Shown here one piece after another: positions 1-64,000 of a DNA stretch of 64,000 nucleotides; position 1 is the first letter of the stretch; each line of letters starts with the position of its first letter. The stretch spans positions 1-64,000 of the forward strand of contig JBGGMJ010000188.1 of the NCBI GenBank assembly GCA_041288095.1, given 5' to 3'. The notes beneath the pieces are model-generated. The model had not been told where the DNA came from and searched no databases. It saw only the letters and a program-made list of their open reading frames with translations. This DNA is from Myxococcota bacterium. Its GTDB lineage: Bacteria; Myxococcota; XYA12-FULL-58-9; JALHOP01. The position numbers and the translations under genes are program-made.

Positions 1-1068
1 TTCGACGCGCAGTACCTGCAGCTCGACGCCGCGAAGCTCGAGCCGTCAATTTGGCCGGGCGAGCTCGACGAGGGCATGTGGCTGACGCCGCAGTCCGCTT
101 TGGCGTCCCATGACGCGGGCAACATCTTCATCTCCTATCCAGTGCTCGAGACCATCCGGACGATTCGCGCCGCCCACAACGACCTTCCGACCGCGGCACG
201 GGCCATGGAAGCGCGGGGCGTCAACCCTCCGAGCGGCGGCGAGATGCTCACCGGCGTCCACGTCTTGCCGCTCAAGAGCCCGACCTTGCCGCCGGCGACG
301 CACACCAACGTCTATACGCTGGGTCACCACGACGTCGTCATCGTCGACCCGGCGCCTACCGAGGCCGAGCCGCAAGAAGAGCTCATCCACTACCTCACGA
401 GGCTCCAGGCGAGCGGCGTGCGCTTGCGCGAGATTTGGCTCACGCATCATCATCCCGACCATGTCGGCAGCGCCATGCTGGTGCGTGACCGCTTCGGCAT
501 ACCGATCGCGGCGCACGAGATCACGGCGAGCGATCTCCACGGCATCGTGAAGGTGGATCGCTTCATCGCCGACGGCGAGGTGTCGCGCATGCCGCTCATC
601 GGCGACCACTTCGCCGAGTGGACCGCGATCTTCACTCCGGGGCACGCCCGCGGGCATTTGTGTTTCTTCGACACCCGGATGCGGACGCTGCTCGCCGGCG
701 ACCTGCTCGCTAGCCTCGGCACCATCATCGTTGCCCCACCGGACGGCGACATGCGCGACTACATGGCGTCACTCGCCAAGGTGCGGGCTCTGAACCCGCG
801 CTTGCTCTTCCCGGCGCACGGCCCGCCCGTCGGCGCCATCGGCAAGATCGACGAGTACGTCGCCCACCGCACCGCGCGCGAGAACGCCATTCTCGAGGCG
901 CTGCGCACCGCCAGTACCGCCCACGACATCGTGCCTTTGGTCTACACTGACGTACCGGAGGCGACCTGGCCGCTCGCGGAGATCAACGTGCAGGCCGTCC
1001 TAGACAAGCTCGAGACCGAAGGCCGCATACGCAAAAGCGGGCACGGTTACTTGCGCAGCTCGGCTTGA
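1..1068 (+). CDS. MBL-fold hydrolase (LACTB2-like), probably an N-terminal NUDIX fusion; 5' partial
   Basis: The frame is open from base 1 (FDAQYL...GEL..GMW, resembling the NUDIX C-terminal part). It has the THHHPDH, PGHARGH, AGD and PAHG metallo-beta-lactamase motifs and a C-terminal winged-helix-like tail. Confidence 0.8.
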   Translation, partial: FDAQYLQLDAAKLEPSIWPGELDEGMWLTPQSALASHDAGNIFISYPVLETIRTIRAAHNDLPTAARAMEARGVNPPSGGEMLTGVHVLPLKSPTLPPATHTNVYTLGHHDVVIVDPAPTEAEPQEELIHYLTRLQASGVRLREIWLTHHHPDHVGSAMLVRDRFGIPIAAHEITASDLHGIVKVDRFIADGEVSRMPLIGDHFAEWTAIFTPGHARGHLCFFDTRMRTLLAGDLLASLGTIIVAPPDGDMRDYMASLAKVRALNPRLLFPAHGPPVGAIGKIDEYVAHRTARENAILEALRTASTAHDIVPLVYTDVPEATWPLAEINVQAVLDKLETEGRIRKSGHGYLRSSA

Positions 1069-3464
1069 CCGCGGGCACCTTTGGCGCGCAGCGCGTTGAA
1101 GATCGACTTCGGCGCCTTGTAGGCCTCGGCGAGATCCATCGCGGTGCCTTCCGGCGTCGGGAAGTTCACTAGCGCCCCCGCTTTCAGCAGCGCATCCACC
1201 ATCTTGCTGTTGTGCTTGACGATGGCGAAGTGCAGCGGCCCGAAGTCACAGCCGGGTATGAAGAGACCCGCGTTGGGGTCGGCGTCGTTGGCGATGAGTC
1301 GCAGCACCTCGTTGGTCTCTCCCTGCGCGGCCGCGGTGCGCAGGGCGTCGTTGCGCGTCGGTCGCGGTGATTTCATGAGCTCGATGGTGTCGGGGCGCGC
1401 CACCAGTTGGGCGAGCTCGAGCGGCGTAATGTCCGACTTCCCGGCGACATCGAACGCGACGCTATTGCGGACCAACGTCACGAGCAGATCCGCGTCCTCG
1501 GCGTGCGCGGCGTAGTGGGCGAGGGAACCGGCGGCGAAGTCCTGGGTCGCGTAGTCCTTGGTGCAGCCATGGTCGGGGAACCGCTCCGCGAGACGTTGAC
1601 CTTCGCGCTGCACGATGTAGCGCGGCACCTCGACCTTCGCGGGATCGATCCCGGTGAGCTCCGCGGAGGCGCGCGCCGCGAGGTTTGCGTCGCGTAGCTC
1701 GGTGAACCCCAGCGGATAGGCCGCGACCGACGCCGTGTGCCTCGCCTTGTCGCGCAGCCAGTAGCCGCGATGCTCCTTGGCGTCGAGGCTCGGTGCCACG
1801 GTGATCACGCGGCCATTCTTCCGGTCGAAATGCGCGAGGGTCACGTCATCTTCGACCCGCGGCCCGGCCCACACCACGCCCACGGCCTTCTTGATGCCGT
1901 CGATGACGAGTAGGCCCATGCGCTCTTCCCGGAAGGTCACCGGTGCCGCGAGGACCGCCGGCCCGGTCGCGAAGTAGTCGTGCACCGCGCTACGCATGTT
2001 CGCTCCAGCGAACAGTGCCGAGGCGCGGCCGTCGTCGAGATAAGCCTGGCTCTGGGCCGCGAGGTAGAGATGCAGCGCGTCGCTCGCGGCGTTGGTCTCG
2101 GCGGCGGCGAGCCGTGAGCCGGCGGGGCTCGTCAGCGTCAGCTCGTGCAACGCATCGTAGCCGGCGCGCCGCGCCGTGGTGAGCACCGCTGCCGTTGTCG
2201 GCGGAATGGCGGTGTTGTTGAGGAGCCACGAGTTGTGGAGGCGCTCCGAGACCGACCACTCGATGGCGCGGCCCGCGAACACCGGCATCGACCATTCGAC
2301 CTTCATGGTCGCGAGGTCGACGACCGCGACGCCGCGCTCGCGGCGCACGAGCAGGTTGCGGTTGTGGAAGCTCAAGTAGTCCGGGAGCCCGCGCTTGCTC
2401 ACGAGCTCGAGCGGCAGCTTCGCCTTGGCGACCATCGCACCGGAGCGCGCGTCGATGCGCATGGCCTGCGCCGCGCTGGTGACGACGATGAAGCCGTCAT
2501 CGTCGATGACGGGTCCGCCGTGGATCTCGGCGAGCGGCTCGCTGTGCCAGATGAGCGTGCCGACGGTGTCGTGCAACGTGAGCTCGCTGGCGATGGCGCT
2601 GGTGGTGTGCGTCCAGGCCACGAGGAGGTTTACCCCCGCCATCCCGACGGAGATCGGCTTCAAGCCCTCGCGCGCATGGCGCCAGGTGACGCGGCCGTCG
2701 ACGGTCGAGAAGCTGGTGACCGCGGCCGAGCCGACGGTGATGAGCTGATCGGAGATGCGGATTGCCTGCGTGACCGGACCGTCGACGTTCTCGTTGCTGG
2801 TCCAGTCGAGGCGACCACCATCGATGGAGAGACGCTGCAGGCGGTCCGTGATCACGTACACCGCGGGCTCGGCGAGCCAAGCGCTGAAGCCCAATGGCGT
2901 CGCGCTGGCGGCAATCGGCGAGCTCCAGCGGTTGACGCCGGTCGCGAGCTCCACCGCGTGCACGGCTTGGTCATCGACCACGACGATCGCTGGCCGCGCC
3001 AGCACCGGCGACAGCACGTAGGCCGAGCGCCGCCCGAAGCGACGGTTCCACAACAACGTTCCGCTTTCGCGTTCGATGCCGGTGACCATCATGGCGTCGC
3101 CGGTGATGGTGGCGATGACGATGCAGGGATCACTCGTGACCACGACGGATTGGCCGCTGGGCAACGCCGCGGCCTCGACTTTCCAGCGCTGCTTGCCGGT
3201 CGCGAGGTCGAGCAGCATGAGGGGGCCGCGACGGTAGGCCGCGAACTTGTCGGTCCACGTCAGGGCGCCGACCAGCACGGCGTCCTCGCCGATGGGCTCG
3301 AGGAGGTCGGCGAACGGTGCCTCGAGTGGCAACGACCACGCCGGCGCCGGCACCGTCTCCTTGAGCTTGGCGGTCGCGGCGAGCACCTCGGGCCGCAGCT
3401 TCACCGGGCGCGCACAGGCCAGCGCGGAGATGCAAAACACAGCGGCGACGAGGGCTTTCAGCAT
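1047..3464 (-). CDS. Lipoprotein with PQQ-like beta-propeller repeats and C-terminal ankyrin repeats
   Basis: Lipobox (ISALA-C); repeated xDxxTGxxxW blades; C-terminal TPLELA, LRTAAAQG and PLHFAI ankyrin-like repeats. Start placed at ATG 3464. Confidence 0.7.
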   Translation of the reverse strand: MLKALVAAVFCISALACARPVKLRPEVLAATAKLKETVPAPAWSLPLEAPFADLLEPIGEDAVLVGALTWTDKFAAYRRGPLMLLDLATGKQRWKVEAAALPSGQSVVVTSDPCIVIATITGDAMMVTGIERESGTLLWNRRFGRRSAYVLSPVLARPAIVVVDDQAVHAVELATGVNRWSSPIAASATPLGFSAWLAEPAVYVITDRLQRLSIDGGRLDWTSNENVDGPVTQAIRISDQLITVGSAAVTSFSTVDGRVTWRHAREGLKPISVGMAGVNLLVAWTHTTSAIASELTLHDTVGTLIWHSEPLAEIHGGPVIDDDGFIVVTSAAQAMRIDARSGAMVAKAKLPLELVSKRGLPDYLSFHNRNLLVRRERGVAVVDLATMKVEWSMPVFAGRAIEWSVSERLHNSWLLNNTAIPPTTAAVLTTARRAGYDALHELTLTSPAGSRLAAAETNAASDALHLYLAAQSQAYLDDGRASALFAGANMRSAVHDYFATGPAVLAAPVTFREERMGLLVIDGIKKAVGVVWAGPRVEDDVTLAHFDRKNGRVITVAPSLDAKEHRGYWLRDKARHTASVAAYPLGFTELRDANLAARASAELTGIDPAKVEVPRYIVQREGQRLAERFPDHGCTKDYATQDFAAGSLAHYAAHAEDADLLVTLVRNSVAFDVAGKSDITPLELAQLVARPDTIELMKSPRPTRNDALRTAAAQGETNEVLRLIANDADPNAGLFIPGCDFGPLHFAIVKHNSKMVDALLKAGALVNFPTPEGTAMDLAEAYKAPKSIFNALRAKGARGQAELRK

Positions 3465-3530
3465 CAGTTTGGGGGCTGTCACAGAGACTACACGCTTTTG
3501 ACCCAACCTCTACACGCGTATGGTCCGGTC

Positions 3531-3962
3531 ATGGTTTGCCTCGTCTTGCTCGCCGTCATGGCCACCCCGGCTCCTTCCCCCAAGGAGGCCGACATCCGCC
3601 GTTTGATGGAGCTGACCACGACCTCCGAGCTAGCCGGGCAAATCACCCAGCAGATGCTCGAGTCCTTCAAGGCCGCCTTCACGAAGGTGCCCGACGCCAC
3701 CTGGACCGAGCTCAAGAAGGAGCTGACTCCCGACGACCTGCTCGCGAAGATCGGGGCCGTCTACGACCGCCACTTCAGCCACGACGACATCAAGGCGCTC
3801 ATCGCCTTTTACGAGACGCCGCTCGGCAAGAAGCTCTTGAAAGAGCTGCCGGCGGTGACCCTGGAGAGCCTCGAGGTCGGCCAGACCTGGGGTCGCGCCA
3901 TGGGCCAGCGGATGATGGAGCGGCTCGAGGCCAAGGGCTATCGCCTTCCCGCCGCGAAATAG
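3531..3962 (+). CDS. DUF2059 family protein
   Basis: Hydrophobic N-terminus and the YDRHFSHDDIKALIAFYETPLGKK motif. The upstream part of ORF 2145..3962 is antisense shadow of the previous gene. Confidence 0.8.
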   Translation: MVCLVLLAVMATPAPSPKEADIRRLMELTTTSELAGQITQQMLESFKAAFTKVPDATWTELKKELTPDDLLAKIGAVYDRHFSHDDIKALIAFYETPLGKKLLKELPAVTLESLEVGQTWGRAMGQRMMERLEAKGYRLPAAK

Positions 3963-3977
3963 TACTCTCCGCCGCGC

Positions 3978-5021
3978 ATGAGTCACCCGAGATTGCGCTT
4001 GGCTCCCGAGGTGGTGACGCCGGCCATGTTGGACGCCGCGTTGCTCGCCGACGGCAATGTCGATCGGCTCGGCCGCCGCATCGACTACATGCGCATCTCG
4101 ATCACCGACCGCTGTAACCTCCGCTGCGTCTACTGCATGCCCGAAGAGGGCGTGCGGCTCTCGCCGAAGGACGAGCTGCTCTCCTTCGAGGAGATCTGGC
4201 GGGTCGCTGGCGCCGCCCACGAGCTCGGCTTCACCAAGTTCCGAGTTACGGGTGGTGAGCCGCTGGTCGTGCGCAACGTGCTGGTTTTCTTGCAGGGCCT
4301 GCGACGCGTAACCGGCGACGCCACCTTGTGCCTCACGACCAACGGCACTCTGCTCGATCAGTACATCGACGACCTGCGCGACATCGGCATCTCGCGAATC
4401 AACGTTTCGCTCGATACCCTGGACCCTGTCCGCTTCAAGCGACTGGCACGGCGCGACGGTCTCGACACCGTGCTCGCCGCCATCGAGCGCGCGGCCTTCG
4501 CCGGCTTTGCGCGCGTGAAGGTCAACGCGGTCATCGTGCCCGGCGTGAACGACGACGATCTCGTGCCGCTCGCGGGCCTCGCCGAGAAGCTCCCCATCGA
4601 TGTCCGCTTCATCGAGCAGATGCCGATCGACGGCGAGGTGGACGGCGGCTTTCTGGGCGCGGACGAAATGCTGGCGCGTATCGGCGACGCTTATCCGCTA
4701 TCGCGGTCAGATCCCGACGACAGTCGTCAGGCCGCGCAGCTCATGTACGAGTCGCCCCGGTTGCGCGGGCGCATCGGCGTCATCGCGCCGCGATCGAAGA
4801 AGTTCTGCGCCTCGTGCAACCGCTTGCGTCTCACCCCGAACGGCGAGCTCAAAGGCTGCCTGCTCTCCGAAGGTACGCTCGACCTGCGTGACGCTTTGCG
4901 GGCCGGCGTCGACGACCAAGGTCTCGCTACGCTTTTGCGGTATGCTATCGGCATCAAGCCCGCCGAATACAAAGACGAGCGCTATGGCCTCGACCGATCG
5001 ATGAGCGCCATTGGTGGCTGA
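3978..5021 (+). CDS. moaA: GTP 3',8-cyclase MoaA
   Basis: YMRISITDRCNLRCVYCMP radical SAM motif, TGGEP, C-terminal FCxxCNRLRL..GCL and the MSAIGG terminus. Confidence 0.95.
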   Translation: MSHPRLRLAPEVVTPAMLDAALLADGNVDRLGRRIDYMRISITDRCNLRCVYCMPEEGVRLSPKDELLSFEEIWRVAGAAHELGFTKFRVTGGEPLVVRNVLVFLQGLRRVTGDATLCLTTNGTLLDQYIDDLRDIGISRINVSLDTLDPVRFKRLARRDGLDTVLAAIERAAFAGFARVKVNAVIVPGVNDDDLVPLAGLAEKLPIDVRFIEQMPIDGEVDGGFLGADEMLARIGDAYPLSRSDPDDSRQAAQLMYESPRLRGRIGVIAPRSKKFCASCNRLRLTPNGELKGCLLSEGTLDLRDALRAGVDDQGLATLLRYAIGIKPAEYKDERYGLDRSMSAIGG

Positions 5022-5667
5022 GCGACGCAACTTCCGCCGGACCCTCCTCACTGGGTTCTTCATCATCCTGCCGTTGGCCGTGACGCTCTGGTTCTTGCAG
5101 CTCGTCTTCGGGGCGGTCGACCGCGCCATGACGCCGGTCATCCTGCGCACCTTCCACCTCGTCGGCTTCGGCGAATGGAGCACGGTCGCCTGGGTGAAGG
5201 TGTTTCTGCCCATCGCGAGCCTCACCGTCGCGGTGCTCTTCACGTGGCTCCTCGGCCTCGTTGGCGGCAACGTCGTCGGCCGTCAGATCGTCGGCTGGCT
5301 CGAGCGTCTGGTGCAGCAGATCCCGGTGGTCCGCAGCGTCTATTCCGCGACGCGCCAATTCGTCGACACGTTCTCGTCGGGCGACGGGCGCTCGTTCAAC
5401 CGGGTCGTCCTCGTCGAGTGGCCGCAGAAGGGCTCATGGACCATCGGCCTCGTCACCCAAGACACCGCCGGCGAGATCCGCCAGAAGCTCGGACTGAAGA
5501 AGCTCCTCTCGGTCTACGTGCCGACGACGCCGAATCCGACCGGCGGCTATCTCATCTTCGTGGCCGAGGAGAGCGTCATGCCCCTCGCCATGAGCGTCGA
5601 CGAGGCCCTGAAGATGGTGATTTCGCTTGGCGTTCTCGGCGGCGACTCGCAAGATCCAGTGACCTGA
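5011..5667 (+). CDS. DUF502 family membrane protein
   Basis: Two TM segments, IPVVRSVYS and the VPTTPNPTGGYL motif. Confidence 0.9.
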   Translation: MVAERRNFRRTLLTGFFIILPLAVTLWFLQLVFGAVDRAMTPVILRTFHLVGFGEWSTVAWVKVFLPIASLTVAVLFTWLLGLVGGNVVGRQIVGWLERLVQQIPVVRSVYSATRQFVDTFSSGDGRSFNRVVLVEWPQKGSWTIGLVTQDTAGEIRQKLGLKKLLSVYVPTTPNPTGGYLIFVAEESVMPLAMSVDEALKMVISLGVLGGDSQDPVT

Positions 5668-5727
5668 TTCGCGGCGGCACGACGCGGCTTTTTTGCCGCT
5701 GTGGCGTCGCTTCTGTAGGTTCGCGGC

Positions 5728-6054
5728 ATGCTGTCGCTCTTGCGCTTCGCGTTCTACATGGCGGTCCTCGTCTTCGGCGCCTACTTCGTCTTCTACAAGG
5801 ATGTCGGCGGCAAATCGCTCGCGGGGCACGTCGCGGAAGTGTTCGATTCCGACATGGTGCAGCGCAAGATCGCCGGCATCAAAGACGACATGCGCGAGGA
5901 CCTCGAGGTGCGGCTCGCGAAGGCCAAGGCCGACCGCGCCGAAAAGTCCGGTAAAGTGGACAACAAGAAACACGACGGCTACGACATCATCAACGAAGCC
6001 GACCGCGAGTCTCTCTCGCAGCTCATCGAAAAAAAGACTCAACCCAAGAAGTGA
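5728..6054 (+). CDS. Hypothetical membrane-anchored protein
   Basis: N-terminal TM helix, charged C-terminus, high-GC3 codons; its stop overlaps the next start. Confidence 0.7.
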   Translation: MLSLLRFAFYMAVLVFGAYFVFYKDVGGKSLAGHVAEVFDSDMVQRKIAGIKDDMREDLEVRLAKAKADRAEKSGKVDNKKHDGYDIINEADRESLSQLIEKKTQPKK

Positions 6055-6425
6055 GCGGCAAGCGCGAGCCCTGGCGCGAGGTTCTCCTCGTCGTGGCGGT
6101 GCTGATCGCCGGCATCGTCTTCGGCATGTACGCGTACACGCGCAACCGCGAAGACGATGGGGTGACCGCCATCGCGGTAGCACGCCACGTCAACGTACGC
6201 GGCTATCGGCTCGAAGAGATGGTGCAGCGCGACAACCCGGGCGCGACCCTCGATTGGCAGACGGTCGCGGGTGACAACGCCATGGTGCGCGTGGCGGTGA
6301 AAGCCGTCCGCGAAAACGGAACAACGGAATATCGATTCGACGTCGACATCCCTACGGGGCGGGTCCACGCGGCGAATCCACACGCCCGTGAGCTCCTCGA
6401 CCAAGGCCCGGACCCGCGGGAATAG
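6051..6425 (+). CDS. Hypothetical membrane-anchored protein (possible PepSY-like C-terminus)
   Basis: GTGA overlap with the upstream gene; one TM helix; YRFDVDxxTGRV. Confidence 0.65.
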   Translation: MSGKREPWREVLLVVAVLIAGIVFGMYAYTRNREDDGVTAIAVARHVNVRGYRLEEMVQRDNPGATLDWQTVAGDNAMVRVAVKAVRENGTTEYRFDVDIPTGRVHAANPHARELLDQGPDPRE

Positions 6426-6502
6426 AGAGGGGCCGGATGTCGGTTGCATGGCGGGCCGAACGGCGTAACGTTCACGCCCGCAAGGCTTTTCAAGGACCGA
6501 CT

Positions 6503-7936
6503 ATGCGCAAGCTCGTGCTTCCCCTCGCGGTGGCTTTGATCGCTTCTCCCGCGTTCGCCCAATCCTCCAAGCTCTTCGTGGAACGCCCGAGCGGCGCCGC
6601 ACCGCTCACGCAGATCCCCAACTTCGCGGCGCTCGCCAAGCAAGTGACCCCCGCGGTGGTCAGTATCTCCGTCGAGGCGCGCACGAAGATGAGTCGCGGC
6701 CGCGGCGGGCAGGACTTCCACTGGTTTGGTCCCGAAGGTCCCGGCCAGCGTGGGCCCGACCGCGACTTCGCCAAGGGGCTCGGCAGCGGCTTCGTCATTC
6801 GCCCCGAGGGCCTCATCCTCACCAACAATCACGTGGTCGAGGACGCCGAGCGTATCGAGGTGACCATCGAGTACCCCAACGGCGGCGAGCGCAAGCTGTC
6901 CGCTAAAGTGTTGGGCACGGCTCCCGAGTACGACGTCGCGCTCATCCAGACCGAAGAGGACGCGAAGGCGCCGGTCGCCTACCTCGGAGACTCCGACGCC
7001 GTCGAGATCGGCGACTGGGTGATGGCCGTCGGCAATCCCTTTGGTCTCTCGCACTCGGTGTCGACCGGTATCATCTCCGCCAAGGAACGGCGCGACATCG
7101 CGCCCTCGGGCCGCTCGGGGCTCTACGATTTCTTGCAGACCGACGCGTCGATCAATCCCGGCAACTCGGGTGGCCCGCTCATCAACATGAAGGGCGAGGT
7201 CATCGGCATCAACTCGGCGATCAACGCCCAGGGCTCGGGCATCGGCTTTGCGATCCCCATCAACATGGTCAAAGCGATGCTGCCCGACTTGAAGAGCAAG
7301 GGTCGCTACACGCGCAGCTGGATTGGCATCCGCATCCAAGGCCTCAGCCCGGAGCTGGCGCAGAGCTACGGCTTGTCGGGAACGTCGGGCGCGCTGGTCA
7401 GCGAGGTCGTGCCGCAAGGCCCGGCGGCGAACGCGGGTCTCAAGGAGGGCGACGTCATCTTGACCTTCGACGGCAAGGAGCTGCGCCGCTCCACCGACCT
7501 ACCGCTCTTCGCCAGCATGGCCGGGATCGGCAAGGAAGTGCCGCTCAAGATCTGGCGCGACCGCAAGGAGCAAACCGTCAAGGTGAAGCTCAGCGAGTTC
7601 CCCGACGGCATCGCCAAGGCCGACGACGGCACCCCAGCCGGCGAGGCGACTCCAGCTCAGCTCGGCATGACCGTGGGTGACATCACGCCACAGGTGCAAA
7701 GGGAGCTCGAGCTCGATAGCGACAAGGGCGTGGTCATCCGTGACGTTCAAGCGTCGGGCTTGGCTGGCCGCGCCGGCTTGCGCCCGGGTGACGTCTTGCT
7801 CAGCGTCAATGGCCAAGAGGTCCGGAATTCCAAGGGATTTGTCGCCTCGGTCAAGGCCATCAAGAGCGGCGGCGTCATGCGGCTGCAAGTTCAGCGCGGA
7901 GACGCTAAGGTCTACGTGGCCCTGAAACAGCCCTGA
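6503..7936 (+). CDS. Do/DegQ family (HtrA) periplasmic serine endoprotease with two PDZ domains
   Basis: Signal peptide; GSGF, LTNNHVV, YDVAL and QTDASINPGNSGGPL motifs; two PDZ domains. Confidence 0.95.
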   Translation: MRKLVLPLAVALIASPAFAQSSKLFVERPSGAAPLTQIPNFAALAKQVTPAVVSISVEARTKMSRGRGGQDFHWFGPEGPGQRGPDRDFAKGLGSGFVIRPEGLILTNNHVVEDAERIEVTIEYPNGGERKLSAKVLGTAPEYDVALIQTEEDAKAPVAYLGDSDAVEIGDWVMAVGNPFGLSHSVSTGIISAKERRDIAPSGRSGLYDFLQTDASINPGNSGGPLINMKGEVIGINSAINAQGSGIGFAIPINMVKAMLPDLKSKGRYTRSWIGIRIQGLSPELAQSYGLSGTSGALVSEVVPQGPAANAGLKEGDVILTFDGKELRRSTDLPLFASMAGIGKEVPLKIWRDRKEQTVKVKLSEFPDGIAKADDGTPAGEATPAQLGMTVGDITPQVQRELELDSDKGVVIRDVQASGLAGRAGLRPGDVLLSVNGQEVRNSKGFVASVKAIKSGGVMRLQVQRGDAKVYVALKQP

Positions 7937-8011
7937 GCCGGGTTGATTTACGGTCGTTTTCCCGCTGACAGGGGCAAGCGAAGCAATTCAGCCCAGTTGG
8001 CGGGAGGGCGT

Positions 8012-8038
8012 GTACAAGTTAGAGCACGGTCTCGATAG
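8012..8038 (+). promoter_or_regulatory. Weak copy of the sigma28-like motif
   Basis: GTAC-N15-CTCGATAG, 42 nt upstream of ATG 8081. Confidence 0.35.
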
Positions 8039-8080
8039 GGCATCCTACGCGCCCGGTTCGCACGAAAGGTCGCAATCGCC

Positions 8081-8926
8081 ATGGCCATCAATCGCATCGA
8101 CCAACTCCAGCGCACGACGGCCCTTCCGACCGCTGAAGATTCGCAGGCTGGGCGCTCCGCACGGCTCGAGCTCAACCAGCAGTCGAGCTTCGAGCGCGGC
8201 AGCGACTCCGACTTCGATCCCGCGAACTTCCAGTCGAGCTTCACCGACGACCAGCGTCGCGAAGCGCAGGCGCGCTTCGAGAGCTTGCCAATCGAGGACC
8301 AGGAAGCCGTCGACACCGCGGTCACGAAGGTTTACCTCGGGCTCAGCGGCGTGCGCACCGGTACCACGACCACCGCCGAAGTTGGTGCCTCGCTGGCCGA
8401 AGGCCTCTCGACTTACTCGAACGCGCTCTACGGCGTGCGTGGTTTGCCCGCCGCCAACCGCGTGTCACGCGGAAGCGGTGGCTCGGGCGAAGTCACCGAC
8501 ATCATGGTGCGCGTCATGGGCCGGGTCGAAGACACGGTTGCCCAGTTCGCGATCGACCTCCAGGGCAAGATCAACATGAAGTCCGAGCTGCGCACCCAGC
8601 TCGCCGAAGTTCGCGACATGGTCGCCAACTGGCCCGAGGGCGCGGAGACGCAGACGTTCACCTATACGTCGTACGACGTCGACTCGAGCACCGGTAAGGT
8701 CACCGAGACCGTTCACACCGAAGAGCTGACGAAAGAGCAAGCGATGGCGCTGCAGGAGCGCATGCAGTCGCAGCTCGACACCCTCTCCGACATCACCCAG
8801 ATGCAACAGTTCGAGCTGCAGCAGAAGTATCAGCAGCAGCAGGAAGCCATGCAGACACTGAGCGAAATTCTCCGCTCGATGCATGACACCATGAAGAACA
8901 CCATCGCCAACGTGAAAGCGTCCTAG
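8081..8926 (+). CDS. Hypothetical protein with EspA/SseB/Bsp22-like helical C-terminus
   Basis: No signal peptide, polar leader, coiled coil, and C-terminal [44 protein letters not shown]. The family call is pattern recognition only. Confidence 0.55.
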
Positions 8927-10104
8927 TCCGCGTTCGGCGTCATCACGCACTTCACGCAGCCTTCACGCTTCTCCATGAAGGTGTCGTAGAGGTGCGGCGC
9001 GTCCTCGAGTGAGCCGCGGTGCGTGACGATGAACGACGGATCGATGTCGCCACCGTCGATGCGCGCGAGCAACGGCTCGAGGTAACGGTGGACGTGCGTC
9101 TGACCCGTGCGCAGCGTCAGCCCTTTGTTCATCACCGCGCCGAACGGCATCTTGTCGAGGAAGCCGCCGTAGACGCCCGGGACCGATAGCGTGCCGCCCG
9201 GCCGGCACGCGATCATCGCTTGGCGCAGCGCGTACGGCCGATCCTGCTCGAGCTTCAGCATCTGCTTCACCTTGTCGTAGGCGAACATGAAGCCGGTGCC
9301 GTGCGCCTCGAGCCCGACCGCATCGATGCAGTGGTCGGGTCCGCGGCCGCCCGTGAGTGAGCGCAGCTCGTCGAGCACGTCTACCTCTTCATAGTCGAGC
9401 ACCACGGTAGCGTCGCTCTGACTGCGCGCCATCTCGAGCCGCGCCGGCACACGATCGATGGCGATGACTTGCTCGGCACCCAACATATACGCCGAGCGAA
9501 TCGCGAACTGACCAACAGGCCCACAACCCCACACCGCGACGATGTCTCCCGGCGCGATGCCGCAGTTCTCGGCGGCCATATAACCCGTCGGGAAGATGTC
9601 GGTGAGGAACAGGACCTGCTCGTCGGTGAGCGTGTCGGGCACCTTGAAGCAACCGACGTCGGCATGCGGTACGCGCACGTACTCCGCTTGGCCGCCGGCG
9701 TATCCACCGGTCATGTGCGAGTAGCCGAAGAGCCCCGAGGTCGAGTGGCCGAAGAGCTTCTCGGCCATCCAAGCGTTGGGGTTCGTGTTCTCGCAGAGCG
9801 AGGTGCGGCCGTTGACGCAGTTTTCGCAGTTGCCGCAGGCGATGGTGAACGGCACGACGACACGGTCGCCGACTTTCACGCGTGTCGTCGAGGAGCCAAC
9901 CTCGACGATCTCGCCCATGAACTCATGCCCGAGCACGTCCCCCGACTGCATGCTCGGGATGTAACCGTTCACGAGGTGCAAATCGGAGCCGCAGATCGCG
10001 GTGGCGGTGACACGAACGATGGCGTCGCGTGGATTGACGATACGTGGCTCGGGAATGTCCTCGCAGCGCACGTCCTTGGGACCCATCCAGCAAACGGCTT
10101 TCAT
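8923..10104 (-). CDS. Zinc-dependent alcohol/formaldehyde dehydrogenase (FDH-like MDR)
   Basis: ICGSDLH, GHEFMGE, CxxCxxCx7C, DIFPTGY and GCGPVG motifs. Confidence 0.93.
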
Positions 10105-10640
10105 GGCACGTTCCTCTCCGCCGGCTTCTTCGCCGCGCGCTTCTTCGCGTTGGTCTTCTTGACGTTCTTCACCGCCGCGGCCGCGTCGAGCATGGGCTTC
10201 AAATGACTGCCGGGCTCGGCCTTGGGCTTGTCGCGCGCCGATGGACTCTCGTTGGTGGCGATCTCGCCGGTCTCGGCGAGTTGCTTGAAGCGGCGCAGAT
10301 GCTCCTTGAGCTGGGCACCGGGGTCGAGGCCGGACAAGCCCGAACGCACGGCCGAGAGCCTGCCCATCGGCGCGCTATAGCGGATGAGACCGCGCACCAC
10401 CGTGCCGCGCGTGCCCTCGTCGAAGGCGACCTCCACGTCATCCATCCATACGGGTAGTCGCTCGAAGTCGTTCCACATGGCGCGCAGCTCGTAAGCCGGC
10501 TTGCGGATGGTGACGAAATACTCGGCTTCGATGATCTGATTCGCGCGCCGTGCCACGGCCCTGCGAGCACTATAGGCCGCGATCGCGGACCCCGCCGTTC
10601 CCAGCGCGATACGCCAGGCTACCTTTCTCATCGCTTTCAT
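10101..10640 (-). CDS. SRPBCC/cyclase-like protein, apparently internally shortened
   Basis: [17 protein letters not shown] and [15 protein letters not shown] motifs; Lys/Ala-rich tail. Confidence 0.7.
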
Positions 10641-10661
10641 TTGTTCCCTCGTCAGCGCCGA

Positions 10662-11621
10662 CTAGGCGCCCGAGCCGTCCACCAGCTCGTTGTTGGCCCG
10701 CTCGGCCTCGCGCAACGGCGCTCGCACCCAGCGCGGCAGATCCTTTGTTTCACTCTCGCTGCCCTTCGCTTCGGCAGTGCCGATACCGCCCGGCTTGGGG
10801 AGGGCCCGATCGACCAAGGACAGGAGAATCGCTGTGAGGCTGGGACTGACCGCTTGGGCCAGGACACCGAGCTTCGCGGGCACGCCGAGCACCAGCTCGG
10901 CCTTGCCCCGCTCGAGGGCGTCGACGATGCGTCGCGCCGCCCGGTTCACCTCGATCGAGAGGATCGGCATGGTCGAGGCTGTCGCGAACCAGGCGTACTC
11001 GAGGTCATTCTTTCCCTTGAAGGTGGCGTGCCGCGGGCTGCCGGTGCGCATGAGACCGGGACACACGGTCGTGACGAAGATGCCGTGCTTGCGCAGCTCC
11101 ACACGCAGGCCGCGCGACAAGCCGACGAGCGCGAACTTGCTCACCGAGTAGGGCAAGAGGTGCGGCACGGCGATGCGGCCGCCGACCGACGAGACGTTGA
11201 CGATATGCCCCGAGCCACGCTCCCGCATCGACGGCAGGACGGTGTCGATGAGATGGAGCGGCGCCCAGAGATGGACCTTCATGGCGTACTCGTAGTTGTC
11301 GAGCGTCATGCTCTCCATCGGACCGACCTGGATGATGCCGGCGTTGTTGATAAGGACGTCGATGGGCCCGAGCGCGCTCACCACCTCATGGACCATGTCG
11401 ACGATCTGGCCGGTGTCGGCGAGGTCGCAGGGTACGGCGAAGACGTCACCGAGCTCGGCGGCGACGTGACCGAGCTCTTCGGTGTCGCGCGCCGTGATTG
11501 CTACCTTGGCACCGCGTCGGGAGAGCTCACGCGCGAGACACAAGCCCAGGCCCCGCGAGCTGCCGGTGACCAACACGACCTTGCCTTCAACGCTGACGCG
11601 TCGACGCCAACCGAACGGCAT
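10662..11621 (-). CDS. SDR family oxidoreductase
   Basis: TGSSRGLG, NNAG, YSVSK and CPGLMRT motifs. Confidence 0.92.
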   Translation of the reverse strand: MPFGWRRRVSVEGKVVLVTGSSRGLGLCLARELSRRGAKVAITARDTEELGHVAAELGDVFAVPCDLADTGQIVDMVHEVVSALGPIDVLINNAGIIQVGPMESMTLDNYEYAMKVHLWAPLHLIDTVLPSMRERGSGHIVNVSSVGGRIAVPHLLPYSVSKFALVGLSRGLRVELRKHGIFVTTVCPGLMRTGSPRHATFKGKNDLEYAWFATASTMPILSIEVNRAARRIVDALERGKAELVLGVPAKLGVLAQAVSPSLTAILLSLVDRALPKPGGIGTAEAKGSESETKDLPRWVRAPLREAERANNELVDGSGA

Positions 11622-11697
11622 GTCCTACCCCCAACTGCTAGGAAAAGGTCGGGAGCGCACCTCGGCAAGGGACAAGTTTCCCCGGTTTTCCGACGGG

Positions 11698-12276
11698 CTA
11701 AAGGACGCCGAGGACGGCGAGCTCCCGGCGTAGATCGGCGGCGCTGGTGAAACGGTGGGCGTGCATGCCAACAGCGTGTGCCGCCTGACAGTTCACCTCG
11801 CGGTCGTCGATGAACAGATAGCGGTCGGCGGGTCCACCCAGGGTGTCGATGACGTTGGTGTAGGCCTTGGCGTCGGGCTTGCGAACGCGAGTCTCGAACG
11901 AGACGAAGGTCCAGGGCATGAACCGCGATACGTTCAGACGCTCGTCGACCAACTTGTACCAGCTCGAGTAATTCGAGAGCGCGTGCATCTCGACCTTTTT
12001 AGCGGACAGGTCCTCGAGCAGGGGAAGCATGCCGTCGACGTAGCGGTAGGCGTCACGAACACAGGCTCGGAAGGCGTCGTGGTCGAACGGCCCTTGACCT
12101 GCGAAGAGCCGGTTCAGACACTCGGTCTCGCTGATGGCGTCGACTTCGAACGAGCGCCAAGCCGTCGGGTCGCGCTTCGCGAACAGCTCTTGCGTGGTGA
12201 TGCCGAAGAAGCCCGGGAGCTCCTTGTGCACCGGATCGACGACCACCGTATCCATCATGTCGAAGAGCAAGATCAC
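11698..12276 (-). CDS. HAD family phosphatase
   Basis: FDMMDTV, LSN, RKPD and FIDDREVN motifs. Confidence 0.9.
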   Translation of the reverse strand: MILLFDMMDTVVVDPVHKELPGFFGITTQELFAKRDPTAWRSFEVDAISETECLNRLFAGQGPFDHDAFRACVRDAYRYVDGMLPLLEDLSAKKVEMHALSNYSSWYKLVDERLNVSRFMPWTFVSFETRVRKPDAKAYTNVIDTLGGPADRYLFIDDREVNCQAAHAVGMHAHRFTSAADLRRELAVLGVL

Positions 12277-13172
12277 ATGACCACCAAGACGCTGCCGATG
12301 AAGCCCAAGAGCACCGCGACGAGCTTCATCGGCGTCAGCCTCTCGTGCAGGAAAATCGCCGCCAGCACCACGATGAACAGTGTGCTCGTCTGATTCAAGA
12401 CCGCCGCGATGGCCGCTTTGGCGTACTTGAAGCCGGCGACCCAGAGCTGCATCGACACGAACATGCCGAAGAAGGCCCCAGGTAAGGCAAAGCGCCAGGC
12501 GGGTTGCGGTTTGAGCGCGTCGATGGTCGCGCGCAGCCAGCGTGGGTTCGCCAAGGCAATCACCATGCTCGCCACCAGACCACCGCTCATCCGCACCGTA
12601 GCTACCCAGCGCACATCGTGGTCGGGGAGCTGCGCTTTGATGGCGACGATGGCGATGCCGAAGAAGAAGCAGGCGCCGAGGCCGGCGATGATGCCGCGCA
12701 CCGCGCGGAGTCTGCTGATTGGCGCCGTGTCCTGACCGCGCGCTTCGAAGCCCACGAGCACGAGCCCCGAGATGATGAAGGTCGCGCCGATGAGATCACG
12801 CGGCGTTACCTGCTCACCCAGATGCAGGTAGGCAAAGAGCACGACGAACGGGCTGTAGGCGGTTTCGATGATGGCGGCCCGCCCGGCGCCGACGTCGTTC
12901 AAACAGAGAAAGTAGAGGGTGTCGGCGATGCCGATGCCCATGGCGCCGCTCACCGCGAAGCGCAGTGTGGTCTGCCAGGGAACATCGGGCGTGAGGGTGA
13001 CGCCGCTAAACAGCCCGAGGATCACCATGAGCACGAGCCCCAACGCGCAGTTGATGATGCTGAGCGGGATGGGGTGCATCGCCTCGCCGGCGCGTTTGAA
13101 GAAGAGCGACGCGACGGACCAGGTGAGCGCGGTGGCGAGGGCGAAGGTCGCGCCGAGCACGGCAGGTGACAC
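12273..13172 (-). CDS. DMT/EamA family transporter
   Basis: About 10 TM helices in two EamA repeats (LHLGEQ; FLHERL). Start placed at GTG 13172. Confidence 0.88.
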   Translation of the reverse strand: MSPAVLGATFALATALTWSVASLFFKRAGEAMHPIPLSIINCALGLVLMVILGLFSGVTLTPDVPWQTTLRFAVSGAMGIGIADTLYFLCLNDVGAGRAAIIETAYSPFVVLFAYLHLGEQVTPRDLIGATFIISGLVLVGFEARGQDTAPISRLRAVRGIIAGLGACFFFGIAIVAIKAQLPDHDVRWVATVRMSGGLVASMVIALANPRWLRATIDALKPQPAWRFALPGAFFGMFVSMQLWVAGFKYAKAAIAAVLNQTSTLFIVVLAAIFLHERLTPMKLVAVLLGFIGSVLVVM

Positions 13173-13226
13173 GTCAGGGTCCGCCGAAGAAGTGCTCGAG
13201 CATGGACGCAGGCGTACGCGAGAGAT
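13140..13226. repeat. Copy A of the duplicated dapE 3' end / EamA 5' start junction
   Basis: Matches 13636..13707; keeps the intact EamA start; the dapE-like tail carries a 12-nt insertion and is orphaned. Confidence 0.9.
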
Positions 13227-13297
13227 GGCGGGTGTGGCAAATGACGACCAAGCTCGAGCTGACGCAACGTCCTGTCCCGACGTCAGAACAGCTACCC

Positions 13298-13325
13298 GCA
13301 ATGCTAGACCGGTGGGCAGCGATAA
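13298..13325 (+). promoter_or_regulatory. sigma28-like motif (N16 variant)
   Basis: GCAA-N16-AGCGATAA, 31 nt upstream of ATG 13357. Confidence 0.5.
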
Positions 13326-13356
13326 AGACCGCACACCCGTTAATTAGGCGGCGCTC

Positions 13357-13629
13357 ATGTCTCGTCTCGCAGGACTTCCGGATTTCATGATCGGTGACCC
13401 TTATGCCATCGGCTACAACCCGCGGGACCACCGCGAGCGTGTGACCTCCGGTCGGACGACCCTCGAAGTCGGCGGCGTCTACAGCGAGGCCGAACAGAAG
13501 GCCTTCAACCTGCCGCACGGGTATCGCTGGAGCTCGGTGACTCACGGTCTCGACGAGACGGGCAAAGGCGCACGGCGTGCCCTCGAGAAGATCGCAGCGC
13601 ACGGCGGCTCCGGCATTAGCGGTCTGTAA
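13357..13629 (+). CDS. Small hypothetical protein (90 aa) between the duplicated junction copies
   Basis: ATG-start ORF with high-GC3 codons and its own upstream motif, oriented opposite to the flanking operon. Confidence 0.6.
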   Translation: MSRLAGLPDFMIGDPYAIGYNPRDHRERVTSGRTTLEVGGVYSEAEQKAFNLPHGYRWSSVTHGLDETGKGARRALEKIAAHGGSGISGL

Positions 13630-13635
13630 GCACTC

Positions 13636-13707
13636 GGCGAAGGTCGCGCCCAGCACGGTGACACGTCAGGGTGCGCCGAAGAAGTGCTCGAGCGTACGCG
13701 AGTAGAT
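13636..13707. repeat. Copy B of the duplicated dapE 3' end / EamA 5' start junction
   Basis: Contains the intact dapE end and stop; the EamA-start copy has a 4-nt deletion and ends after a few codons. Confidence 0.9.
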
Positions 13708-14799
13708 CCGTTTTAGCGTCTCGAGATCGGCGACGCTCACTTGCTCGTTTACCTTGTGCATCGACTCGCCGGCGAGCCCGAGCTCGACGACCGGCGCGTA
13801 GGCGCGGATGAAGCGTGCGTCGGAGGTGCCGCCGCTGGTGCTGAGCTCGGCTGCTCGCCCGGTGACGTCGCGAACAGCACGCTGCACGACGTCGAGGAGC
13901 GGTCCGCCGGTGGTTACGAAGGCGCCGCCGCCGCTCACGCTCGCCACCAAGGTGTAGCGCGGGTCGACGGCGTCGAGCGTCTCGCGGATGCGCGCTTCGA
14001 GGGACTCGGGAGTGAAGGTGTCGTTGAAGCGGACGTTGAAGCGGGCCGTGGCGCGGGCAGGGATGACGTTGGTCGCCGGATTGCCGACGTCGACGCTCGT
14101 GAGCTGGAGGCTCGACGGCGCGAAGTGCTTGGTGCCCTGGTCGAGCGGCGTCGCCACCAAGGCGTGAGCGAGCCTCGTCAAGCGGTGCACCGGGTTGTCG
14201 GCAAGCTCGGGATAAGCGACGTGGCCTTGGACGCCCTCGACGGTGAGCACGGCGTTGAAGCTGCCGCGCCGGCCGACCTTGATGGCGCTCCCCACCCAGC
14301 CACGGCTCGTTGGCTCGCCCACGAGACAAGCGTCGATACGCTCGCCTCGCGCCGCGAGCGTCTGCAAGACCGGGCGCGTACCGTGGATGGCGCGACCTTC
14401 TTCATCACCCGTGATGAGCAAGCTCACCGACCCGGAAGCCGGCGTCGGCGCTTCGGCCACCGCGCCGATGAAGGCGGCGATCGCCCCCTTCATGTCGACG
14501 GCGCCGCGCCCGATGAGGTGACCGTCGACGAGCTCTCCCGCGAAGGGCCCGTGCGACCAGGCGCGCTCGTCTCCGGCGGGCACGACGTCGGTGTGGCCCG
14601 CGAAGCAAAAGTTGGGCCCGCTCGTGCCACGCCGGGCGTAGAGGTTGTCGACCCGCTCGTCAGCGTCGCCATAGGTCAGACGCTCGCAAGTGAAGCCGAG
14701 CGCTGTCAGTGCCCGCTCGACGACCTCGAGGGCCCCGGCGTCGCTCGGGGTGACGCTCGGGCAACGCAGGAGGGCACGGGTGAGATCGACGAAATCCAC
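13666..14799 (-). CDS. dapE: Succinyl-diaminopimelate desuccinylase
   Basis: FAGHTDVVP, GRGAVDMKG, TGDEEG, GEPT, GRRGS, QGHVAYP, GGTSDARFI and MHKVNE motifs. Confidence 0.95.
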   Translation of the reverse strand: MDFVDLTRALLRCPSVTPSDAGALEVVERALTALGFTCERLTYGDADERVDNLYARRGTSGPNFCFAGHTDVVPAGDERAWSHGPFAGELVDGHLIGRGAVDMKGAIAAFIGAVAEAPTPASGSVSLLITGDEEGRAIHGTRPVLQTLAARGERIDACLVGEPTSRGWVGSAIKVGRRGSFNAVLTVEGVQGHVAYPELADNPVHRLTRLAHALVATPLDQGTKHFAPSSLQLTSVDVGNPATNVIPARATARFNVRFNDTFTPESLEARIRETLDAVDPRYTLVASVSGGGAFVTTGGPLLDVVQRAVRDVTGRAAELSTSGGTSDARFIRAYAPVVELGLAGESMHKVNEQVSVADLETLKRIYSRTLEHFFGAP

Positions 14800-14849
14800 G
14801 TCTTATGCGTCTTAGCATGGAGGGCCGTGTGGTCGCGACTGCAGACCAC

Positions 14850-14909
14850 AGCGCGGACAACGCTCCCCACAAACGCTTGTGGGCCTACCGTGGTGAGCGC
14901 GGACAACGC
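14850..14909. repeat. 14-bp direct repeat flanking a hairpin
   Basis: AGCGCGGACAACGC at 14850 and 14896; CCCACAA-N4-TTGTGGG inverted repeat between the copies. Confidence 0.8.
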
Positions 14910-14957
14910 CCCTCAGGCGCCAATGTAGTCGTTCATGATCTCGGGCATGTCGCTGCG

Positions 14958-14973
14958 TGGCACATGCGTTGCT
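14958..14973 (+). promoter_or_regulatory. Putative sigma54 -24/-12 promoter
   Basis: TGGCAC-ATGCG-TTGCT matches the consensus TGGCAC-N5-TTGCW and lies directly upstream of ATG 14986. Confidence 0.7.
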
Positions 14974-14985
14974 CTTCCAGAGGGC

Positions 14986-15168
14986 ATGATGAACAGCTAC
15001 ACCCCGAGGGAAATGGGCGCTGACGCGGTAGTGGGCGGGGGCGCTTGGATGCAGGATGAGCTCGATGCCGAGATCGACCGCTGGGCGGAACGGATCGAGG
15101 ACGAGGTCACAGCCGGCAATATAAGTTTGGAAGAAGCATATGAGCTCTTACGCGAACGCGACGGGTGA
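14986..15168 (+). CDS. Small acidic hypothetical protein (about 60 aa)
   Basis: ATG directly after the sigma54 site; amphipathic acidic helix; overlaps the next gene. Confidence 0.55.
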   Translation: MMNSYTPREMGADAVVGGGAWMQDELDAEIDRWAERIEDEVTAGNISLEEAYELLRERDG

Positions 15169-15727
15169 TCTTCGTATCGTGAAGCGCAGCGGCTGGACTC
15201 GCCAGCCATGGCGCAACGGTAAGGGGACGACCAACGAGGTCTTGCGCGACGGCGACAGCGAGAGCTTCGTCTGGCGCATCTCGGTCGCCGAGGTCTCGGA
15301 GAGCGCGCACTTCTCTCAGTTCAACGGCGTCGACCGCATCTTGACCCAGCTCGAAGGCGGTCCGCTATTGCTGACAATCGCCGACACCACGGTAAAGACC
15401 GCGGCGCTCGGTGAGCCCTGTCCCTTCGCGGGCGAGGTGCCGGTCTATTGCCATGTCACCGGCGGCACGGCGCGGGACCTGAACGTGATGACACGGCGTG
15501 ATCGGGTACGGGCCTCGATGGCTCGGCTGAGCTCCGATTTCGAGCTCTCGGTGGCGCCGGGTGGCAGATCGTTCGCGTATGTCGCGCAGGGCGAGGTTAC
15601 CTTCGCCGGCAAGCGACTCGAGGCGGATGACCTCATCGAGGCGACCCCTGGAGAATCGTTGAAGATAGACGTGGCACCGGGGGCCGTGGTCTATCGTATC
15701 GACATCGTCGGCCGCGAAGGGGCATGA
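15140..15727 (+). CDS. HutD/Ves family cupin-like protein
   Basis: PWRNGKGTTNEV, WRISVAEV, FSQFNGVDR and DLNVMTRR motifs. Confidence 0.9.
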   Translation: MSSYANATGDLRIVKRSGWTRQPWRNGKGTTNEVLRDGDSESFVWRISVAEVSESAHFSQFNGVDRILTQLEGGPLLLTIADTTVKTAALGEPCPFAGEVPVYCHVTGGTARDLNVMTRRDRVRASMARLSSDFELSVAPGGRSFAYVAQGEVTFAGKRLEADDLIEATPGESLKIDVAPGAVVYRIDIVGREGA

Positions 15728-15737
15728 TTCGCGGCAA

Positions 15738-17366
15738 GTGCAGTTTCTGAACGCCATCTCCGTCGGTGACGGTCTCCTACAACGCGTATCCGACGCCATC
15801 GGCGGCAACTCGCCGAACAAGCTGAGCCCCCTGCACCTCGCGAGGCTGCGGCTCACCGACCCGGAGAAGTCCCTCCTCGTCGACTACGGCAAGCGCCAGC
15901 TCAATCAGCGCGCGGGCGGTTGGCATCCGCTCGACGGCGCCGGCAACCAGGACCCCATCGAGCAAACGGCGCGGGCGGCGCTCTTCCACATCCTGACAGG
16001 GCCGGTCGACGTCTCGACGGAATTCGGCAAGGCAACCGAGACGACGCGCATGCTGCTGGGCATCCGCAACGTCACCGATACGATCGTGCACGAGGGGCTC
16101 CTCAAGAAGTACACGGCCAATCACCTCGCCGACTCTTTTGTCTTCTATAACGGGCACGCGACCGCGGCCACCTTGTCCCTCTTCCCGATGCTCGGTGCGC
16201 TCGGCCTGCGCGACATCGGCTTCAATGTCTCGAACTACAGCGGCGACAAGGGCGTGCGGAGCTTGTTCAACACCATGCTGCACGAGCGCATGGCCGTCAG
16301 CGATGGCACCGATGCCCAGGTGCGCTTCCTCCAGTCGCTCGATAAGAACCCCAAGAAGCCGATCATCTTGATCAACGCCGGGAAGTTCTTCGACGGCATG
16401 GTAGCGGTGAGTCAGTCGATCCGGAAACGCATCATGAACGGCGACATCCGCTTCGTGATGCACAACGCCGCCGATCAGAAGGCCCTGGCCAAGATCGCGC
16501 CCGGGGCGATCATGATCGACCTCGCCAACAGCGACGCCAAGAAGCTCGAGGCGCAGGTCATCGGCGAGCAATGCGCGGTTCACTGCGGTCAGGCTGCCCT
16601 CGACCATCTCAAGATGCCGCTCAAGGACACGTATTGCATCGTCAAGGGTGCCGGCCTCATCGGTGGCAGCGCTCTCAAAGGTTTGATCGCGTTCGGCTAC
16701 TCGCCGGACCGTATCGTCGTCATCGACCCCGATCCCGAGATGCAGGCGCACGCGAACGAGCTCCGCATCGAACATGTCTATGACAAGGCACCCCCGTGGC
16801 TTGCCGCCGAGAAGCACGGCGTCTTGCTGGTGGCGACCAATGGGATGGGTCTCACCGCCGCGGACGTCGATGGGCTGCCGCATCATACGGTCACGTTGAC
16901 GACAACCACCGGCGGCGGCGGCATCGACATGCGGAGTCTCCAGCAGCGGCTGCCGCAGCTCGAGCGCACGAACGCGCGTTTCATGGCGCACGGCACGGCG
17001 CTTACCGATCAGAACATCTTCGAGGACGTCATCCTCCGGGAGAGCAGCACGGGCCGGCGCATCACCGTGGTGAGCTGCCGCTACGACGACCAGCAAATCT
17101 GGCGGGCTTATCCGCCGAACCTGCTCGATACGGCGGGTCAGATGAGGCTCGTCACCAGCGCCATGTTGAATGTCGCCGTCTGCGAGGCCGCGGCGGAGAC
17201 GAGACCCGGCCTGCACAAGCTCTCCCAGGCCGGCGAAGACCTCATCGATAAGGCGTTCGGTATGAGCACCCCCGGGCCGCTCATCGCTGGCCTCATCCCG
17301 CCACGCTTGCGTCTCGCGGTGGAGGGCCTCGATTGCCGTCCGCGACAGCAGTTGATCATCGGCTAA
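15738..17366 (+). CDS. Divergent adenosylhomocysteinase-like NAD-binding protein
   Basis: GAGLIGG Rossmann motif; segments echoing AHCY (H-A-T-A-A-T..LGALG..SNYS; IDLANSDAKKLE); N-terminal extension of about 130 aa. Confidence 0.5.
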   Translation: MQFLNAISVGDGLLQRVSDAIGGNSPNKLSPLHLARLRLTDPEKSLLVDYGKRQLNQRAGGWHPLDGAGNQDPIEQTARAALFHILTGPVDVSTEFGKATETTRMLLGIRNVTDTIVHEGLLKKYTANHLADSFVFYNGHATAATLSLFPMLGALGLRDIGFNVSNYSGDKGVRSLFNTMLHERMAVSDGTDAQVRFLQSLDKNPKKPIILINAGKFFDGMVAVSQSIRKRIMNGDIRFVMHNAADQKALAKIAPGAIMIDLANSDAKKLEAQVIGEQCAVHCGQAALDHLKMPLKDTYCIVKGAGLIGGSALKGLIAFGYSPDRIVVIDPDPEMQAHANELRIEHVYDKAPPWLAAEKHGVLLVATNGMGLTAADVDGLPHHTVTLTTTTGGGGIDMRSLQQRLPQLERTNARFMAHGTALTDQNIFEDVILRESSTGRRITVVSCRYDDQQIWRAYPPNLLDTAGQMRLVTSAMLNVAVCEAAAETRPGLHKLSQAGEDLIDKAFGMSTPGPLIAGLIPPRLRLAVEGLDCRPRQQLIIG

Positions 17367-17369
17367 CCG

Positions 17370-17396
17370 TTATCGCGTACGTCGCCCCCGAAGTGT
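17370..17396 (-). promoter_or_regulatory. sigma28-like motif pointing antisense into the 15738 gene
   Basis: Minus-strand ACAC-N15-CGCGATAA with GTGAC 9 nt upstream. Confidence 0.35.
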
Positions 17397-17454
17397 TACG
17401 TCCCCGTCACGTGCGTGTGGGGGCCATGCCTTGCGCCACCCGTATGAGGGCAAC

Positions 17455-18279
17455 ATGCGCATTCAAACCCTCGCCCATGTCTCCGATCTGCACCTGGGCG
17501 GCGGCGCGCGCAGCGCCGACATGGCGCGGGCCATCGCTGACACCCTGCTTGCGACCAAGGTCGACCACGTGGTCGTCACGGGCGACCTCACGCACCGGGG
17601 CCGAGCATCGGAGCTCGCCGCCTACGAGGACGCCTTCGCGCCGCTGATCGCGCGCGGCCGCGTCACCTGCGTTCCGGGCAATCACGATCGCTTGGGTGAC
17701 GACGTTCGCGAGCGCATCATGGAGGGGGCACGTATCCAGATCGACAGCCGTGAAGGCCTCCATATCGTGCGCGTCGACTCCACCGGGCCGCACAACCGGT
17801 CCTGGCTGCATGGCCATGGACTGCTCACCAAACAAGACGTTCACGCCATCGACGAGGCGCTGGACGAGGCGCCCCGCGATGCCTTGCGTCTCGTCATCTT
17901 GCACCACCATCCGTTGCCTCTTCGCGAGGAATCGCTCGGCGAGCGTCTCTCCAACTGGATGGGCTGGCCGTTCACCTTGGAGCTGGCGTCCGGCGCGGGC
18001 CTACTCGAGCGCATCCAGGGTCGCTGCGACTTGGTGTTGCATGGTCACCGGCACGTTCCGTCGGCGACGCAGGTCGGTAGAGGAGCCCACGGGCGGCCGC
18101 TGCTCGTGTGCAACGCCGGCAGCTCGACGCAGCTTGGGCGCGTGCGCCTGTTCGCACATCGCGATGGCGGACTTTGTCTCGCGCCTATGTGGCTCGATGT
18201 GGCCGCTGACACCATGGCGCTGCCGGAGGCGGTGCGGGTGCTCGAGCCGGTCGCTATCGCGGAATCAATCGCCGCGTGA
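17455..18279 (+). CDS. Metallophosphoesterase (CpdA/Icc-like)
   Basis: SDLH, TGDLT, PGNHD, HHHP and LHGHRH motifs. Confidence 0.9.
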   Translation: MRIQTLAHVSDLHLGGGARSADMARAIADTLLATKVDHVVVTGDLTHRGRASELAAYEDAFAPLIARGRVTCVPGNHDRLGDDVRERIMEGARIQIDSREGLHIVRVDSTGPHNRSWLHGHGLLTKQDVHAIDEALDEAPRDALRLVILHHHPLPLREESLGERLSNWMGWPFTLELASGAGLLERIQGRCDLVLHGHRHVPSATQVGRGAHGRPLLVCNAGSSTQLGRVRLFAHRDGGLCLAPMWLDVAADTMALPEAVRVLEPVAIAESIAA

Positions 18280-18436
18280 GACGTTGGATCACATGAGCCC
18301 ACACGTGGCGCCGGACCCACGATTCTAGCGGGTTTCCGCCCACGATCTGAGGCTCGTCGTCTACGCAAAAACGGGTGTCAGGATCGCAATGTCGGACACT
18401 TGCAAGCAGGCGCAATACTTGCACATACACGCGCCG

Positions 18437-19483
18437 ATGCTGTCACACCTCCTCGCCGTCTCGCTGCTTGCGGTCGCGTCCAGCGCTCCGAAAGCGGTTC
18501 CCCCCAAGTCCACTAAAGCGGTCAAAGCGACCCATGGCGACGGCAGCGTACCGTTGCACGCGGCCCCGGCATCGGCGCCCGTGTACTACGGCGCCGACCT
18601 CGACTTGCCGAGGCTCGGGACCGACCGCCGCGTCGTGCTCTCCGAGATGCGCCGGGTCGGCTTGCACATGCTGAACGGCGAAGGCGCCCATCTCGTCTTC
18701 GATGGCGGACCGCTCGGCTGGAAGGGTGTCGACAAGGCGACCTTCGGCTTCGAGGGCATGGCGCTCGACCAAGTCGACCTCGACTTCGCGGAGCCCGCCG
18801 ACGACGCCGCGGCACGCGACACGTTCCTGGCCTTGCGCCGGGCGCTGGCCGACCGCAACGGTCTGCCGTGGTTCGACCGCGTCCGCGATGGCGACGCAAA
18901 GGTCGATAAGGGCGTCGACGCCTTGGCTCTGCAGAGCCACCAGACGAGCTGGGTCACCAACGGCGTCAAAATGACGCTGTCGGCGAGCTACGGTAAGCAG
19001 CGCGGGGTCCGCGTCAGCGTCGTCCGTGACACGCACAGCGAAGCCGCCTCGGAGCTCACCAGCAACGCGACTGACGACGACCGCACGTGGGCGGCGCAGG
19101 ATCTCACCAACCTCGCGCTCGTGACCCGCCACGCCGCGGACTCGCTCTTCGACGACTTCGGCGAGCAGCCCGCGGTCATCCAAGCGGCGAAGGCGAAGGG
19201 CAAGCCCGTCACGGTGCGCCTGTCGTCCGTGAAGATCCCCAAGGAGATCGGCGGCATCAACGAGCAGGTGCTGAATCGCCGCTTCGAGGCGTTCGCCGAC
19301 GGCCATTGGGACGTCGACGCCGTCAAGCAGAACAAGCAGTCGGCGGACATCGAGCTCGAGGTCGACGTGGTGCCGCTCAGCAAGTCGCAGCCCAACGTCT
19401 TCGCCATGCGCCTCTCCGCCAAGGTGGCGAACGGCAAGCAGAAGGGCGAGACGCTGTACTCGGCAATCCAGGCTCTTCGCTAG
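18437..19483 (+). CDS. Secreted hypothetical protein
   Basis: Signal peptide (MLSHLLAVSLLAVA) and a long high-GC3 ORF. Confidence 0.7.
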   Translation: MLSHLLAVSLLAVASSAPKAVPPKSTKAVKATHGDGSVPLHAAPASAPVYYGADLDLPRLGTDRRVVLSEMRRVGLHMLNGEGAHLVFDGGPLGWKGVDKATFGFEGMALDQVDLDFAEPADDAAARDTFLALRRALADRNGLPWFDRVRDGDAKVDKGVDALALQSHQTSWVTNGVKMTLSASYGKQRGVRVSVVRDTHSEAASELTSNATDDDRTWAAQDLTNLALVTRHAADSLFDDFGEQPAVIQAAKAKGKPVTVRLSSVKIPKEIGGINEQVLNRRFEAFADGHWDVDAVKQNKQSADIELEVDVVPLSKSQPNVFAMRLSAKVANGKQKGETLYSAIQALR

Positions 19484-19493
19484 CAGCCGAGCT

Positions 19494-19832
19494 TCAGTCC
19501 GCCGCGGCGTCCTGGGGAAGCCGGATCTTCGGCTTCTCCGGATGTTGCCGATACAAGATGACCGTGTGGCCGATGAGCCCCGCGAGATGCGCGCCCGTTT
19601 TCTGGGTGAGCTCTTCGGCCGCCGCCTTCTTGTTCTCCGGCCGTTGCAAGCGGACCTTGATGAGCTCGTGGTCGAGCAGCGCCTGGTTTACCGCGGCGAT
19701 CAGCGCGTCACTGATGCCGGACTGGCCGACCTGAACGACCGGCCGCAGCTGGTGCGCCAAGCTCTTCAGGTATTGTCGTTGCGCCGAGGTCAGCGTGCGA
19801 CCGACCTCGAGGTCTTCATCCTCGTCGCTCAT
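19494..19832 (-). CDS. yhbY: YhbY/CRM-domain RNA-binding protein
   Basis: LTSAQRQYLKSLAHQLRPVVQVGQSG, HELIKVR and IGHTVILYR motifs. Confidence 0.93.
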   Translation of the reverse strand: MSDEDEDLEVGRTLTSAQRQYLKSLAHQLRPVVQVGQSGISDALIAAVNQALLDHELIKVRLQRPENKKAAAEELTQKTGAHLAGLIGHTVILYRQHPEKPKIRLPQDAAAD

Positions 19833-19870
19833 CGGGTCGCTCTATATACCGAGACGGCGACCTGCTGATA

Positions 19871-20386
19871 GTGCAGCGCGTGATGCTCCTGAAGGCTCCG
19901 TGGCCCGCTGCCGAGTGCAGCCACTTCGTCGACACGTTCTTCTACGGACCCGGCGCGTTTCTGGTCGATGAGGTCACCTTCGCGGACCCGGCCGACGGCG
20001 TCATGCAGGCACGCGTCGATACCACCCGACACATGCATTACACGTCCGAGCAGCGCGGGGACCCGACGCTCCATCCCCGCCATGTGAACGGTGGCGACTT
20101 GCTCACCATCACGGGCAACCTCGGCTGCTTGCACGCCTACTTCTTCCACGGGTGTCGCTGGGACGAGGGCTGGGTCGGGTTCGGCGCCAAGATCTATCGC
20201 GCCGACTTCAAGAACCTGGCGCTACTCGGCCCGCCGCTCCTCTGCCGCTCGGTGGAGATGCAGAAGAAGCGCCTCTCCGACCGCCTGATCGTGCGCTTCG
20301 ATTTCGAATTCACGCAGGGCGACAAGCTGATCTACACCAGCGAGCAGAGCGCCATCTTCACCAAGGACTTCGTCATTCCGACATGA
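19871..20386 (+). CDS. Hot-dog fold (FabA/FabZ-like) protein
   Basis: FLVDEV followed by H.G..L.. helix and ADFK strand pattern; stop overlaps the next start. Confidence 0.55.
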   Translation: MQRVMLLKAPWPAAECSHFVDTFFYGPGAFLVDEVTFADPADGVMQARVDTTRHMHYTSEQRGDPTLHPRHVNGGDLLTITGNLGCLHAYFFHGCRWDEGWVGFGAKIYRADFKNLALLGPPLLCRSVEMQKKRLSDRLIVRFDFEFTQGDKLIYTSEQSAIFTKDFVIPT

Positions 20387-21063
20387 AGATCCTGGTCACC
20401 GGTGGCAGCGGCTTCATCGGCAGAGCGGTGTGCGCTCTAGCGGTCGAGCGCGGTCTCACGGTGACCAGCCTGTCGCGGCACGGACCTTCCCTGCCCACGC
20501 ACACGCCGGTGCTCGCGAAGGTCAGCTGGTTGCGCGGCAGCGTCTTCGACGAGCAAGGCCTCGATGCCGCCCTCCAAGGGGTCGAGGCAGTGGTCCACTG
20601 CGTCGGCATTGGCCGGGAGCGGCCGAGTAAGGACGAGTCGTTCAAGCGGGTGAACGGTGACTCCGCTATCGTGGTCGGCGAGGCCGCCAAGAGAGCCGGA
20701 GTGCGTGCCTTCGTTTTCTTGTCCGCCGGCGAGAAGCCGCCTTGGGCGCATGAGGAGTATCTGAGCTCGAAGCGCCGTGCCGAAGTGGCCATCGCCAAGA
20801 TCTGTGAGCGCTTGGTGGTTCTGCGGCCGGGGCTGGTCTACGGGCCGGAGAAGCGGCTCGCGACCTTCGCCGCTGGTCTCTTGCGCGCCGTCGCGACGGT
20901 GCGGACACCGGGCCCCCGGCTCGAAGCCAACACGCCGGTCTCGGCCGCGACCGTCGCGAGAGCGGTCATGCGCGCGGTGCTCGACCCAAACGCGCGCGGC
21001 GTGGTCGAGCCAGCGCGCATCGCGGGCTTCGCCGAGGTTGCTCTGGCCGTGACGAGCCTTTGA
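20383..21063 (+). CDS. NAD-dependent epimerase / atypical SDR
   Basis: MKILVTGGSGFIG, YLSSKRRAE and LRPGLVYG motifs. Confidence 0.88.
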   Translation: MKILVTGGSGFIGRAVCALAVERGLTVTSLSRHGPSLPTHTPVLAKVSWLRGSVFDEQGLDAALQGVEAVVHCVGIGRERPSKDESFKRVNGDSAIVVGEAAKRAGVRAFVFLSAGEKPPWAHEEYLSSKRRAEVAIAKICERLVVLRPGLVYGPEKRLATFAAGLLRAVATVRTPGPRLEANTPVSAATVARAVMRAVLDPNARGVVEPARIAGFAEVALAVTSL

Positions 21064-21118
21064 GCCGTTTCGGCCGCGCGCTGTGCCTGGCTGTCACCGA
21101 CGCTCCGCCCTGCTTCGC

Positions 21119-21145
21119 GCATCCGGGGCTCACGGTGGTCGATAA
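21119..21145 (+). promoter_or_regulatory. sigma28-like motif
   Basis: GCAT-N15-GTCGATAA, followed by an AAGGAG RBS and ATG 21174. Confidence 0.6.
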
Positions 21146-21173
21146 CCGACTGCACGAACAAGGAGACTTTGGG

Positions 21174-21707
21174 ATGCGTGTTGTAGAAATCAAAGGCGGT
21201 ACCGACCTCAACGCCCTCAAGTGGGCGCTCGCGAATCAGCGCCCCGACCTCGGGTTCAAGCGGAACGAGTTCGCCATCGTGCAGAACTCAAAGGTCTACT
21301 TGGTTCGCGGCGAGGGAGCATCGAAGCTCGAGTCCGGAACCGTGCTCAAGAGCAATGAGCGAACGCTGGACTGCTACGTGAACGAACGCGGCCGCGGTGG
21401 CAGCCTCCTGGGCCAGATGTCACTGTACCTGGGCGGGCTTTTCGGCGGCATGGCGGGCATCGCGTATCCCGCCAAACTGTTGCTTACGGGCGCCGTGGCG
21501 AACGGGGACCTCTTTATCGCCGGCCTCGCGTTGATTGGCGGCGCCGTCGCGGCTTTCCATGCCATTCGATCCATCGTGCCAAACCAGCCGGACGTGAGCG
21601 GAAGCATCATCGCGAACGCCATCGCCCCCAGCGACCTCGTCTATGAGGACTTCAAGGTCGTTCCCCGCGGCGAGAAGCAGCCAGCGCAGGTTGCCACCGC
21701 GGCCTAG
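21174..21707 (+). CDS. Hypothetical protein with a Gly-rich hydrophobic hairpin
   Basis: Good RBS, no signal peptide, two adjacent hydrophobic segments in the C-terminal half. Confidence 0.7.
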   Translation: MRVVEIKGGTDLNALKWALANQRPDLGFKRNEFAIVQNSKVYLVRGEGASKLESGTVLKSNERTLDCYVNERGRGGSLLGQMSLYLGGLFGGMAGIAYPAKLLLTGAVANGDLFIAGLALIGGAVAAFHAIRSIVPNQPDVSGSIIANAIAPSDLVYEDFKVVPRGEKQPAQVATAA

Positions 21708-21737
21708 TGCCCCTGCTGCGGTGACAGGGTGCGCGGC

Positions 21738-21764
21738 GCAACCGCTGCCACGTCGCCGCGATAC
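21738..21764 (+). promoter_or_regulatory. sigma28-like motif
   Basis: GCAA-N15-CGCGATAC upstream of the M1 peptidase. Confidence 0.65.
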
Positions 21765-21827
21765 CCCCCTCCGCGCGCAGCTCCGCTATCCCGGGGCTCG
21801 TCGAGGGGCGGTTCGATGCCTGAGGCC

Positions 21828-23831
21828 ATGGCAGTCTCGCCGGTGCGGCATCAAGGTACGTCTCCGCAGATCGTGGACGCGACCGATTCTCCGCGATTGG
21901 CGACAGCGGGCGTCACCACCGACGCGACGGTGCCGCCGCGGCGGTTGACGCAAGGTCTCTCGCGCCCGCCACTTGCCGCTGCCCCGTCCCCGCCCGGTAG
22001 TGAGCCGCCCACGTTACTGGGCGCGCTGCACGTGGCGCTACGCAACGTCAGCTCGGCCAGCGGGCGCGTGCGTGACGCCGACTTCGACGCGCTCACGCAG
22101 CGCGTCGCCGCCATCGATGCCCTGAACGACCCACAGCTCGCGGCGGCCGGTCGCACCATCGTCGGCCGTCTCGCTGACCGCAGAGTCGATGCGGTCGACG
22201 TCGATGATTTCCTGGTGGCGATAGCGACCATCAAAGCACGTGAGCCGCGCGGGCCGAGCATTCCGGCGCTGCGCAACCTGCTGGCGCAAGTCGCGTTAGC
22301 CGCCGTCAACGTCAGCCCCACCCACCTGGATTTCGAGCTCGACATGCGGGCCGTCCGCGACAGCGGCGTCTCGGACTTTCCCGCCGTGAGTCGCATCACC
22401 CTTCCCCCCGGTGAGCATGCGCAGCCCCTGCGCCTCGCGGTGGCTGACCGCCTGAGCGTGCGTGAGGTGCTGGCCGACGGCGAGCGCGCGCGGTTTCGCG
22501 TGAGCCGCGGCCGTCTCGAGGTCGAGGCCCCGCGGGCGCGGACCCTCGAAGTACGCCACACTGTGCGCGCCCATTTCATCGACACCGATGAGGACTTCGC
22601 GACCGCCAGCGGACTCATCGTCGACCGGCGCGATCCGGCGAACATCCACATCACCTCGCTCACCTGGCCCTACAACGCCGATCAGCTCTTCCCGGCGAAC
22701 CCGGATCCGCCGGCGGTGATGCACGCCGCCGCGCGCCTGCTGGTGCCCGACGACTTCACGACCGTCGGAGCCGAGGTGACGACTCCCGTCCCTGCGTACA
22801 GCGTCGCCGTGCGCGCCTCGAACAACCTCAAGGTCATCGAGGGTCCGACCACCGCCGGGGGCGTCAAGCTCAATTTCCATGTATACCGCGATGGCGGACT
22901 GCGCCCGGACGGGGACTTCACCGCCGCGTTGCGCGATATCGGCCGGGGGCTCGACGCGGTGGCGGCGATCTTGGGCACGCCCTACCCGGACGGCGTCATC
23001 AACTTCGTGCAGACACCGAACCCCTTCGGTGGCATGGAGCACCAGGGCATGCCGGCGATCAACGACTCCGCTATCGAAGACAATAGTCGCGTGCCGGACA
23101 TCGTGAAGGTGCCTCTGCACGAGGCGGTGCACGGCTACTTCGGCAACGGCCGTGCGATCGACGGCTGGGCGAACTTCACCATGAGCGAAGGATTGACGCA
23201 GTACCTGACCTACCGCGGCGTCGAGGCGAGCCTCGGGGTCGCGAGCAGCGCGGAAGCGTGGCAGCGCTCGCGTGAAGTCCTCGCCCGCACGCTCGCCGGC
23301 AAGAAGCAGCCGCTCGTCGGCGCGGCCGAGGGCGATGTCTACGATTCATTGAACGCGGTGCCCTACGAGCTCGGTGCCTGGATCTTGCGCATGGCCGAAG
23401 AGCGCGTTGGCCGCGAGCAGCTGGACGCCGTCCTCGGCGAGCTGGCGCGGGCGAAGCCCGAACGCCCTCTCTCGGTCGAGGAATGGGTCCGCTACCTCAC
23501 CCTGCGCACCGGGGTCGACTTCGCGCCGGTCTACGCCGGCTGGGGAAACATTGGCGGCGTCCCGCAATACGACGTCGACGTGCGGCGCGACGCAACGCGA
23601 GTCGAGCTGCTCGTGCGACGCCTCGGAGTGCGTCTGCCCAGTGGCACGAAGGTCCCGGTCGTCGTGAGCGGCCAGAACGGCGAGCGCGCGACGGTTCGCG
23701 TGAGTCTCAGCGACGGCGAGTCGATCGACGGCGGTTTGCGTCAGAGCTTCGACGTTGGTTTTCCCGTCGCCGGGGTCGCGATCGACCCCGAGCACAGCGT
23801 ATTGGCGATTGTTCGCAGTCGCGAGCCCTAG
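21828..23831 (+). CDS. M1 family aminopeptidase with a disordered N-terminal extension
   Basis: GGMEH exopeptidase motif, HEAVH-x18-E zinc motif and PYELG. Start is at 21816 or 21828. Confidence 0.85.
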   Translation: MAVSPVRHQGTSPQIVDATDSPRLATAGVTTDATVPPRRLTQGLSRPPLAAAPSPPGSEPPTLLGALHVALRNVSSASGRVRDADFDALTQRVAAIDALNDPQLAAAGRTIVGRLADRRVDAVDVDDFLVAIATIKAREPRGPSIPALRNLLAQVALAAVNVSPTHLDFELDMRAVRDSGVSDFPAVSRITLPPGEHAQPLRLAVADRLSVREVLADGERARFRVSRGRLEVEAPRARTLEVRHTVRAHFIDTDEDFATASGLIVDRRDPANIHITSLTWPYNADQLFPANPDPPAVMHAAARLLVPDDFTTVGAEVTTPVPAYSVAVRASNNLKVIEGPTTAGGVKLNFHVYRDGGLRPDGDFTAALRDIGRGLDAVAAILGTPYPDGVINFVQTPNPFGGMEHQGMPAINDSAIEDNSRVPDIVKVPLHEAVHGYFGNGRAIDGWANFTMSEGLTQYLTYRGVEASLGVASSAEAWQRSREVLARTLAGKKQPLVGAAEGDVYDSLNAVPYELGAWILRMAEERVGREQLDAVLGELARAKPERPLSVEEWVRYLTLRTGVDFAPVYAGWGNIGGVPQYDVDVRRDATRVELLVRRLGVRLPSGTKVPVVVSGQNGERATVRVSLSDGESIDGGLRQSFDVGFPVAGVAIDPEHSVLAIVRSREP

Positions 23832-23860
23832 TCCCGGGTGCCGACGTGACGACGCGCCAG

Positions 23861-23887
23861 GCAACGCTCGGACCTAGCCTCCGATAA
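23861..23887 (+). promoter_or_regulatory. sigma28-like motif
   Basis: GCAA-N15-TCCGATAA, ending 9 nt before ATG 23897. Confidence 0.7.
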
Positions 23888-23896
23888 CGCCGCGCC

Positions 23897-25960
23897 ATGA
23901 CCATTCTTGCCGCCACCGAGATCTCTGGGCCCCGATCCGTTCTACCAGTCCCTCCGGGCGAGGCTCTGCCCGCGCGGACCGCCGTGGATGCGGCTAGCGA
24001 CCGCGACAGCCGCGTCAGGGCCATCGACCCCAAGATCCTTGGTGCGACTCCGGGCTCGGGTACGCATCCGCGGCTCGGGCTGGCCCCGGCCTCGCGCATC
24101 TCGGCACCTACGACTGCGATCGATGAGCAACGTGATTTTGCCGCTCAATCGCGCATGGTCTACATGCGCGAGCAGGGCGGTCAGAAGCACATCTTCTTGA
24201 CCCGCGGCGACGGCACCGAGCCTGTTCAGCTTACCCAAGGCAACGCCTGGCACTTGTACCCGGACATCAGCCCGGACGGGCGCTGGGTAACCTACGCTCA
24301 GGGCAGTGGCCAGAACGACTTGTCGATCGTCCTGCGCGATCTCGAGACCGGCGCGACCCGCACGCTGAGCACGACGGCCGGCATGAACCTGCACCCTCGG
24401 TTCGCCAAAGACGGCAGGTCACTCGCCTATAGCGGACCGCTGGGTCCGGACGGCCGGCACCAGATCGGCATCGTGCGGCTCGATGCGCTGCGCGATGGTC
24501 AGGCGCCGGAGACGCGCGTCATCGCGAGCGACAAGCCGTGTTACTTCCCGTCCTTGAGCTCGGACGGCAGCACCGTGGTGTTCCAGCGCGACGTTTCGCC
24601 CACGCAGCGGGAGCTCGTCATGCGAGATCTCGCATCCGGCGAAGAGCGCGTCATCCAGACGCCGGGACCCATCAGCATGGCTCCAACATGGTCGGCCGAT
24701 GGCGGCTGGGTCGCATACACCTGCAAGGTCGACGGCGACTGGGAGATCTACGTCACCGACGTTCGCACCAACGAAACGGCGCGCATCACCCGCCAAGCCG
24801 CCGCGGACTTCGCTCCGCACTTCCGTGCCGACAACACTCTGTTGTTCGCCTCGAACCTCGGGGGCAACTTCCGCATCTACCAGACACACGTGGGCTCGCT
24901 CGGTCAGGGACAGTTTCCCATTCGCCCGCTGGTCGTGGGTGAGGGCGATGACTACGCGCCGCGCACGTCGGGGCTCGTGAACATCGAGCAGAGACAACTC
25001 GCGGGGATCTCCGAGCCAGCGCGCTCGTCATTCGGTGCCGCGCGCGTCGGCGATCGCGTCTACATCGCGGGTGGCCACCAGGGGCACGAGCATACGTATC
25101 CGCCCGAGTCCTTCATGGCTCGCCTGGAGTATTACGATCTCGCAACGCAGAGCTGGGGCCGGGCCACACCTCGCCCGGTGGCGGCGCACGGGTACGGACT
25201 GGCCGCCAACGATCGCTATCTCTACGCCTTCGGCGGCTTCACGTACTCGCCCGACCACAACCCCAGGTGGAAGTCGCTCGACGGCATCGACCGCTACGAC
25301 ACGGTTACCGGCCAGTGGGAGACCGTCGCCAGACTGTCGACGCCGCGCTCCTCGAACGCCGTGGTGCGGGTAGGAAACAAGGTCTATCTGCTGGGCGGTT
25401 GGGACAGCACGCCGCGGAGAAATGGCGATTTCGAGGGGCGCTTTCACGAAGACATCGAGGTCTTCGACCTCGAGACGCAGACCGTCTCCAAGGCGCCTTT
25501 TTCGCTGCCCCGTCCGTTACGACGCGCTTTCACGGCCTTCGAGAAGGACGGCAAGATCATCATGGTGGGCGGCCTCGGTGTCGGCTCCACCCACTTCGAG
25601 CTCCTCGACAACGTCACCGAGCTCGACCCGACGACGGGCACGTCACGCGAGCTACCGCGACTGCCGTTTGCGACCTTCGCTCCGGCAGCCGGCATGATCG
25701 GCGACACCGCCTATGTCTTTGGCGGCATGTTCAAGACCGGGACCCAGAGCTACGAGTACGTCAATCACGTCTTCCAGCACCGCCTGGGCACCTCGAGGTG
25801 GTCGCACACCGGCCGCTACCTGAGCGAGTCCAAAGGCTTCGCCCAGGTCGTGCCGCTCGACAACCGGACGATCGGCATCCTCGGCGGTCACACCTACCGC
25901 GGAAACACTGATACGCCGGTGCCGACGTTCGAGACGTTTGGGGCTTCGTCCGCACGATAA
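23897..25960 (+). CDS. PD40/TolB-like beta-propeller plus Kelch-repeat protein with a disordered leader
   Basis: P.xSPDG-type repeats followed by Kelch repeats (VYIAGG, LYAFGG, VYLLGG, MVGG, YVFGG, ILGG; YD...W). Confidence 0.85.
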   Translation: MTILAATEISGPRSVLPVPPGEALPARTAVDAASDRDSRVRAIDPKILGATPGSGTHPRLGLAPASRISAPTTAIDEQRDFAAQSRMVYMREQGGQKHIFLTRGDGTEPVQLTQGNAWHLYPDISPDGRWVTYAQGSGQNDLSIVLRDLETGATRTLSTTAGMNLHPRFAKDGRSLAYSGPLGPDGRHQIGIVRLDALRDGQAPETRVIASDKPCYFPSLSSDGSTVVFQRDVSPTQRELVMRDLASGEERVIQTPGPISMAPTWSADGGWVAYTCKVDGDWEIYVTDVRTNETARITRQAAADFAPHFRADNTLLFASNLGGNFRIYQTHVGSLGQGQFPIRPLVVGEGDDYAPRTSGLVNIEQRQLAGISEPARSSFGAARVGDRVYIAGGHQGHEHTYPPESFMARLEYYDLATQSWGRATPRPVAAHGYGLAANDRYLYAFGGFTYSPDHNPRWKSLDGIDRYDTVTGQWETVARLSTPRSSNAVVRVGNKVYLLGGWDSTPRRNGDFEGRFHEDIEVFDLETQTVSKAPFSLPRPLRRAFTAFEKDGKIIMVGGLGVGSTHFELLDNVTELDPTTGTSRELPRLPFATFAPAAGMIGDTAYVFGGMFKTGTQSYEYVNHVFQHRLGTSRWSHTGRYLSESKGFAQVVPLDNRTIGILGGHTYRGNTDTPVPTFETFGASSAR

Positions 25961-26742
25961 GAGCCGTCGGAATTGGCCCAGGCGCAAGTCGCCGCGACGC
26001 AATCGCAGACACCGGCGGTGCACTTTACCGGACACCTCTCCTGCATGGCGGGATAGGTGCACGCCCCGGTTTGGATATCGCACGCGCCAGGGGTCGCATA
26101 CGTGCGGACTGTGACCGCGTCGGAACAGGTTGGCGGCGGGGGCGAGGAGCACTGGCGCTGTGTGCCAACGCAAACACCGTCGTCATCGCAGATATCGTCG
26201 TCCGTGCAGGCGTTGTCGTCGTCGCATGAGGAGCCGATGAGCAAGGTGACTTGCGCGCAGGTACCAGTCGCTGGGTCACACGTCGCCGTGTGGCACGCAT
26301 CGACCGCCGCGCAGACGATGTTCGTGCCCTCACACCTGCCGCTGACACAGGTGTCGGTCTGGGTGCACAAGTCGTTGTCATTGCACGGCGCGGAGTTTGG
26401 GGCGCGCTGACACGAGCCGTTCACACAGTCGGCCGTGATGCATGCGTCGAAGCCCGCGCACTCGTCCTTCGAGGTGCACGAGCAGCTGCTGGCGTTGCAG
26501 ACGCATACGCCGTCGATGCAGGCCTCGAAGGTCTGGCAGGGAAACAGCGACGACGCGTACATGCAGGCGCCGCTCGCGGGGTCACAGGTGCCGATGGTTT
26601 CGTAGGTGCGAACGGCCTGACCGTCACACGCCACGGCCGGCGGGTCGTCGCATTGCGCGCCAGTGTCACGACACGGGTCGGCCCGCGGAAAGCTCAGGCA
26701 CGCCGGGAGCATCAGGAGAGTGACTGCACCGGCGCAGCGCAT
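25894..26742 (-). CDS. Cys-rich repeat lipoprotein (myxobacterial type), possibly truncated
   Basis: Lipobox LPA-C; CxDxxxCTxDxC and CDPATGxC repeats; 3' end overlaps the convergent gene by 67 nt. Confidence 0.7.
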   Translation of the reverse strand: MRCAGAVTLLMLPACLSFPRADPCRDTGAQCDDPPAVACDGQAVRTYETIGTCDPASGACMYASSLFPCQTFEACIDGVCVCNASSCSCTSKDECAGFDACITADCVNGSCQRAPNSAPCNDNDLCTQTDTCVSGRCEGTNIVCAAVDACHTATCDPATGTCAQVTLLIGSSCDDDNACTDDDICDDDGVCVGTQRQCSSPPPPTCSDAVTVRTYATPGACDIQTGACTYPAMQERCPVKCTAGVCDCVAATCAWANSDGSYRADEAPNVSNVGTGVSVFPR

Positions 26743-26762
26743 GCACGGGAGTATAACCGCTT

Positions 26763-27602
26763 CTACAGCGCGGGCCCGCGGTACTGCTCCTTCTCGAGCT
26801 CGTTGAACGCGTCCAGCAGGTTCTTCGGCCCAACGCGCTCCGCGAGACGCTCGAGGTCGATCTTGATGCCCTTGCCCGGCACGTATTGGCTCGCGAACGT
26901 TCCCATCTTCGATGTGTCGACGCCGCCGTCGGTCAGCGTCTCGAGCACGTAGTTACCGAAGAGAAAAGCTTCGTACTCCTGGTTGAGAGTCAGGAAGTCG
27001 CAGAAGGACACGGGGATCGCCTCGTCGAAGATCCGCCTTTGAGCGACAAAGCCACTTCGCCACGCTTCTCTCATTGCCGCCGAGCTGCCCTCGTTCACTG
27101 CAAAGGCCACCTGAAATTGGTACGCGTGGCGCGTCTCATGAACGAGCAAGAGCAGCGCGTCGTATGGGTTCGCGCTTGCGAGCAGCTTCGCGGGATTCAG
27201 GATGACGCGTCCTGGTCCGCCTTTCTTCGGATCGAACTCGAAGAACGCGGAGCGCGCGGCGGAGTCATCGAGGACCAGGTCTGGCGCGGCGCGGCCCGAC
27301 GCGAGCACCTCGAGCTGGAAGACGCGCTTCATGACGCTCAGCCGTTCGGGAGCGCTGAGCTTGGGGAATTCCGCGACTGCTTTCTGCAAGGCGCGATCAC
27401 CGCGAATCAAAGCAACGAGCCGGTCTCCGTCCGCGAAGGTCCTTCGCGACGACTGCTTCACGAACGCGAGTGATTCCTCCTGGAGAGCGAACGCTCCGGG
27501 GAATCGGCGCTGCGTCGCCGCGTTTGCAAAGAATTTTGGGTCGAGGGGCTCCGGCCCCGCGTTGGCGATACGGGGCAACACTCCAAGCGCACTTACACTC
27601 AC
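26763..27602 (-). CDS. Hypothetical HExxH (zincin-like) protein
   Basis: LVHETRHAYQ followed by a downstream EYEA motif. Confidence 0.65.
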   Translation of the reverse strand: MSVSALGVLPRIANAGPEPLDPKFFANAATQRRFPGAFALQEESLAFVKQSSRRTFADGDRLVALIRGDRALQKAVAEFPKLSAPERLSVMKRVFQLEVLASGRAAPDLVLDDSAARSAFFEFDPKKGGPGRVILNPAKLLASANPYDALLLLVHETRHAYQFQVAFAVNEGSSAAMREAWRSGFVAQRRIFDEAIPVSFCDFLTLNQEYEAFLFGNYVLETLTDGGVDTSKMGTFASQYVPGKGIKIDLERLAERVGPKNLLDAFNELEKEQYRGPAL

Positions 27603-27625
27603 GACGTTCTCCGGCGAAGAGCCCC

Positions 27626-27652
27626 TTATCGCGCATGTGCTCGCGCGGTTGC
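27626..27652 (-). promoter_or_regulatory. sigma28-like motif
   Basis: Minus-strand GCAA-N15-CGCGATAA, 23 nt upstream of the start at 27602. Confidence 0.65.
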
Positions 27653-27696
27653 GTGGGAGAGGAGCTCGCCAGGGGCCGAGCGGGGCGTGCCGGTCC

Positions 27697-29226
27697 TCAG
27701 GCCCGCAGCAGGAACGGCAGCGGCTGCGCGTCTTTGACGTCCGGGAACTGCAAGTAGCTGTCCGGGATCTTGAGCGCCCTCGTTACTGTCCGCCATACCG
27801 CACTGCCCGGGACGCGACCGGCGTTGGTCGTGACGCCGGTGGCGACGCGCGCGCCGCTCGTCAGATCGGGCATGTGGTAAGCGTACACGTGACCATCGCC
27901 GTCGTTACCAGCGACCGAGATGTCGCCGTAGTAGCCACCACGCACCATGCCACCCGCGAGGATGATGGTGTTCTTGCCTTCGTCGCCAACGGAGTTGGCC
28001 GCCGGAGCGCGGCTGCCGTCGACGGTGTAGACCGCTATCACGGTGCGGTCGTAGATACCGGCTTCCTTGAGCTTGGTGATCAAGCGCGCCAGCGGGAGCG
28101 CGATCTGCTTGGCTTGGATGCGAACCTGCGCCTCTGGCCGTGTATCGTGCATGTCGACATAGTCGAACTCGATGGCGACGGTGCGGCAAAGATCGTTCGA
28201 TACCAGCTTGAAGGCCCACGCGACTTGTTCCCAGATCTGAGAGGGCGAGGTCACGGATATCTGGTCGGGAACGCCGGCGCTCCAGTAGGCGGTCTCCTCA
28301 GCGGTGAGCGGCAGGCTGATGACGCGTGGCGCGGTCGCGTGAAGTAGCCGCTGCGCCTCGTCGAGGTTGGCGCTGTGCTGCACGCCACCGGTGCTTGCGA
28401 TCTTGCGCTTGGCGAGGAAGGTCGGGTCGATGCGTCGCAGGATGTTGGTGAGGGCGTGGGCCTCCTCGGGCCTCGCCAGCACGTTCAGATTTTCGATGCT
28501 GTCGGGAAAGTGAGCGAAGAGCTCCTCGCGGCTGCGCAAGCGGTCGACCTCGGCGTTCGGAAGGCCCGCGCCGTAGTGGTAGACGGTGTGCGCCGAACGG
28601 CCGACGCCCTTGAAAGCGATGCCAACCTTCGTCTCTTGGTCGATGACCTTCGCGTAGTGGCTGTGCAGCGCCGCCACGGTTGGTGTCGCCGCGTAGTAGG
28701 CCTCGCAGCCCTGCGGATGGTTCGAGCCGCGTTCGTTGATGAACATCGGCCCGTAGCCGGGCTTGTTCGTTTGTTTGGTGCGGCCGGGCGAGCGCAGCGG
28801 GTTCGCCGACTCGTGGCCGTGAATGTCGCCCGCCGACAGCTCGCAGCAGTCGATCATCGCGATGGTGCCGACGTGCGGCTCGAGCTCCAGCGAGTCGTTG
28901 GTGAGAAAGATGTCGGTTCCCGGGACCTGTTTGATCTCGGACTGCGGCGCGTAGATGGCGGCGAGGCGACCAGTCGAGCCACGACGGAGGTTCACGTCGC
29001 GCGCCAGCGACGGCGCCATGAAGACGTGGCCGTGATCCCATTGATCACGCAGGTTGATCTCGATGAAGTACATGGGCTCCGGCGCGGTTTGCGCGTGCGC
29101 TTTGCCCATCAGCAGCTCACTGGCGGCGAGCCGCGTGGCGACCGGTAAGGCGGCCGTGGCACCGAGGATCTTGAGCAGGCGGCGGCGGTCGACGACGGAC
29201 ATGCCGTTGATCTCGTGGATCTTCAT
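27697..29226 (-). CDS. Tat-exported DUF1501/DUF1552-like protein
   Basis: DRRRLLK...AHA twin-arginine signal; D-x-H-D motif; LITKLKEAGIYDRTVIAV and ILAGGMVRGG.YG C-terminus. Confidence 0.75.
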   Translation of the reverse strand: MKIHEINGMSVVDRRRLLKILGATAALPVATRLAASELLMGKAHAQTAPEPMYFIEINLRDQWDHGHVFMAPSLARDVNLRRGSTGRLAAIYAPQSEIKQVPGTDIFLTNDSLELEPHVGTIAMIDCCELSAGDIHGHESANPLRSPGRTKQTNKPGYGPMFINERGSNHPQGCEAYYAATPTVAALHSHYAKVIDQETKVGIAFKGVGRSAHTVYHYGAGLPNAEVDRLRSREELFAHFPDSIENLNVLARPEEAHALTNILRRIDPTFLAKRKIASTGGVQHSANLDEAQRLLHATAPRVISLPLTAEETAYWSAGVPDQISVTSPSQIWEQVAWAFKLVSNDLCRTVAIEFDYVDMHDTRPEAQVRIQAKQIALPLARLITKLKEAGIYDRTVIAVYTVDGSRAPAANSVGDEGKNTIILAGGMVRGGYYGDISVAGNDGDGHVYAYHMPDLTSGARVATGVTTNAGRVPGSAVWRTVTRALKIPDSYLQFPDVKDAQPLPFLLRA

Positions 29227-30371
29227 GGCGCGGCCTCCTTGGGTACGACGGAGCGGACGATCCGCGAGTTGCTGAAGGTCTCGACCGCGATGGTGGCGAG
29301 CGACGGATCGGCGACGACGGCCCGCGCCGCCTCGGTCACCGCGTTCAGCGTGTCTTCGTCTACCCTGGTGCTGCCGTCGACCGCTAAAGCATATTCAACG
29401 AGATTGCGGGAGCTGCAGGCCACGAACTGCGGGCTCTGTGCCAGCACCTTGGCGGCGGCCGCGAGGTCTTGCACGACGGTGCCCATCATCTGCGATTGCT
29501 CGCTCGCCGCCTGGGCCGTGTTCTGGAAGTGCGAGGCGTAGAGCCCGTTGAGCGAGCGTCCGAGCTCGGCATCGGGCCCAGTGTCTTGCTGGCCGGTGGC
29601 GGCGGCTTGCCACAAGCCACTTTCGTCGAAGCGCACGAACACCTGGGCGTGCACCGCGAACTGACCATGACAGGTGTAGCATTGTTCGCCGTTACCGAAG
29701 CCCGAGCGTGCGCGGTCGTCCGTCTGGTCGGCGAGCGACTCGACTTGGAACATCTTGATGAGCTGCTCGCGCTCGACGCGCGGCTGCATCTCGGTGTCCA
29801 TGGGATAGCGACTGCAGGCGAAGGCGAGCATCATGGTGCTGGCGCGGGTCAGGTTGAAGCGTCCGGCGCGGCTAGCCAGATAGGCGCGGGTGCCGAGGAC
29901 GCCGGCGGCGAAGGGAGCACCGGTGTCGCAAGCGCCCTTGTTGCCGAAGGCGTCGACACAATAGTCGGCGGTGAGGATCGTCGAATACGGCAGGTTGTTG
30001 GCGGCAATGTACGCGGCGAGGTTCCCCGGCAGATCGAAGTCGATGCCGTCACGCTCGCCGCTCACCAGGAGCTTTTGCGAAATCATGTCGCGGGCGGCGT
30101 GCTGGAAGTACGAGTCTTTCGTCCAAGCGTCGACTACGGCGCGCACGGAGGTGGTGGGATCTTGCGCAATGCGGGCGAGCTCTTCGTCGTTGAGGACCCT
30201 TCCCGCGAGCATCGGCGCTAGGCGCGCGAGATATGTCGTCGCCTGGGGCGCGGTCAGCACGAAGACCTCGGCGGGCTGTCGTGGCCCGGTCGGCGCTTGC
30301 TCCACCGGCGGCAGCTTTTCCATCTCCTGACAGGCGCTGAGAAGCGTGATGGTGAGGATAAGGCGCTTCAT
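29223..30371 (-). CDS. Lipoprotein with a single CxxCH heme c motif (DUF1588/1585-like)
   Basis: LLSA-C lipobox; AGVLGTRAYL; CYTCH; C-terminal LAQSPQFVAC. Confidence 0.7.
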   Translation of the reverse strand: MKRLILTITLLSACQEMEKLPPVEQAPTGPRQPAEVFVLTAPQATTYLARLAPMLAGRVLNDEELARIAQDPTTSVRAVVDAWTKDSYFQHAARDMISQKLLVSGERDGIDFDLPGNLAAYIAANNLPYSTILTADYCVDAFGNKGACDTGAPFAAGVLGTRAYLASRAGRFNLTRASTMMLAFACSRYPMDTEMQPRVEREQLIKMFQVESLADQTDDRARSGFGNGEQCYTCHGQFAVHAQVFVRFDESGLWQAAATGQQDTGPDAELGRSLNGLYASHFQNTAQAASEQSQMMGTVVQDLAAAAKVLAQSPQFVACSSRNLVEYALAVDGSTRVDEDTLNAVTEAARAVVADPSLATIAVETFSNSRIVRSVVPKEAAP

Positions 30372-30922
30372 TGGGCGACGAACTCGAGCGACGAGAGCAC
30401 CGCAAGGCAGGTGGTGGCGTCGCGCTCTTCGCCGGTGAGACCGTTCAGGACATCGCCGAAAACCGCGATCTCGTCTTGGGTGAGCGTGCGGCCGGTCGCC
30501 GCCTTGTAGAAGCCGTCGAGGTCGCGCCCCGAGAGGTCAGGGAAGCGCTGCGCCATGTCCGCTGAGGCGCACACCGGCTTCAGGCTGTCGACCCAGTTGC
30601 TCATGCGCGACGCCGACCATTGGGTGTCGGCGACCAAGCCGTTCGCGAAGTCGTAGTCGCCGAGCTGATAGCGGCGGCTCAATAGCTCAGCGAACATGGC
30701 GTCGCTGGTCGATTTGCCGACGACCGCGGCAACCTTGGCGAGGCGAACGCTGAACGGCAGGAGGCGTACTTGCACCGCCGCTTGCGTGTACGCCGGCACG
30801 TTGATTTCGGCCGAGGGGTCCGGCGTGGTCTCGGGGACGAGCTGCGACTCCGGAGCATCGCCGATGGCGCCGTCACAGGCGGCAGTGAGCCCGATCCCGA
30901 GCACCAAGAGAACACGGCGCAT
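30368..30922 (-). CDS. Hypothetical lipoprotein (DUF1595-like C-terminus)
   Basis: LTAA-C lipobox; FYKAATGRTLT..E and CLAVLSSLEF; ATGA coupling to the next gene. Confidence 0.7.
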   Translation of the reverse strand: MRRVLLVLGIGLTAACDGAIGDAPESQLVPETTPDPSAEINVPAYTQAAVQVRLLPFSVRLAKVAAVVGKSTSDAMFAELLSRRYQLGDYDFANGLVADTQWSASRMSNWVDSLKPVCASADMAQRFPDLSGRDLDGFYKAATGRTLTQDEIAVFGDVLNGLTGEERDATTCLAVLSSLEFVAQ

Positions 30923-31003
30923 GGCTAAGCTACACGAGCACACATCGTGCGGGTCACCCCCGGCACCCGACGACGTGTCAGGGTAGCCATGCGCCGAGCG
31001 CTC

Positions 31004-31366
31004 TCAACCAAGCTTCTTCTTGAGGTGCTCGATCACCTCGTTCATGGGCCCGCTCGGGCTGAGCTCGATGGCCTCGTAGTCTTCGTCGACCCAAACCGTG
31101 TGACCCGGCGGCCAGTAGTAGGCCTCGCCGGCCCGCACCGTTTCCTCCTTGCCGTCGGCGTAACGCACGTGAATCGACCCTTTGACGACCGTGCCCCAGT
31201 GCGGCACCGAGCAAAGATTGCCCGGAAGGCCCTGCAAGAGCGGGGTGGCGTTGGCGCCCGCCGGGAAGCGAATACGCGCGACGTTCAAGTCGCCCCAGTC
31301 CTGGGCCTGAATGCACACGCCGCCGGCTTCGAGGCGCGTCGGCATGTCGATGAGCTTGTCCTTCAT
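31004..31366 (-). CDS. Cupin domain protein
   Basis: C..PHWG.V..G.I.V.Y.DG.EE...AGEAYYWPPGH pattern. Confidence 0.85.
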   Translation of the reverse strand: MKDKLIDMPTRLEAGGVCIQAQDWGDLNVARIRFPAGANATPLLQGLPGNLCSVPHWGTVVKGSIHVRYADGKEETVRAGEAYYWPPGHTVWVDEDYEAIELSPSGPMNEVIEHLKKKLG

Positions 31367-31456
31367 GATGGGCTCCGTGGTTCGAGAGGGCCTTCGCGGG
31401 CCCTCGGTTCAGCCCCCTGGTCTAGCGGCGGCGAGCCGGGCTAGCTTGAAGAGCTC

Positions 31457-31476
31457 CTGGAGATTTGCTGGAGATT
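31457..31476. promoter_or_regulatory. Tandem direct repeat, candidate wHTH operator
   Basis: CTGGAGATT twice at 11-bp period between the divergent cupin and regulator genes. Confidence 0.45.
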
Positions 31477-31488
31477 GCAGAACCGCCC

Positions 31489-33039
31489 GTGATCTACCGC
31501 TTCGACCACTACCGCTTGAACACCGCCACCCAGGAGCTGCACGCCGGGGAGGAGCTGGTCGAGCTCGAGCCGCAGGTCTTCGCGTTGCTGGTGCTGCTCA
31601 TCGAGAACCGCGAGCGGGTGGTCGGCAAGGACGAGCTGGTTAGCCGCATCTGGCGGGACCGCGTGGTGTCCGACGCCGCCATTTCGAGCCGCGTCAAATC
31701 GGCGCGCAAGGCGGTCAGCGACGACGGCAGCGCTCAGCGTCTCATCCGCACCATCCACGGCGTGGGCTTTCGCTTCGTCGGAGCCGTCGAGTCCGCCGTA
31801 GCGGTCGATGTGGCCGCCCCTTCCCGCGCTGTCGAGACGAGCAGCGACCCTACGTCGATGCGGCCATCCATCGCCGTGCTGCCCTTCGCACCCTCGGGCG
31901 ATCCCGCGCTCGTGTCCACGATGGCGGATGCGATCCCCTACGATATCCTGGTCGAGCTGTCGCGACTGCGCTGGCTGTTCGTCACCGCGCGCGCCTCCTC
32001 CTTCCAGTTCAGGCCGCCGGTGCCATCGCTCGAGGCCGTGCGCGCGAAGCTCGGCGTCGGTTACGTCCTCTCCGGCGCGGTCGACGTCGACGGCAAGCGC
32101 ATCAGCGTCTCGGTGACTCTCGACGACTTGAAACGCGGTGGCGTTCTCTGGGGCGACCGCTATAGCGGCAGCGTCGACGATATTCACGCCGTGCGCGAGC
32201 GCATCGTCACGGCGGTGGTGACGGCGCTTGACCTGCGGATCCCGGGAAACGAAGCACGTCACGCCCTCGCCACCCCCGAAAACCTCGACGCTTGGTCGGC
32301 CTACCACGTCGGGCTGCACCACATGTACCGCTTCGACAAGGAAGGAAATCGCCAGGCGGCGCACTACTTCAATCGCGCCATCACGCTCGAGCCCAGCTTC
32401 GCGCGCGCCTACGCGGGTCTCTCGTTCGCGCTCTTCGAGGACGCGTTTCTGCGAGTCACCGACGACGTGCCCGCGGCGGTCACCTTGGCCCGGCGCTACG
32501 CCGAGGACGGGCTCAATCGCGACGCACTCGATCCGTTCTGCAACCTGGTGATGGGGCGTGCCCTCTGGCTGACCGGCGACCACGAGAGCAGCTTGCCGTG
32601 GCTCGAGCGCGCCGTGACCCTGAATCCGAGCTATGCGCAAGGCAAGTACTCCCGCGGTCTGACCGAGGCGCTCATCGGCGCCACGCGCGATGCACGCGGT
32701 AACGCCGACGAAGCCATGCAGCTCAGCCCGCTCGACCCACTGCTCTACGGAATGTTCGGCGTGCGAGCGCTTGGTCATCTCGGAGACGGCGACCTGGTCG
32801 AAGCGTTGCCATGGGCCGAGCGCGCCGCACGCGCACCGCGCGCTCACGCTTTCATCGCGCTCATTGCCGCCGTCGCCAATCAGGTGAACGGTGAGACCGT
32901 GAAGGCCAACGGATGGGTCGCCTCGGCGCGCTCACGTCACCCGGGGATCAGCGGCGCCGACTTCCTCGCCACCTTCCCGTTTCGCGATGAGCGCATGCGC
33001 GGACTCATGTCGCAGGCGTTGCGGCGCCTCGGTCTCTGA
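31489..33039 (+). CDS. OmpR/CadC-type winged-helix regulator with TolB-like and TPR domains
   Basis: LEPQVFALL..LIENRERVV.KDEL, IRTIHGVGFRF and PSIAVLPF motifs; TPR-like C-terminus. Confidence 0.9.
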   Translation: MIYRFDHYRLNTATQELHAGEELVELEPQVFALLVLLIENRERVVGKDELVSRIWRDRVVSDAAISSRVKSARKAVSDDGSAQRLIRTIHGVGFRFVGAVESAVAVDVAAPSRAVETSSDPTSMRPSIAVLPFAPSGDPALVSTMADAIPYDILVELSRLRWLFVTARASSFQFRPPVPSLEAVRAKLGVGYVLSGAVDVDGKRISVSVTLDDLKRGGVLWGDRYSGSVDDIHAVRERIVTAVVTALDLRIPGNEARHALATPENLDAWSAYHVGLHHMYRFDKEGNRQAAHYFNRAITLEPSFARAYAGLSFALFEDAFLRVTDDVPAAVTLARRYAEDGLNRDALDPFCNLVMGRALWLTGDHESSLPWLERAVTLNPSYAQGKYSRGLTEALIGATRDARGNADEAMQLSPLDPLLYGMFGVRALGHLGDGDLVEALPWAERAARAPRAHAFIALIAAVANQVNGETVKANGWVASARSRHPGISGADFLATFPFRDERMRGLMSQALRRLGL

Positions 33040-33046
33040 GCAGGCC

Positions 33047-34291
33047 ATGACGGCATGGGGCCATGTTGCCGCGGTGACGGCGCCGCTGTTGTTGGTCGCG
33101 GCGACGGCGAGCGCCTTCTCGGTGTCGCGCACTGACTCGAATCACATCATCAAGTGGTACGATCGTGATTTGATCATCAACCTCCAGGTCGATGCTGACG
33201 GCCCGACACGCCTGGCACCGGGCTACACCTACGCCGATGTTTCGGCGGCGATGCAGAGCGCCGTGCGCTCGTGGAACAACATCAACTGCAGCGCTATCGA
33301 GCTGCGCATCACCAGCACGACGACGTCGACCACCAATGCAGCGTCCGACGGAGTCAGCGGCATCGACGGTATCAGCCGGGCGGTGTGGATCGAGCAGGCT
33401 GCGAGGTACCCCTACAGCGCGGAAGTCCTCGCTGTGACCGCGCCGGTATTTTTCCAGGACGGCACCATCGTCGAGGCAGACGTCATCTTCAATGGCGTGG
33501 ACGATGACTGGGCTGTCTACGCGAACCTTGCCGCCGTGCCTGGCGGTTCGACCGACGGCCAGGCGGTCGACATCGAGAGCGTCGCGGCGCACGAGCTCGG
33601 GCACCTCATCGGCCTGGGCCACGTCTTGGATGGCGCCGCCTTGCCCGAGCCACCGACCATGACCCCGACGATCGATCCGCAACTGCGGACGCGGACGCTC
33701 GATCAGGACGACCAAAACGGCGCATGTTTCTTCTATCCCGCGGGCGGCGGCACGACCAACCCATGTAGCAGCGATGCCCAGTGTCCCGAGCTCATTGCGA
33801 GCCTTGGCGACTCCGAGCAGATCGTCGACCGATCGAGTTGCAGCGACGGCGCTTGCACGAAGATCGAGGATGTACCGTGTGGCGCCGGCAACCCAGGGGA
33901 GCGTTGCTGCAGCGACAACTGCAACAGCGGGCTCAAATGCCAATCCGTCGGCGGTGAAAATAGCTATTGCGCCGCGAGCTGCAACACGACGTTCCCGCTC
34001 CAGTGCCCGGCCGGGTTCACCTGTCTGGCGTTCACGCCCGGCACGCAGGGTATGTGCATCTCGCAAGTGTTGCTTGGCTGCGCCTGCGACACGAACGACG
34101 ACTGCACGCCCCCATGCGCCTGTGACAGTGACTGCGGTAGCCCCGTGACCACCGGCGGCGCGCGAATCAGCGATGTTGGCTGCGGCGCCGGCGGCAACGT
34201 TGCACTCTGGAGCCTGCTGCTTCCGGCCCTGCTCTCGAAGCGCGCGCGCCGGCGGCCCGTGTCACAGGCGCGCGGCGCAACGCCGTCGTGA
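33047..34291 (+). CDS. Matrixin (M10) family metalloprotease with Cys-rich region and MYXO-CTERM-like tail
   Basis: Signal peptide; HELGHLIGLGH; Met-turn TMTP; GC...hydrophobic...KRARRR C-terminus. Confidence 0.85.
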   Translation: MTAWGHVAAVTAPLLLVAATASAFSVSRTDSNHIIKWYDRDLIINLQVDADGPTRLAPGYTYADVSAAMQSAVRSWNNINCSAIELRITSTTTSTTNAASDGVSGIDGISRAVWIEQAARYPYSAEVLAVTAPVFFQDGTIVEADVIFNGVDDDWAVYANLAAVPGGSTDGQAVDIESVAAHELGHLIGLGHVLDGAALPEPPTMTPTIDPQLRTRTLDQDDQNGACFFYPAGGGTTNPCSSDAQCPELIASLGDSEQIVDRSSCSDGACTKIEDVPCGAGNPGERCCSDNCNSGLKCQSVGGENSYCAASCNTTFPLQCPAGFTCLAFTPGTQGMCISQVLLGCACDTNDDCTPPCACDSDCGSPVTTGGARISDVGCGAGGNVALWSLLLPALLSKRARRRPVSQARGATPS

Positions 34292-34303
34292 GCCCCTCGA
34301 TAC
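34277..34303 (+). promoter_or_regulatory. sigma28-like motif
   Basis: GCAA-N15-CTCGATAC, ending 8 nt before ATG 34312. Confidence 0.65.
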
Positions 34304-34311
34304 TGTCCGCC

Positions 34312-34848
34312 ATGGATATCCAGTTTCGTCGCGCCATTGGCGCGCTACCTGTCGTCGCCGCGTCATCGTCATCATCAGCGCGCGAGCGTGCGCTCCCCGC
34401 GCCGCCGCCATCGCCGTTGCCCGCAAGCTCTCGCTTTGCGCAACTGGACCGCGCCAAGGCGCCAGCGCTGGTCAGCGCCGGCCGGGATGCGGCCCTCGGC
34501 GCCCACCCGCTGGTCGGCAACTGGGTCATGCACATTTACCTCACCGACGAGCAGGGCAAGCCCGTGCTCTTTGACGACCTCCTGCGGGTCGAACAAGGCC
34601 CCAACGGCCTCACCGGCGAGCTCGAGGTCCCCGACCGCTTCAAGGCGAAGCTTCGCACCGTCGAGACCTCCGGCGACAAGTTCTACATCGACATCGAGGC
34701 CGTCGAGCGCGGCAACAAGATCGAAGTGAAGTACGAAGGGGTCTTCCACCCGACCAAGGACACGTTCATCGGCTTCGCCCACGTGCTGCCGGGGAACGAG
34801 CTCCTCGGCGGCTTCGTCGGCCAGCGACTAGCGTCCGCGACGCGCTAA
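34312..34848 (+). CDS. Hypothetical protein: disordered leader plus beta-rich domain
   Basis: S/P/A-rich first ~60 aa, then LVGNWVMHIY... with alternating beta strands. Confidence 0.75.
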   Translation: MDIQFRRAIGALPVVAASSSSSARERALPAPPPSPLPASSRFAQLDRAKAPALVSAGRDAALGAHPLVGNWVMHIYLTDEQGKPVLFDDLLRVEQGPNGLTGELEVPDRFKAKLRTVETSGDKFYIDIEAVERGNKIEVKYEGVFHPTKDTFIGFAHVLPGNELLGGFVGQRLASATR

Positions 34849-34871
34849 AATAGAGCGTACCGGTCGCTTCG

Positions 34872-35966
34872 CTAGTTGGCCGCGACCGGTCGCTGCACCT
34901 GCGCGCCGCCTTCGTCACGCTCGTCGCCGTTGGCGATGACCGCCGCTTGCGCCTCGCGTACGCGCTCACGCATCTCGACGCGCCTCAGGTTCACCTCGCC
35001 GTCGCGCGTGACACGCGAGAACAGCGTCACCTGCGGCTGGAACAAGAAGAGCAGCCAGAGCTTGGTGTACGAGTTGTAAGACTGGAGCGTGTCGTACATC
35101 TCGGGCGCCAGCTTCTTGAGCGCCGGCAAGCGGTGCCACGGCACGAACGGAAAGTCGTGGTGCTCGTTATGGTAGCCGACGTTGAGCGCCAGGATGTTCG
35201 CCGGTCCGTAATAGCTGCCGGTCTCCTGGTTGTGCTCCCAGGTGAGGTAGTGCTCTTGGATCCAGCGCGCGCCGGCGGGATGCGGGCCGATGCTGAAGAT
35301 GAGCGACGCGCCCATGTAGAGGATCGCCATCGGGCCAAAGAAGTAGAGGATGGCGGCGTCGAACGCGAACGAGAGGGCGATGTTGGTGATGACGCCCGGG
35401 GTCACGAACGAGATGTTCCCCGCCTTCGAGAAGCGAATGACGCGCAGCGATTGGAAGATGGGGAAGAAGAGCTGCCAGAGGAGCTTGCCGAAGATGGACG
35501 AGCCGATGAGCTTCGCCTCCCAGTGCGAGGGCAGGTCGGCATCGAGCAGGTAGTCACCCTGAAACTTGTGGTGCTTCAGGTGATAGATGCGGAACGATTC
35601 CGCGGAGGGCACGAGCATCGGCAGGTTCGCGAGAATGCCGAAGGCGCGGTTGGTCCACTTCTCTTTGTTGATGAGGTTGTGCGTCGCTTCATGGATGAGG
35701 ACCCACAAACAATGGGTCGCCCAAGCGCCGACGACCCACGCGACCGCGAGCACGAGCCACCACGGTTGATTGCGCAAGGCGAAGGCGAGACCGACCTGCA
35801 AAGCGACGACGCCGCTGACGATCAGCGCCGAGAGCGGCTGGCGGCCGAAGAGCTTACGAACTTCGGGGTGATCCTCGAGGATCTTGCGCGCCCGGTCGCG
35901 GTGGGGCTCGGGGTACTCGACGTGGGTGAACTTCTTGCCACGGAGGGGGGCAGCGGCAGTTTCCAT
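34872..35966 (-). CDS. Sphingolipid delta(4)-desaturase/C4-hydroxylase-like (DES1/DEGS) fatty acid desaturase
   Basis: N-terminal EPHRDR..IL..HPEV.KLFG; His boxes HEATH, HLKHH and HNEHH; ET.SYYG..N.L..NVGY. Confidence 0.85.
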   Translation of the reverse strand: METAAAPLRGKKFTHVEYPEPHRDRARKILEDHPEVRKLFGRQPLSALIVSGVVALQVGLAFALRNQPWWLVLAVAWVVGAWATHCLWVLIHEATHNLINKEKWTNRAFGILANLPMLVPSAESFRIYHLKHHKFQGDYLLDADLPSHWEAKLIGSSIFGKLLWQLFFPIFQSLRVIRFSKAGNISFVTPGVITNIALSFAFDAAILYFFGPMAILYMGASLIFSIGPHPAGARWIQEHYLTWEHNQETGSYYGPANILALNVGYHNEHHDFPFVPWHRLPALKKLAPEMYDTLQSYNSYTKLWLLFLFQPQVTLFSRVTRDGEVNLRRVEMRERVREAQAAVIANGDERDEGGAQVQRPVAAN

Positions 35967-36005
35967 GGCGCCTAATGCGATTCCGAAGGGCTTTTCGTCA
36001 AGCCA

Positions 36006-37028
36006 TTAAGGGACCAGGACGACCTTCCCCGTGTTCTTGCGGTCCTGGATGTAATGGTGCGCCGCGGCGGCCTCCGCGAGGGGGAAAGTTTGGCCGACAT
36101 GCGGGCGTATCTTGCCTTCGCGCGCCCACGCCATGATCTGCCGCATCCAGCCGGCGACTAGGTCTTGCTGCTTCCACAGGTGGCCGAGGTTCACACCAAT
36201 CACCGCCTTATTGGCATTCATAAGTGCGATGGGGCTGAACTGGAGCCACGGGACCTTCACGAAGTTGGTGAGCGCCGCCATGACGTTGCGGCCTTTGCTT
36301 TGCGCGGCACCGGAAAAGCCGATGCAGGCAAGACGGCCGGTGGGTGCGAGGACCGCCATGCTCTTGGTCCACGACTCGCCGCCAATGGGGTCGATGACGA
36401 GGTGCACGCCTTCGCCGTTGGTCAGGCGCATGACCTCGCTCTCGAAGTCCTGAGTACGGTAGTCGATGCAGTGATGCACTCCGCGATCGCGGAGGAACGG
36501 ATGTTTGGCGGCGCTTGCCGTGCCGTAGATCTCGGCGCCGACGATGCGCGCGATGTCGATTGCGGCGAGGCCGACACCGCCCGCGGCGCCGTGGATGAGG
36601 ATGCGCTCGCGCGCCTTGAGAGCGCCCATGACGACCATCGTCTGATAAGCGGTCACGCCGTTCACCGGCAGGGCGACCGCCTCCGGGAAGGTCATATTGT
36701 CCGGAATAGCGAACACCTGGCGCGGCGACACGCAGACGACATCGGAGTAGCCGCCGAAGCGGCAGAGTGCGACCACTTTGTCGCCCACCTTGAAGCCCGA
36801 AGACGGATCGTCGAGCTTGTCGATGATCCCGGCGACCTCGTAACCGACGACACAGGGCATGGGCGGCGCGTCGGGATAGACGCCGATGCGAGCCATGATG
36901 TCGGCGAAGTTGATGCCGCAAGCCTGCACCTGGATGCGCAGCTGGCCCGGCCCCGGCTCGGGGTCGCGGTCTTCGCGGAGCTGCAACACCTCGGGCGGGC
37001 CGACGCGGGTGATCCAAACCTGACGCAT
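36006..37028 (-). CDS. VAT-1-like zinc-independent MDR oxidoreductase
   Basis: GINFADIMAR.G.YP, HGAAGGVG and RKNTGKVVL motifs. Confidence 0.88.
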   Translation of the reverse strand: MRQVWITRVGPPEVLQLREDRDPEPGPGQLRIQVQACGINFADIMARIGVYPDAPPMPCVVGYEVAGIIDKLDDPSSGFKVGDKVVALCRFGGYSDVVCVSPRQVFAIPDNMTFPEAVALPVNGVTAYQTMVVMGALKARERILIHGAAGGVGLAAIDIARIVGAEIYGTASAAKHPFLRDRGVHHCIDYRTQDFESEVMRLTNGEGVHLVIDPIGGESWTKSMAVLAPTGRLACIGFSGAAQSKGRNVMAALTNFVKVPWLQFSPIALMNANKAVIGVNLGHLWKQQDLVAGWMRQIMAWAREGKIRPHVGQTFPLAEAAAAHHYIQDRKNTGKVVLVP

Positions 37029-37045
37029 GCTATGGTCGCTCCCTC

Positions 37046-37717
37046 ATGAGTCTGCGCATCGAATCACACACCTTGGGCGTCTTCGGCGTGAACGTGTACC
37101 TCGTCACCGACGAGGTGACTGGCACACAAGCGATCATCGACACCAGCGAGACCGACGAAGTCCTCGAGCTTTTCAAAGACAGCAATCCTTCCTTGATTCT
37201 GCTCACCCACGCGCATCTTGACCACGCCGGTGCGTTGCCTTTTTTGCAAGAACGTTTCCCGAACGCGACGACGGTGTTGCCGCGGCTCGAGCAAGAGTTC
37301 TTCATGACGTTGAAGCAGCAAGGCTCGTGGTTCGGCTCGCCCCACCTGAACCGTCCGCTCGGGCGGATTGACCGCCTCGTCGACGATGGTGATGTTATCG
37401 GCGTGGGCGCGACGTCATTGAAGTTCCTCTCCACGCCCGGACACACGCCGGGCATGGGCTGCTTCTACGATGACCACGACATCTTCGTCGGCGACACGCT
37501 CTTCGCCGGCAGCATCGGCCGCACCGATCTGCCGACCGGCAACCCCGCGCTCATGAAGGCGAGCCTGAAGAAGCTCCTGGCGCTCCCAGGGCACCTCCGT
37601 GTTCACAGTGGCCACGGTCCGATGACGACGCTCGGCGAAGAGCTCGCGACCAATCCTTTCCTCGGCTTCATCCGTGCCGAGCGCGGCATCGACGGCGACG
37701 ACGGAGTCGACTGGTGA
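37046..37717 (+). CDS. MBL-fold hydrolase (glyoxalase II-like)
   Basis: THAHLDH, PGHTPG, GDTLFAGSIGRTDL and SGHG motifs. Confidence 0.9.
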   Translation: MSLRIESHTLGVFGVNVYLVTDEVTGTQAIIDTSETDEVLELFKDSNPSLILLTHAHLDHAGALPFLQERFPNATTVLPRLEQEFFMTLKQQGSWFGSPHLNRPLGRIDRLVDDGDVIGVGATSLKFLSTPGHTPGMGCFYDDHDIFVGDTLFAGSIGRTDLPTGNPALMKASLKKLLALPGHLRVHSGHGPMTTLGEELATNPFLGFIRAERGIDGDDGVDW

Positions 37718-38238
37718 CCGTGTTCGTCGAATATTCGACGGATCCGATCCGTCTGACCGAGCAAGGTGTTTGGATGCACGGCGACGACAGGATCATTCCG
37801 CGCGTCGCCGAGCTCTTCGCCCGCCACCTCGCAGTGACCCCGGAGGGTCGATACCGCATCGTCATCGATCGCCAGAGCGCGCCCATCGAGGTCGCCGACA
37901 CGGCTTGGTTCGTGCGCAGCCTCGATGCGGTCGAAGACGGCGACACGCTACGTGAGGTCGATCTCACGCTGTCGGACGGCAGCACGCACCGTCTCGACGG
38001 CTCGACGCTGATGCAGAGCGACGCCCATGTTCTGTATTGCCGGGTCCCTTGCCGGACCTACGTCGACGGGGCGCTGCGCGGTGCATCGATGGTGCCTTGT
38101 CGCTTTCCGCCGGGGCTCTATCACCAGCTGGCGCTGCGCGCGGAGCTGGAAGACGGGGCCGGCGTTCTCTCCATCGCTGGGGTACGTTATCGCTTCGGCC
38201 CCTATGATCCATCGCCGAGACCGACCAAGAATGAGTAG
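37714..38238 (+). CDS. Hypothetical protein (DUF1285-like)
   Basis: G.W.H.. and IEVADTAWFV patterns; GTGA coupling to the upstream gene. Confidence 0.6.
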   Translation: MTVFVEYSTDPIRLTEQGVWMHGDDRIIPRVAELFARHLAVTPEGRYRIVIDRQSAPIEVADTAWFVRSLDAVEDGDTLREVDLTLSDGSTHRLDGSTLMQSDAHVLYCRVPCRTYVDGALRGASMVPCRFPPGLYHQLALRAELEDGAGVLSIAGVRYRFGPYDPSPRPTKNE

Positions 38239-38262
38239 ATTAGAGCTGGGGGGTGTTCGCCC

Positions 38263-38751
38263 ATGAACACGATTGGCTGGTTGGTGGCGGTGTTGGTGTC
38301 GGCAGGAACGCCGAAAGTTGGTGATATTGCGCCGGATTTCACGGCCAAAGACGTCGAGGGACGCGACATCAGTCTCTCGCAGCTCGCATCGCAAGGTCCC
38401 GTCCTCTTAGCGTTCTTCCCCAAGGCTTTCACTCCAGGCTGCACCAAGCAGCTCTCGGCTTACGCCACCGAATATGCCGAGCTGCGTGAGCGCAACGCCC
38501 AGGTCGTCGCGGTATCGATGGACGATCTGAAGACCCAGAAGAAGTTCAAGGAATCACTCGGCGCGGGTTTCATCTTCATCGCCGACCCGCAGGGAAAGAT
38601 CGTGCGCTTGTTCGACTTGCGTGACCAAGCGCAGGCGAAACGCGCCGCTTTCGTGATTGACCGTGAGCGCCGGGTCTTGCGCGTCGACCTTGGTGACCAC
38701 GCCATGGACGCTACCGACAAGACCATCAAGTCGTGCGAGACCTCCGGCTGA
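38263..38751 (+). CDS. Peroxiredoxin (BCP/AhpC-TSA) family protein
   Basis: [18 protein letters not shown] and RAAFVID motifs. Confidence 0.88.
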
Positions 38752-38820
38752 TCCGTCGATCACCTCTGGTCAAACCCCCTCCCATCCCCTACATAGCGCG
38801 GCTCTCGGAGCTTCTGCCCC

Positions 38821-39195
38821 ATGCCGCGCCACCCCCTCACCGAACAAGCACATCACGTCTGGTGGAGTGATGTCTGCGAACGCCTCGACGCCATCCGTCA
38901 CGACCTGCCCCCCGATCTCGTCGGTCGCTTGCAGTTCGTCACCGAGACGGTCGCGGGCGGGGATTTCTTTTACCTCGTCGTCGATGGTGTCCGCTCGCGC
39001 ACGGGTGTCGGTCGGCTTTCGGGCGCTGATGCGTTCATCGAGATCGATCGCGAAGCGCTCGCCGGCATCCTCGCCGGTGACGTCAAAACCGCCCCGGCGT
39101 TTCGCGTCGCCGGCAGCGACCGGCTGTTCACGCGCCTGCACGAAGAGCTGAGCCGCTTCGCCGAGAACGATACCTGGGTGAAGCTGACCAACTAG
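38821..39195 (+). CDS. SCP2 sterol-binding-domain-like protein
   Basis: ADAFIEID...L..I..G....P.FRVAGS pattern. Confidence 0.5.
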   Translation: MPRHPLTEQAHHVWWSDVCERLDAIRHDLPPDLVGRLQFVTETVAGGDFFYLVVDGVRSRTGVGRLSGADAFIEIDREALAGILAGDVKTAPAFRVAGSDRLFTRLHEELSRFAENDTWVKLTN

Positions 39196-39222
39196 GGGTG
39201 CTGTCGGGTGCGCGCCGGCGGT

Positions 39223-39588
39223 TTACTTCTGCTTGTCTTTCTTTTCGTCTCTGACGACGCGCTTGCTCGGGCGCGACAAGCCGTTCTGGTACTCCTCGAA
39301 GGACTGGTCGCGAAAGACGGCGTCGACGAGCTGCGCGGCGGCGCCCTCGTCATCGTTCTTCGCGAGGTTCTTCTGGATCCAAGGTCGTAAGAGGGCTTTC
39401 GCGGCTTCCATCTGCTGCGGTCCGATTTGGCGGACAGCGGCGTTGTATTGCGCGGCGATGGCTCTGTACTCGTGCTCGCTGATGCGGCCCTGGGCGTTGC
39501 GCGCCGCCGGCTGACTCGAGGGCTGTGTCGCTTGGCTCACCGCCGTGCGGGCGACGTCGCGGAACGCTCCTGGGTTGAAATCCACCAT
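39223..39588 (-). CDS. Hypothetical protein
   Basis: GGAG RBS, polar leader, helical core, basic tail. Confidence 0.65.
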   Translation of the reverse strand: MVDFNPGAFRDVARTAVSQATQPSSQPAARNAQGRISEHEYRAIAAQYNAAVRQIGPQQMEAAKALLRPWIQKNLAKNDDEGAAAQLVDAVFRDQSFEEYQNGLSRPSKRVVRDEKKDKQK

Positions 39589-39603
39589 GGCTCTAAGCGC
39601 TCC

Positions 39604-39987
39604 TTACGTGCTGTGCCGTCGGTTGATGCCGATGCGTGTCGCTTCGGGCGGCTTGAAGGCGCCCTTGACGCTGCTGCTCGCCTCCTCCGGGAGTGGCTTG
39701 GGCGGCCGGCGTGTCCCGCCGTGCGTCATGGCCGCGAGGCTCGCGGCTCGACTGCTCACCGCCGGCAGCACGCGCTGCATGAGGATGCGCGCGACCTCCG
39801 GCCCGTCGCCGGCGTTGAAGAAGGCGGCGATGCAGGTGATCTCACCGACCAAGTCGTAGAGCTGCACGGCGTCGTTCACGCCGAGGAAGTCGCGGGTGAT
39901 CTCGGCGATGTCCATCTCCGTGAGGAACACCGAGCCGTTGGCCCTGCGGCGCATGCGGCTGGCGACGATGTCGATGGCTGGCATCAT
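39604..39987 (-). CDS. Hypothetical protein
   Basis: ATG-start ORF with high-GC3 codons, co-oriented 15 nt upstream of the 39588 gene. Confidence 0.6.
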   Translation of the reverse strand: MMPAIDIVASRMRRRANGSVFLTEMDIAEITRDFLGVNDAVQLYDLVGEITCIAAFFNAGDGPEVARILMQRVLPAVSSRAASLAAMTHGGTRRPPKPLPEEASSSVKGAFKPPEATRIGINRRHST

Positions 39988-40149
39988 GGCGGAAAACGGC
40001 CTCTTCTGACGCTAGTTTACGCTATCAGACCTACACAGCAGAGCCCGGAAACGTGCAAAAAACGCGGTCCGGCTCCATCCTGGACTCTCGCCGCCCCCGA
40101 AAGTAAGCAAAGACATTGAGGAAGTGGGCCGCCACAGGCCTGGGAGATC

Positions 40150-41474
40150 ATGCGCGTTACGGTCATCGGCACGGGGTACGTTGGGCTGGTCACGGGGACG
40201 TGCCTTGCCGACATGGGCAACGATGTCGCCTGTCAGGACATCGACGCCGCCAAAATCGAGAAGCTCGAGCGCGGCGAGATCCCCATCTACGAGCCGGGCC
40301 TCGCGGAGCTCGTGACGCAGAACCTACGCGGTAAGCGCCTCGCCTTCACGACCGATCTGGCCACGGCCCTTGCGGGCGCCGAGATCGTCTTCATCGCCGT
40401 CGGCACACCGCCCGCCGAGGACGGCAGCGCCGATCTCAAGCACGTGCTCGGCTGCGCTCGTGATGTCGCGCGCGTGCTGCGGGGCGCCGCTGTCGTGGTG
40501 GTGAAGAGCACGGTCCCGATCGGTACCTGCGATCTCGTGCGCGACGCCATGAACGAGATCCTGCGCGAACGTAACGCCGGCTTCACCTGCGAGGTCGTGT
40601 CGAACCCCGAGTTCCTCAAGGAGGGGTCCGCGATCGAGGACTTCATGCGCCCGGACCGCATCGTCGTCGGCGTCGCCGGGGAAGAGGGCGCCGCCGTGAT
40701 GCGCAAGCTCTACGCTCCCTTCGTGCGCAACAAGCATCCGCTCATCGTCATGGATGTCCGTTCCAGCGAAATGACCAAATACGCCTCGAACGTCATGCTG
40801 GCTGCACGCATCTCGATGATGAACGAGCTCGCGGCCATCTGCGAGCGGCTCGGCGCCGACATCATGAGCGTCCGCGACGGCGTCGGCAGCGACCAGCGTC
40901 TAGGCATGGCTTTCCTCTATGCCGGTGTCGGTTATGGCGGATCATGTTTCCCCAAGGACGTGCAGGCATTGGCGCGCATCGCCCGCGGGGTCGGAGTAAC
41001 GCCGGACGTTCTCGACGCGGTCGAGCGCGTCAACGCCCGGCAGAAGCTCCTGGTCGCCGAGCGCGTCATGGCCCATTTCGGGGGCCAGCTGAAGGACAAG
41101 CGCATTGCCTTGTGGGGCCTCGCCTTCAAGCCCAAGACCGACGACATGCGCGAGGCGCCGTCGCTCGTGATCATCGACGCGCTGACGCGGGCGGGCGCGA
41201 CCATTCACGCATACGACCCGGAAGCGATGCCCAACGCACGCAAGCTCCTCGGCGGGAACCCGCGGGTGACCTTCGCGTCCGACGCCTACGGCGCCGCCGA
41301 AGGCGCGGATGCCTTGTGCCTGGTCACCGAGTGGGGTGCTTTCCGCGCCCCCGACTTCGAGCGCATCCGCGCGTCGATGCGGCAGCCGTTCATCGTCGAC
41401 GGGCGCAATCAATACGAGCCGCAGGAGATGCAGCGCCTCGGTTTCACCTACGTCGGAGTGGGGAGGGCGGTGCA

Positions 41475-41478
<4 letters not shown>
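40150..41478 (+). CDS. ugd: UDP-glucose 6-dehydrogenase
   Basis: [29 protein letters not shown] and [10 protein letters not shown] motifs. Confidence 0.95.
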
Positions 41479-42400
<922 letters not shown>

Positions 42401-42404
<4 letters not shown>

Positions 42405-43435
42405 GCGTGGTGAAGAAGCGGGCGCTCATCACCGGCATCACCGGCCAAGACGGCAGCTACTTGGCGGAGCTGCTGCTCTCGAAGGGCTACGACGTCTACG
42501 GCCTCATTCGCCGGGCATCGACGTTCAATACGTCGCGTATCGATCACATCTACGCCGACCCGCACGAGAAGCCGCCGCTTCGCCTCATCTACGGTGACCT
42601 GAGCGACGCCTCGAGCTTGAATCAGGCGCTGCGCGAGGCGCAACCCGACGAGATCTACAACCTTGGCGCCCAGTCGCACGTGCGTGTCTCGTTCGACATC
42701 CCCGAGTACACGGGTGACGTCACCGGCCTCGGCACCCTGCGCATGCTCGAGGCGATCCGCGAGACCGGCATCAAGGCGCGTTTCTATCAGGCCTCGTCGA
42801 GTGAGCTCTACGGCGCGGTCCGCGAGGTGCCGCAGCGCGAAGCCACGCCGTTCAATCCGCGTAGCCCGTACGCAGCCGCCAAAGCGTACGCGTTTTACGT
42901 GGTCGCAAACTACCGCGATGCCTACGGCATGCACGCTTCGAACGGCATCTTGTTCAACCACGAGAGCGAGCGCCGCGGCGAAACCTTCGTGTCGCGCAAG
43001 ATCACGCGCGCCGTCGCGCACATCAAGTATGGCCTCCAGGACAAACTCTACCTGGGGAACCTCGATGCGCAGCGCGACTGGGGCTACGCGCCGGACTACG
43101 TGCAGGCCATGTGGCTCATGCTGCAGGCCGAGTCGCCCGACGACTACGTGATCGCCACCGGCGAGATGCACACCGTGCGCGAGATGGTCGAGGCCGCGTT
43201 TGGTCTGGCGCAGCTCGATTGGCAGAAGCACGTCGCTATCGATCCCAAATACTTCCGCCCAACGGAGGTCGAGCAGCTCCTCGGCGATTCCACCAAGGCC
43301 CGGACCAAGCTCGGGTGGAAGCCCCAGGTCGGTTTCCAGGAGCTCGTGTCGCGGATGGTGAAGCACGACTTGGAGCTCGTGCGACGCAAGGTCGAAGGCC
43401 ACCGCGAGCGCGCCAACGAGACGCGGAGCGACTAG
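42401..43435 (+). CDS. gmd: GDP-mannose 4,6-dehydratase
   Basis: [37 protein letters not shown] and RDWG motifs. Confidence 0.96.
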
Positions 43436-43470
43436 AGCTCCGCATGACACGCGGTCGCTCCCTCTAAGGC

Positions 43471-43497
43471 GCACCACCACGGTCGCCGGACCGATAT
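43471..43497 (+). promoter_or_regulatory. sigma28-like motif
   Basis: GCAC-N15-ACCGATAT upstream of a GGAG RBS and GTG 43530. Confidence 0.55.
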
Positions 43498-43529
43498 ACC
43501 GAGGACACAAGGGAACTTCGGAGCCACTG

Positions 43530-43799
43530 GTGAGCCTCACGCCGATTGCAAAGACGCCTCTCGCAGCTACTGCTAACCCGCGCTGCGATTGCGCCACCGA
43601 CGCTCAGCCCACGGTAAAGGCCGAGGCCCCCACGGTCGCCCCTTCCGCACCGACTCCGCCTCTTCACAAGCTCGCCATGAACGCCACCTCCGGGGCCCTC
43701 ATCACATTCGGCAGCATCGTCCTGCTCGGAACCCCCGAGATCACCGGCATCGTCGGCGGTCTCATCACGTTCGCGGCGCTTCAGGCGTTCACCAAATAG
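43530..43799 (+). CDS. Small protein with P/T/A-rich leader and C-terminal hydrophobic hairpin
   Basis: RBS; disordered first half; two short hydrophobic helices; stop overlaps the MFS start. Confidence 0.6.
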   Translation: MSLTPIAKTPLAATANPRCDCATDAQPTVKAEAPTVAPSAPTPPLHKLAMNATSGALITFGSIVLLGTPEITGIVGGLITFAALQAFTK

Positions 43800-45103
43800 T
43801 GCTCGAGCCACCGAAGATCCGACAAGTCATCTTGGCGTCGTCGGTCGGCACGCTCTTCGAGTGGTACGACTTCTATCTCTACGGCTCGCTCGCGGCTTTC
43901 TTCGGCGGCCTGTTCTTCCCCAAAGGTCACGACACCGCGGCGTTTCTCGCGAGTCTTGCGACCTTCGGTGCGGGCTTTGCGGTGCGCCCGTTCGGCGCGC
44001 TCGTCTTCGGACGTCTCGGTGACCTCGTCGGTCGCAAGCACACGTTCCTCGTCACCATCGTGATCATGGGTGTGTCGACGGCGGCGATCGGCTTGCTGCC
44101 GACATACGAGAGTGTTGGTTTGCTCGCGCCGATTCTGCTCGTGACCCTGCGACTCGCACAGGGGCTCGCGCTCGGCGGTGAATACGGGGGGGCCGCGACC
44201 TACGTTGCCGAGCACTCGCCGGATGATCGACGCGGCTACTACACGAGCTTCATCCAGACGACGGCGACGCTCGGGTTCTTCGTGTCACTCGCGGTCATTC
44301 TCACGGTGCGGCTCGCTTGCGGTGACGAAGCTTTCACGAGCTGGGGCTGGCGCGTCCCGTTCCTGTTGTCGTTCGTGTTGCTGGGCGTCTCCGTCTACAT
44401 CCGGCTCAAGCTGCGTGAGTCGCCGGCCTTCTTGAAGCTCAAGGCCGACAACAAGCTCTCGAAGAATCCGCTCAAGGAGAGCTTCACCAATCCGGTGAAC
44501 CTCAAATACGTCTTGCTCGCGCTCTTCGGCGCCACTGCCGGCCAAGGCGTCGTCTGGTACACGAGCCAGTTCTATGCGTTGTTCTTCTTGCAGAGCACGC
44601 TCAAGGTCGATTTCGTCACGTCGTACGTGCTCATCGGCATTGCTCTCGCGATCGGGACACCGTTCTTCGTGGTGTTCGGCCACCTCTCGGATCGCATCGG
44701 ACGCAAACCGATCATCTTGGTAGGGTGCGCTTTAGCGGCCGTGCTTTACTACCCGCTGTTTCGCGCATTGGCGGTAGTCGCGGCTCCGCCCGATATCAAC
44801 ATCTTCGCGACGCTCGCCATCCTCGTCGTCTTCGTGCTGCTCGTGACCATGGTTTACGGGCCCATCGCGGCGTTTCTCGTCGAGCTGTTCCCGACGCGCA
44901 TTCGCTACACATCGATGTCGCTGCCCTATCACATCGGCAACGGCGTCTTCGGTGGCTTCATGCCGCTGATTGCGGCGAGCATGACCGCCGCCACCGGCAA
45001 CATCTACGCGGGTCTCGCTTATCCCTGCTTCATCGCGCTCACCACGGTGATTGTTGGTGCCATTGGAATTCGGGAATCCAAGGAGCACCGACTCATTTCG
45101 TGA
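43799..45103 (+). CDS. MFS transporter, metabolite:H+ symporter (MHS) family
   Basis: ASSVGTLFEWYDFYLY, GDLVGRK, QGLALGGEYGG, SDRIGRK and ELFPTRIRYT motifs. Confidence 0.93.
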   Translation: MLEPPKIRQVILASSVGTLFEWYDFYLYGSLAAFFGGLFFPKGHDTAAFLASLATFGAGFAVRPFGALVFGRLGDLVGRKHTFLVTIVIMGVSTAAIGLLPTYESVGLLAPILLVTLRLAQGLALGGEYGGAATYVAEHSPDDRRGYYTSFIQTTATLGFFVSLAVILTVRLACGDEAFTSWGWRVPFLLSFVLLGVSVYIRLKLRESPAFLKLKADNKLSKNPLKESFTNPVNLKYVLLALFGATAGQGVVWYTSQFYALFFLQSTLKVDFVTSYVLIGIALAIGTPFFVVFGHLSDRIGRKPIILVGCALAAVLYYPLFRALAVVAAPPDINIFATLAILVVFVLLVTMVYGPIAAFLVELFPTRIRYTSMSLPYHIGNGVFGGFMPLIAASMTAATGNIYAGLAYPCFIALTTVIVGAIGIRESKEHRLIS

Positions 45104-48100
45104 GCCAAGGCGTAAGCTCGAGGATAGCTCCCGAGCTTGCAAACCCGGCGTCACCGAGCTCGCCGCCGGTGTCGTCGCCCCAGCACTTCAAGACTCCCTG
45201 AGTCGTCAGGCCGCAGGCCGAGCGCTTGCCGCGGGCGATGGCGCTGTAGGTCGTTCCTGAATCGACGGCTTGCGGTGCCTGTGCCGACGCGAAGCCGCCG
45301 TTGCCGATCTGGCCTTGGCCTCCGCCTCCCCAGCAGCGCACCAAGCCCGACGTCGTGAGGCCGCAGCTACCGATGCTCGCTATGCCGCCGTTGTTGAAAC
45401 GCGTCAGCGCCACCGCGGCGTACTGGGCGGCGCTGTCGATGGGAGTCGGTTGCGGGCGCGGCGTCGTGGTTCCGTCGCCGAGCTGGCCAACGCCGTTGCT
45501 CCCCCAGCACTTGAGCTGACCACCGACGACCACCGCGCATGTATGGGCGCTCCAGGCATCGCACCCGACTCCCACGTGCGAGTACGCCACACCGCTATCG
45601 ACGACAGTCGGCGTGGTCGTCGGCGTCACAGAGGTCGTGCCGTTGCCCAACTGACCGTAGTCGTTCGCGCCCCAGCACTTGAGCACGCCGTTGGTAGTGA
45701 CGGCGCAGGTGTGCGTGCACGCGGCGCTCACTTGAGCGTAGGTTGTGCCGACGTCGATGGCGAGGGGCGCTGACACCGTCGCGGTTCCGCCGCTGCCAAC
45801 CTGGCCCGACGCGTTCGTGCCCATGCACTCGAGCCCTGCGAGGTCGGTAATGGCGCACGCGTGCCCGTTGCCCACGGCCACTGCGACGTACCGTGACGCG
45901 GACGAGATGACGTGCGGCTCGAGCGGCGCGAACGGGCCAGAGCCGGCGCAGGTGAGCTGACCCGCGGCGACGCCACAGGTCACCTGCTCGCCGAGCGCGA
46001 AGGCGGTGTAGCCGCTTCCCCAAGATGCCGCGAGCGCCGGCCAGCCACCCCAACAATAGGGTTGTCCGCTCGAGAGGACACATCCATGTCTCGTGTGTGG
46101 GCCGAGGGACAGCTGGTCGTAAACGCGCGCGTCGTCGATCACCGCCGGCGCGCGCCGATAGGTGAGCACACCATCACCGAGCGACGCCGGCCCGTAGCCG
46201 GCGAGGAAACAACCGACGGCTCCAGCAGCGTCGCTGCCGCACAAGGCACGCTCGCTGCCCGAGAGCGTCGTCCAGGTGCGGCCGCCCTGTTGTGGAATGG
46301 GCTGACTGGCAAAACATCGCAGCTCCGCGCCCGTGGTCACTCCACAGGTCGAAAACAGAAGGCCGGCGTGAATGTCGGCATAGCTCGTCCCGGTGTCGGC
46401 GGTGACGGGGGTCAGTTTCTGAGTCGTCGACCCGTCTCCGAGCTGGCCGGATGAGTTGTAGCCCCAGCACCGCGCCACGCCGGTGCTGGTGACGCCGCAG
46501 GTGCGCATCGTCCCCGGCGACACCATCTGGTACGTCGTGCCGCTGTCGATGGTGACCGGCGTTTGCTGGTCGGTGGTGGAGTTGTTGCCGACCTGACCGT
46601 TCGAGTTCCAACCCCAGCAGCGGAGTGCGTTCGCGGTGGTGATGCCGCACGTCGTGTGCATGAACGTCCGCAGGTCGCGGTAGCTGACGCCGCTATCGAT
46701 GGTGAGGGGCAGCGGAGCCGAGGCGCTCGCCGCGTTTCCTAGTTGCGCGAACGAGTCGCCGCCCCAACATTTCACCGTGCCGCCTGTCGTCAGCGCGCAG
46801 CTGTGATAGCGGCCGACGGCGGCACGCTGATAGCTCGTGCCCAGGTCGATGGGCACCGGGCTCGCGCGCTGCTGGCCACTGCCGTCGCCGAGCTGTCCGC
46901 CCGCGTTACTGCCCCAGCACTTGAGCACGCTACCTTGCGTGACACCGCAGGCGTGACCTTCGCCGACGCTGACATCCGAGTAGGGCACTCCGCCATCGAT
47001 GACGACGGGTTGCGGGCGATCGATGGTCGTCCCGTCTCCCACTTGGCCGACGTCGTTGATGCCCCAACACACCAGTGTCCCGTCGCTCAAGACGGCGCAG
47101 CCATTGGTTGCCTCGAAGTTCATGGCATGGCGACTCACGGTGAGGGGCGCACCGCTCGAGCGGATGCCCAGACGTGTCGTCGCCGTGTCGTCAATCCTGA
47201 CGCGAGGTGAGTCGACCGCGATTGCGCGCACCTCCATGCGAGCCCACCACGTCGTTCCGGGACGTGCATCGAAGACGTCGAACGTGACCGGCGCGGTGAC
47301 CTGGCCGGCGGGAATGGTGATCTCTCGTCCGTTTTCGAGATCGTGGTCGAGCCCGTACACAGCGTCTCCGAGCACCTCCAGCGTGACGTGCACGTCTTGC
47401 AGCCGCGTCGCGGCTAGGCGCAGCGTGAGCGTTTGCGCGCCGCTCGTCGACGCCACGATGCCGTCACGCTCGACGAAGCCGATAGTCGTCCACGCTTCGC
47501 TCACGGCGAGAGTGATCGCCCGCGCGGTCATGGGCGTCACGTGACCGACAGCATCGCGAATCCAGAGGTAGACGGCTTTGGGTCCGTTCGCGCCCGGGAG
47601 TTGCGTCGATGTCAGCGAGGTCAACGGAAGCCAACCGGCGTCGGTGAAGACCGGGCTCGCGGAGAGACGTGCCTCCATGGGACTCGCGTCGCTCGCGTTG
47701 ATCGCCACGGTGACTTCCGCGGACGCCGTGCTCGCCGCGCCTCCCGCCAGCAAGAAGTCTTCGAGCACGGGAGGCTGGCCATCGATGCCGAAGGGCGTCG
47801 ACACCACGGGCGCTGCCGTGTTGCCCACGGCGTCGGAGAGGCTCACTCGCACGAGTGCTTGGCTCGCATCGGTCGCCGGCACCTGCCAGTCAGTGCCGCT
47901 AACGTGGTCGTTCATCGCGGTCGCACTGGCCTGCACCGGGGTGAGAAGACTCCAGCTCGCCCCGCCATCGACGGAGACCTCGACGGCAAAGCTCGCGAGC
48001 GGCGCGACGTGCGGTTCTGTCGTCGACCATGTCAGTGAAAAAGGAGCGGCCCCGGCAACGAACGCCGGCGGCGCCCGCACCCAACGCAAGTTGGGAGGAG

Positions 48101-48476
48101 TTGTATCGAGGGTGACCTGGGTGGTGCCCGGCGCATCGGAGATCGCGCCACCGGCGTCACGGCCCCACACCGCTATCGTGTACAGGCCGTCAGCGCCGCT
48201 GAGCGTGTGCCCCGCCGTGCCCGCGCACGCGACCCAGCGCGGGTCGTTCGCTGCCGGCCGCGCCGTGCTCTGTGTCACCAGCATGCTGCCGTCAGGGGAG
48301 CGGCAAACGATGCTCAACTCGACCTCCCGTGACGCCGTCAGTCCGGGGGTGCTCAGGGTCACCGCGGGTGCCGAGCCACCAGCTTGCAGGCCATCGTCGA
48401 GAAAGCCGCTGCGCGAACAAGCGACGGAGGGCGCCAGCACGCAGATCAGGGCACCCGCCACCAGCCGACGCGCCAT
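45093..48476 (-). CDS. RCC1/BLIP-II repeat lipoprotein with Ig-like and Calx-beta-like domains
   Basis: SVA-C lipobox; DTTPP Ig-like modules; more than ten HxC...G.L.CWG.N..GQLG.G repeats. Confidence 0.88.
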   Translation of the reverse strand: MARRLVAGALICVLAPSVACSRSGFLDDGLQAGGSAPAVTLSTPGLTASREVELSIVCRSPDGSMLVTQSTARPAANDPRWVACAGTAGHTLSGADGLYTIAVWGRDAGGAISDAPGTTQVTLDTTPPNLRWVRAPPAFVAGAAPFSLTWSTTEPHVAPLASFAVEVSVDGGASWSLLTPVQASATAMNDHVSGTDWQVPATDASQALVRVSLSDAVGNTAAPVVSTPFGIDGQPPVLEDFLLAGGAASTASAEVTVAINASDASPMEARLSASPVFTDAGWLPLTSLTSTQLPGANGPKAVYLWIRDAVGHVTPMTARAITLAVSEAWTTIGFVERDGIVASTSGAQTLTLRLAATRLQDVHVTLEVLGDAVYGLDHDLENGREITIPAGQVTAPVTFDVFDARPGTTWWARMEVRAIAVDSPRVRIDDTATTRLGIRSSGAPLTVSRHAMNFEATNGCAVLSDGTLVCWGINDVGQVGDGTTIDRPQPVVIDGGVPYSDVSVGEGHACGVTQGSVLKCWGSNAGGQLGDGSGQQRASPVPIDLGTSYQRAAVGRYHSCALTTGGTVKCWGGDSFAQLGNAASASAPLPLTIDSGVSYRDLRTFMHTTCGITTANALRCWGWNSNGQVGNNSTTDQQTPVTIDSGTTYQMVSPGTMRTCGVTSTGVARCWGYNSSGQLGDGSTTQKLTPVTADTGTSYADIHAGLLFSTCGVTTGAELRCFASQPIPQQGGRTWTTLSGSERALCGSDAAGAVGCFLAGYGPASLGDGVLTYRRAPAVIDDARVYDQLSLGPHTRHGCVLSSGQPYCWGGWPALAASWGSGYTAFALGEQVTCGVAAGQLTCAGSGPFAPLEPHVISSASRYVAVAVGNGHACAITDLAGLECMGTNASGQVGSGGTATVSAPLAIDVGTTYAQVSAACTHTCAVTTNGVLKCWGANDYGQLGNGTTSVTPTTTPTVVDSGVAYSHVGVGCDAWSAHTCAVVVGGQLKCWGSNGVGQLGDGTTTPRPQPTPIDSAAQYAAVALTRFNNGGIASIGSCGLTTSGLVRCWGGGGQGQIGNGGFASAQAPQAVDSGTTYSAIARGKRSACGLTTQGVLKCWGDDTGGELGDAGFASSGAILELTPWLTK

Positions 48477-48514
48477 GTCATGAGTGTAGCTTGGCGACCC
48501 TGACGGGGCGACAG

Positions 48515-48541
48515 ACAACGCGCCCCACGGCTCGCCGATGA
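48515..48541 (+). promoter_or_regulatory. sigma28-like motif
   Basis: ACAA-N15-GCCGATGA upstream of ATG 48580. Confidence 0.5.
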
Positions 48542-48579
48542 TGCCTCCGCGCTTTCGCGCGTTTTCTTGGGGTCGCGAC

Positions 48580-49182
48580 ATGAACATCGGCGGAATTGGA
48601 CAGGTTGGACACGTCAACGAGGCGGCCCGGGCCGAAGTGGCGACCGCAAGTGCGCGGGCACAACCGGTCGTCATCGGTTTTGGTCCGATGACCGAAGCCG
48701 CGCGCGACAATGGCTTGGCGATGCCGCGCGCTGGTGTGAGCGCTGCCCGTCCGCCGATGATGCGAGTCGCGGGCGGGGAGGGACACCTTCTCGCCGAAGC
48801 GCGTGCGCATTTCGTGCGCGAACGTCCCGAGGTGGTGAGCGCGCTGCGGCGCGCCTATGCGGACATCACTCAGCCCGTGGTCGACGAGATCGCCGACGAG
48901 TGGGTTGCGCGCTCGCTGCGCCGCTATAGCGCACTACTCGACGGGCGCAACGACGGGCTTCAGTACCTGACGCCCTCGGGGTTGCTTCTCACCATCGCTT
49001 TCGAGGGTCAGCGGCCAGAGGGCGACCCGGTGCGCGTGCTCGCCGAGGGGCACCAAGCGAGGTTCATCGAATCGCTTGCGCGCAACGGCGAGTCCACCGA
49101 GGAGGCCACCTTCCAGGCGCGGACGATTGGAGCCCGCCTCGCGCGCAGCACGGCGGGATGGGAAGCGGAGCTAGGTCGCTAG
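48580..49182 (+). CDS. Hypothetical protein with low-complexity leader
   Basis: MNIGGIGQVG... Ala-rich leader followed by a helical domain; no signal peptide. Confidence 0.65.
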   Translation: MNIGGIGQVGHVNEAARAEVATASARAQPVVIGFGPMTEAARDNGLAMPRAGVSAARPPMMRVAGGEGHLLAEARAHFVRERPEVVSALRRAYADITQPVVDEIADEWVARSLRRYSALLDGRNDGLQYLTPSGLLLTIAFEGQRPEGDPVRVLAEGHQARFIESLARNGESTEEATFQARTIGARLARSTAGWEAELGR

Positions 49183-50094
49183 TCAGCTGCGCGACCCTTG
49201 TTTGTTGAAGAGATCGGCGATGACCAGAAAGCGGCGCAACGCGTAGAGCGAGCGATGCCACATCGTCACGAGGAACTCGGAGGGCACGGCCACGGTGTTG
49301 CAGACCAGGGCAACGCGGGGGAGTAGGCCCGAGGTATCCGGAGCCAATGAGAGCATGATGGTGAACGCGTCTTCGGCTTTCTGATCGATGAAATAGCGGT
49401 CGCCGGCGTCGTTCAGCTTGCGGCCTTCTAGATCGTAGAGGCTCGCGAGGGCTGCATTGAGCGGCGCGGGGTCGGCGAGGTCTCCGAACGCGACACGCAC
49501 GCTGTCCATGATGAAGCAGGCGTGGGACACGAGGGCCGGATCCCGCGCGGTCGTTTGCAAGATGAACTTGCGAACGTTCTCGATGAGCTCCTCGCGCGAG
49601 CGAAAACCGGGCATCAAGGTGTTGAAAAAGCGATAGAGGGCGAGCGACGTACTGGCCCAGTCGTAGCTACGCAAAGCCGAGTAGACCGTCGTGTAGAGGC
49701 TGTTGCTGTCGGCTTCGGCCTTGGAGATGTATCCGTTGATCTCGTAGCCCTCGAGGATCTGCCGCTGCGGAGCCTTGCCGGGCTGACCGGTGCGGATGAT
49801 GATCTGCGTCACGTCGTTCTTGAGGGCGCTGCGGATGTACGAGCAGAGCTCGAGCCCAGCGGTGTCGGTCTCCATGATGACATCGACGATAGCCAGAGCG
49901 ATGATGGTCGAATCCGCGAGGCCCTGCAGGTACTCGAGCGCGGCGCCTTTGTTCGCAAAGGTGGTGATCTGGAGACGCGCGCCGGCGTAATTCAGACGCT
50001 TGAGCACGAGGTCGCTCACCGCGAGAACGCTCGGATCGTCGTCGACGATCATGACATTGAAGTATTCGCGCCTGAACATGCGAGCCTCGGCCAT
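49183..50094 (-). CDS. Response regulator receiver protein without a recognisable output domain
   Basis: VMIVDDD, IVDVIMETDTAGL, IIIRTGQPG.AP and Y.INGYISK motifs. Confidence 0.85.
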   Translation of the reverse strand: MAEARMFRREYFNVMIVDDDPSVLAVSDLVLKRLNYAGARLQITTFANKGAALEYLQGLADSTIIALAIVDVIMETDTAGLELCSYIRSALKNDVTQIIIRTGQPGKAPQRQILEGYEINGYISKAEADSNSLYTTVYSALRSYDWASTSLALYRFFNTLMPGFRSREELIENVRKFILQTTARDPALVSHACFIMDSVRVAFGDLADPAPLNAALASLYDLEGRKLNDAGDRYFIDQKAEDAFTIMLSLAPDTSGLLPRVALVCNTVAVPSEFLVTMWHRSLYALRRFLVIADLFNKQGSRS

Positions 50095-50145
50095 AGCTTC
50101 GGGTGGGGACAGCCGTCATGTCAAACCCGAGGGGCCGCACTAGCC

Positions 50146-50173
50146 ACACCAGGGGGCCGGGCCGCGCCGATAC
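50146..50173 (+). promoter_or_regulatory. sigma28-like motif (N16 variant)
   Basis: ACAC-N16-GCCGATAC, ending 7 nt before ATG 50181. Confidence 0.5.
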
Positions 50174-50180
50174 ACTAGGT

Positions 50181-50492
50181 ATGCGGGTGCGTGAAGTTGC
50201 GACCAAACCGGTGATCTCCCTGGCGGAATTCGCTAGGGCAGCGGCGGATCCCGACGCCAAAGCCGGCTCATTGGGCCAGCGCGCTCGCGCCCACGTGGGG
50301 ACCCTGTCGCGGATAGTCCATCCGGCGCCTTCGGGCCCCGCGGCGCCCGTGCTGGACCTTGCTCCCGCCCTGAAAAACGCCCGTCAGAATGCCGCGATGC
50401 GCGCCCTAGTCGAAGCCATCGAGGCCGCCGTGCTGCCGCCGCCCCAGAGTAGCTACGTCATCGACCCGAGCCACGTTTTCTACGTCTCCTAA
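50181..50492 (+). CDS. Small Ala/Pro-rich hypothetical protein
   Basis: ORF flanked by the motif and a candidate terminator. Confidence 0.5.
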   Translation: MRVREVATKPVISLAEFARAAADPDAKAGSLGQRARAHVGTLSRIVHPAPSGPAAPVLDLAPALKNARQNAAMRALVEAIEAAVLPPPQSSYVIDPSHVFYVS

Positions 50493-50510
50493 GGCCCCGG
50501 TGAGCAGGCG

Positions 50511-50537
50511 GCGGGTTCCTTTGACCCCGCGTTTTTT
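50511..50537 (+). terminator. Candidate intrinsic terminator
   Basis: GCGGGTTC-cttt-GACCCCGC hairpin (one mismatch) followed by GTTTTTT. Confidence 0.45.
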
Positions 50538-50557
50538 CCCGGTACCCTTCCCCCACA

Positions 50558-51577
50558 ATGTCCATTCCAGCGCGCCTTTTGACCGCTGCAGCGGTCGCTT
50601 GCTCTCTCCAGTTGTTGACGGCGTGTGGTCAGGATTGCGGCGAAGGCACCGTGCGCCAGGGCGACGCCTGTGTGCCGGTGGGTTTCTCCTGTGGCGCCGG
50701 AACGGTCCTCTCCGACGGCGTCTGCGTGTCCGAGATCGACGCCTGCGGTGATGGAACCGTGGTCGACGGCACCACTTGCGTGCTCGACGACGGCTCGGTC
50801 ATCTGCGGCGAGGGAACGCAGTTCGATGTCGCGCTCGCGCGTTGCGTCGCCACGGTCGCGGGCGCCTGCGGTACCAACACCATCGCGGTCGACGATACCT
50901 GCGTGGTGGCCGCGCATCTGCGCTTGATTCACGCGGTGTCGGCGCCCAATGGCGAGGTCATCGATGTCTACGTCGACGGCCTGCTGGTGATGAACGACAT
51001 GACCTATCTCGGGGCCACGCGTTTCTTCGACGTCCCGGCCGGCACCCGCGACATCGCCATCGCCCTCCCGGAGAGCGGTGCCGCCATCGGCGACCCGGTA
51101 CCGGACGACGCCATCGCCACGTCCGTCACCGTAAGCCCCGTGACCGACAACGTCGCCGTCCTCGTCGGCTTCGATAGCGACAGCTTCGCCGCCGCCGGCC
51201 GTCAGTTGCCGAGGTCCGTCGAAGCGGACGACCTGGCCTTCACGGTGGTCCAAAGCAACCCCGATGCTCCAGCGCTCGTCGATGTCGAGCACGAGGGCGC
51301 CGATCACTACAGCGAAGGCGACGACGCGACGCTCGTCGACAACCTCGCATTCGGGACGGCATCGCCAGTCGTGACCATGTCCGCGTCACGCTTCGTGATG
51401 GGCTTCGGGGGCAACGGCGGTGCCGATGTCGACCGCTACCGCGCCTCGTGGGAAGACCTCGGCGGCGAGACCTTCACGCTGGTCATCGGTGCTCCAGAGG
51501 ACGACTACGAGCTCGGCCGCGTCTGGGTCTACTCGCGCAACGCCGACACCGGCGTCGAGCTACCGCTGTTCGACTGA
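50558..51577 (+). CDS. Lipoprotein with CGxGT Cys repeats and a DUF4397-like domain
   Basis: LTA-C lipobox; five CGxGT-like repeats; AHLRLIHA.....IDVYVDG motif. Confidence 0.8.
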   Translation: MSIPARLLTAAAVACSLQLLTACGQDCGEGTVRQGDACVPVGFSCGAGTVLSDGVCVSEIDACGDGTVVDGTTCVLDDGSVICGEGTQFDVALARCVATVAGACGTNTIAVDDTCVVAAHLRLIHAVSAPNGEVIDVYVDGLLVMNDMTYLGATRFFDVPAGTRDIAIALPESGAAIGDPVPDDAIATSVTVSPVTDNVAVLVGFDSDSFAAAGRQLPRSVEADDLAFTVVQSNPDAPALVDVEHEGADHYSEGDDATLVDNLAFGTASPVVTMSASRFVMGFGGNGGADVDRYRASWEDLGGETFTLVIGAPEDDYELGRVWVYSRNADTGVELPLFD

Positions 51578-52498
51578 GCGCTGCGCAAGGTACCAGCGCA
51601 CGGTCCGCGTCAGGCCCTCCTCGAGCCCGACCTTGGCACGAAACCCGAGCGCCGTGAGCCGTGACACGTCCATGAGCTTGCGCGGCGTGCCGTCGGGCTT
51701 GCTCGCGTCCCAGCGCACTTGACCGCTATAGCCGACGACCTTGGCGATGAGCTCGGCGAGCTCCTTGACGGTGACGTCGACGCCGGTGCCGACGTTCAAC
51801 GGCCCAGGTCCCGAGAAGTGGTCGAGCAGATGCAGCGCCGCGTCCGCCATATCCTCGACATAGAGAAACTCGCGCCGCGGCTGTCCGCTACCCCAGAGCG
51901 TCACCGACCCGCCGCTCTCCTTGGCCTCGACGAACTTGCGGATCATGGCGGGCACGACATGGGAGCTCATGAGATCGAAGTTGTCGTGCGGCCCATAGAG
52001 GTTCGTCGGCATGGCGCTGATGAAGTCGCAGCCATATTGAGCGCGATAGTGATCGCACATCTCGATGGCGGCGATCTTGGCGACCGCGTAGGCGCGGTTC
52101 GTCTCCTCCAGCGGACCGCTCAGAATGTGCTCCTCACGGAGCGGCTGCGGCGCGAGCTTGGGGTAGATGCAACTGCTCCCGAGGTTCAGGAGCTTCTTCA
52201 CGCCGCTCTGGTAGGCCGAGTGGATGACGTGGGTCGCAATGGTGAGATTCTCGTAGATGAAGGTCGCCGGGGCCGTGGCGTTGGCGTGGATGCCGCCGAC
52301 CTTGGCGGCGGCGAGGACGACGATCTCGGGCTTTTCGGTGGTGAAGAACGCGCGCACGGCGGCTTGGTCGAGGAGATCGAGCTCGGTCCGCGTGCGCAAG
52401 AGGAGGTTCTTGTGGCCCTTGGCTTCTAGGGCGCGGAGTACGGCGCTGCCAACTAGGCCGCGGTGGCCGGCGACGAAGATGCGGCTAGATGCCTGCAT
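51560..52498 (-). CDS. fcl: GDP-L-fucose synthase
   Basis: AGHRGLVGSA, AAKVGGI, GSSCIYP, YAVAK, MPTNLYGP and KPDGTPRK motifs. Confidence 0.95.
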   Translation of the reverse strand: MQASSRIFVAGHRGLVGSAVLRALEAKGHKNLLLRTRTELDLLDQAAVRAFFTTEKPEIVVLAAAKVGGIHANATAPATFIYENLTIATHVIHSAYQSGVKKLLNLGSSCIYPKLAPQPLREEHILSGPLEETNRAYAVAKIAAIEMCDHYRAQYGCDFISAMPTNLYGPHDNFDLMSSHVVPAMIRKFVEAKESGGSVTLWGSGQPRREFLYVEDMADAALHLLDHFSGPGPLNVGTGVDVTVKELAELIAKVVGYSGQVRWDASKPDGTPRKLMDVSRLTALGFRAKVGLEEGLTRTVRWYLAQRSVEQR

Positions 52499-52558
52499 GG
52501 GCGACGAGCTCCTTGCCCAGCCTTTGACAGGTTCCCGATTGGCTGACTAGATCCATAT

Positions 52559-53146
52559 GTGCGTCCGTTTCTCTTGCTCACCCTCCTGTCTGCGATGGCC
52601 TGTGGCACCAGCACGGCGCCAGCGGCAAGGGTCGGCGGTGCAGCCAAACCGCCCATCGAAAATGCCGTCTTGGGGCCTGGCGACGTCTTCGAAGTGCGGG
52701 TCTTTGGTGAAGAGGGCCTTTCAGGCGCCTACCGAGTAGCAAGCGACGGGACCATTGATTTTCCCCTCGTCGGCAAGACGAAAGTCGACGGCCTCACTGC
52801 CAGCACGCTGAGTGACCTGCTGCGTGCGTCTCTCAGCAGGTACGTGAACAATCCGAGCGTTTCGGTCTTTCTGAAGGAATACAATTCCCGGAAGATCTTT
52901 GTCTTTGGTCAGGTCCGGGAACCCGGCACGTTTCCTTACGAGCAAGGCATGAACATCGTGCAAGCAATAACCTCGGCGGGTGGCTTCGATAAGCTTGCTG
53001 ATCAGGATGGCACCTCCGTCACGCGCGTCGTCGATGGTCACGAGCAAAGGTTGAAGATTTCGGTCAAGGCGATTGCCGAAGGCCGCGCGCAAAATTTCAC
53101 GCTCGAGCCGGGCGATATCGTGTTCGTTCCCGAGACGATCTTCTGA
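52559..53146 (+). CDS. Polysaccharide export (OPX/Wza-like) lipoprotein, short form
   Basis: Lipobox; LGPGD..DGTIDFPLVG Poly_export motif; one SLBB domain; ends at PGDIVFVPETIF. Confidence 0.88.
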   Translation: MRPFLLLTLLSAMACGTSTAPAARVGGAAKPPIENAVLGPGDVFEVRVFGEEGLSGAYRVASDGTIDFPLVGKTKVDGLTASTLSDLLRASLSRYVNNPSVSVFLKEYNSRKIFVFGQVREPGTFPYEQGMNIVQAITSAGGFDKLADQDGTSVTRVVDGHEQRLKISVKAIAEGRAQNFTLEPGDIVFVPETIF

Positions 53147-53149
53147 CCC

Positions 53150-55492
53150 ATGCCAGTGCGAGTGTCGCGGCTCATCGCCTGCGTCTGCGTTGCCGTGCTC
53201 CCCATAGCAACCGCTCTAACGGCCCCATGGCGTGACGCGCTGCTCTGCGCCGCGTTATTCGTTGGTGTCACGCTTCTCGCGATGAGCGGCAGAGGTATCC
53301 GATTTCTGCCCAATCTCGTCGCCATCGTCATCCTCGGCGCGCTAGGGGTTACTTTGCTCCAATGCGTGCCGCTCCCCAAAGCCCTGCTCGAAATGCTCTC
53401 TCCCGGCGCGGCGGAGGTTTATGCAGTCACGATCCCGGACGGGGCGTTCCTCCCGCTAAGTCTCGATGTGCCAGCAACGGCTCATTGGGTCATCAAGCTT
53501 CTCGCGCTGTACGCCGGAGCGGTCATGGCGCCGGTGCTGTTCGGCACCCGTGACGATCGACGGTGGATTATTGCAGCGGTTGCGACGAGCGGTCTGGTTC
53601 TGCTCGTGCTTTCCCTCATGACCGCGGGCGTGGTCCCGGGCACCACGCCACTGCGTGGACCTATCAACAACCCCAACCATGCCGCGACGTTCTTCGGGCT
53701 CGCGAGCCTGCTTGCCGGCGCGGGGTGGACGCGCGACGATGAGCCTCGATGGCCTTTGTACGCGATAGCGTGCGTTGCGTGTGGCGCCGCCGTGCTCCTT
53801 ACCTTGTCGCGCGGCGCGGCCCTGAGCTTCGTCGTAGCCACCGTCGCGGCTCTCGTTGTTTGGTATCGTGGATCGCGTAGGCGAAAGTCCGTCGGGTTGG
53901 CGTTAGCGGCCGCCGCAATTGCCTTGGCTGGCTTGGTTTTCTGGATCGTGCGGTCGGAGTCCGCATGGGCGGCCGATCAAGTGGACAAGACACAACTGTG
54001 GCCACTAGCGATGAGGATGATTCCGAGCTTCCCTTGGGTGGGCATCGGTCGCGGTGCATTCGCGACTGTGTTCACGCGCTATAATGAGTTTCCACTCGAC
54101 GTCACCTTTACTCACGCCGAGAATGAGTACTTGCAGGCCATCATCGACTTGGGCGTGCCATTCGCGCTGATCATGATGGGACTGCTCGCGTTTCAGGTGT
54201 TGTCCATCATCCGTCGCGCACGACGCCGCGTCGATATCGTCTTGATTGTTGCCTTGCTCTTCGTTGCGTCGCGCGAGCTCGTCGACTTCGGCAGCACGCG
54301 GCTCGCTATTTCACTGCCCTGTGTCTTTATTATGTCCGCGTTAGCGAGCGACAGGCGTCCGCGAATGGACGGCTTTCGTGGCTGGCGCGCGTTGCTGGTT
54401 CCGGTCGGAGTTGCCCTGTTGCTCGTCGCGAGTGCAGCGCAGGCAATCCCCTTCGAGCTAGGTCGAGATACGCGCGTGATGGCGGCGTTGCCGTACGATG
54501 CGCACTCGGCCGCGCGGCGCATCCTAGAGCGCCACCCCGCGGACTTCGTGCTGCGCGCGCTGCGCGTCTCCCGCGGCCTGGAGTCCAAGGCCTTGGACCG
54601 CGCTCTCTGGCACGACCTGAATGCGGTGTTGTTTCTCGCTCCCATGCACGCGACGCCACACCGACTCACCGGCCGAGCGCTCTTCATGGCTGGCCATCAC
54701 GCACAGGCCCTGAGCGAATATCGCACGGCGATTCACATCGACCGCGCCAAGACTTCTCAAATCATCGAGGAGCTCGCGCGCACGCAGGCTAGCGACGACG
54801 AGCTTGCCTCTCTGGGCGATGAGCCAGCCGCCCGAGAACCGCTCGGCATCCACTTTCTGCGGCGGCATCAGCCAGGTCGTGTGCTTGCGGTGCTGGGAGA
54901 GCTCGATGAAAAGAGCTCAGCCGTAGCAGTGGAGCTCACCGCGCGGGCCGCCTTGGAGCTTGGCGATGTCACACGCGCACTCGACTTGGCCGGTACCCTG
55001 ATCGCGCGTGCGCCGAATTATCACGCTGGCTACGAAGTCGAGTACCGGGCGAGATCGCGGCTCGGCGATAGCGAGCAGGCAGAGGCAATCCTCGCGCGTG
55101 GCACGACCATGTTGCCGACCTCGCGCGAGCTCGCGCAGCTTGCAGTCGAGCGCGCGCTAGCCGGTGGTCGCGCGCAGGAAGCGCGCGGGCTCGCCCAGGG
55201 ATATCTCATGCGTGCCGGATCGGCTGCCGATATGGCTCAGGCCCATGTGTGGATTGCTAGCAGCCATGAGCAGGAAGGCAACCTCTCGAGGGCGATGCGC
55301 GATGTCACGCGCGCGGCCGAGCTCGCACCGGACGACGCTGTCGTTCGCGTTTCGATGGTGCGCCTGTTATGCGCCATGGGAGACGCGGCGGGAGCGCAGC
55401 GTGAGCTGGCCGTCGCTCGCAGGATCCTCGGCGACACGGACGCGCTAAAAGCTCTCGAGGCGCTCGTCGCACGAACCACCGACTCTCATTGA
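53150..55492 (+). CDS. O-antigen ligase/Wzy_C family membrane protein with C-terminal TPRs
   Basis: NPNH, TLSRGA, PWVGIGRGAF and HAENEYLQ motifs; about 12 TM helices; TPR-like tail. Confidence 0.85.
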   Translation: MPVRVSRLIACVCVAVLPIATALTAPWRDALLCAALFVGVTLLAMSGRGIRFLPNLVAIVILGALGVTLLQCVPLPKALLEMLSPGAAEVYAVTIPDGAFLPLSLDVPATAHWVIKLLALYAGAVMAPVLFGTRDDRRWIIAAVATSGLVLLVLSLMTAGVVPGTTPLRGPINNPNHAATFFGLASLLAGAGWTRDDEPRWPLYAIACVACGAAVLLTLSRGAALSFVVATVAALVVWYRGSRRRKSVGLALAAAAIALAGLVFWIVRSESAWAADQVDKTQLWPLAMRMIPSFPWVGIGRGAFATVFTRYNEFPLDVTFTHAENEYLQAIIDLGVPFALIMMGLLAFQVLSIIRRARRRVDIVLIVALLFVASRELVDFGSTRLAISLPCVFIMSALASDRRPRMDGFRGWRALLVPVGVALLLVASAAQAIPFELGRDTRVMAALPYDAHSAARRILERHPADFVLRALRVSRGLESKALDRALWHDLNAVLFLAPMHATPHRLTGRALFMAGHHAQALSEYRTAIHIDRAKTSQIIEELARTQASDDELASLGDEPAAREPLGIHFLRRHQPGRVLAVLGELDEKSSAVAVELTARAALELGDVTRALDLAGTLIARAPNYHAGYEVEYRARSRLGDSEQAEAILARGTTMLPTSRELAQLAVERALAGGRAQEARGLAQGYLMRAGSAADMAQAHVWIASSHEQEGNLSRAMRDVTRAAELAPDDAVVRVSMVRLLCAMGDAAGAQRELAVARRILGDTDALKALEALVARTTDSH

Positions 55493-56706
55493 GCGTTTGC
55501 CACGCGCTCGACCACATCGCAGAACCCGCCACAAAGGCGTTGCTTACTGAATCTATGCTCGGCCAGTTGCCGCGCTTTTTTTCCCAACGCGTCGAGCTCG
55601 TGCTGAGGCATCACTGTGACGCGCTCAAGAAGGCGCTCTGCCGCGTCAACATCGCCGTGGGCAACGCGCCAGCCGATGCCATGGTCTTGGACCACGCGAT
55701 CGATATGGGAGGCCGCGGGGCCGAGATAGATGATTGGCCGGCCAGCGGCCAACGCACCGTACAACTTGCTCGGGTGGACAATGCCGCGCATGGCGTCACC
55801 CAAGGAGACCAGGTGAACATCCGCGGCGGACAGCGAAAAACGCAAGCGCTCCAGCGGTTCGTACGGCAGGCTCACCACGTTGGCGATGGGGTCCCGCGCG
55901 AGCTCGGCGTCGAGGCGCTTCTTACCTTCTCCCCCCCCCACCACGTAAATGCGCAAGCCTTGAAGGTGTGTCACCCGCCGCGCAGCCTCGATGAACGTCG
56001 TCACGGGCGAGGCAGTGCTCAAGTTGCCGCTGAACATCACGACGCGCTTCCCCACGAGGTCGTGCTCCGCGCGAAAAGGGTTTTGCGCGTGCTCGACCGG
56101 CTCGATGTAGTCATCGAGCGGCCACGGCGGTAGCACCGTCATGCGATCAGCAAGGGCCCCCTTGGCGCGCATCCGAACGGCCATGTCATCGTCGAGCACC
56201 ACGAGGTGATCTGCCGTGCGCGCGATACGATTATTCCAGGCTCGCAGCGCGATGACCGCCGGATGGCGCTCCGAAAGTCGTCCGAGAGCGACGATCTGAT
56301 CAGGGTTCACGTCCATCACCCAGTACAGCAGCGGCACTCGGTGGATGCGCGCCAACGCCTTCCCCACGAGGGACGACAGAGGTGGTGATGTGCCAACGAT
56401 GACGATGTCAGGCTTGAAGCCGCGCAGGCTGCGCAGGGTGCTCTGCAGCACGAAGCCCGCCGACCCGGCAATGCGATGACCGACGCTACTCTTCCCGAAT
56501 GACGACCACGGCACGCGTAGAACCTCGACGCCGCCCATCATCTCGTGTGCTGGAAAGGTGAGCGTCGGATCGTCGTAGCCATGGCGCGACGTCACGACGC
56601 GCACGGTCGCGCCGCGCTTGGCGAGCTCCGCCGTGGCCTGGAACAAATGCTCGCCGACCGCGCCCGGCTCCGGCGCAAATACCTGAGAGACGAGCAGCGC
56701 GCGCAT
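55486..56706 (-). CDS. Glycosyltransferase family 4 (WcaI-like)
   Basis: SQVFAPE, TSPP, DVNPD and PSKLYGALAAGRP motifs. Confidence 0.88.
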   Translation of the reverse strand: MRALLVSQVFAPEPGAVGEHLFQATAELAKRGATVRVVTSRHGYDDPTLTFPAHEMMGGVEVLRVPWSSFGKSSVGHRIAGSAGFVLQSTLRSLRGFKPDIVIVGTSPPLSSLVGKALARIHRVPLLYWVMDVNPDQIVALGRLSERHPAVIALRAWNNRIARTADHLVVLDDDMAVRMRAKGALADRMTVLPPWPLDDYIEPVEHAQNPFRAEHDLVGKRVVMFSGNLSTASPVTTFIEAARRVTHLQGLRIYVVGGGEGKKRLDAELARDPIANVVSLPYEPLERLRFSLSAADVHLVSLGDAMRGIVHPSKLYGALAAGRPIIYLGPAASHIDRVVQDHGIGWRVAHGDVDAAERLLERVTVMPQHELDALGKKARQLAEHRFSKQRLCGGFCDVVERVANAQ

Positions 56707-57359
56707 CAGAGGTCATGCCACCCTGGGTCGCGGACCTTGATGACGCGCGAGGGAACACCGACCGTGGTGACATTCGCGGGTACGTGCGTGGTCAACGAAG
56801 CTCCGGCACCGATGATTGACCACTCTCCGACCGTGACGCTCTGGATCGTGGTGCTGCCGATGCCCATGTCGCTGCCGGTGCCTACGCGCGTGCCGCCGGC
56901 GAGGCTGACGCGGGGCGCAAGGGTGACGAAGTCGTCGAGGACGCAGTCATGGGAGACCGTGGAGCCAACGTTGACGATGACGTGCGACCCGAGCTGTACG
57001 TCGCAGGTGATGACCGCTCCAGCGCACACCATGGAGCCGGTCCCGATGCTCACACGCGCGCCTATGCTGGCGCGGGGATGAATGAGTGTCGCGAAGCGCG
57101 CGCCATGAAGGGCCGATACGACCCGCCGGCGGTGAACGCTGTTGCCGATGGCGACGGTAACCGCGACCGACGAGCGCGACCGCAGCCAGTCCCCTCCACC
57201 GAGCACACGACCTCCACCGAGCGTCATCCCGTGTCTCGCCGCGTCGTCATCGAGAAAGCCCAAAAATGACCACGTAGGCCGGGCGGCGTTCACATCGTCC
57301 ACCAATTGGGCAATCTCTCGGGCGTGACCGCCACTACCGTAGATGACGAGCTCATGCAT
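56706..57359 (-). CDS. Sugar N-acetyltransferase (PglD/NeuD-like)
   Basis: IYGSGGHARE, FLDD, hexapeptide repeats, SHDC and VGVPSR motifs. Confidence 0.9.
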   Translation of the reverse strand: MHELVIYGSGGHAREIAQLVDDVNAARPTWSFLGFLDDDAARHGMTLGGGRVLGGGDWLRSRSSVAVTVAIGNSVHRRRVVSALHGARFATLIHPRASIGARVSIGTGSMVCAGAVITCDVQLGSHVIVNVGSTVSHDCVLDDFVTLAPRVSLAGGTRVGTGSDMGIGSTTIQSVTVGEWSIIGAGASLTTHVPANVTTVGVPSRVIKVRDPGWHDL

Positions 57360-57966
57360 GATCATTTCCCAGGAACTCGGGCATCGTCGCGTGTCCAGCT
57401 GCACTGATACCGTGACGCATGAGTACGCTCCAGGCCGTCTCGACGAGAATGCGTGCGTCCAGAAGGAGGCTCCAGTTGTCCACGTACCAGATATCGAGAT
57501 CGAATTTCTGCTCCCATGTGAGCGAGTTACGGCCACGCACTTGAGCGAGTCCCGTGAGTCCGGGTGGTACCTCGTGCCGTCGCGCTTGGCGATCGCTGTA
57601 GCGGTCGAGGTACCGCGTGAGTAGGGGCCGGGGTCCGACGAGGCTCATGTCGCCATGCAGAACATTCAGCAGGGTAGGCAGCTCATCGATGCTGGTGGTC
57701 CGTAGTAGAAGACCAAGTCGTGTCAATCGCTCGCCGTCCGGCGCACCCTGAGGCTCATCGCGCATCGTGCGGAACTTGCGCAGCTTGAACGGTCTTCCGT
57801 GCAAGCCGGGCCGCTCCTGGACGAACAGCACTGGACTGCCCATCGACACACGAATTGCCAGCGCCGCCGCCGCCACGATCGGCGATGAGACGGTGAGACC
57901 GGCCGCCGCGATGCCTATGTCCACAACCCGCTTCAAACGCCGTGATTTGATGATACGTGCCAGCAC
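57352..57966 (-). CDS. Priming phosphoglycosyltransferase (PglC-like)
   Basis: [36 protein letters not shown] and DIWYV motifs. Confidence 0.92.
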
Positions 57967-57969
57967 GAG

Positions 57970-59895
57970 TTAGTTGAGGACAGGGGGACGAGTGGTGTCC
58001 GCTTTCGCGACGTCGCCGCCCGCAGGCTTGGTTTGGGGATGATACTCCGGAACGGCCGCGCTCAGCGCTGCGCGAATCTCGGACGGGTCGGCTCTGCCAA
58101 TAAGGCTCGCCATGCGCTCGACCAAGGCGGCGGCTTCTTCGAGCCCCCTCGTCGTCGTACGCGCCACGAAGACCTTGTCGTGGGTCGTGCGCTCCGCTGA
58201 CTCACCGTCGAGCACCAGCTCCTCGAAGAGCTTCTCACCCGGACGAATACCAGTGAACTCGATTGCGATGTCTTCGTCGGGCTCCAATCCTGACAGCCGA
58301 ATCAAGTCGCGCGCGAGATCTACGATCTTCACCGAGTCTCCCATGTCGAGGATGAAGATTTCGCCACCGCGGCCCATGGTCGCTGCTTGCACGACGAGCT
58401 GACAAGCTTCTGGCACCGTCATGAAGTAGCGGCGCATTTCTGGATGCGTGACGGTGATCGGCCCGCCGCGAGCGATCTGTTCCTTGAAGAGCGGCACGAC
58501 GCTGCCCGCCGATCCCAAGACGTTGCCGAAGCGCACGGCGACGAACTTGGTGCGACTGCTGCTCGAAAGAGCTTGGATGTAGATCTCGGAAAGGCGCTTC
58601 GTAACTCCCATGACGGAGGTTGGGTTGACTGCCTTGTCTGTCGAGATCATGACGAACTGACGCACCTCGTGGCGGTGCGCGAGGTCGGCCAGAGTACGCG
58701 TCCCGAGCAGGTTGTTCTTGATGGCCTCGCCGGGATTCCACTCCATCATGGGCACATGTTTGTGCGCCGCGGCATGAAAGACCACCTCGGGCGTCTCGCG
58801 CGAGAATATTTGGCTCATCGTCGGCTCGTCGCCAACGTCGGCAACGAGCGGCAAGATCTGGAGGCTTGCCCACTGCGCGACGAGCTCCCGGTGAATCTCG
58901 AAAAGGGCGTTCTCCGAGCGCTCTACCAGGAGCAAACGCGCTGGGCCGAAGCGGCACACCTGCCGGCATAGCTCCGAACCAATGCTGCCGCCGGCGCCCG
59001 TGACCATCACTACGCGTCCGCTAACGCGGTCGGAAATGGAATGCTCGTCGAGCAAGACCGGGTCACGGCGCAAAAGGTCATCGATCGCCACCGAACGAAT
59101 GCGCGTGAGGTTAACCGTGCCACCGACGATCTCATAGAGGCCAGGAATCATCTTGGTCGGTAGACCGAGCTGCCGGCAGCGGCTTTCGATACTTCGAACG
59201 ACCGCGCCGGGTGCATTGGCGATTGTGATGAGCACCTGGTCGAACTCGTGCTCCTCCGCGATGCGCGGCAGGTCGTTCATCGTTCCCAGCACCGGGATTC
59301 CGAAGATGTCGGTACCGATCTTTGTTGCCTCGTCATCGATGAAGGCGACAGGCACCATGCCCAAATCCGGTCTTCGGCTCATTTCACGCGCCACGGCAAC
59401 GCCGCTCTCTCCCGCGCCCACCAAAAGCGTACGCAATCGCGCGTTGGAGAGTGGCATGCGTCGTTCGCGCTCTGCATGCTCGCCCAGGATGCGTCGGATC
59501 GCTCGCAAACCAGTGGTGCCGAGCAGGACGAGAGCCGCGTTGATCGAGAGCACGCCGAGCGGCAGCGACGCGAATCGCGCCCACTCGCTTTCGTCCGTGT
59601 GCATTCCGGCGATCAAGCGCACGAACACCAAGAACGAAGAGCTCGCCATGACCGCAACAGCGATGCGGCTTGCCTCGCGCAGACCGATGTAGCGCCACGA
59701 AAAGCGGGTGACGCGAGACGCTAGAAGGACGAGGAACTCCAGGACGATGACATACGGCCAAGCGACGAGGTGTCGCGAGAGCATGTCTTCGTCGGGCTGC
59801 CAATCGAAGCGCAGCGCCACCGCGAGCCAGAACGCGAGCGACAGGACCGCCACATCCAGCGCGTTCTGCGTCGTTCTGTTGAGGAGCTTCGTCAT
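57970..59895 (-). CDS. UDP-GlcNAc 4,6-dehydratase (PglF/CapD-like)
   Basis: Four N-terminal TM helices; TGAGGSIGSEL, HAAAHKHVP, STDKAV and RFGNVLGS motifs. Confidence 0.93.
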   Translation of the reverse strand: MTKLLNRTTQNALDVAVLSLAFWLAVALRFDWQPDEDMLSRHLVAWPYVIVLEFLVLLASRVTRFSWRYIGLREASRIAVAVMASSSFLVFVRLIAGMHTDESEWARFASLPLGVLSINAALVLLGTTGLRAIRRILGEHAERERRMPLSNARLRTLLVGAGESGVAVAREMSRRPDLGMVPVAFIDDEATKIGTDIFGIPVLGTMNDLPRIAEEHEFDQVLITIANAPGAVVRSIESRCRQLGLPTKMIPGLYEIVGGTVNLTRIRSVAIDDLLRRDPVLLDEHSISDRVSGRVVMVTGAGGSIGSELCRQVCRFGPARLLLVERSENALFEIHRELVAQWASLQILPLVADVGDEPTMSQIFSRETPEVVFHAAAHKHVPMMEWNPGEAIKNNLLGTRTLADLAHRHEVRQFVMISTDKAVNPTSVMGVTKRLSEIYIQALSSSSRTKFVAVRFGNVLGSAGSVVPLFKEQIARGGPITVTHPEMRRYFMTVPEACQLVVQAATMGRGGEIFILDMGDSVKIVDLARDLIRLSGLEPDEDIAIEFTGIRPGEKLFEELVLDGESAERTTHDKVFVARTTTRGLEEAAALVERMASLIGRADPSEIRAALSAAVPEYHPQTKPAGGDVAKADTTRPPVLN

Positions 59896-61025
59896 TCCCG
59901 GCGTGCTTCCAAGATATGGCCGATGACTTCGTCGCGCTCGTGGTCAGTCATCGACGAGCCGCTAGGCAAACACAGACCAATTTCAAACAAGCCCTGAGCG
60001 ACTGACCCGCCGACGCAGCGGCAATCCGCGAAGACCGGCTGCAGATGCATCGGCTTCCAGACAGGGCGCGCCTCGATGAGGCGAGTATCGAGATGCAAAC
60101 GAATCTGTTCGCGATCGCGGCCAAATACCTCCGGCTCCAGAAGGAGGCATGTCAGCCAGAACGTGCAGCGGCCATAGCTCGCCTCGGGCATGAACGTGAC
60201 ACCAGGAAGTCTCGCGAGGTGCTCCCGATATCCTTGATTGTGAGCGCGGCGACGCGCGACACGCGCGTCCAGGGTCTCCAACTGCCCGCGTCCAACCGCC
60301 GCGAGGAGGTTGCTCATGCGATAGTTGTAGCCGATTTCGCGATGTTCGTAGTGCGGCGCTGGCTCGCGCGCTTGTGTCGACAAATGCCGGGCACGCGCGA
60401 TGAGCCGCGCGTCTTGGCCGAGCAGCATGCCACCGCCGCTCGTCGTGATGATCTTGTTGCCATTGAAGGAAATAACCGCGAGCGACCCGAACGAGCCCGC
60501 CGGTTTGTCGCCGCACGTTGCACCCAGGGCTTCAGCGGCGTCCTCGATGAGTGGGACGTCGTGACGCTCGCAGATCTCAGCGATTCGCGAGTAGTCACAA
60601 CATTGCCCGTAGATATCGACGGTGATGACCGCCCGGATGCGGCGGTTGGCGCGCCGTGCGGCGGTGAGCTCCTCGTCCAAAAGGTCGGGGTCGAGAGTCC
60701 ACGTGTCGCGCCGGCAGTCGACGAATACCGGCGTTGCTCCGGTATAGCGGACAGCGTTGGCGGTTGCGGCAAAGGTGAGCGTCGGTAGCAAGACCTCGTC
60801 GCCTGGTCCAATGCCGTAGAGCACTAGAGCAAGATGAAGGGCGGCTGTACCGCTCGAGAGGGCCAAGCAATGCTCGACGCCTGTCACGGTGCTGATCTCG
60901 CGTTCGAAAGCGTCGACGTGAGGGCCCAGTGGCGCGAGCCAATTGGAATCGAAGGCGTCGAGTAAGAGCTCGCGCTCACGGGGACCGGCGTCGGGCGGCG
61001 AAAGGTAAAGGCGCTTCGTTCTCAT
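59892..61025 (-). CDS. DegT/DnrJ family sugar aminotransferase (PglE-like)
   Basis: SSGTAALHL, EDAAEALG, SFNGNKIITTSGGG and GYNYRMSN motifs. Confidence 0.93.
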   Translation of the reverse strand: MRTKRLYLSPPDAGPRERELLLDAFDSNWLAPLGPHVDAFEREISTVTGVEHCLALSSGTAALHLALVLYGIGPGDEVLLPTLTFAATANAVRYTGATPVFVDCRRDTWTLDPDLLDEELTAARRANRRIRAVITVDIYGQCCDYSRIAEICERHDVPLIEDAAEALGATCGDKPAGSFGSLAVISFNGNKIITTSGGGMLLGQDARLIARARHLSTQAREPAPHYEHREIGYNYRMSNLLAAVGRGQLETLDARVARRRAHNQGYREHLARLPGVTFMPEASYGRCTFWLTCLLLEPEVFGRDREQIRLHLDTRLIEARPVWKPMHLQPVFADCRCVGGSVAQGLFEIGLCLPSGSSMTDHERDEVIGHILEARRE

Positions 61026-62131
61026 CCGTCGCCCTTGACCGCTAGAGCGGTCGCTGCTGCAACCAGTGAGCTGTATGACGCCGATGCTCGTTCGGCAAGG
61101 AGGCGCTGGGCGCGGCTCACCTTGCGCGAGCGTAGGTCGGGGTCTGCGAGCATCCGTGCGATGCTGTCTCTTAGCGATGCGACATCGGTTGGATCGAAAT
61201 AGTCGGCCGCATCACCACAGATCTCGCGCGCGTAAGGCCGATCCGCCGCCAGAATAGGCACACCGAGACTCATCGCCTCGAGCAAGGGCAAGCCGACTGT
61301 CTCGACCAATGAGGGGAAAACCAACAAGTCGCTTGCTTCATAAGCGGCGCGCAGTTGACCACGGGTCGACAGCTTCAATACCTCGACGCCAGGTTGCGTC
61401 GTGGAAAACGCATCCGGAGACGCAAGCAGCAGCCGCGCGTTGGTTGTGCTTCGTACGCCCGCGAACGCATCCAGCAGCCGCTCGAGGTTCTTGTAGGCGA
61501 TGGTGTTGCCAACGTAGAGCAGGGTAGCGCGAGTCGGAGCTCGCAGTTGCGCGAGCAACATTTCGTCCACCGGCGGAAAGGATGGCGGCGGTGCTTGGAA
61601 GACCCGCACCCGCGCGTCCGGCACATCGAACGCCTGCACGACCGCGTTGCGCATGACTTCGGTCTGAACTCCAACGAGATCGGCACGCCGCGCCGACCTT
61701 CGCATCACTTCACGGATAGCGGCCACGCGCCATCGTGCTCTCGTCGGCAGGGCCCGGAGAGCCTCGGCGGAGAACGGCAGCGATTGCTGGATGAAGAGAA
61801 GGAGCGGCACCCGACTCGCGCCGACACCGCCGTTAGCCAGACACAGGAACGCGGACGCTCCTTGCCGTTTGGCCGCAATCGTGGACAAGCCCAGGTTCCA
61901 CGCAACCCGCGCCATGGTGTTGCTCGAAGCCGTGTCGCACTCCACGACCCGCAGCTTCCGCGAAAGAGGAAGCTCGAACCGGCGGTCGCGCCGCGGAGAA
62001 GCGAAGACGACGACGTCGTCGACGGAGTCGTGCGTGATCGCCGCCTCGACGACGCCCATGCCCACGACCGCGACGCCGCTATGACGTGCGCCGACGATAT
62101 CGATTGCTAGGCGCATGGGCGGATGCGTCAA
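61022..62131 (-). CDS. Glycosyltransferase family 4
   Basis: YKNL and FPSLVETVGLPLLEAM motifs. Confidence 0.85.
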   Translation of the reverse strand: MTHPPMRLAIDIVGARHSGVAVVGMGVVEAAITHDSVDDVVVFASPRRDRRFELPLSRKLRVVECDTASSNTMARVAWNLGLSTIAAKRQGASAFLCLANGGVGASRVPLLLFIQQSLPFSAEALRALPTRARWRVAAIREVMRRSARRADLVGVQTEVMRNAVVQAFDVPDARVRVFQAPPPSFPPVDEMLLAQLRAPTRATLLYVGNTIAYKNLERLLDAFAGVRSTTNARLLLASPDAFSTTQPGVEVLKLSTRGQLRAAYEASDLLVFPSLVETVGLPLLEAMSLGVPILAADRPYAREICGDAADYFDPTDVASLRDSIARMLADPDLRSRKVSRAQRLLAERASASYSSLVAAATALAVKGDG

Positions 62132-64000
62132 GCCCGAGCCGGCGCGCTTTTGTCTCCTTCGCCGTACACGTAGTAGCCATACTCGTAGTATTGGTGCTTA
62201 CCCTTGCCGCCAAGGTCGACGTTGTTCAGCACCACTCCGAAGAGCTTCGCGCCGACATCGTGCAAACGGCGTCTCGCCGCCCGTGCTGCCGGCCACGTCG
62301 TCTTGTTCGCGTGCACGACCAGCACGACTCCGTCCACCAAAGCGGACAGGACCTGTGCGTCGGTGACCACCCCGACCGGGGGTGAGTCGAAGACGATGCG
62401 GTCGTAGCGCTGTCGCAGCGACGTCACCAACGCGCGAAATGCCTCGGTGTGCAGCAGCTCCGCGGGGTTCGGCGGAATTGGTCCGCACGCAACGATATCG
62501 AGGCGATTGACAGTGGTTCGTTGAATTGCCTGCTCGAGTGTCGCCTCACCCAGCACCAGGTTGGAAACGCCGATGTCGTTGCTGACCCGGAAGCTCTGGT
62601 GCAGACGGGGGCGACGCATATCGGTGTCGACGATCAGCGTCCGGGCTCCCGATTCGGCAAGCGTGATGGCAAGATTCGCGACGAGCGTGCTCTTGCCTTC
62701 GCGCGGTCGGCTGCTTGCGATCAGCAGGCACTTCGCTGGTGCCTCTGGTGACGCGAACATGAGGTTGGTCCGCAGCGTTCTACAGCACTCGGCCACGCTC
62801 GAGCGTGGGTACTCGACGATGAAATGATCGCGAGTCGTGTCGGTGTCGCTCCCTTGCCCCTTGATGGCGGGGACTATGCCCAGGAACGGCACTCGCAAGA
62901 GACGTTCGACCTGCTCCTGGGACTTCAAGGTGTTGTCGAGGAGGTCCACGATGAAGGCCGCGACGAGACCGAGGAGCAAACCCGCAACGACCCCGACGGC
63001 GATGTTCATCTTGGTACGCGGTCGGATAGGAGCGTTCGGCGCGATGGCGTTCTCGAGCACGCGCACGTTGTTGACACGCAGCATTCGCGTGAGGTCGGCC
63101 TCCTTCTGCCGGTTCAGCACCAACGAATACAGCTGCTGATTGTTGTCGCGCTCACGTCGCAAGCGACCGTATTCGATCTCCTTCTTGTTGAGCTCTAGTG
63201 CTTCGACTTTGACTCCTTCGATGGCGGCGCGCAGTCGCGACTCCGTCTCGTGAGCGGTCGTGAACTCGCCCTCGATGGCGAGCGTGATGTTCTGGATTTC
63301 GTCCGCGACCTGACGCTCGAGCGTGCGCTCGCGCTCGCGGAGGGCAAGCACACGTGGATGCTCGGCGGTATAGCGAACGAGCAGCTCTGATTCTTCTTCG
63401 CGGAGCTTCGCGAGTGTGACCTTCAGCTCCTGGACCACGGAGCTCTGCCGGACTTCGTCGAGGCTATCGAGCGGAGCTTGCGCCGCCACGACCCGTTGTA
63501 GCTGCGCGCGCCTGCTTTCCAAGGTGATGCGTTTGGCCACCGCGGCGGAGAGCTCGCGGTTGATCTGCTCGAGCGTTTGGGAATTCATGGTCTGACGGTC
63601 CTCCATGGACGCCGAAACCATCCCGCTCGCGCTCTTGAACTCGTGGAGGGCGAGCTCGCTCTGCTCGAGCTTGCGTTTGAGGTCGCTCACCTGGTCGCCG
63701 AGCCAGGCGACCGCGGTCTCGGTCAAATTCAACTTGGTTTCGAGGTTGGCGTCCACATAAGCGGACGCGACTGCGTTGGTGAGAGCAGTGGCAACCTCCG
63801 GGTCGCGATGCTCGATCGCGACGCGCACCAGCTTGCTCTCCTTGACCGGCCGGACTTGTATCTTTCGTTGCAGGACGTCTGGGCCATCGAGTGCGGGCAA
63901 CACTTCCAAGAGCTCGCTCACCGTGCTGTCAGGATCGAGGTCGAAGACCACGAGCTTGTGAGCGAAAGTTGCGCGCTCGTTTTCGGGAAGCAGCTCGACT
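62128..64000 (-). CDS. wzc: Wzc-like polysaccharide co-polymerase / tyrosine autokinase; 5' partial
   Basis: Coiled coil, TM helix, Walker A SSRPREGKST, DTDMRRP, DSPP and C-terminal Tyr cluster YYEYGYYVY. Confidence 0.92.
   Translation of the reverse strand, partial: VELLPENERATFAHKLVVFDLDPDSTVSELLEVLPALDGPDVLQRKIQVRPVKESKLVRVAIEHRDPEVATALTNAVASAYVDANLETKLNLTETAVAWLGDQVSDLKRKLEQSELALHEFKSASGMVSASMEDRQTMNSQTLEQINRELSAAVAKRITLESRRAQLQRVVAAQAPLDSLDEVRQSSVVQELKVTLAKLREEESELLVRYTAEHPRVLALRERERTLERQVADEIQNITLAIEGEFTTAHETESRLRAAIEGVKVEALELNKKEIEYGRLRRERDNNQQLYSLVLNRQKEADLTRMLRVNNVRVLENAIAPNAPIRPRTKMNIAVGVVAGLLLGLVAAFIVDLLDNTLKSQEQVERLLRVPFLGIVPAIKGQGSDTDTTRDHFIVEYPRSSVAECCRTLRTNLMFASPEAPAKCLLIASSRPREGKSTLVANLAITLAESGARTLIVDTDMRRPRLHQSFRVSNDIGVSNLVLGEATLEQAIQRTTVNRLDIVACGPIPPNPAELLHTEAFRALVTSLRQRYDRIVFDSPPVGVVTDAQVLSALVDGVVLVVHANKTTWPAARAARRRLHDVGAKLFGVVLNNVDLGGKGKHQYYEYGYYVYGEGDKSAPARA

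Follow-up and report, generated by a model that had tools for sequence, protein, structure and literature searches.

Promoter sites and genes in the window

In this work, we analyzed a window of 64,000 nucleotides from the genome (G000) of an uncultured myxobacterial relative within the Myxococcota. A first-pass annotation had described in it ten sites of a dispersed promoter pattern, RCAH-N15-nnCGATA, and all ten quoted strings were found at their positions. By weight matrix, the weakest of them (8012..8038, + strand) consists of a -10 box with no usable -35 (box score -14.6) and is not a member, so that nine of the ten stand; the two additional matches to the pattern, 17396(-) and 60640(-), are either weak or situated within coding sequence. 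The gene at 8081..8926 (+) shares a C-terminal helix with the needle/filament-like gene of the myxococcotal non-flagellar T3SS*, of which it is a dispersed paralogue (profile match E 2.9e-8); among the language-model neighbours of its product, EspA or LcrV is named on 12% of members, and it is related to T3SS* even though its promoter site was not upheld.

Four of the sites share GCAAC. The site at 21738..21764 (+, GCAAC...CGATAC, score 18.5) is followed by a gene for an M1-family peptidase of 671 aa (21816..23831, +, PF01433), whose N-terminus is of low complexity and has no hydrophobic leader, while its closest paralogue outside the regulon carries a lipoprotein-type leader. The site at 23861..23887 (+, GCAAC...CGATAA, score 20.4) has an ATG 10 nt downstream, so that its transcript is probably leaderless, and it is followed by a PD40/Kelch beta-propeller protein of 687 aa with a P/A/S/T-rich N-terminus (23897..25960, +). 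The sites at 27626..27652 (-, GCAAC...CGATAA, score 20.8) and 34277..34303 (+, GCAAC...CGATAC, score 19.2) precede genes without Pfam family at 27602-26763 (279 aa) and 34312-34848 (178 aa, probably leaderless), respectively. For these last three sites, homologous promoters in the relatives G002 and G003 keep the boxes and have changed spacers: boxes are kept in the G003 homologue of 23861..23887, and GCAAC...CGAGAA and GAAAC...CGATAA in the G002 homologues of 27626..27652 and 34277..34303.

The remaining sites are all on the plus strand. Those at 13298..13325 (long spacer, GCAAT...CGATAA, score 14.0), 21119..21145 (GCATC...CGATAA, 18.3) and 48515..48541 (ACAAC...CGATGA, 16.7) precede genes without Pfam family at 13357-13629 (90 aa), 21174-21707 (177 aa) and 48580-49182 (200 aa, starting MNIGG). 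The site at 43471..43497 (GCACC...CGATAT, 16.9) is followed by an 89-aa ORF without Pfam family (43530-43799) and then by an MFS transporter gene, and that at 50146..50173 (long spacer, ACACC...CGATAC, 16.7) by a 103-aa ORF (50181-50492), probably leaderless as well.

The motif across the genome

Genome-wide, the promoter motif of G000 is described by the consensus GCAAC-N16/17-CGATAM. The layout proposed in the first-pass annotation was retained, as was its observation that the -10 core and spacer match sigma28 promoters whereas the -35 differs (GCAAC versus TAAA(G)); the -35 box was corrected to GCAAC, with C in the fifth position in 97% of matrix sites, and a second spacer, one base longer and found in one third of sites, was added. 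The -10 box, (G)(C)CGATAM, with the spacer of 15/16 as originally counted, fits the sigma28 GCCGATAA box and its 15-16 nt spacer. Among the 6,980 CGATA examined, GCAAC occurs 133 times 16 nt and 60 times 17 nt before CGATA, whereas between 5 and 30 nt each of the 24 remaining spacings occurs 1-15 times; TAAA and TAAG show no excess in G000. Sites of the form GCAA-N17/18-CGATAH are intergenic in 178 of 214 cases (83%), versus 7.4% of G000 being intergenic DNA, with the intergenic fraction and gene starts taken from our own gene caller. At a weight matrix score of at least 12, the two true spacers yielded 333 and 174 intergenic sites, and 14 control spacers 31-62 each (mean 42), an intergenic excess of about 420 sites; no excess was found in coding DNA. 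A co-oriented gene start lies ahead of 400 of the 428 intergenic sites scoring at least 14, and ATG peaks 8-10 nt after CGATA (15, 23 and 27, versus 2-13 elsewhere between offsets 1 and 29), as expected of leaderless transcripts. The regulon comprises 390 of the 2,522 operon-leading genes.

A chance pattern, codon bias or a dispersed repeat could in principle produce such a motif; in relatives of lower GC content, raw counts are indeed raised by codon phase, and several genomes appear enriched against a reversed-pattern control and not against the spacing control. For G000 this explanation is already refuted, and its overall probability is negligible, given the spacing counts and intergenic location described above, the orientation of sites towards gene starts, the absence of any conserved spacer or flank around them, and the three homologous promoters with kept boxes and changed spacers. 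The counts show, at sequence level, a bipartite, strand-specific, intergenic element of fixed spacing at about 420 places; the motif is real, and as a putative promoter it marks about 420 scattered genes in this organism. The expectation that it would exceed background was thus borne out, and the number of sites and of leading genes also supports the earlier proposal that a sigma28-like factor may control a large, scattered set of non-flagellar genes.

Sigma-B and the T3SS* genes

A divergent sigma28-like gene, which we call sigma-B, lies among the 'needleless' T3SS* genes of G000. The phylum was assigned from the names attached to sigma-B homologues, a comparison of the window's UDP-glucose dehydrogenase with named genomes having yielded distant, mixed hits without a taxonomic assignment. 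TIGR02479 is its best-scoring family, yet it reaches 163.7 bits against a cut-off of 189.6, whereas the flagellar FliA of a congener scores 215.2. It has region 2 (PF04542), with the motif RIRGA..D.LR, and region 4 (PF04545), while no region 3 match (PF04539, E<=0.01) was obtained for sigma-B of G000 or G111, in contrast to flagellar FliA. Its region 4.2 helix reads SKSWTSRLH instead of the T[ED]SR[VIA]CQ-like sequence of flagellar and C-type sigmas, S269, K270, S271, W272, R275 and H277 are invariant in 74 sigma-B sequences, and in the tree a branch (91/84) separates the 15 sigma-B rows from the others. The first-pass suggestion to look for FliA/WhiG-family sigma and FlgM-like genes led to two sigma28-like genes, of which sigma-B, judged by these sequence features, is not a bona fide FliA/WhiG, and a FlgM-like gene is present but pairs with the other one, sigma-C, a bad fit to the motif.

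The distribution of the motif was compared with that of sigma-B in 161 genomes by means of a phase-matched spacing control. Enrichment (p<0.01) was found in 59 of the 95 genomes with sigma-B, 36 missing this threshold, and in 3 of the 66 without it, although such profile counts overstate significance because the genomes are kin. Pooled sites versus control were 3,768 versus 1,360 with sigma-B and 994 versus 878 without it; within family f17 the figures were 762 versus 220 (40 genomes) and 34 versus 31 (8 genomes), and loss of sigma-B within f17 and f12 accompanies loss of the motif. Family f16 (11 genomes) has sigma-B and no enrichment (173 versus 159). In the strongest exception, G005, sigma-B is cut by a contig end; G031 (14 versus 2) and G062 (66 versus 40) are also enriched, and sigma-B was not found in either. 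The reversed-pattern control was dropped as it overstates enrichment, and the enrichment of G016, G022, G048, G054 and G090 was lost against an N19/20 spacing control. By these sequence comparisons, the presence of the motif across the phylum is shown to follow sigma-B.

Two other groups of sigma factors have to be considered as readers. The AAC of the -35 box and the CG opening the -10 box are ECF-like, GCAAC resembling ECF -35 boxes, and G000 has 36 sigma-70 region 2 matches, most of them ECF-sized, so that an ECF factor could read the motif while its distribution merely parallels T3SS*. ECF sigmas are usually autoregulated, however, and only one of 35 sigma genes has a weak upstream match (simple pattern only); furthermore, the sigma-B operon has kept its site, motif and sigma-B are lost together in f17 and f12, and the full -10, (GC)CGATAM, is a sigma28 box. 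We consider this reading very unlikely. The main text of an ECF classification preprint, whose promoter motifs are in its supplements and may be relevant to this reading, contains neither GCAAC nor CGAT. As for sigma-C or flagellar FliA, the genus with the largest regulon has sigma-C, together with a true FlgM (PF04316), in each of its four genomes, and congeners have flagellar FliA. Both nevertheless keep the canonical region 4.2 helix, no site is found at the sigma-C/flgM genes, and the flagellin promoters of three congeners, read by eye, are TCAAG or TAAAG-N16-CGATGA, i.e. with a canonical TMAAG -35. Besides, no flagellar FliA or flagellin gene was found in the G000 assembly (90% complete), and enriched genomes exist without both factors; in G004, G010 (100% complete), G013 and G015, all of them enriched, sigma-B is the sole sigma28-like gene. 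These observations make a role of sigma-C or FliA as reader extremely unlikely. Sigma-B, in turn, very probably reads GCAAC-N16/17-CGATAM, since its region 2.4 and the -10 box are both FliA-like while its region 4.2 helix and the -35 box are both changed.

Sites also occur at the sigma-B operon and T3SS* genes themselves. A co-oriented site precedes the needle-like, partner or sctI-like gene at 9 of 15 sigma-B loci of relatives, the other six having no site of at least 14 at conserved positions; G000 and G111 have a co-oriented site at the locus as well, and in G128 and G152 sigma-B lies about 1.6 kb downstream of a strict site. In G000, the needle-like gene, the sctI-J operon and a SycD-like cassette are each preceded by a site, and another lies upstream of sctV; the same box thus stands before apparatus genes and at about 400 dispersed sites, as in type III effector regulons. 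The T3SS* cluster of G000, split over four contigs, includes SctRSTUV, N, L, O, Q, J and I, with SctV above the hrcV cut-off, SctN at 601.1 against 604.75 and a weak SctI-like match (E 0.008). No secretin was found at the T3SS* loci (contigs C92, C41 and C31) of this 90% complete assembly, the only matches being on C29, C40 and C197, and this lack of an evident route out of the cell was counted against reading the motif's targets as exported cargo. Of 16 members of the conserved needle-like gene, three have a C-terminus that matched T3SS_needle_F (best E 0.003), one matched HrpA_pilin and six an unrelated helical family; its model is poor (pLDDT 53), and a PDB sequence search with its profile returned nothing. 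A joint Kil-T3SS* programme is unsupported, because no clear intergenic site was seen in the Tad/Kil-like cluster on C27, whose CpaB was not found in three congeners; a site is present only at a lone Flp pilin gene.

Directly upstream of sigma-B, a 159-aa partner is encoded whose complex with sigma-B was predicted with a score of 0.77 (best of three controls, 0.00). Solved complexes attain the scoring mark in 116 of 157 cases and mismatched pairs in 2 of 215; at least 44% of contacts are shared between runs, with a partner pLDDT of at least 66. The partner is modelled poorly (mean pLDDT 58), its N-terminus is disordered and poorly conserved, and it matched no Pfam family at E<=0.01, hence no FlgM (PF04316); fold searches with the partner and needle-like models returned no usable match (best Z 6.4, rmsd 5.0, 101 aligned). 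Its position is presumably that of YscH/YopR in Ysc clusters, a weak lead (score 0.77). The protein is a candidate exported anti-sigma, predicted to bind sigma-B. It would inhibit sigma-B until exported by a working T3SS*, whereupon late genes would be switched on as in FliA-FlgM; we give even chances to this binding, inhibition and export.

Target genes and comparison with known systems

Most targets are orphans or hydrolases, and Sec-type leaders are underrepresented among them. In a sample of 142 regulon genes and 80 of 246 neighbouring controls (40 regions chosen by site density), a Pfam family was found for 35 and 52, respectively; peptidases account for 11 of these 35 and 2 of these 52, a difference not significant among all genes tested (11/142 versus 2/80, p 0.14). 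A hydrophobic N-terminus is predicted for 32 of 313 regulon proteins versus 636 of 2,094 others. Of 62 regulon/non-regulon paralogue pairs, 11 have a leader in the non-regulon copy alone, about 8 of these leaders being credible signal peptides, and one pair has it in the regulon copy alone. Speaking against a cargo reading, N-terminal composition separates regulon from controls only to a modest degree (AUC 0.74 for residues 2-25 and 0.62 for residues 74-97), an N-terminal [polar]-I-[polar] pattern occurs in only 37/380 versus 71/2,044, and S/T/P/Q content does not differ from that of 20 Pfam-less controls (0.29 versus 0.26, p 0.26). Visual inspection of G111 proteins had suggested a D-x-F(E) export motif, and it, too, lacks enrichment in the G000 regulon (18/380 versus 119/2,044). 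In the Myxococcus-like G111, 10 of 15 strict sites precede genes starting MSRID (twice), MSNRIG, MSPPKI, MNPIG, MAKID, MTTKVG, MPSRIN or MTRIN, or a short gene left unclassified; the end of the T3SS* cluster has two further matrix sites. By sequence, the G111 sites appear to precede mostly T3SS* genes or genes for proteins with type III-like N-termini.

The late genes under sigma-B might encode filament and rod subunits, chaperone-bearing cassettes and, in the genus, several hundred cargo proteins with fast turnover (orphans, peptidases, lipases and nucleases). In place of a Sec leader, these would have a disordered export signal at the N-terminus, and their role would be lysis or digestion of a target cell. 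We hold this composition of the late genes to be as probable as not, and likewise give equal weight to the regulon being, or not being, largely T3SS* cargo. Alternatively, sigma-B may read the motif as a general life-stage switch (attack, dispersal or resting), as FliA does in Bdellovibrio, with cargo a small core and most orphans cytoplasmic. The regulon also holds Lon, ClpX-like ATPases, an aminotransferase, a DEAD helicase, oxidoreductases, a Flp pilin and some Sec/lipoprotein precursors, of which all but the helicase and oxidoreductases are plainly not cargo; the N-terminal signal is weak against orphan controls, in some relatives the sigma-B module persists with no sctJ-U genes next to it, and 92 of 140 attack-phase promoters set the precedent in Bdellovibrio (PMC3627812). 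The Sec-leader depletion with its 11:1 asymmetry in paralogue pairs, the lack of leaders in normally secreted enzyme families and the uniform type III-like N-termini in G111 argue against such a switch, which we regard as rather unlikely. Taken together, we lean towards the whole explanation, namely that the motif is the promoter of sigma-B, the sigma28-derived factor of T3SS*, with the late-gene cargo scheme. It is tempting to speculate, somewhat more tentatively, that T3SS* kept the flagellar late-gene checkpoint in a version of its own, in which a dedicated sigma28 derivative recognises a new -35, the exported anti-sigma is not a FlgM and a filament subunit has been overlooked, that the genus built a repertoire of several hundred rapidly exchanged substrates on it and that the same box lists Myxococcus T3SS* substrates.

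In the flagellar FliA-FlgM checkpoint, the late genes include the filament subunit. The proposed sigma-B system shares with it the -10 box, the spacing, the region 2.4 motif and a sigma tied to a type III machine, but is non-flagellar, with a GCAAC -35, a sigma below TIGR02479 without Pfam region 3 and with a changed helix, a predicted partner without FlgM match and hundreds of dispersed targets. In Pseudomonas syringae, the dedicated sigma HrpL and its hrp box mark dispersed type III effector genes, and the box can serve to find them; unlike sigma-B, HrpL is of ECF type, from a plant pathogen, and has tens of targets. A literature search for MXAN_2437, which we take to be the locus tag of the M. 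xanthus counterpart, returned no papers. The attack-phase FliA regulon of the predator Bdellovibrio bacteriovorus is mostly non-flagellar, with proteases and uncharacterised genes, and its TTAAG-N16-CCGATA has the same layout as our motif; its FliA, however, also runs flagellar genes with a canonical -35, has 92 mapped promoters compared with about 420 predicted here and, in the available text, no stated link to a non-flagellar T3SS (PMC3627812). A comparable arrangement occurs in Bordetella, where BtrS serves T3SS genes plus a distant effector gene and is restrained by BtrA, a T3SS-exported anti-sigma encoded alongside, although the available text describes an ECF factor, not sigma28-derived, and a complete injectisome used against animal cells with few effectors (PMC7498569). 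The T3SS* of M. xanthus, 'needleless' and secretin-less, is an apparatus of the kind seen here and is required for prey lysis, its effectors being only hypothesised; the available texts state the needle as absent, whereas the G000 cluster carries a needle/filament-like gene, and name no sigma factor, promoter, anti-sigma or substrate (PMC3459982, PMC12075869, PMC10849154, PMC12428579). No earlier description of this regulon was found in a search that covered few subscription papers and not the original T3SS* paper (Thiery et al. 2022).

With T3SS* substrates still hypothetical in the 2024-2025 literature, a promoter of 26-27 nt whose presence tracks the sigma factor of the T3SS* cluster yields a small set of candidates for one cultivable relative (the 15 strict sites of G111), and the locus supplies a candidate anti-sigma and a candidate filament subunit; because its likely reader sits with type III genes, the motif may point to T3SS* exported proteins. 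In the window's genus, the regulon amounts to about 15% of operon-leading genes, three quarters of them without Pfam family, so that one motif gives a shared context to some 300 orphan genes. Finally, the T3SS* lineage branches first among non-flagellar type III systems, according to the available text (PMC3459982), and appears to keep a sigma28-type control, which is why these results may bear on how injectisomes arose from flagella.

A spaced promoter motif and its genome-wide distribution

The first-pass annotation had claimed a dispersed sigma28-like promoter regulon from ten sites (8012..50173) in the window, which makes up the opening 64 kb of contig C188. All ten quoted strings are present at their coordinates; nine score as sites in the matrix described below (14-21), while the string at 8012 has a -10 box alone. 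The check that it proposed, on whether the motif is commoner upstream of genes than in background, came out in its favour across the genome (5.85 Mb, 66% G+C, 212 contigs, 90% complete), for which a home-made gene caller gave 5,060 genes and an intergenic share of 7.4%. The distance from GCAAC to CGATA peaks at 16 nt (133 cases) and 17 nt (60), each of 24 other spacings having 1-15, and in the same count neither TAAA nor CGATAG gave a spacing peak. GCAA-N17/18-CGATAH lies in intergenic DNA at 178 of its 214 sites. With an iterated weight matrix of the form (RC)GCAAC-N14/15-(GC)CGATAM and a cut-off score of at least 12, we found 507 intergenic sites vs about 42 per control spacer, and no excess over control spacers in coding DNA; true promoter sites thus number some 420. 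We assigned 477 genes to the motif, including 390 of the 2,522 that lead operons, and strong intergenic sites are directed at a gene start in 400 of 428 cases. The ATG of these strong sites peaks 8-10 nt downstream of CGATA, as would follow from leaderless transcription of part of the regulon. The motif is real.

Eight of the nine valid window sites fall within two blocks, 21041-34895 and 43435-50511. At the syntenic places congeners lack these blocks or carry something else instead, which marks both as insertion hotspots for accessory genes. Three window genes have homologues at other positions in the congeners G002 and G003, where each homologous promoter keeps both boxes and differs in the spacer, and where the low-complexity N-terminus of the product also differs from the window copy; the sites are conserved as promoters while genes relocate. 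Elsewhere in the window, a DUF1501-type three-gene cassette (27697-30922, reverse strand) has a close paralogous copy on contig C103 (82% DNA identity), and genes for nucleotide sugars and surface polysaccharide occupy 40150-43435 and 51560-64000, the latter with weak coding scores in our gene model that suggest a foreign origin.

The candidate sigma factor and its secretion locus

The genus has three types of sigma28-like factor. Type A, the flagellar FliA, lies downstream of flhA-flhF-flhG in all three congeners, which also carry flagellin and a flagellar export cluster (G001:C2:514000-533000, locus L116; L231-L236). FliA, flagellin and a flagellar export cluster were all not found in the 90% complete window genome assembly, either through loss or through an assembly gap. 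Type C (G000:C127:21759-22853, locus L031, forward strand) is an orphan sigma followed by a true FlgM gene, a pair distant from any flagellar gene and conserved within the genus; there is no GCAAC-CGATA site at this locus, and the canonical sigma28 promoter shows no excess in the genome. Type B (sigma-B), whose homologues' names served to assign the phylum Myxococcota, is encoded on contig C92 and surrounded by type III secretion genes. The proposal that a sigma28-family factor controls the scattered genes is supported, with the refinement that the probable factor is not a bona fide FliA/WhiG; the FlgM-like gene that it called for exists, but adjoins sigma-C rather than sigma-B.

Several lines of comparison point to sigma-B as the reader of the motif. 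Among 161 Myxococcota genomes (phase-matched control N19/20, enrichment at p<0.01, counts inflated by kinship), the motif is enriched in 59 of 95 with sigma-B vs 3 of 66 without, the other 36 with sigma-B falling short of the threshold. Pooled over family f17, motif and control counts are 762 vs 220 in the 40 genomes with sigma-B and 34 vs 31 in the eight without. The strongest exception, G005, has a sigma-B truncated by a contig end; G031 and G062, enriched with no sigma-B found, stay as exceptions, and family f16 has sigma-B with no motif excess (173 vs 159). In G004, G010, G013 and G015, all enriched, sigma-B is the only sigma28-like gene. A site also occurs at the sigma-B locus of the window genome and of the Myxococcus-like genome G111, and precedes a needle-like, partner or sctI-like gene in nine of 15 sigma-B loci of relatives, none being seen there in the other six.

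Sigma-B keeps the FliA motif in region 2.4; its region 4.2 helix reads SKSW..R.H invariantly, in contrast to the T[ED]SR[VIA]CQ-like helices of the other two types, and congener flagellin promoters, judged by eye, read TCAAG or TAAAG-N16-CGATGA. A tree places 15 sigma-B rows on one side of a branch and A and C on the other (support 91/84, not starred). Sigma-B falls under the FliA/WhiG cut-off and Pfam finds no region 3 in it, so that it would work like a sigma28 yet not be classed as FliA. On these sequence comparisons, the promoter and its link to sigma-B are very probable. Our literature search, covering sources in part, returned no prior description of either.

In relatives the locus, which belongs to the myxobacterial "needleless" non-flagellar type III secretion system (T3SS*), runs: small gene, needle-like gene, TPR protein, partner gene, sigma-B, then sctI-like, J, FliG-like, L, N, O, P-like, Q, FliO-like, R, S and T. 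SctV scores above the non-flagellar cut-off and there is no secretin within the T3SS* loci. In the window genome the needle-like gene (G000:C92:37386-37943, L137:17386-17943, reverse strand) holds the sctF position, followed by the TPR protein gene. It is conserved, with a needle/HrpA-like C-terminal helix in a supposedly needleless cluster, and is possibly an overlooked filament subunit; of the seven matches to its profile in the genome, one is window 8081-8926, and three have promoter sites. In several distant families, needle-like, sigma-B and sctI-like genes form a small module not adjoining sctJ-U (L144 in G033, L146 in G037, L147 in G030, L148 in G039, L145 in G028). The G033 sigma-B was matched as two pieces, and G059, whose copy is intact, is the one member of that genus to show a motif excess. 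From the gene order of G111, the M. xanthus cluster presumably holds the same sigma.

Products of the regulon

The sctI-J operon and sctV likewise have sites upstream, as does a cassette that includes a SycD-like chaperone. A Pfam family was found in 35 of 142 sampled regulon proteins vs 52 of 80 neighbouring controls, and peptidases make up 11 of those 35 (M4, S8, S9 twice, C26, S41, M14, M20, M28, trypsin, Lon) vs two of the 52; a lipase, a nuclease, esterases and two serpins were also sampled. In many regulon proteins a P/A/S/T/Q-rich stretch of 40-160 residues comes ahead of the domain. A hydrophobic leader occurs in 32 of 313 vs 636 of 2,094 controls, and among 62 paralogue pairs it is missing only in the regulon copy eleven times (about eight credible, including the window M1 peptidase at 21816) and only in the other copy once. 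The G111 genome is complete (9.0 Mb) and its T3SS* cluster intact. Nine of its 15 strict sites lead proteins, mostly unmatched in Pfam, that start MSRID (two), MSNRIG, MSPPKI, MNPIG, MAKID, MTTKVG, MPSRIN and MTRIN; downstream of the remaining six lie one unclassified short gene, two ordinary enzymes or nothing clearly recognisable as a gene.

Some results speak against the regulon being cargo throughout. In the window genome its N-terminal signal is modest relative to controls (AUC 0.74), and its members include cytoplasmic paralogues of housekeeping type as well as some Sec-type proteins. There, the D-x-F motif is not enriched, and S/T/P/Q content is no different from that of 20 Pfam-less controls. 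That the dispersed genes serve as T3SS* cargo is, in our judgement, evenly balanced.

Individual loci include the serpin-domain proteins (G000:C79:9168-11339 and C134:41728-43230, one fused to DUF6929), a 4,157-aa protein with AAA domains and a strong site upstream (C190:4574-17047, reverse strand), an isolated Flp pilin gene preceded by a strong site (C23:7871-8122), and a three-gene cassette with strong sites and a translocon-like layout (C10:79858-83576, L167), in which one product is a SycD/LcrH-like chaperone and the other two are unknown proteins. A Tad/Kil-like cluster (C27:39401-47602; CpaB, TadB/C-like, FHA-like) has no clear site, and one query did not find it in congeners.

A possible export-coupled switch

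The partner gene lies immediately upstream of sigma-B. Its 159-aa product varies at the N-terminus (MTKIGDGR...), which is disordered, and has a helical domain that is conserved but matches no Pfam family. A complex prediction of partner residues 38-159 with sigma-B residues 66-294 scored 0.77 (best control 0.00), the calibrated mark being attained by 116 of 157 solved complexes vs two of 215 mismatched pairs; at least 44% of contacts were shared between runs and partner pLDDT was at least 66. The predicted interface is chiefly sigma-B residues 154-202, the stretch in place of region 3. This model supports binding of the partner to sigma-B. FlgM is an exported anti-sigma, and by analogy the simplest reading is that the partner may be one too, a YopR-like role being a weak alternative. 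BtrA is the exported anti-sigma of a T3SS in Bordetella, as excerpts of PMC7498569 describe.

Under this exported anti-sigma reading, early T3SS* genes would yield the assembled export apparatus, the partner would retain sigma-B until the apparatus could export it, and released sigma-B would then transcribe its own operon, the filament and rod subunits, the chaperone cassettes and the dispersed cargo genes. We give inhibition of sigma-B by the partner an even chance, and its export by T3SS* could equally go either way.

In M. xanthus, T3SS* is required for prey lysis and termed needleless; effectors are only hypothesised and no regulator is named in the portions of the reports consulted (PMC12075869, PMC10849154, PMC12428579). 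With the motif, T3SS* substrates and T3SS* control become directly testable questions. The non-flagellar SctV and secretin-free loci agree with Abby and Rocha's Myxo system, as excerpted from PMC3459982. Extracts of PMC3627812 describe a likewise large, non-flagellar sigma28 regulon in Bdellovibrio, with TTAAG-N16-CCGATA at 92 of 140 promoters, and the Bordetella T3SS, in the passages of PMC7498569 consulted, has a sigma and exported anti-sigma pair such as we propose for sigma-B and its partner.

Follow-up and report, generated by a model that had tools for sequence, protein, structure and literature searches.

In the HrpL regulon of Pseudomonas syringae and Erwinia, an ECF sigma factor is encoded together with the type III secretion system (T3SS) genes, and the hrp box is found before the apparatus operons as well as before scattered, strain-variable effector genes. 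FliA (sigma-28), together with FlgM, controls the flagellar late genes and has the consensus TAAA-N15-GCCGATAA. In Bordetella, BtrS serves as the sigma factor for a non-flagellar T3SS and has a secreted anti-sigma factor, BtrA. A further related system is the needle-less T3SS* of Myxococcus xanthus, which the accessible portions of two reports describe as non-flagellar and devoid of a secretin, a needle and a translocon; there, the T3SS* is required for prey lysis, its effectors are still called 'potential' and no substrate is named (PMC12075869, PMC10849154). FliO is retained in the myxobacterial T3SS, according to the accessible portion of another report (PMC12403147).

Here, we analyzed a window, meaning the whole stretch of 64,000 nucleotides (positions 1 to 64,000 of the forward strand of contig JBGGMJ010000188.1, assembly GCA_041288095.1), from an uncultured Myxococcota bacterium. 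We propose that a FliA-like alternative sigma factor, which belongs to the non-flagellar T3SS cluster of an uncultured Myxococcota order, uses the motif GCAAC-N16/17-CGATA as its promoter. Besides the operon in which it is itself encoded, this sigma factor would transcribe the sctI-sctJ apparatus operon and a regulon that numbers approximately 170 genes or more in each genome and consists mostly of orphans. Many regulon proteins have no Sec signal and carry a polar, disordered N-terminal leader of 50-90 residues with a high content of Ser, Thr, Pro and Gln. In families that can be compared, the leader stands exactly where relatives have a Sec signal. The leaders would route these proteins to the T3SS export gate. 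As T3SS cargo, the regulon would supply hydrolases and uncharacterized proteins, which could plausibly act on prey or competitors. We assign a probability of about 0.5 to the reading that the regulon of the T3SS-cluster sigma factor is the cargo set of the T3SS, with the disordered leaders as export signals. The data described below directly support the existence of the promoter and its association with the T3SS cluster, the absence of Sec signals and their replacement by leaders, and the placement of the genes in variable islands.

Upon comparison with the described systems, we found similarities as well as differences. As with HrpL, the sigma factor is encoded with T3SS genes and the promoter box can list candidate cargo; in contrast, the sigma factor here is FliA/WhiG-like, with GCAAC-N16/17-CGATA as its motif, the regulon exceeds that of HrpL several-fold, no secretin or needle is recognizable in the machine, and the hosts are uncultured Myxococcota. 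FliA is the best family match, the -10 element CGATA(A) resembles GCCGATAA, the arrangement would likewise be an autoregulated sigma factor over T3SS-exported proteins, and a second FliA-like sigma gene adjoins an FlgM-like gene. However, flagellin and rod genes were not found here, the -35 element is GCAAC rather than TAAA, and the targets are mostly orphan proteins and hydrolases. The similarity to BtrS/BtrA lies in a sigma factor dedicated to a non-flagellar T3SS, a possible coupling of transcription to secretion and a gene, p159, before the sigma gene, although p159 matches no known family and is only a putative sigma partner. Like the T3SS*, as far as its accessible descriptions go, the system is non-flagellar, has retained FliO and has no recognized secretin or needle, and prey lysis would fit a hydrolase-rich cargo. 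It differs in belonging to a separate, uncultured lineage and in possessing a SycD/LcrH-like chaperone; moreover, a sigma factor or promoter link is not described for the T3SS* in the accessible portions of the reports (PMC12075869, PMC10849154). The sigma orthologue was found in MAGs only, with no Myxococcus record among 39 loci, and we found no report of a FliA- or sigma-28-linked myxobacterial T3SS or effector promoter motif in the openly readable literature.

The genome contained 193 exact sites of GCAAC-N16/17-CGATA, and a coding-type ORF started 3-134 nt 3' of the motif at 172 of them. The N16 form was present at 133 sites compared with 6 for the reversed pattern, and CAAC-N16-CGATA at 164 sites compared with 18 in mononucleotide shuffles; judged from these sequence counts, which are far above chance, the motif is a real promoter. 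ATG was enriched approximately twofold at 8-12 nt from the motif, and 31 of the 43 ATGs located 6-13 nt 3' of it opened frames of at least 100 codons. A search for RNA runs containing this stretch yielded none. Variants were assessed by their genome count against a reversed-pattern control, and GCACC-N16-CGATA (36 versus 4), ACAAC-N16-CGATG (29 versus 7) and ACACC-N17-CGATA (17 versus 4) were enriched. With such variants included, there are several hundred motif sites per genome. The number of motif sites was 116-168 per genome within the genus (control, 6-8) and mostly 23-66 in genomes of the order that have the sigma orthologue, while most genomes with neither FliA-like sigma factor had 20 or fewer.

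The FliA-like sigma gene was located directly 5' of sctI-like, sctJ and FliG-like genes in 34 of 39 MAG loci. A motif with at most one mismatch lay between the sigma gene and sctI in 22 of these 34 loci (14 exact) and was absent before sctI in the other 12. Additionally, the motif headed the p185-TPR-p159-sigma operon in 19 of 31 loci, and its orientation in these loci followed the gene strand 54 times versus 17 for the other strand. In genome G000, the motif 5' of sctI-sctJ indicates co-regulation with the apparatus, and an exact motif also precedes the gene after the SycD/LcrH-like chaperone adjoining sctU. The preliminary description had guessed at sigma-28 control; FliA/WhiG (TIGR02479) was indeed the top family of the T3SS-linked sigma factor, but its score of 163.7 bits fell below the cut-off of 189.6. 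The second FliA-like sigma factor had the same top family at 166.1 bits, also below this cut-off, and is followed by an 80-aa FlgM-like gene (PF04316, 31.3 bits). The T3SS-cluster sigma factor, rather than the second one, may read the motif; weighing against this are G005, which has 54 motif sites and the second sigma factor only, the T3SS-cluster sigma being absent, and the 12 loci with no motif before sctI. The RpoH gene adjoining sctV was considered as the source of the motif's sigma factor and rejected as an ordinary sigma-32. In the p159 protein, the N-terminus is polar and varies among sequences, and the C-terminus is helical and conserved; p159 was also considered as a known anti-sigma factor, and no Pfam or PDB sequence match was obtained.

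The window itself contains no T3SS gene, as had been noted previously, and the apparatus was sought in the rest of the genome. SctV, U, R, S, T, Q, N, L, J and O were all present, together with FliO and a FliG-like protein. In particular, SctV scored 850.8 bits against TIGR01399 (the hrcV model; cut-off 692.25), SctU scored 361 bits against Pfam and 338 against TIGR01404, below the cut-off of 358, and SctQ scored 101.8 bits (cut-off 100.8). SctN, at 601 bits, was just under its cut-off of 604.75. FliP, Bac_export_1, Bac_export_3, FliH/SctL, YscO-like and YscJ_FliF matches were above the Pfam cut-offs. Neither Flagellin_N nor Flg_bb_rod matched in this genome (estimated to be 90% complete), and both models matched in four control genomes; flagellar export was rejected because flagellin and rod genes were not found. 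No T3SS-grade secretin (SctC) was found among the three secretin genes of the genome, of which one is PilQ (440 bits), one is unclassified, its top score for SctC being 90.9 (cut-off 238), and one, of 898 aa, was likewise unclassified. The best match to the PF09392 needle model was a 271-aa protein ending in IVQNIR (25.5 bits; cut-off 29.4). Since no secretin was of T3SS grade and the needle matches were below threshold, the outer-membrane route is not visible, and the term 'injected effector' would go beyond the evidence. The HrpJ gatekeeper model had no match in the genome, nor did it match any control genome.

All seven N-terminal sequences on which the preliminary description was based are in the DNA as written, and six of the seven genes are located in two strain-specific islands. 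The larger island (13.8 kb; 21046..34894), which is absent from the syntenic site in the genus mates G001 and G002, contains four exact motifs and the genes of P0002, P0003, P0004 and a protein absent from the earlier list. P0002 (21816..23831, + strand) is a divergent member of the M1 metallopeptidase family; it carries a polar leader of approximately 55-60 aa and no Sec signal. Its gene had been given a start at 21828, four codons 3' of an in-frame ATG at 21816; the exact motif GCAAC-N16-CGATA (21738..21763, +) is 52 nt 5' of the latter, and the public record of the protein has 671 aa. P0003 (23897..25960, +) is a PD40 and Kelch double propeller with an 82-aa polar leader, and an exact motif (23861..23886, +) ends 10 nt 5' of its ATG. 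The peptidase and propeller domains had been named before, and Peptidase_M1 in P0002 and PD40 and Kelch in P0003 were confirmed. The newly found motif-headed gene (26763..27602, - strand; exact motif at 27627-27652, -) encodes 279 aa with a weak DUF6782 metallopeptidase-like match and no hydrophobic N-terminus. P0004 (34312..34848, +) has an exact motif (34277..34302, +) 9 nt 5' of its ATG and contains a disordered leader (residues 1-66) followed by a lipocalin-like barrel.

The smaller island (7 kb; 43436..50510), which neither G001 nor G002 has at the syntenic site, contains the 43530 ORF, an MFS transporter, an RCC1-repeat lipoprotein, P0005, a response regulator and P0006. The 43530 ORF (43530..43796, +; 88 aa, GTG start) has the variant GCACC-N16-CGATA (43471..43496, +) 33 nt 5' of the GTG. 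The first half of its product is polar and rich in Pro, Ala and Thr, and the C-terminal half is a hydrophobic hairpin with coding-type GC3 (0.87); the product is probably a small membrane protein. P0005 (48580..49182, +; 200 aa) and P0006 (50181..50492, +; 103 aa) belong to no known family. ACAAC-N16-CGATG (48515..48540, +) is 39 nt 5' of the P0005 ATG, and ACACC-N17-CGATA (50146..50172, +) is 8 nt 5' of the P0006 ATG. In a language-model atlas, the neighbours of P0005 were at chance level only, with one YopR-like cluster among them. The earlier designation of the seven genes as motif-bearing stands for three with exact motifs and three with enriched variants, but not for the gene at 8081. P0002 and P0003 are among the leader-bearing regulon proteins, and P0004, P0005, P0006 and the 43530 product are probably among them.

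P0001 (8081..8926, +; 281 aa), conserved across the order, is not in the motif regulon. The look-alike before it, ACAAG-N14-CGATA (8014..8037, +), was not enriched (10 versus 6 in the control), is lost in the genus mate G002 and is absent 5' of 12 orthologues; membership was rejected on these grounds. In an AF2 model, the N-terminal 49 residues are disordered, and long helices (134-182 and 218-280) flank a beta hairpin. The N-terminus is conserved in the family, and the C-terminus, which is weakly needle- or translocator-like, is similar to the IIQNxK/R ending found at the C-terminus of needle proteins. Two of the 12 orthologues matched the PF09392 needle model at E 0.0028 or weaker. Foldseek gave no match at E <= 0.001, its best weak rows being ClyA-family pore formers (NheA, MakE), and VIA-align gave generic coiled-coil matches only (Z <= 8.2; IpaB at 7.6), all under the level that counts for helical proteins.

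As judged by crude gene calls and a crude signal test (GC3 filter, first start codon and hydropathy threshold), a hydrophobic N-terminus was present in 8.4% of 166 motif proteins versus 28% of 4,563 background proteins (Fisher p 1e-9). The share of S+T+P+Q in residues 2-51 was 27.9% in motif proteins versus 22.1% (p 3e-11), and 91 of 120 motif proteins had no Pfam family, compared with 37 of 108 in the background (p 2e-10). A downstream Sec signal was sought in the regulon enzymes without an N-terminal hydrophobic stretch; none was present within the first 130 residues, including those of subtilases, an M64 peptidase, an SLT transglycosylase, a serpin and a GH3 protein. Aligning homologues, as the preliminary description had suggested, revealed Sec signals at the leader site in relatives of P0003, P0004 and a regulon gamma-glutamyltransferase (GGT). 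In 99 of 120 P0003 homologues, a Sec-type N-terminus directly precedes the conserved VYMRE block, and the 82-aa leader occupies the site of their signal of approximately 20 aa; the corresponding numbers were 22 of 31 for P0004 and 104 of 119 for the GGT. The G003 orthologue of P0003 has kept the motif and a leader, with a mature part that is 73% identical and a leader diverged beyond alignment. A within-genome paralogue test of the signal swap was uninformative, as only 47 of 166 motif proteins had any paralogue. Approximately 8-16% of regulon proteins have Sec or lipoprotein-type N-termini, and PanB, a DEAD helicase, a glutathione peroxidase and a homoserine dehydrogenase look cytoplasmic; because of these proteins, some regulon members are probably not cargo. 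A Flp pilin gene also carries the motif, and its neighbours are not Tad genes.

On the favoured reading, the leaders would be export signals and the T3SS the exporter. A weaker, though serious, alternative is that the regulon is merely co-expressed with the T3SS in a predation, stress or developmental programme, with most products staying inside or leaving by another unrecognized route and the leaders acting as linkers or regulatory tails. Regulon membership alone does not demonstrate export, and this reading would accommodate the apparently cytoplasmic enzymes, the Sec and lipoprotein proteins, the Flp pilin gene, the lack of a secretin or needle assignable to the T3SS and the several hundred sites per genome with enriched variants, which are many for one secretion system. 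However, cytoplasmic retention needs only the loss of a Sec signal, yet three unrelated families have acquired an additional 60-85 polar residues at that very position. Leader composition also differs from that of other signal-less proteins, and subtilases, the M64 peptidase, the SLT lytic transglycosylase and the GGT have no obvious cytoplasmic role. The T6SS was considered as an alternative signal-independent route, and no VipB sheath match was found in the genome (estimated to be 90% complete).

The two remaining alternatives concern the N-termini themselves. The preliminary description had stated that the leaders lack a hydrophobic core, which is correct for six of the seven proteins (maximum 11-residue Kyte-Doolittle mean over residues 2-40, -0.36 to 1.25) but not for P0004 (1.92). 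In P0004, FRRAIGALPVVAAS comprises a twin-arginine-like motif and, after it, a stretch of moderate hydrophobicity, and FRRAIG followed by ALPVVAAS passes a loose Tat pattern (hydropathy 1.69-1.92). P0004 could thus be a periplasmic lipocalin-like barrel with a Tat or weak Sec signal and a Pro-rich linker, a reading favoured by the basic c-region of FRRAIGALPVVAASSSSSARER and by its Sec-exported homologues. We consider it improbable, since the regulon shows no enrichment of Tat-like N-termini (3 of 166 versus 180 of 4,563), the leader spans 66 residues (without secondary structure in the AF2 model, pLDDT 50-69, before an eight-stranded barrel at residues 69-172), and an exact promoter in leaderless geometry is common to P0004 and P0003. 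Even less probable is that the leaders are untranslated and the true starts lie downstream of them, leaving ordinary proteins. P0008, as the P0003 orthologue of G003 is publicly annotated, does start at an internal Met, MIFMRE, within the conserved block, and open frames come easily at 65% GC. Leader GC3 (0.71-0.75) is below that of the mature parts (0.83-0.91), so codon statistics alone are no proof of translation. In contrast, the promoter ends 8-12 nt 5' of the ATG in three of the listed genes, a leaderless geometry that supports the leader starts; for exact motifs the distance is 9-12 nt in G000 and G003, where the P0003 orthologue has the same layout. The open frames behind promoter-proximal ATGs agree with this, and a downstream start would strip the region of the homologues' Sec signal, leaving propeller, barrel and GGT domains signal-less, with no hydrophobic segment within 130 residues in the regulon enzymes that have no N-terminal hydrophobic stretch. 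A missing export apparatus, downstream starts, and cytoplasmic or Sec-dependent products had been named at the outset as findings against export; none of these checks refuted the idea.

Should the leaders be T3SS export signals, several genes of this soil myxobacterium would be the first concrete candidates for the cargo of a needle-less myxobacterial T3SS. A promoter common to the apparatus operon, the sigma gene of the cluster itself and a defined set of genes provides a concrete, ranked list of candidates, and the motif together with a non-Sec leader is a rule that would extend this list to dozens of MAGs. At least one leader is hidden in public annotation by an internal-Met start, and such repertoires are thus easily missed. 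More speculatively, the 'needle-less' T3SS cluster may have a secretion-coupled FliA-type sigma circuit with approximately 170 to more than 400 cargo proteins per genome, recruited in fast-turning islands through one promoter and the replacement of Sec signals by disordered leaders, and the P0001 family could supply the axial, needle or translocator-like subunit that is missing from the machine; we regard this extension as doubtful. The swaps from Sec signal to leader would be natural experiments in re-routing between export pathways, and a FliA-like sigma factor, an FlgM-like gene, FliO and a FliG-like gene in a genome without a flagellum bear on the origin of injectisomes from flagella.

Judged from its distribution across the genome, the element GCAAC-N16-CGATA, which was common to the upstream regions of the candidate genes, is a genuine promoter and an abundant one. 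The exact GCAAC/CGATA pattern occurred genome-wide at 133 sites with an N16 spacer, 60 with N17 and 10 with N15, while a reversed-pattern control gave 6 sites against the 133 of the N16 form; likewise, CAAC-N16-CGATA was found at 164 sites versus 18 in a mononucleotide shuffle. Of the 193 exact sites with an N16 or N17 spacer, 172 had an ORF (high GC3, at least 60 aa) 3-134 nt downstream on the same strand. The frequency of ATG was raised approximately 2-fold 8-12 nt downstream of the motif, and 31 of the 43 ATGs lying 6-13 nt past it opened frames of at least 100 codons, which together suggest that a subset of the motif genes is expressed from leaderless transcripts. The preliminary description had placed the motif before all seven candidate genes in the window. 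We found exact copies before P0002 (21816..23831), P0003 (23897..25960) and P0004 (34312..34848) and variants, 4- to 9-fold above control, before the ORF at 43530..43796, P0005 (48580..49182) and P0006 (50181..50492), but the motif-like variant before P0001 (8081..8926) showed no enrichment over control. A fourth exact motif in the window heads a minus-strand gene at 26763-27602.

Translation reproduced all seven quoted N-termini exactly, but two starts were amended: the 43530 ORF begins with GTG and encodes just 88 aa, and the P0002 gene has a further ATG 4 codons upstream of the start assigned earlier at 21828. The second half of the 43530 ORF is hydrophobic and has coding-type GC3, which the overlapping extension of an MFS frame lacks. 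The Pfam search confirmed Peptidase_M1 in P0002 and PD40 and Kelch repeats in P0003; no family was matched by the remaining five proteins, except for a sub-threshold SseC match in P0001. The supposed absence of a hydrophobic core held for six N-termini (maximum 11-residue hydropathy of 1.25 or less) but not for P0004, whose N-terminus, FRRAIGALPVVAAS, reached 1.92 and resembled a twin-arginine signal.

The DNA of the genus mates was 77-87% identical to the window, and synteny was broken exactly around the candidates. The stretches 21046-34894 and 43436-50510 were missing from the corresponding sites in two genus mates (G001 and G002); thus, six of the seven genes are cargo of strain-specific islands. 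Inside the first island, immediately upstream of P0004, lie genes for a matrixin-like (M10) peptidase (32987-34291) and for a winged-helix regulator of the OmpR type that contains TPR repeats (31465-33039). A minus-strand gene at 34872-35966 encodes a fatty-acid desaturase whose N-terminus carries a Lipid_DES (sphingolipid delta-4 desaturase) domain, a domain pairing unusual in bacteria. The second island also contains, divergent from P0005, a minus-strand gene for an RCC1-repeat protein of approximately 1,130 aa (45093-48476); this ORF is over-extended as listed, and its likely start yields the lipoprotein signal MARRLVAGALICVLAPSVAC.

The motif set, 166 distinct proteins that are 80 aa or longer, was compared with 4,563 called genes as background. 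A hydrophobic N-terminus was present in 8.4% of the motif proteins versus 28% of the background, or 15.7% versus 39% when every possible start was allowed. When only proteins lacking a hydrophobic N-terminus were considered, residues 2-51 of the motif proteins were richer in S+T+P+Q (27.9% versus 22.1%) and contained fewer hydrophobic and charged residues than the background. No Pfam family was matched at 1e-5 by 91 of 120 motif genes, drawn at random from 161 eligible ones, versus 37 of 108 non-motif genes located in nine randomly chosen 20-kb stretches. Only 47 of the 166 motif proteins had a paralogue, so the regulon is diverse rather than a handful of expanded families. Its domains include two subtilases, trypsin, M24, M64, gamma-glutamyltransferase (GGT), GH3, SLT transglycosylase, serpin, adenosine deaminase and PHB depolymerase. 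In the domain-bearing proteins, the domain often began as late as residue 50-120, and no signal was seen within the first 130 residues of those lacking an N-terminal hydrophobic stretch. A Flp/Fap pilin gene with an exact motif (contig C23, 7871-8122, minus strand; motif 8182-8207) had no recognizable Tad genes among its neighbours.

The preliminary description had raised the possibility that homologues carry Sec signals in place of these leaders, and alignment revealed such signals for P0003, P0004 and the GGT of the regulon. In 99 of the 120 best P0003 homologues (approximately 45-73% identical, several from Bdellovibrionota), a hydrophobic signal approximately 20 residues long directly precedes a conserved (L/M)VYMRE block, at the position where P0003 has 82 polar residues; P0009, a homologue 71% identical to P0003, retains a lipoprotein-type signal. 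The orthologue from genus mate G003 has an exact motif 12 nt upstream of its ATG; its leader, 66 residues long, could not be aligned with that of P0003, while the mature parts are 73% identical. The public record of this orthologue (P0008), compared with L201:2903-3550, begins at an internal Met and omits the leader; leaders of this type are probably under-annotated in MAG proteomes. For P0004, 22 of 31 single-domain homologue representatives (excluding five multi-domain rows and the query) passed the signal threshold used for P0003, and 3 more had signal-like sequences below it. The AF2 model of P0004 shows no structure for residues 1-66 and a confidently predicted 8-stranded lipocalin-like barrel for residues 69-172. 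The GGT, encoded on another contig, has 62 polar residues where 104 of 119 homologues carry a signal. P0002 had a single relative in the collections searched (58% identity), which also has a long non-Sec leader that could not be aligned with that of P0002.

The export apparatus, presumed earlier to be encoded outside the window, was located in the assembly to which the window belongs as contig C188 (5.85 Mb, estimated 90% complete). SctV, scoring above the hrcV cut-off, is on contig C31; SctU is on C41, adjoining a SycD/LcrH-like TPR chaperone; and C92 encodes sctI-like, SctJ, FliG-like, SctL, SctN, SctO, FliK-like, SctQ, FliO, SctR, S and T genes. The flagellin and rod models had no match in this 90% complete assembly, which identifies the system as a non-flagellar T3SS. 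A T3SS-grade secretin was likewise not found in it, and needle-family matches were sub-threshold only, a picture close to that of the needle-less T3SS* in Myxococcus xanthus (PMC10849154, PMC12075869). The same assembly yielded no T6SS sheath gene. Flagellum-like parts (FliO, the FliG-like gene and SctQ with a FliM domain) are retained in the cluster at C92:2885-24182, whose continuity is broken by genes for a Kup potassium transporter, a GNAT protein, an HD-domain protein and a 779-aa protein that contains DUF4781 and weakly matches RelA/SpoT. Genus mates G001, G002 and G003 each have two SctV genes, and a FliA-like sigma of a third type is encoded approximately 2-3 kb from the second of them; here, each T3SS core gene searched was single-copy, reflecting either loss or the 90% completeness.

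Several observations assign the motif promoter to the T3SS cluster. The sctI-like and sctJ genes on C92 are preceded, at a distance of 112 nt, by a motif with one mismatch, and an exact CAAC-N16-CGATA on this contig heads a conserved minus-strand operon (35188-38085) of p185, a 138-aa TPR protein, p159 and a 294-aa sigma; both positions recurred in the genus mates. On C41, an exact motif precedes the gene located after the LcrH-like chaperone. The best family of the sigma was FliA/WhiG, with 163.7 bits, below the cut-off of 189.6. When a single genome was scanned for each species, 39 sigma loci were recovered, and every one came from an uncultured MAG with the label Myxococcota, Bdellovibrionales or Deltaproteobacteria. 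The sctI-like gene immediately followed the sigma gene in 34 of them, with a motif (up to one mismatch) in the intervening gap in 22 of the 34 (exact in 14), and in 19 of 31 loci the 700 nt preceding the sigma operon contained a motif; 54 motifs were on the gene strand versus 17 on the other. In this genus, sigma and sctI are parted by an RND efflux insertion of approximately 11 kb (C92:24471-35154) that holds OEP, two AcrB, HlyD and a 496-aa gene; in most other lineages of the order, the two are direct neighbours. The p159 protein has a polar variable N-terminus and a conserved helical C-terminal domain that matches no known family, and is a candidate secreted anti-sigma or co-factor.

Motif numbers tracked the presence of this sigma, albeit imperfectly: there were 116-168 sites in genomes of the genus, mostly 23-66 in those of the order that have an orthologue, and 20 or fewer in most phylum genomes without one, but G005 had 54 sites without the T3SS-cluster sigma. 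G005 carries an orthologue of a second FliA-like sigma, which is encoded in the genome of the window (C127:21744-22568; L204:4745-5572; 166.1 bits versus FliA/WhiG) and has orthologues of at least 40% identity in the genus and in G005, G006 and G012. Either of the two paralogues may thus read the motif. Directly after the second sigma is an 80-aa FlgM-like anti-sigma-28 gene (L204:5612-5854; PF04316, 31.3 bits, cut-off 25), in a genome without detected flagellar filament or rod genes.

P0001 is a separate case. Of 21 order genomes, 20 had an orthologue, as against 0 of 19 others; none of 12 loci had the motif upstream, and its N-terminus (MAINRIDQ..., MTVQRID...) is conserved, in contrast to the leaders. 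The AF2 model revealed 49 disordered residues followed by long helices with an intervening beta hairpin, and fold searches gave no significant match. The family ends in TI(A/N/R)N(V/L)KA; C46 encodes a paralogue with the ending IIQNVKA, which is preceded at 72 nt by a motif variant, and a 271-aa protein on C196, the best (sub-threshold) needle-family match in the genome, ends in IVQNIR. An axial, needle-like or translocator-like T3SS role for P0001 is a lead rather than a finding.

The regulon also contains clear Sec/lipoprotein proteins and some housekeeping-looking enzymes, which count against the idea that it encodes cargo. The best-supported reading is that the T3SS-cluster sigma would drive the regulon and that its many proteins with a leader and no Sec signal would be cargo of the T3SS, export itself being what we infer from the sequences. 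The open-access literature consulted on myxobacterial T3SS describes no such sigma, motif or substrate list. In its working, the arrangement would be similar to the generally known HrpL/hrp-box and FliA/FlgM schemes, although a different sigma-promoter pair would operate here, in a needle-less myxobacterial system.
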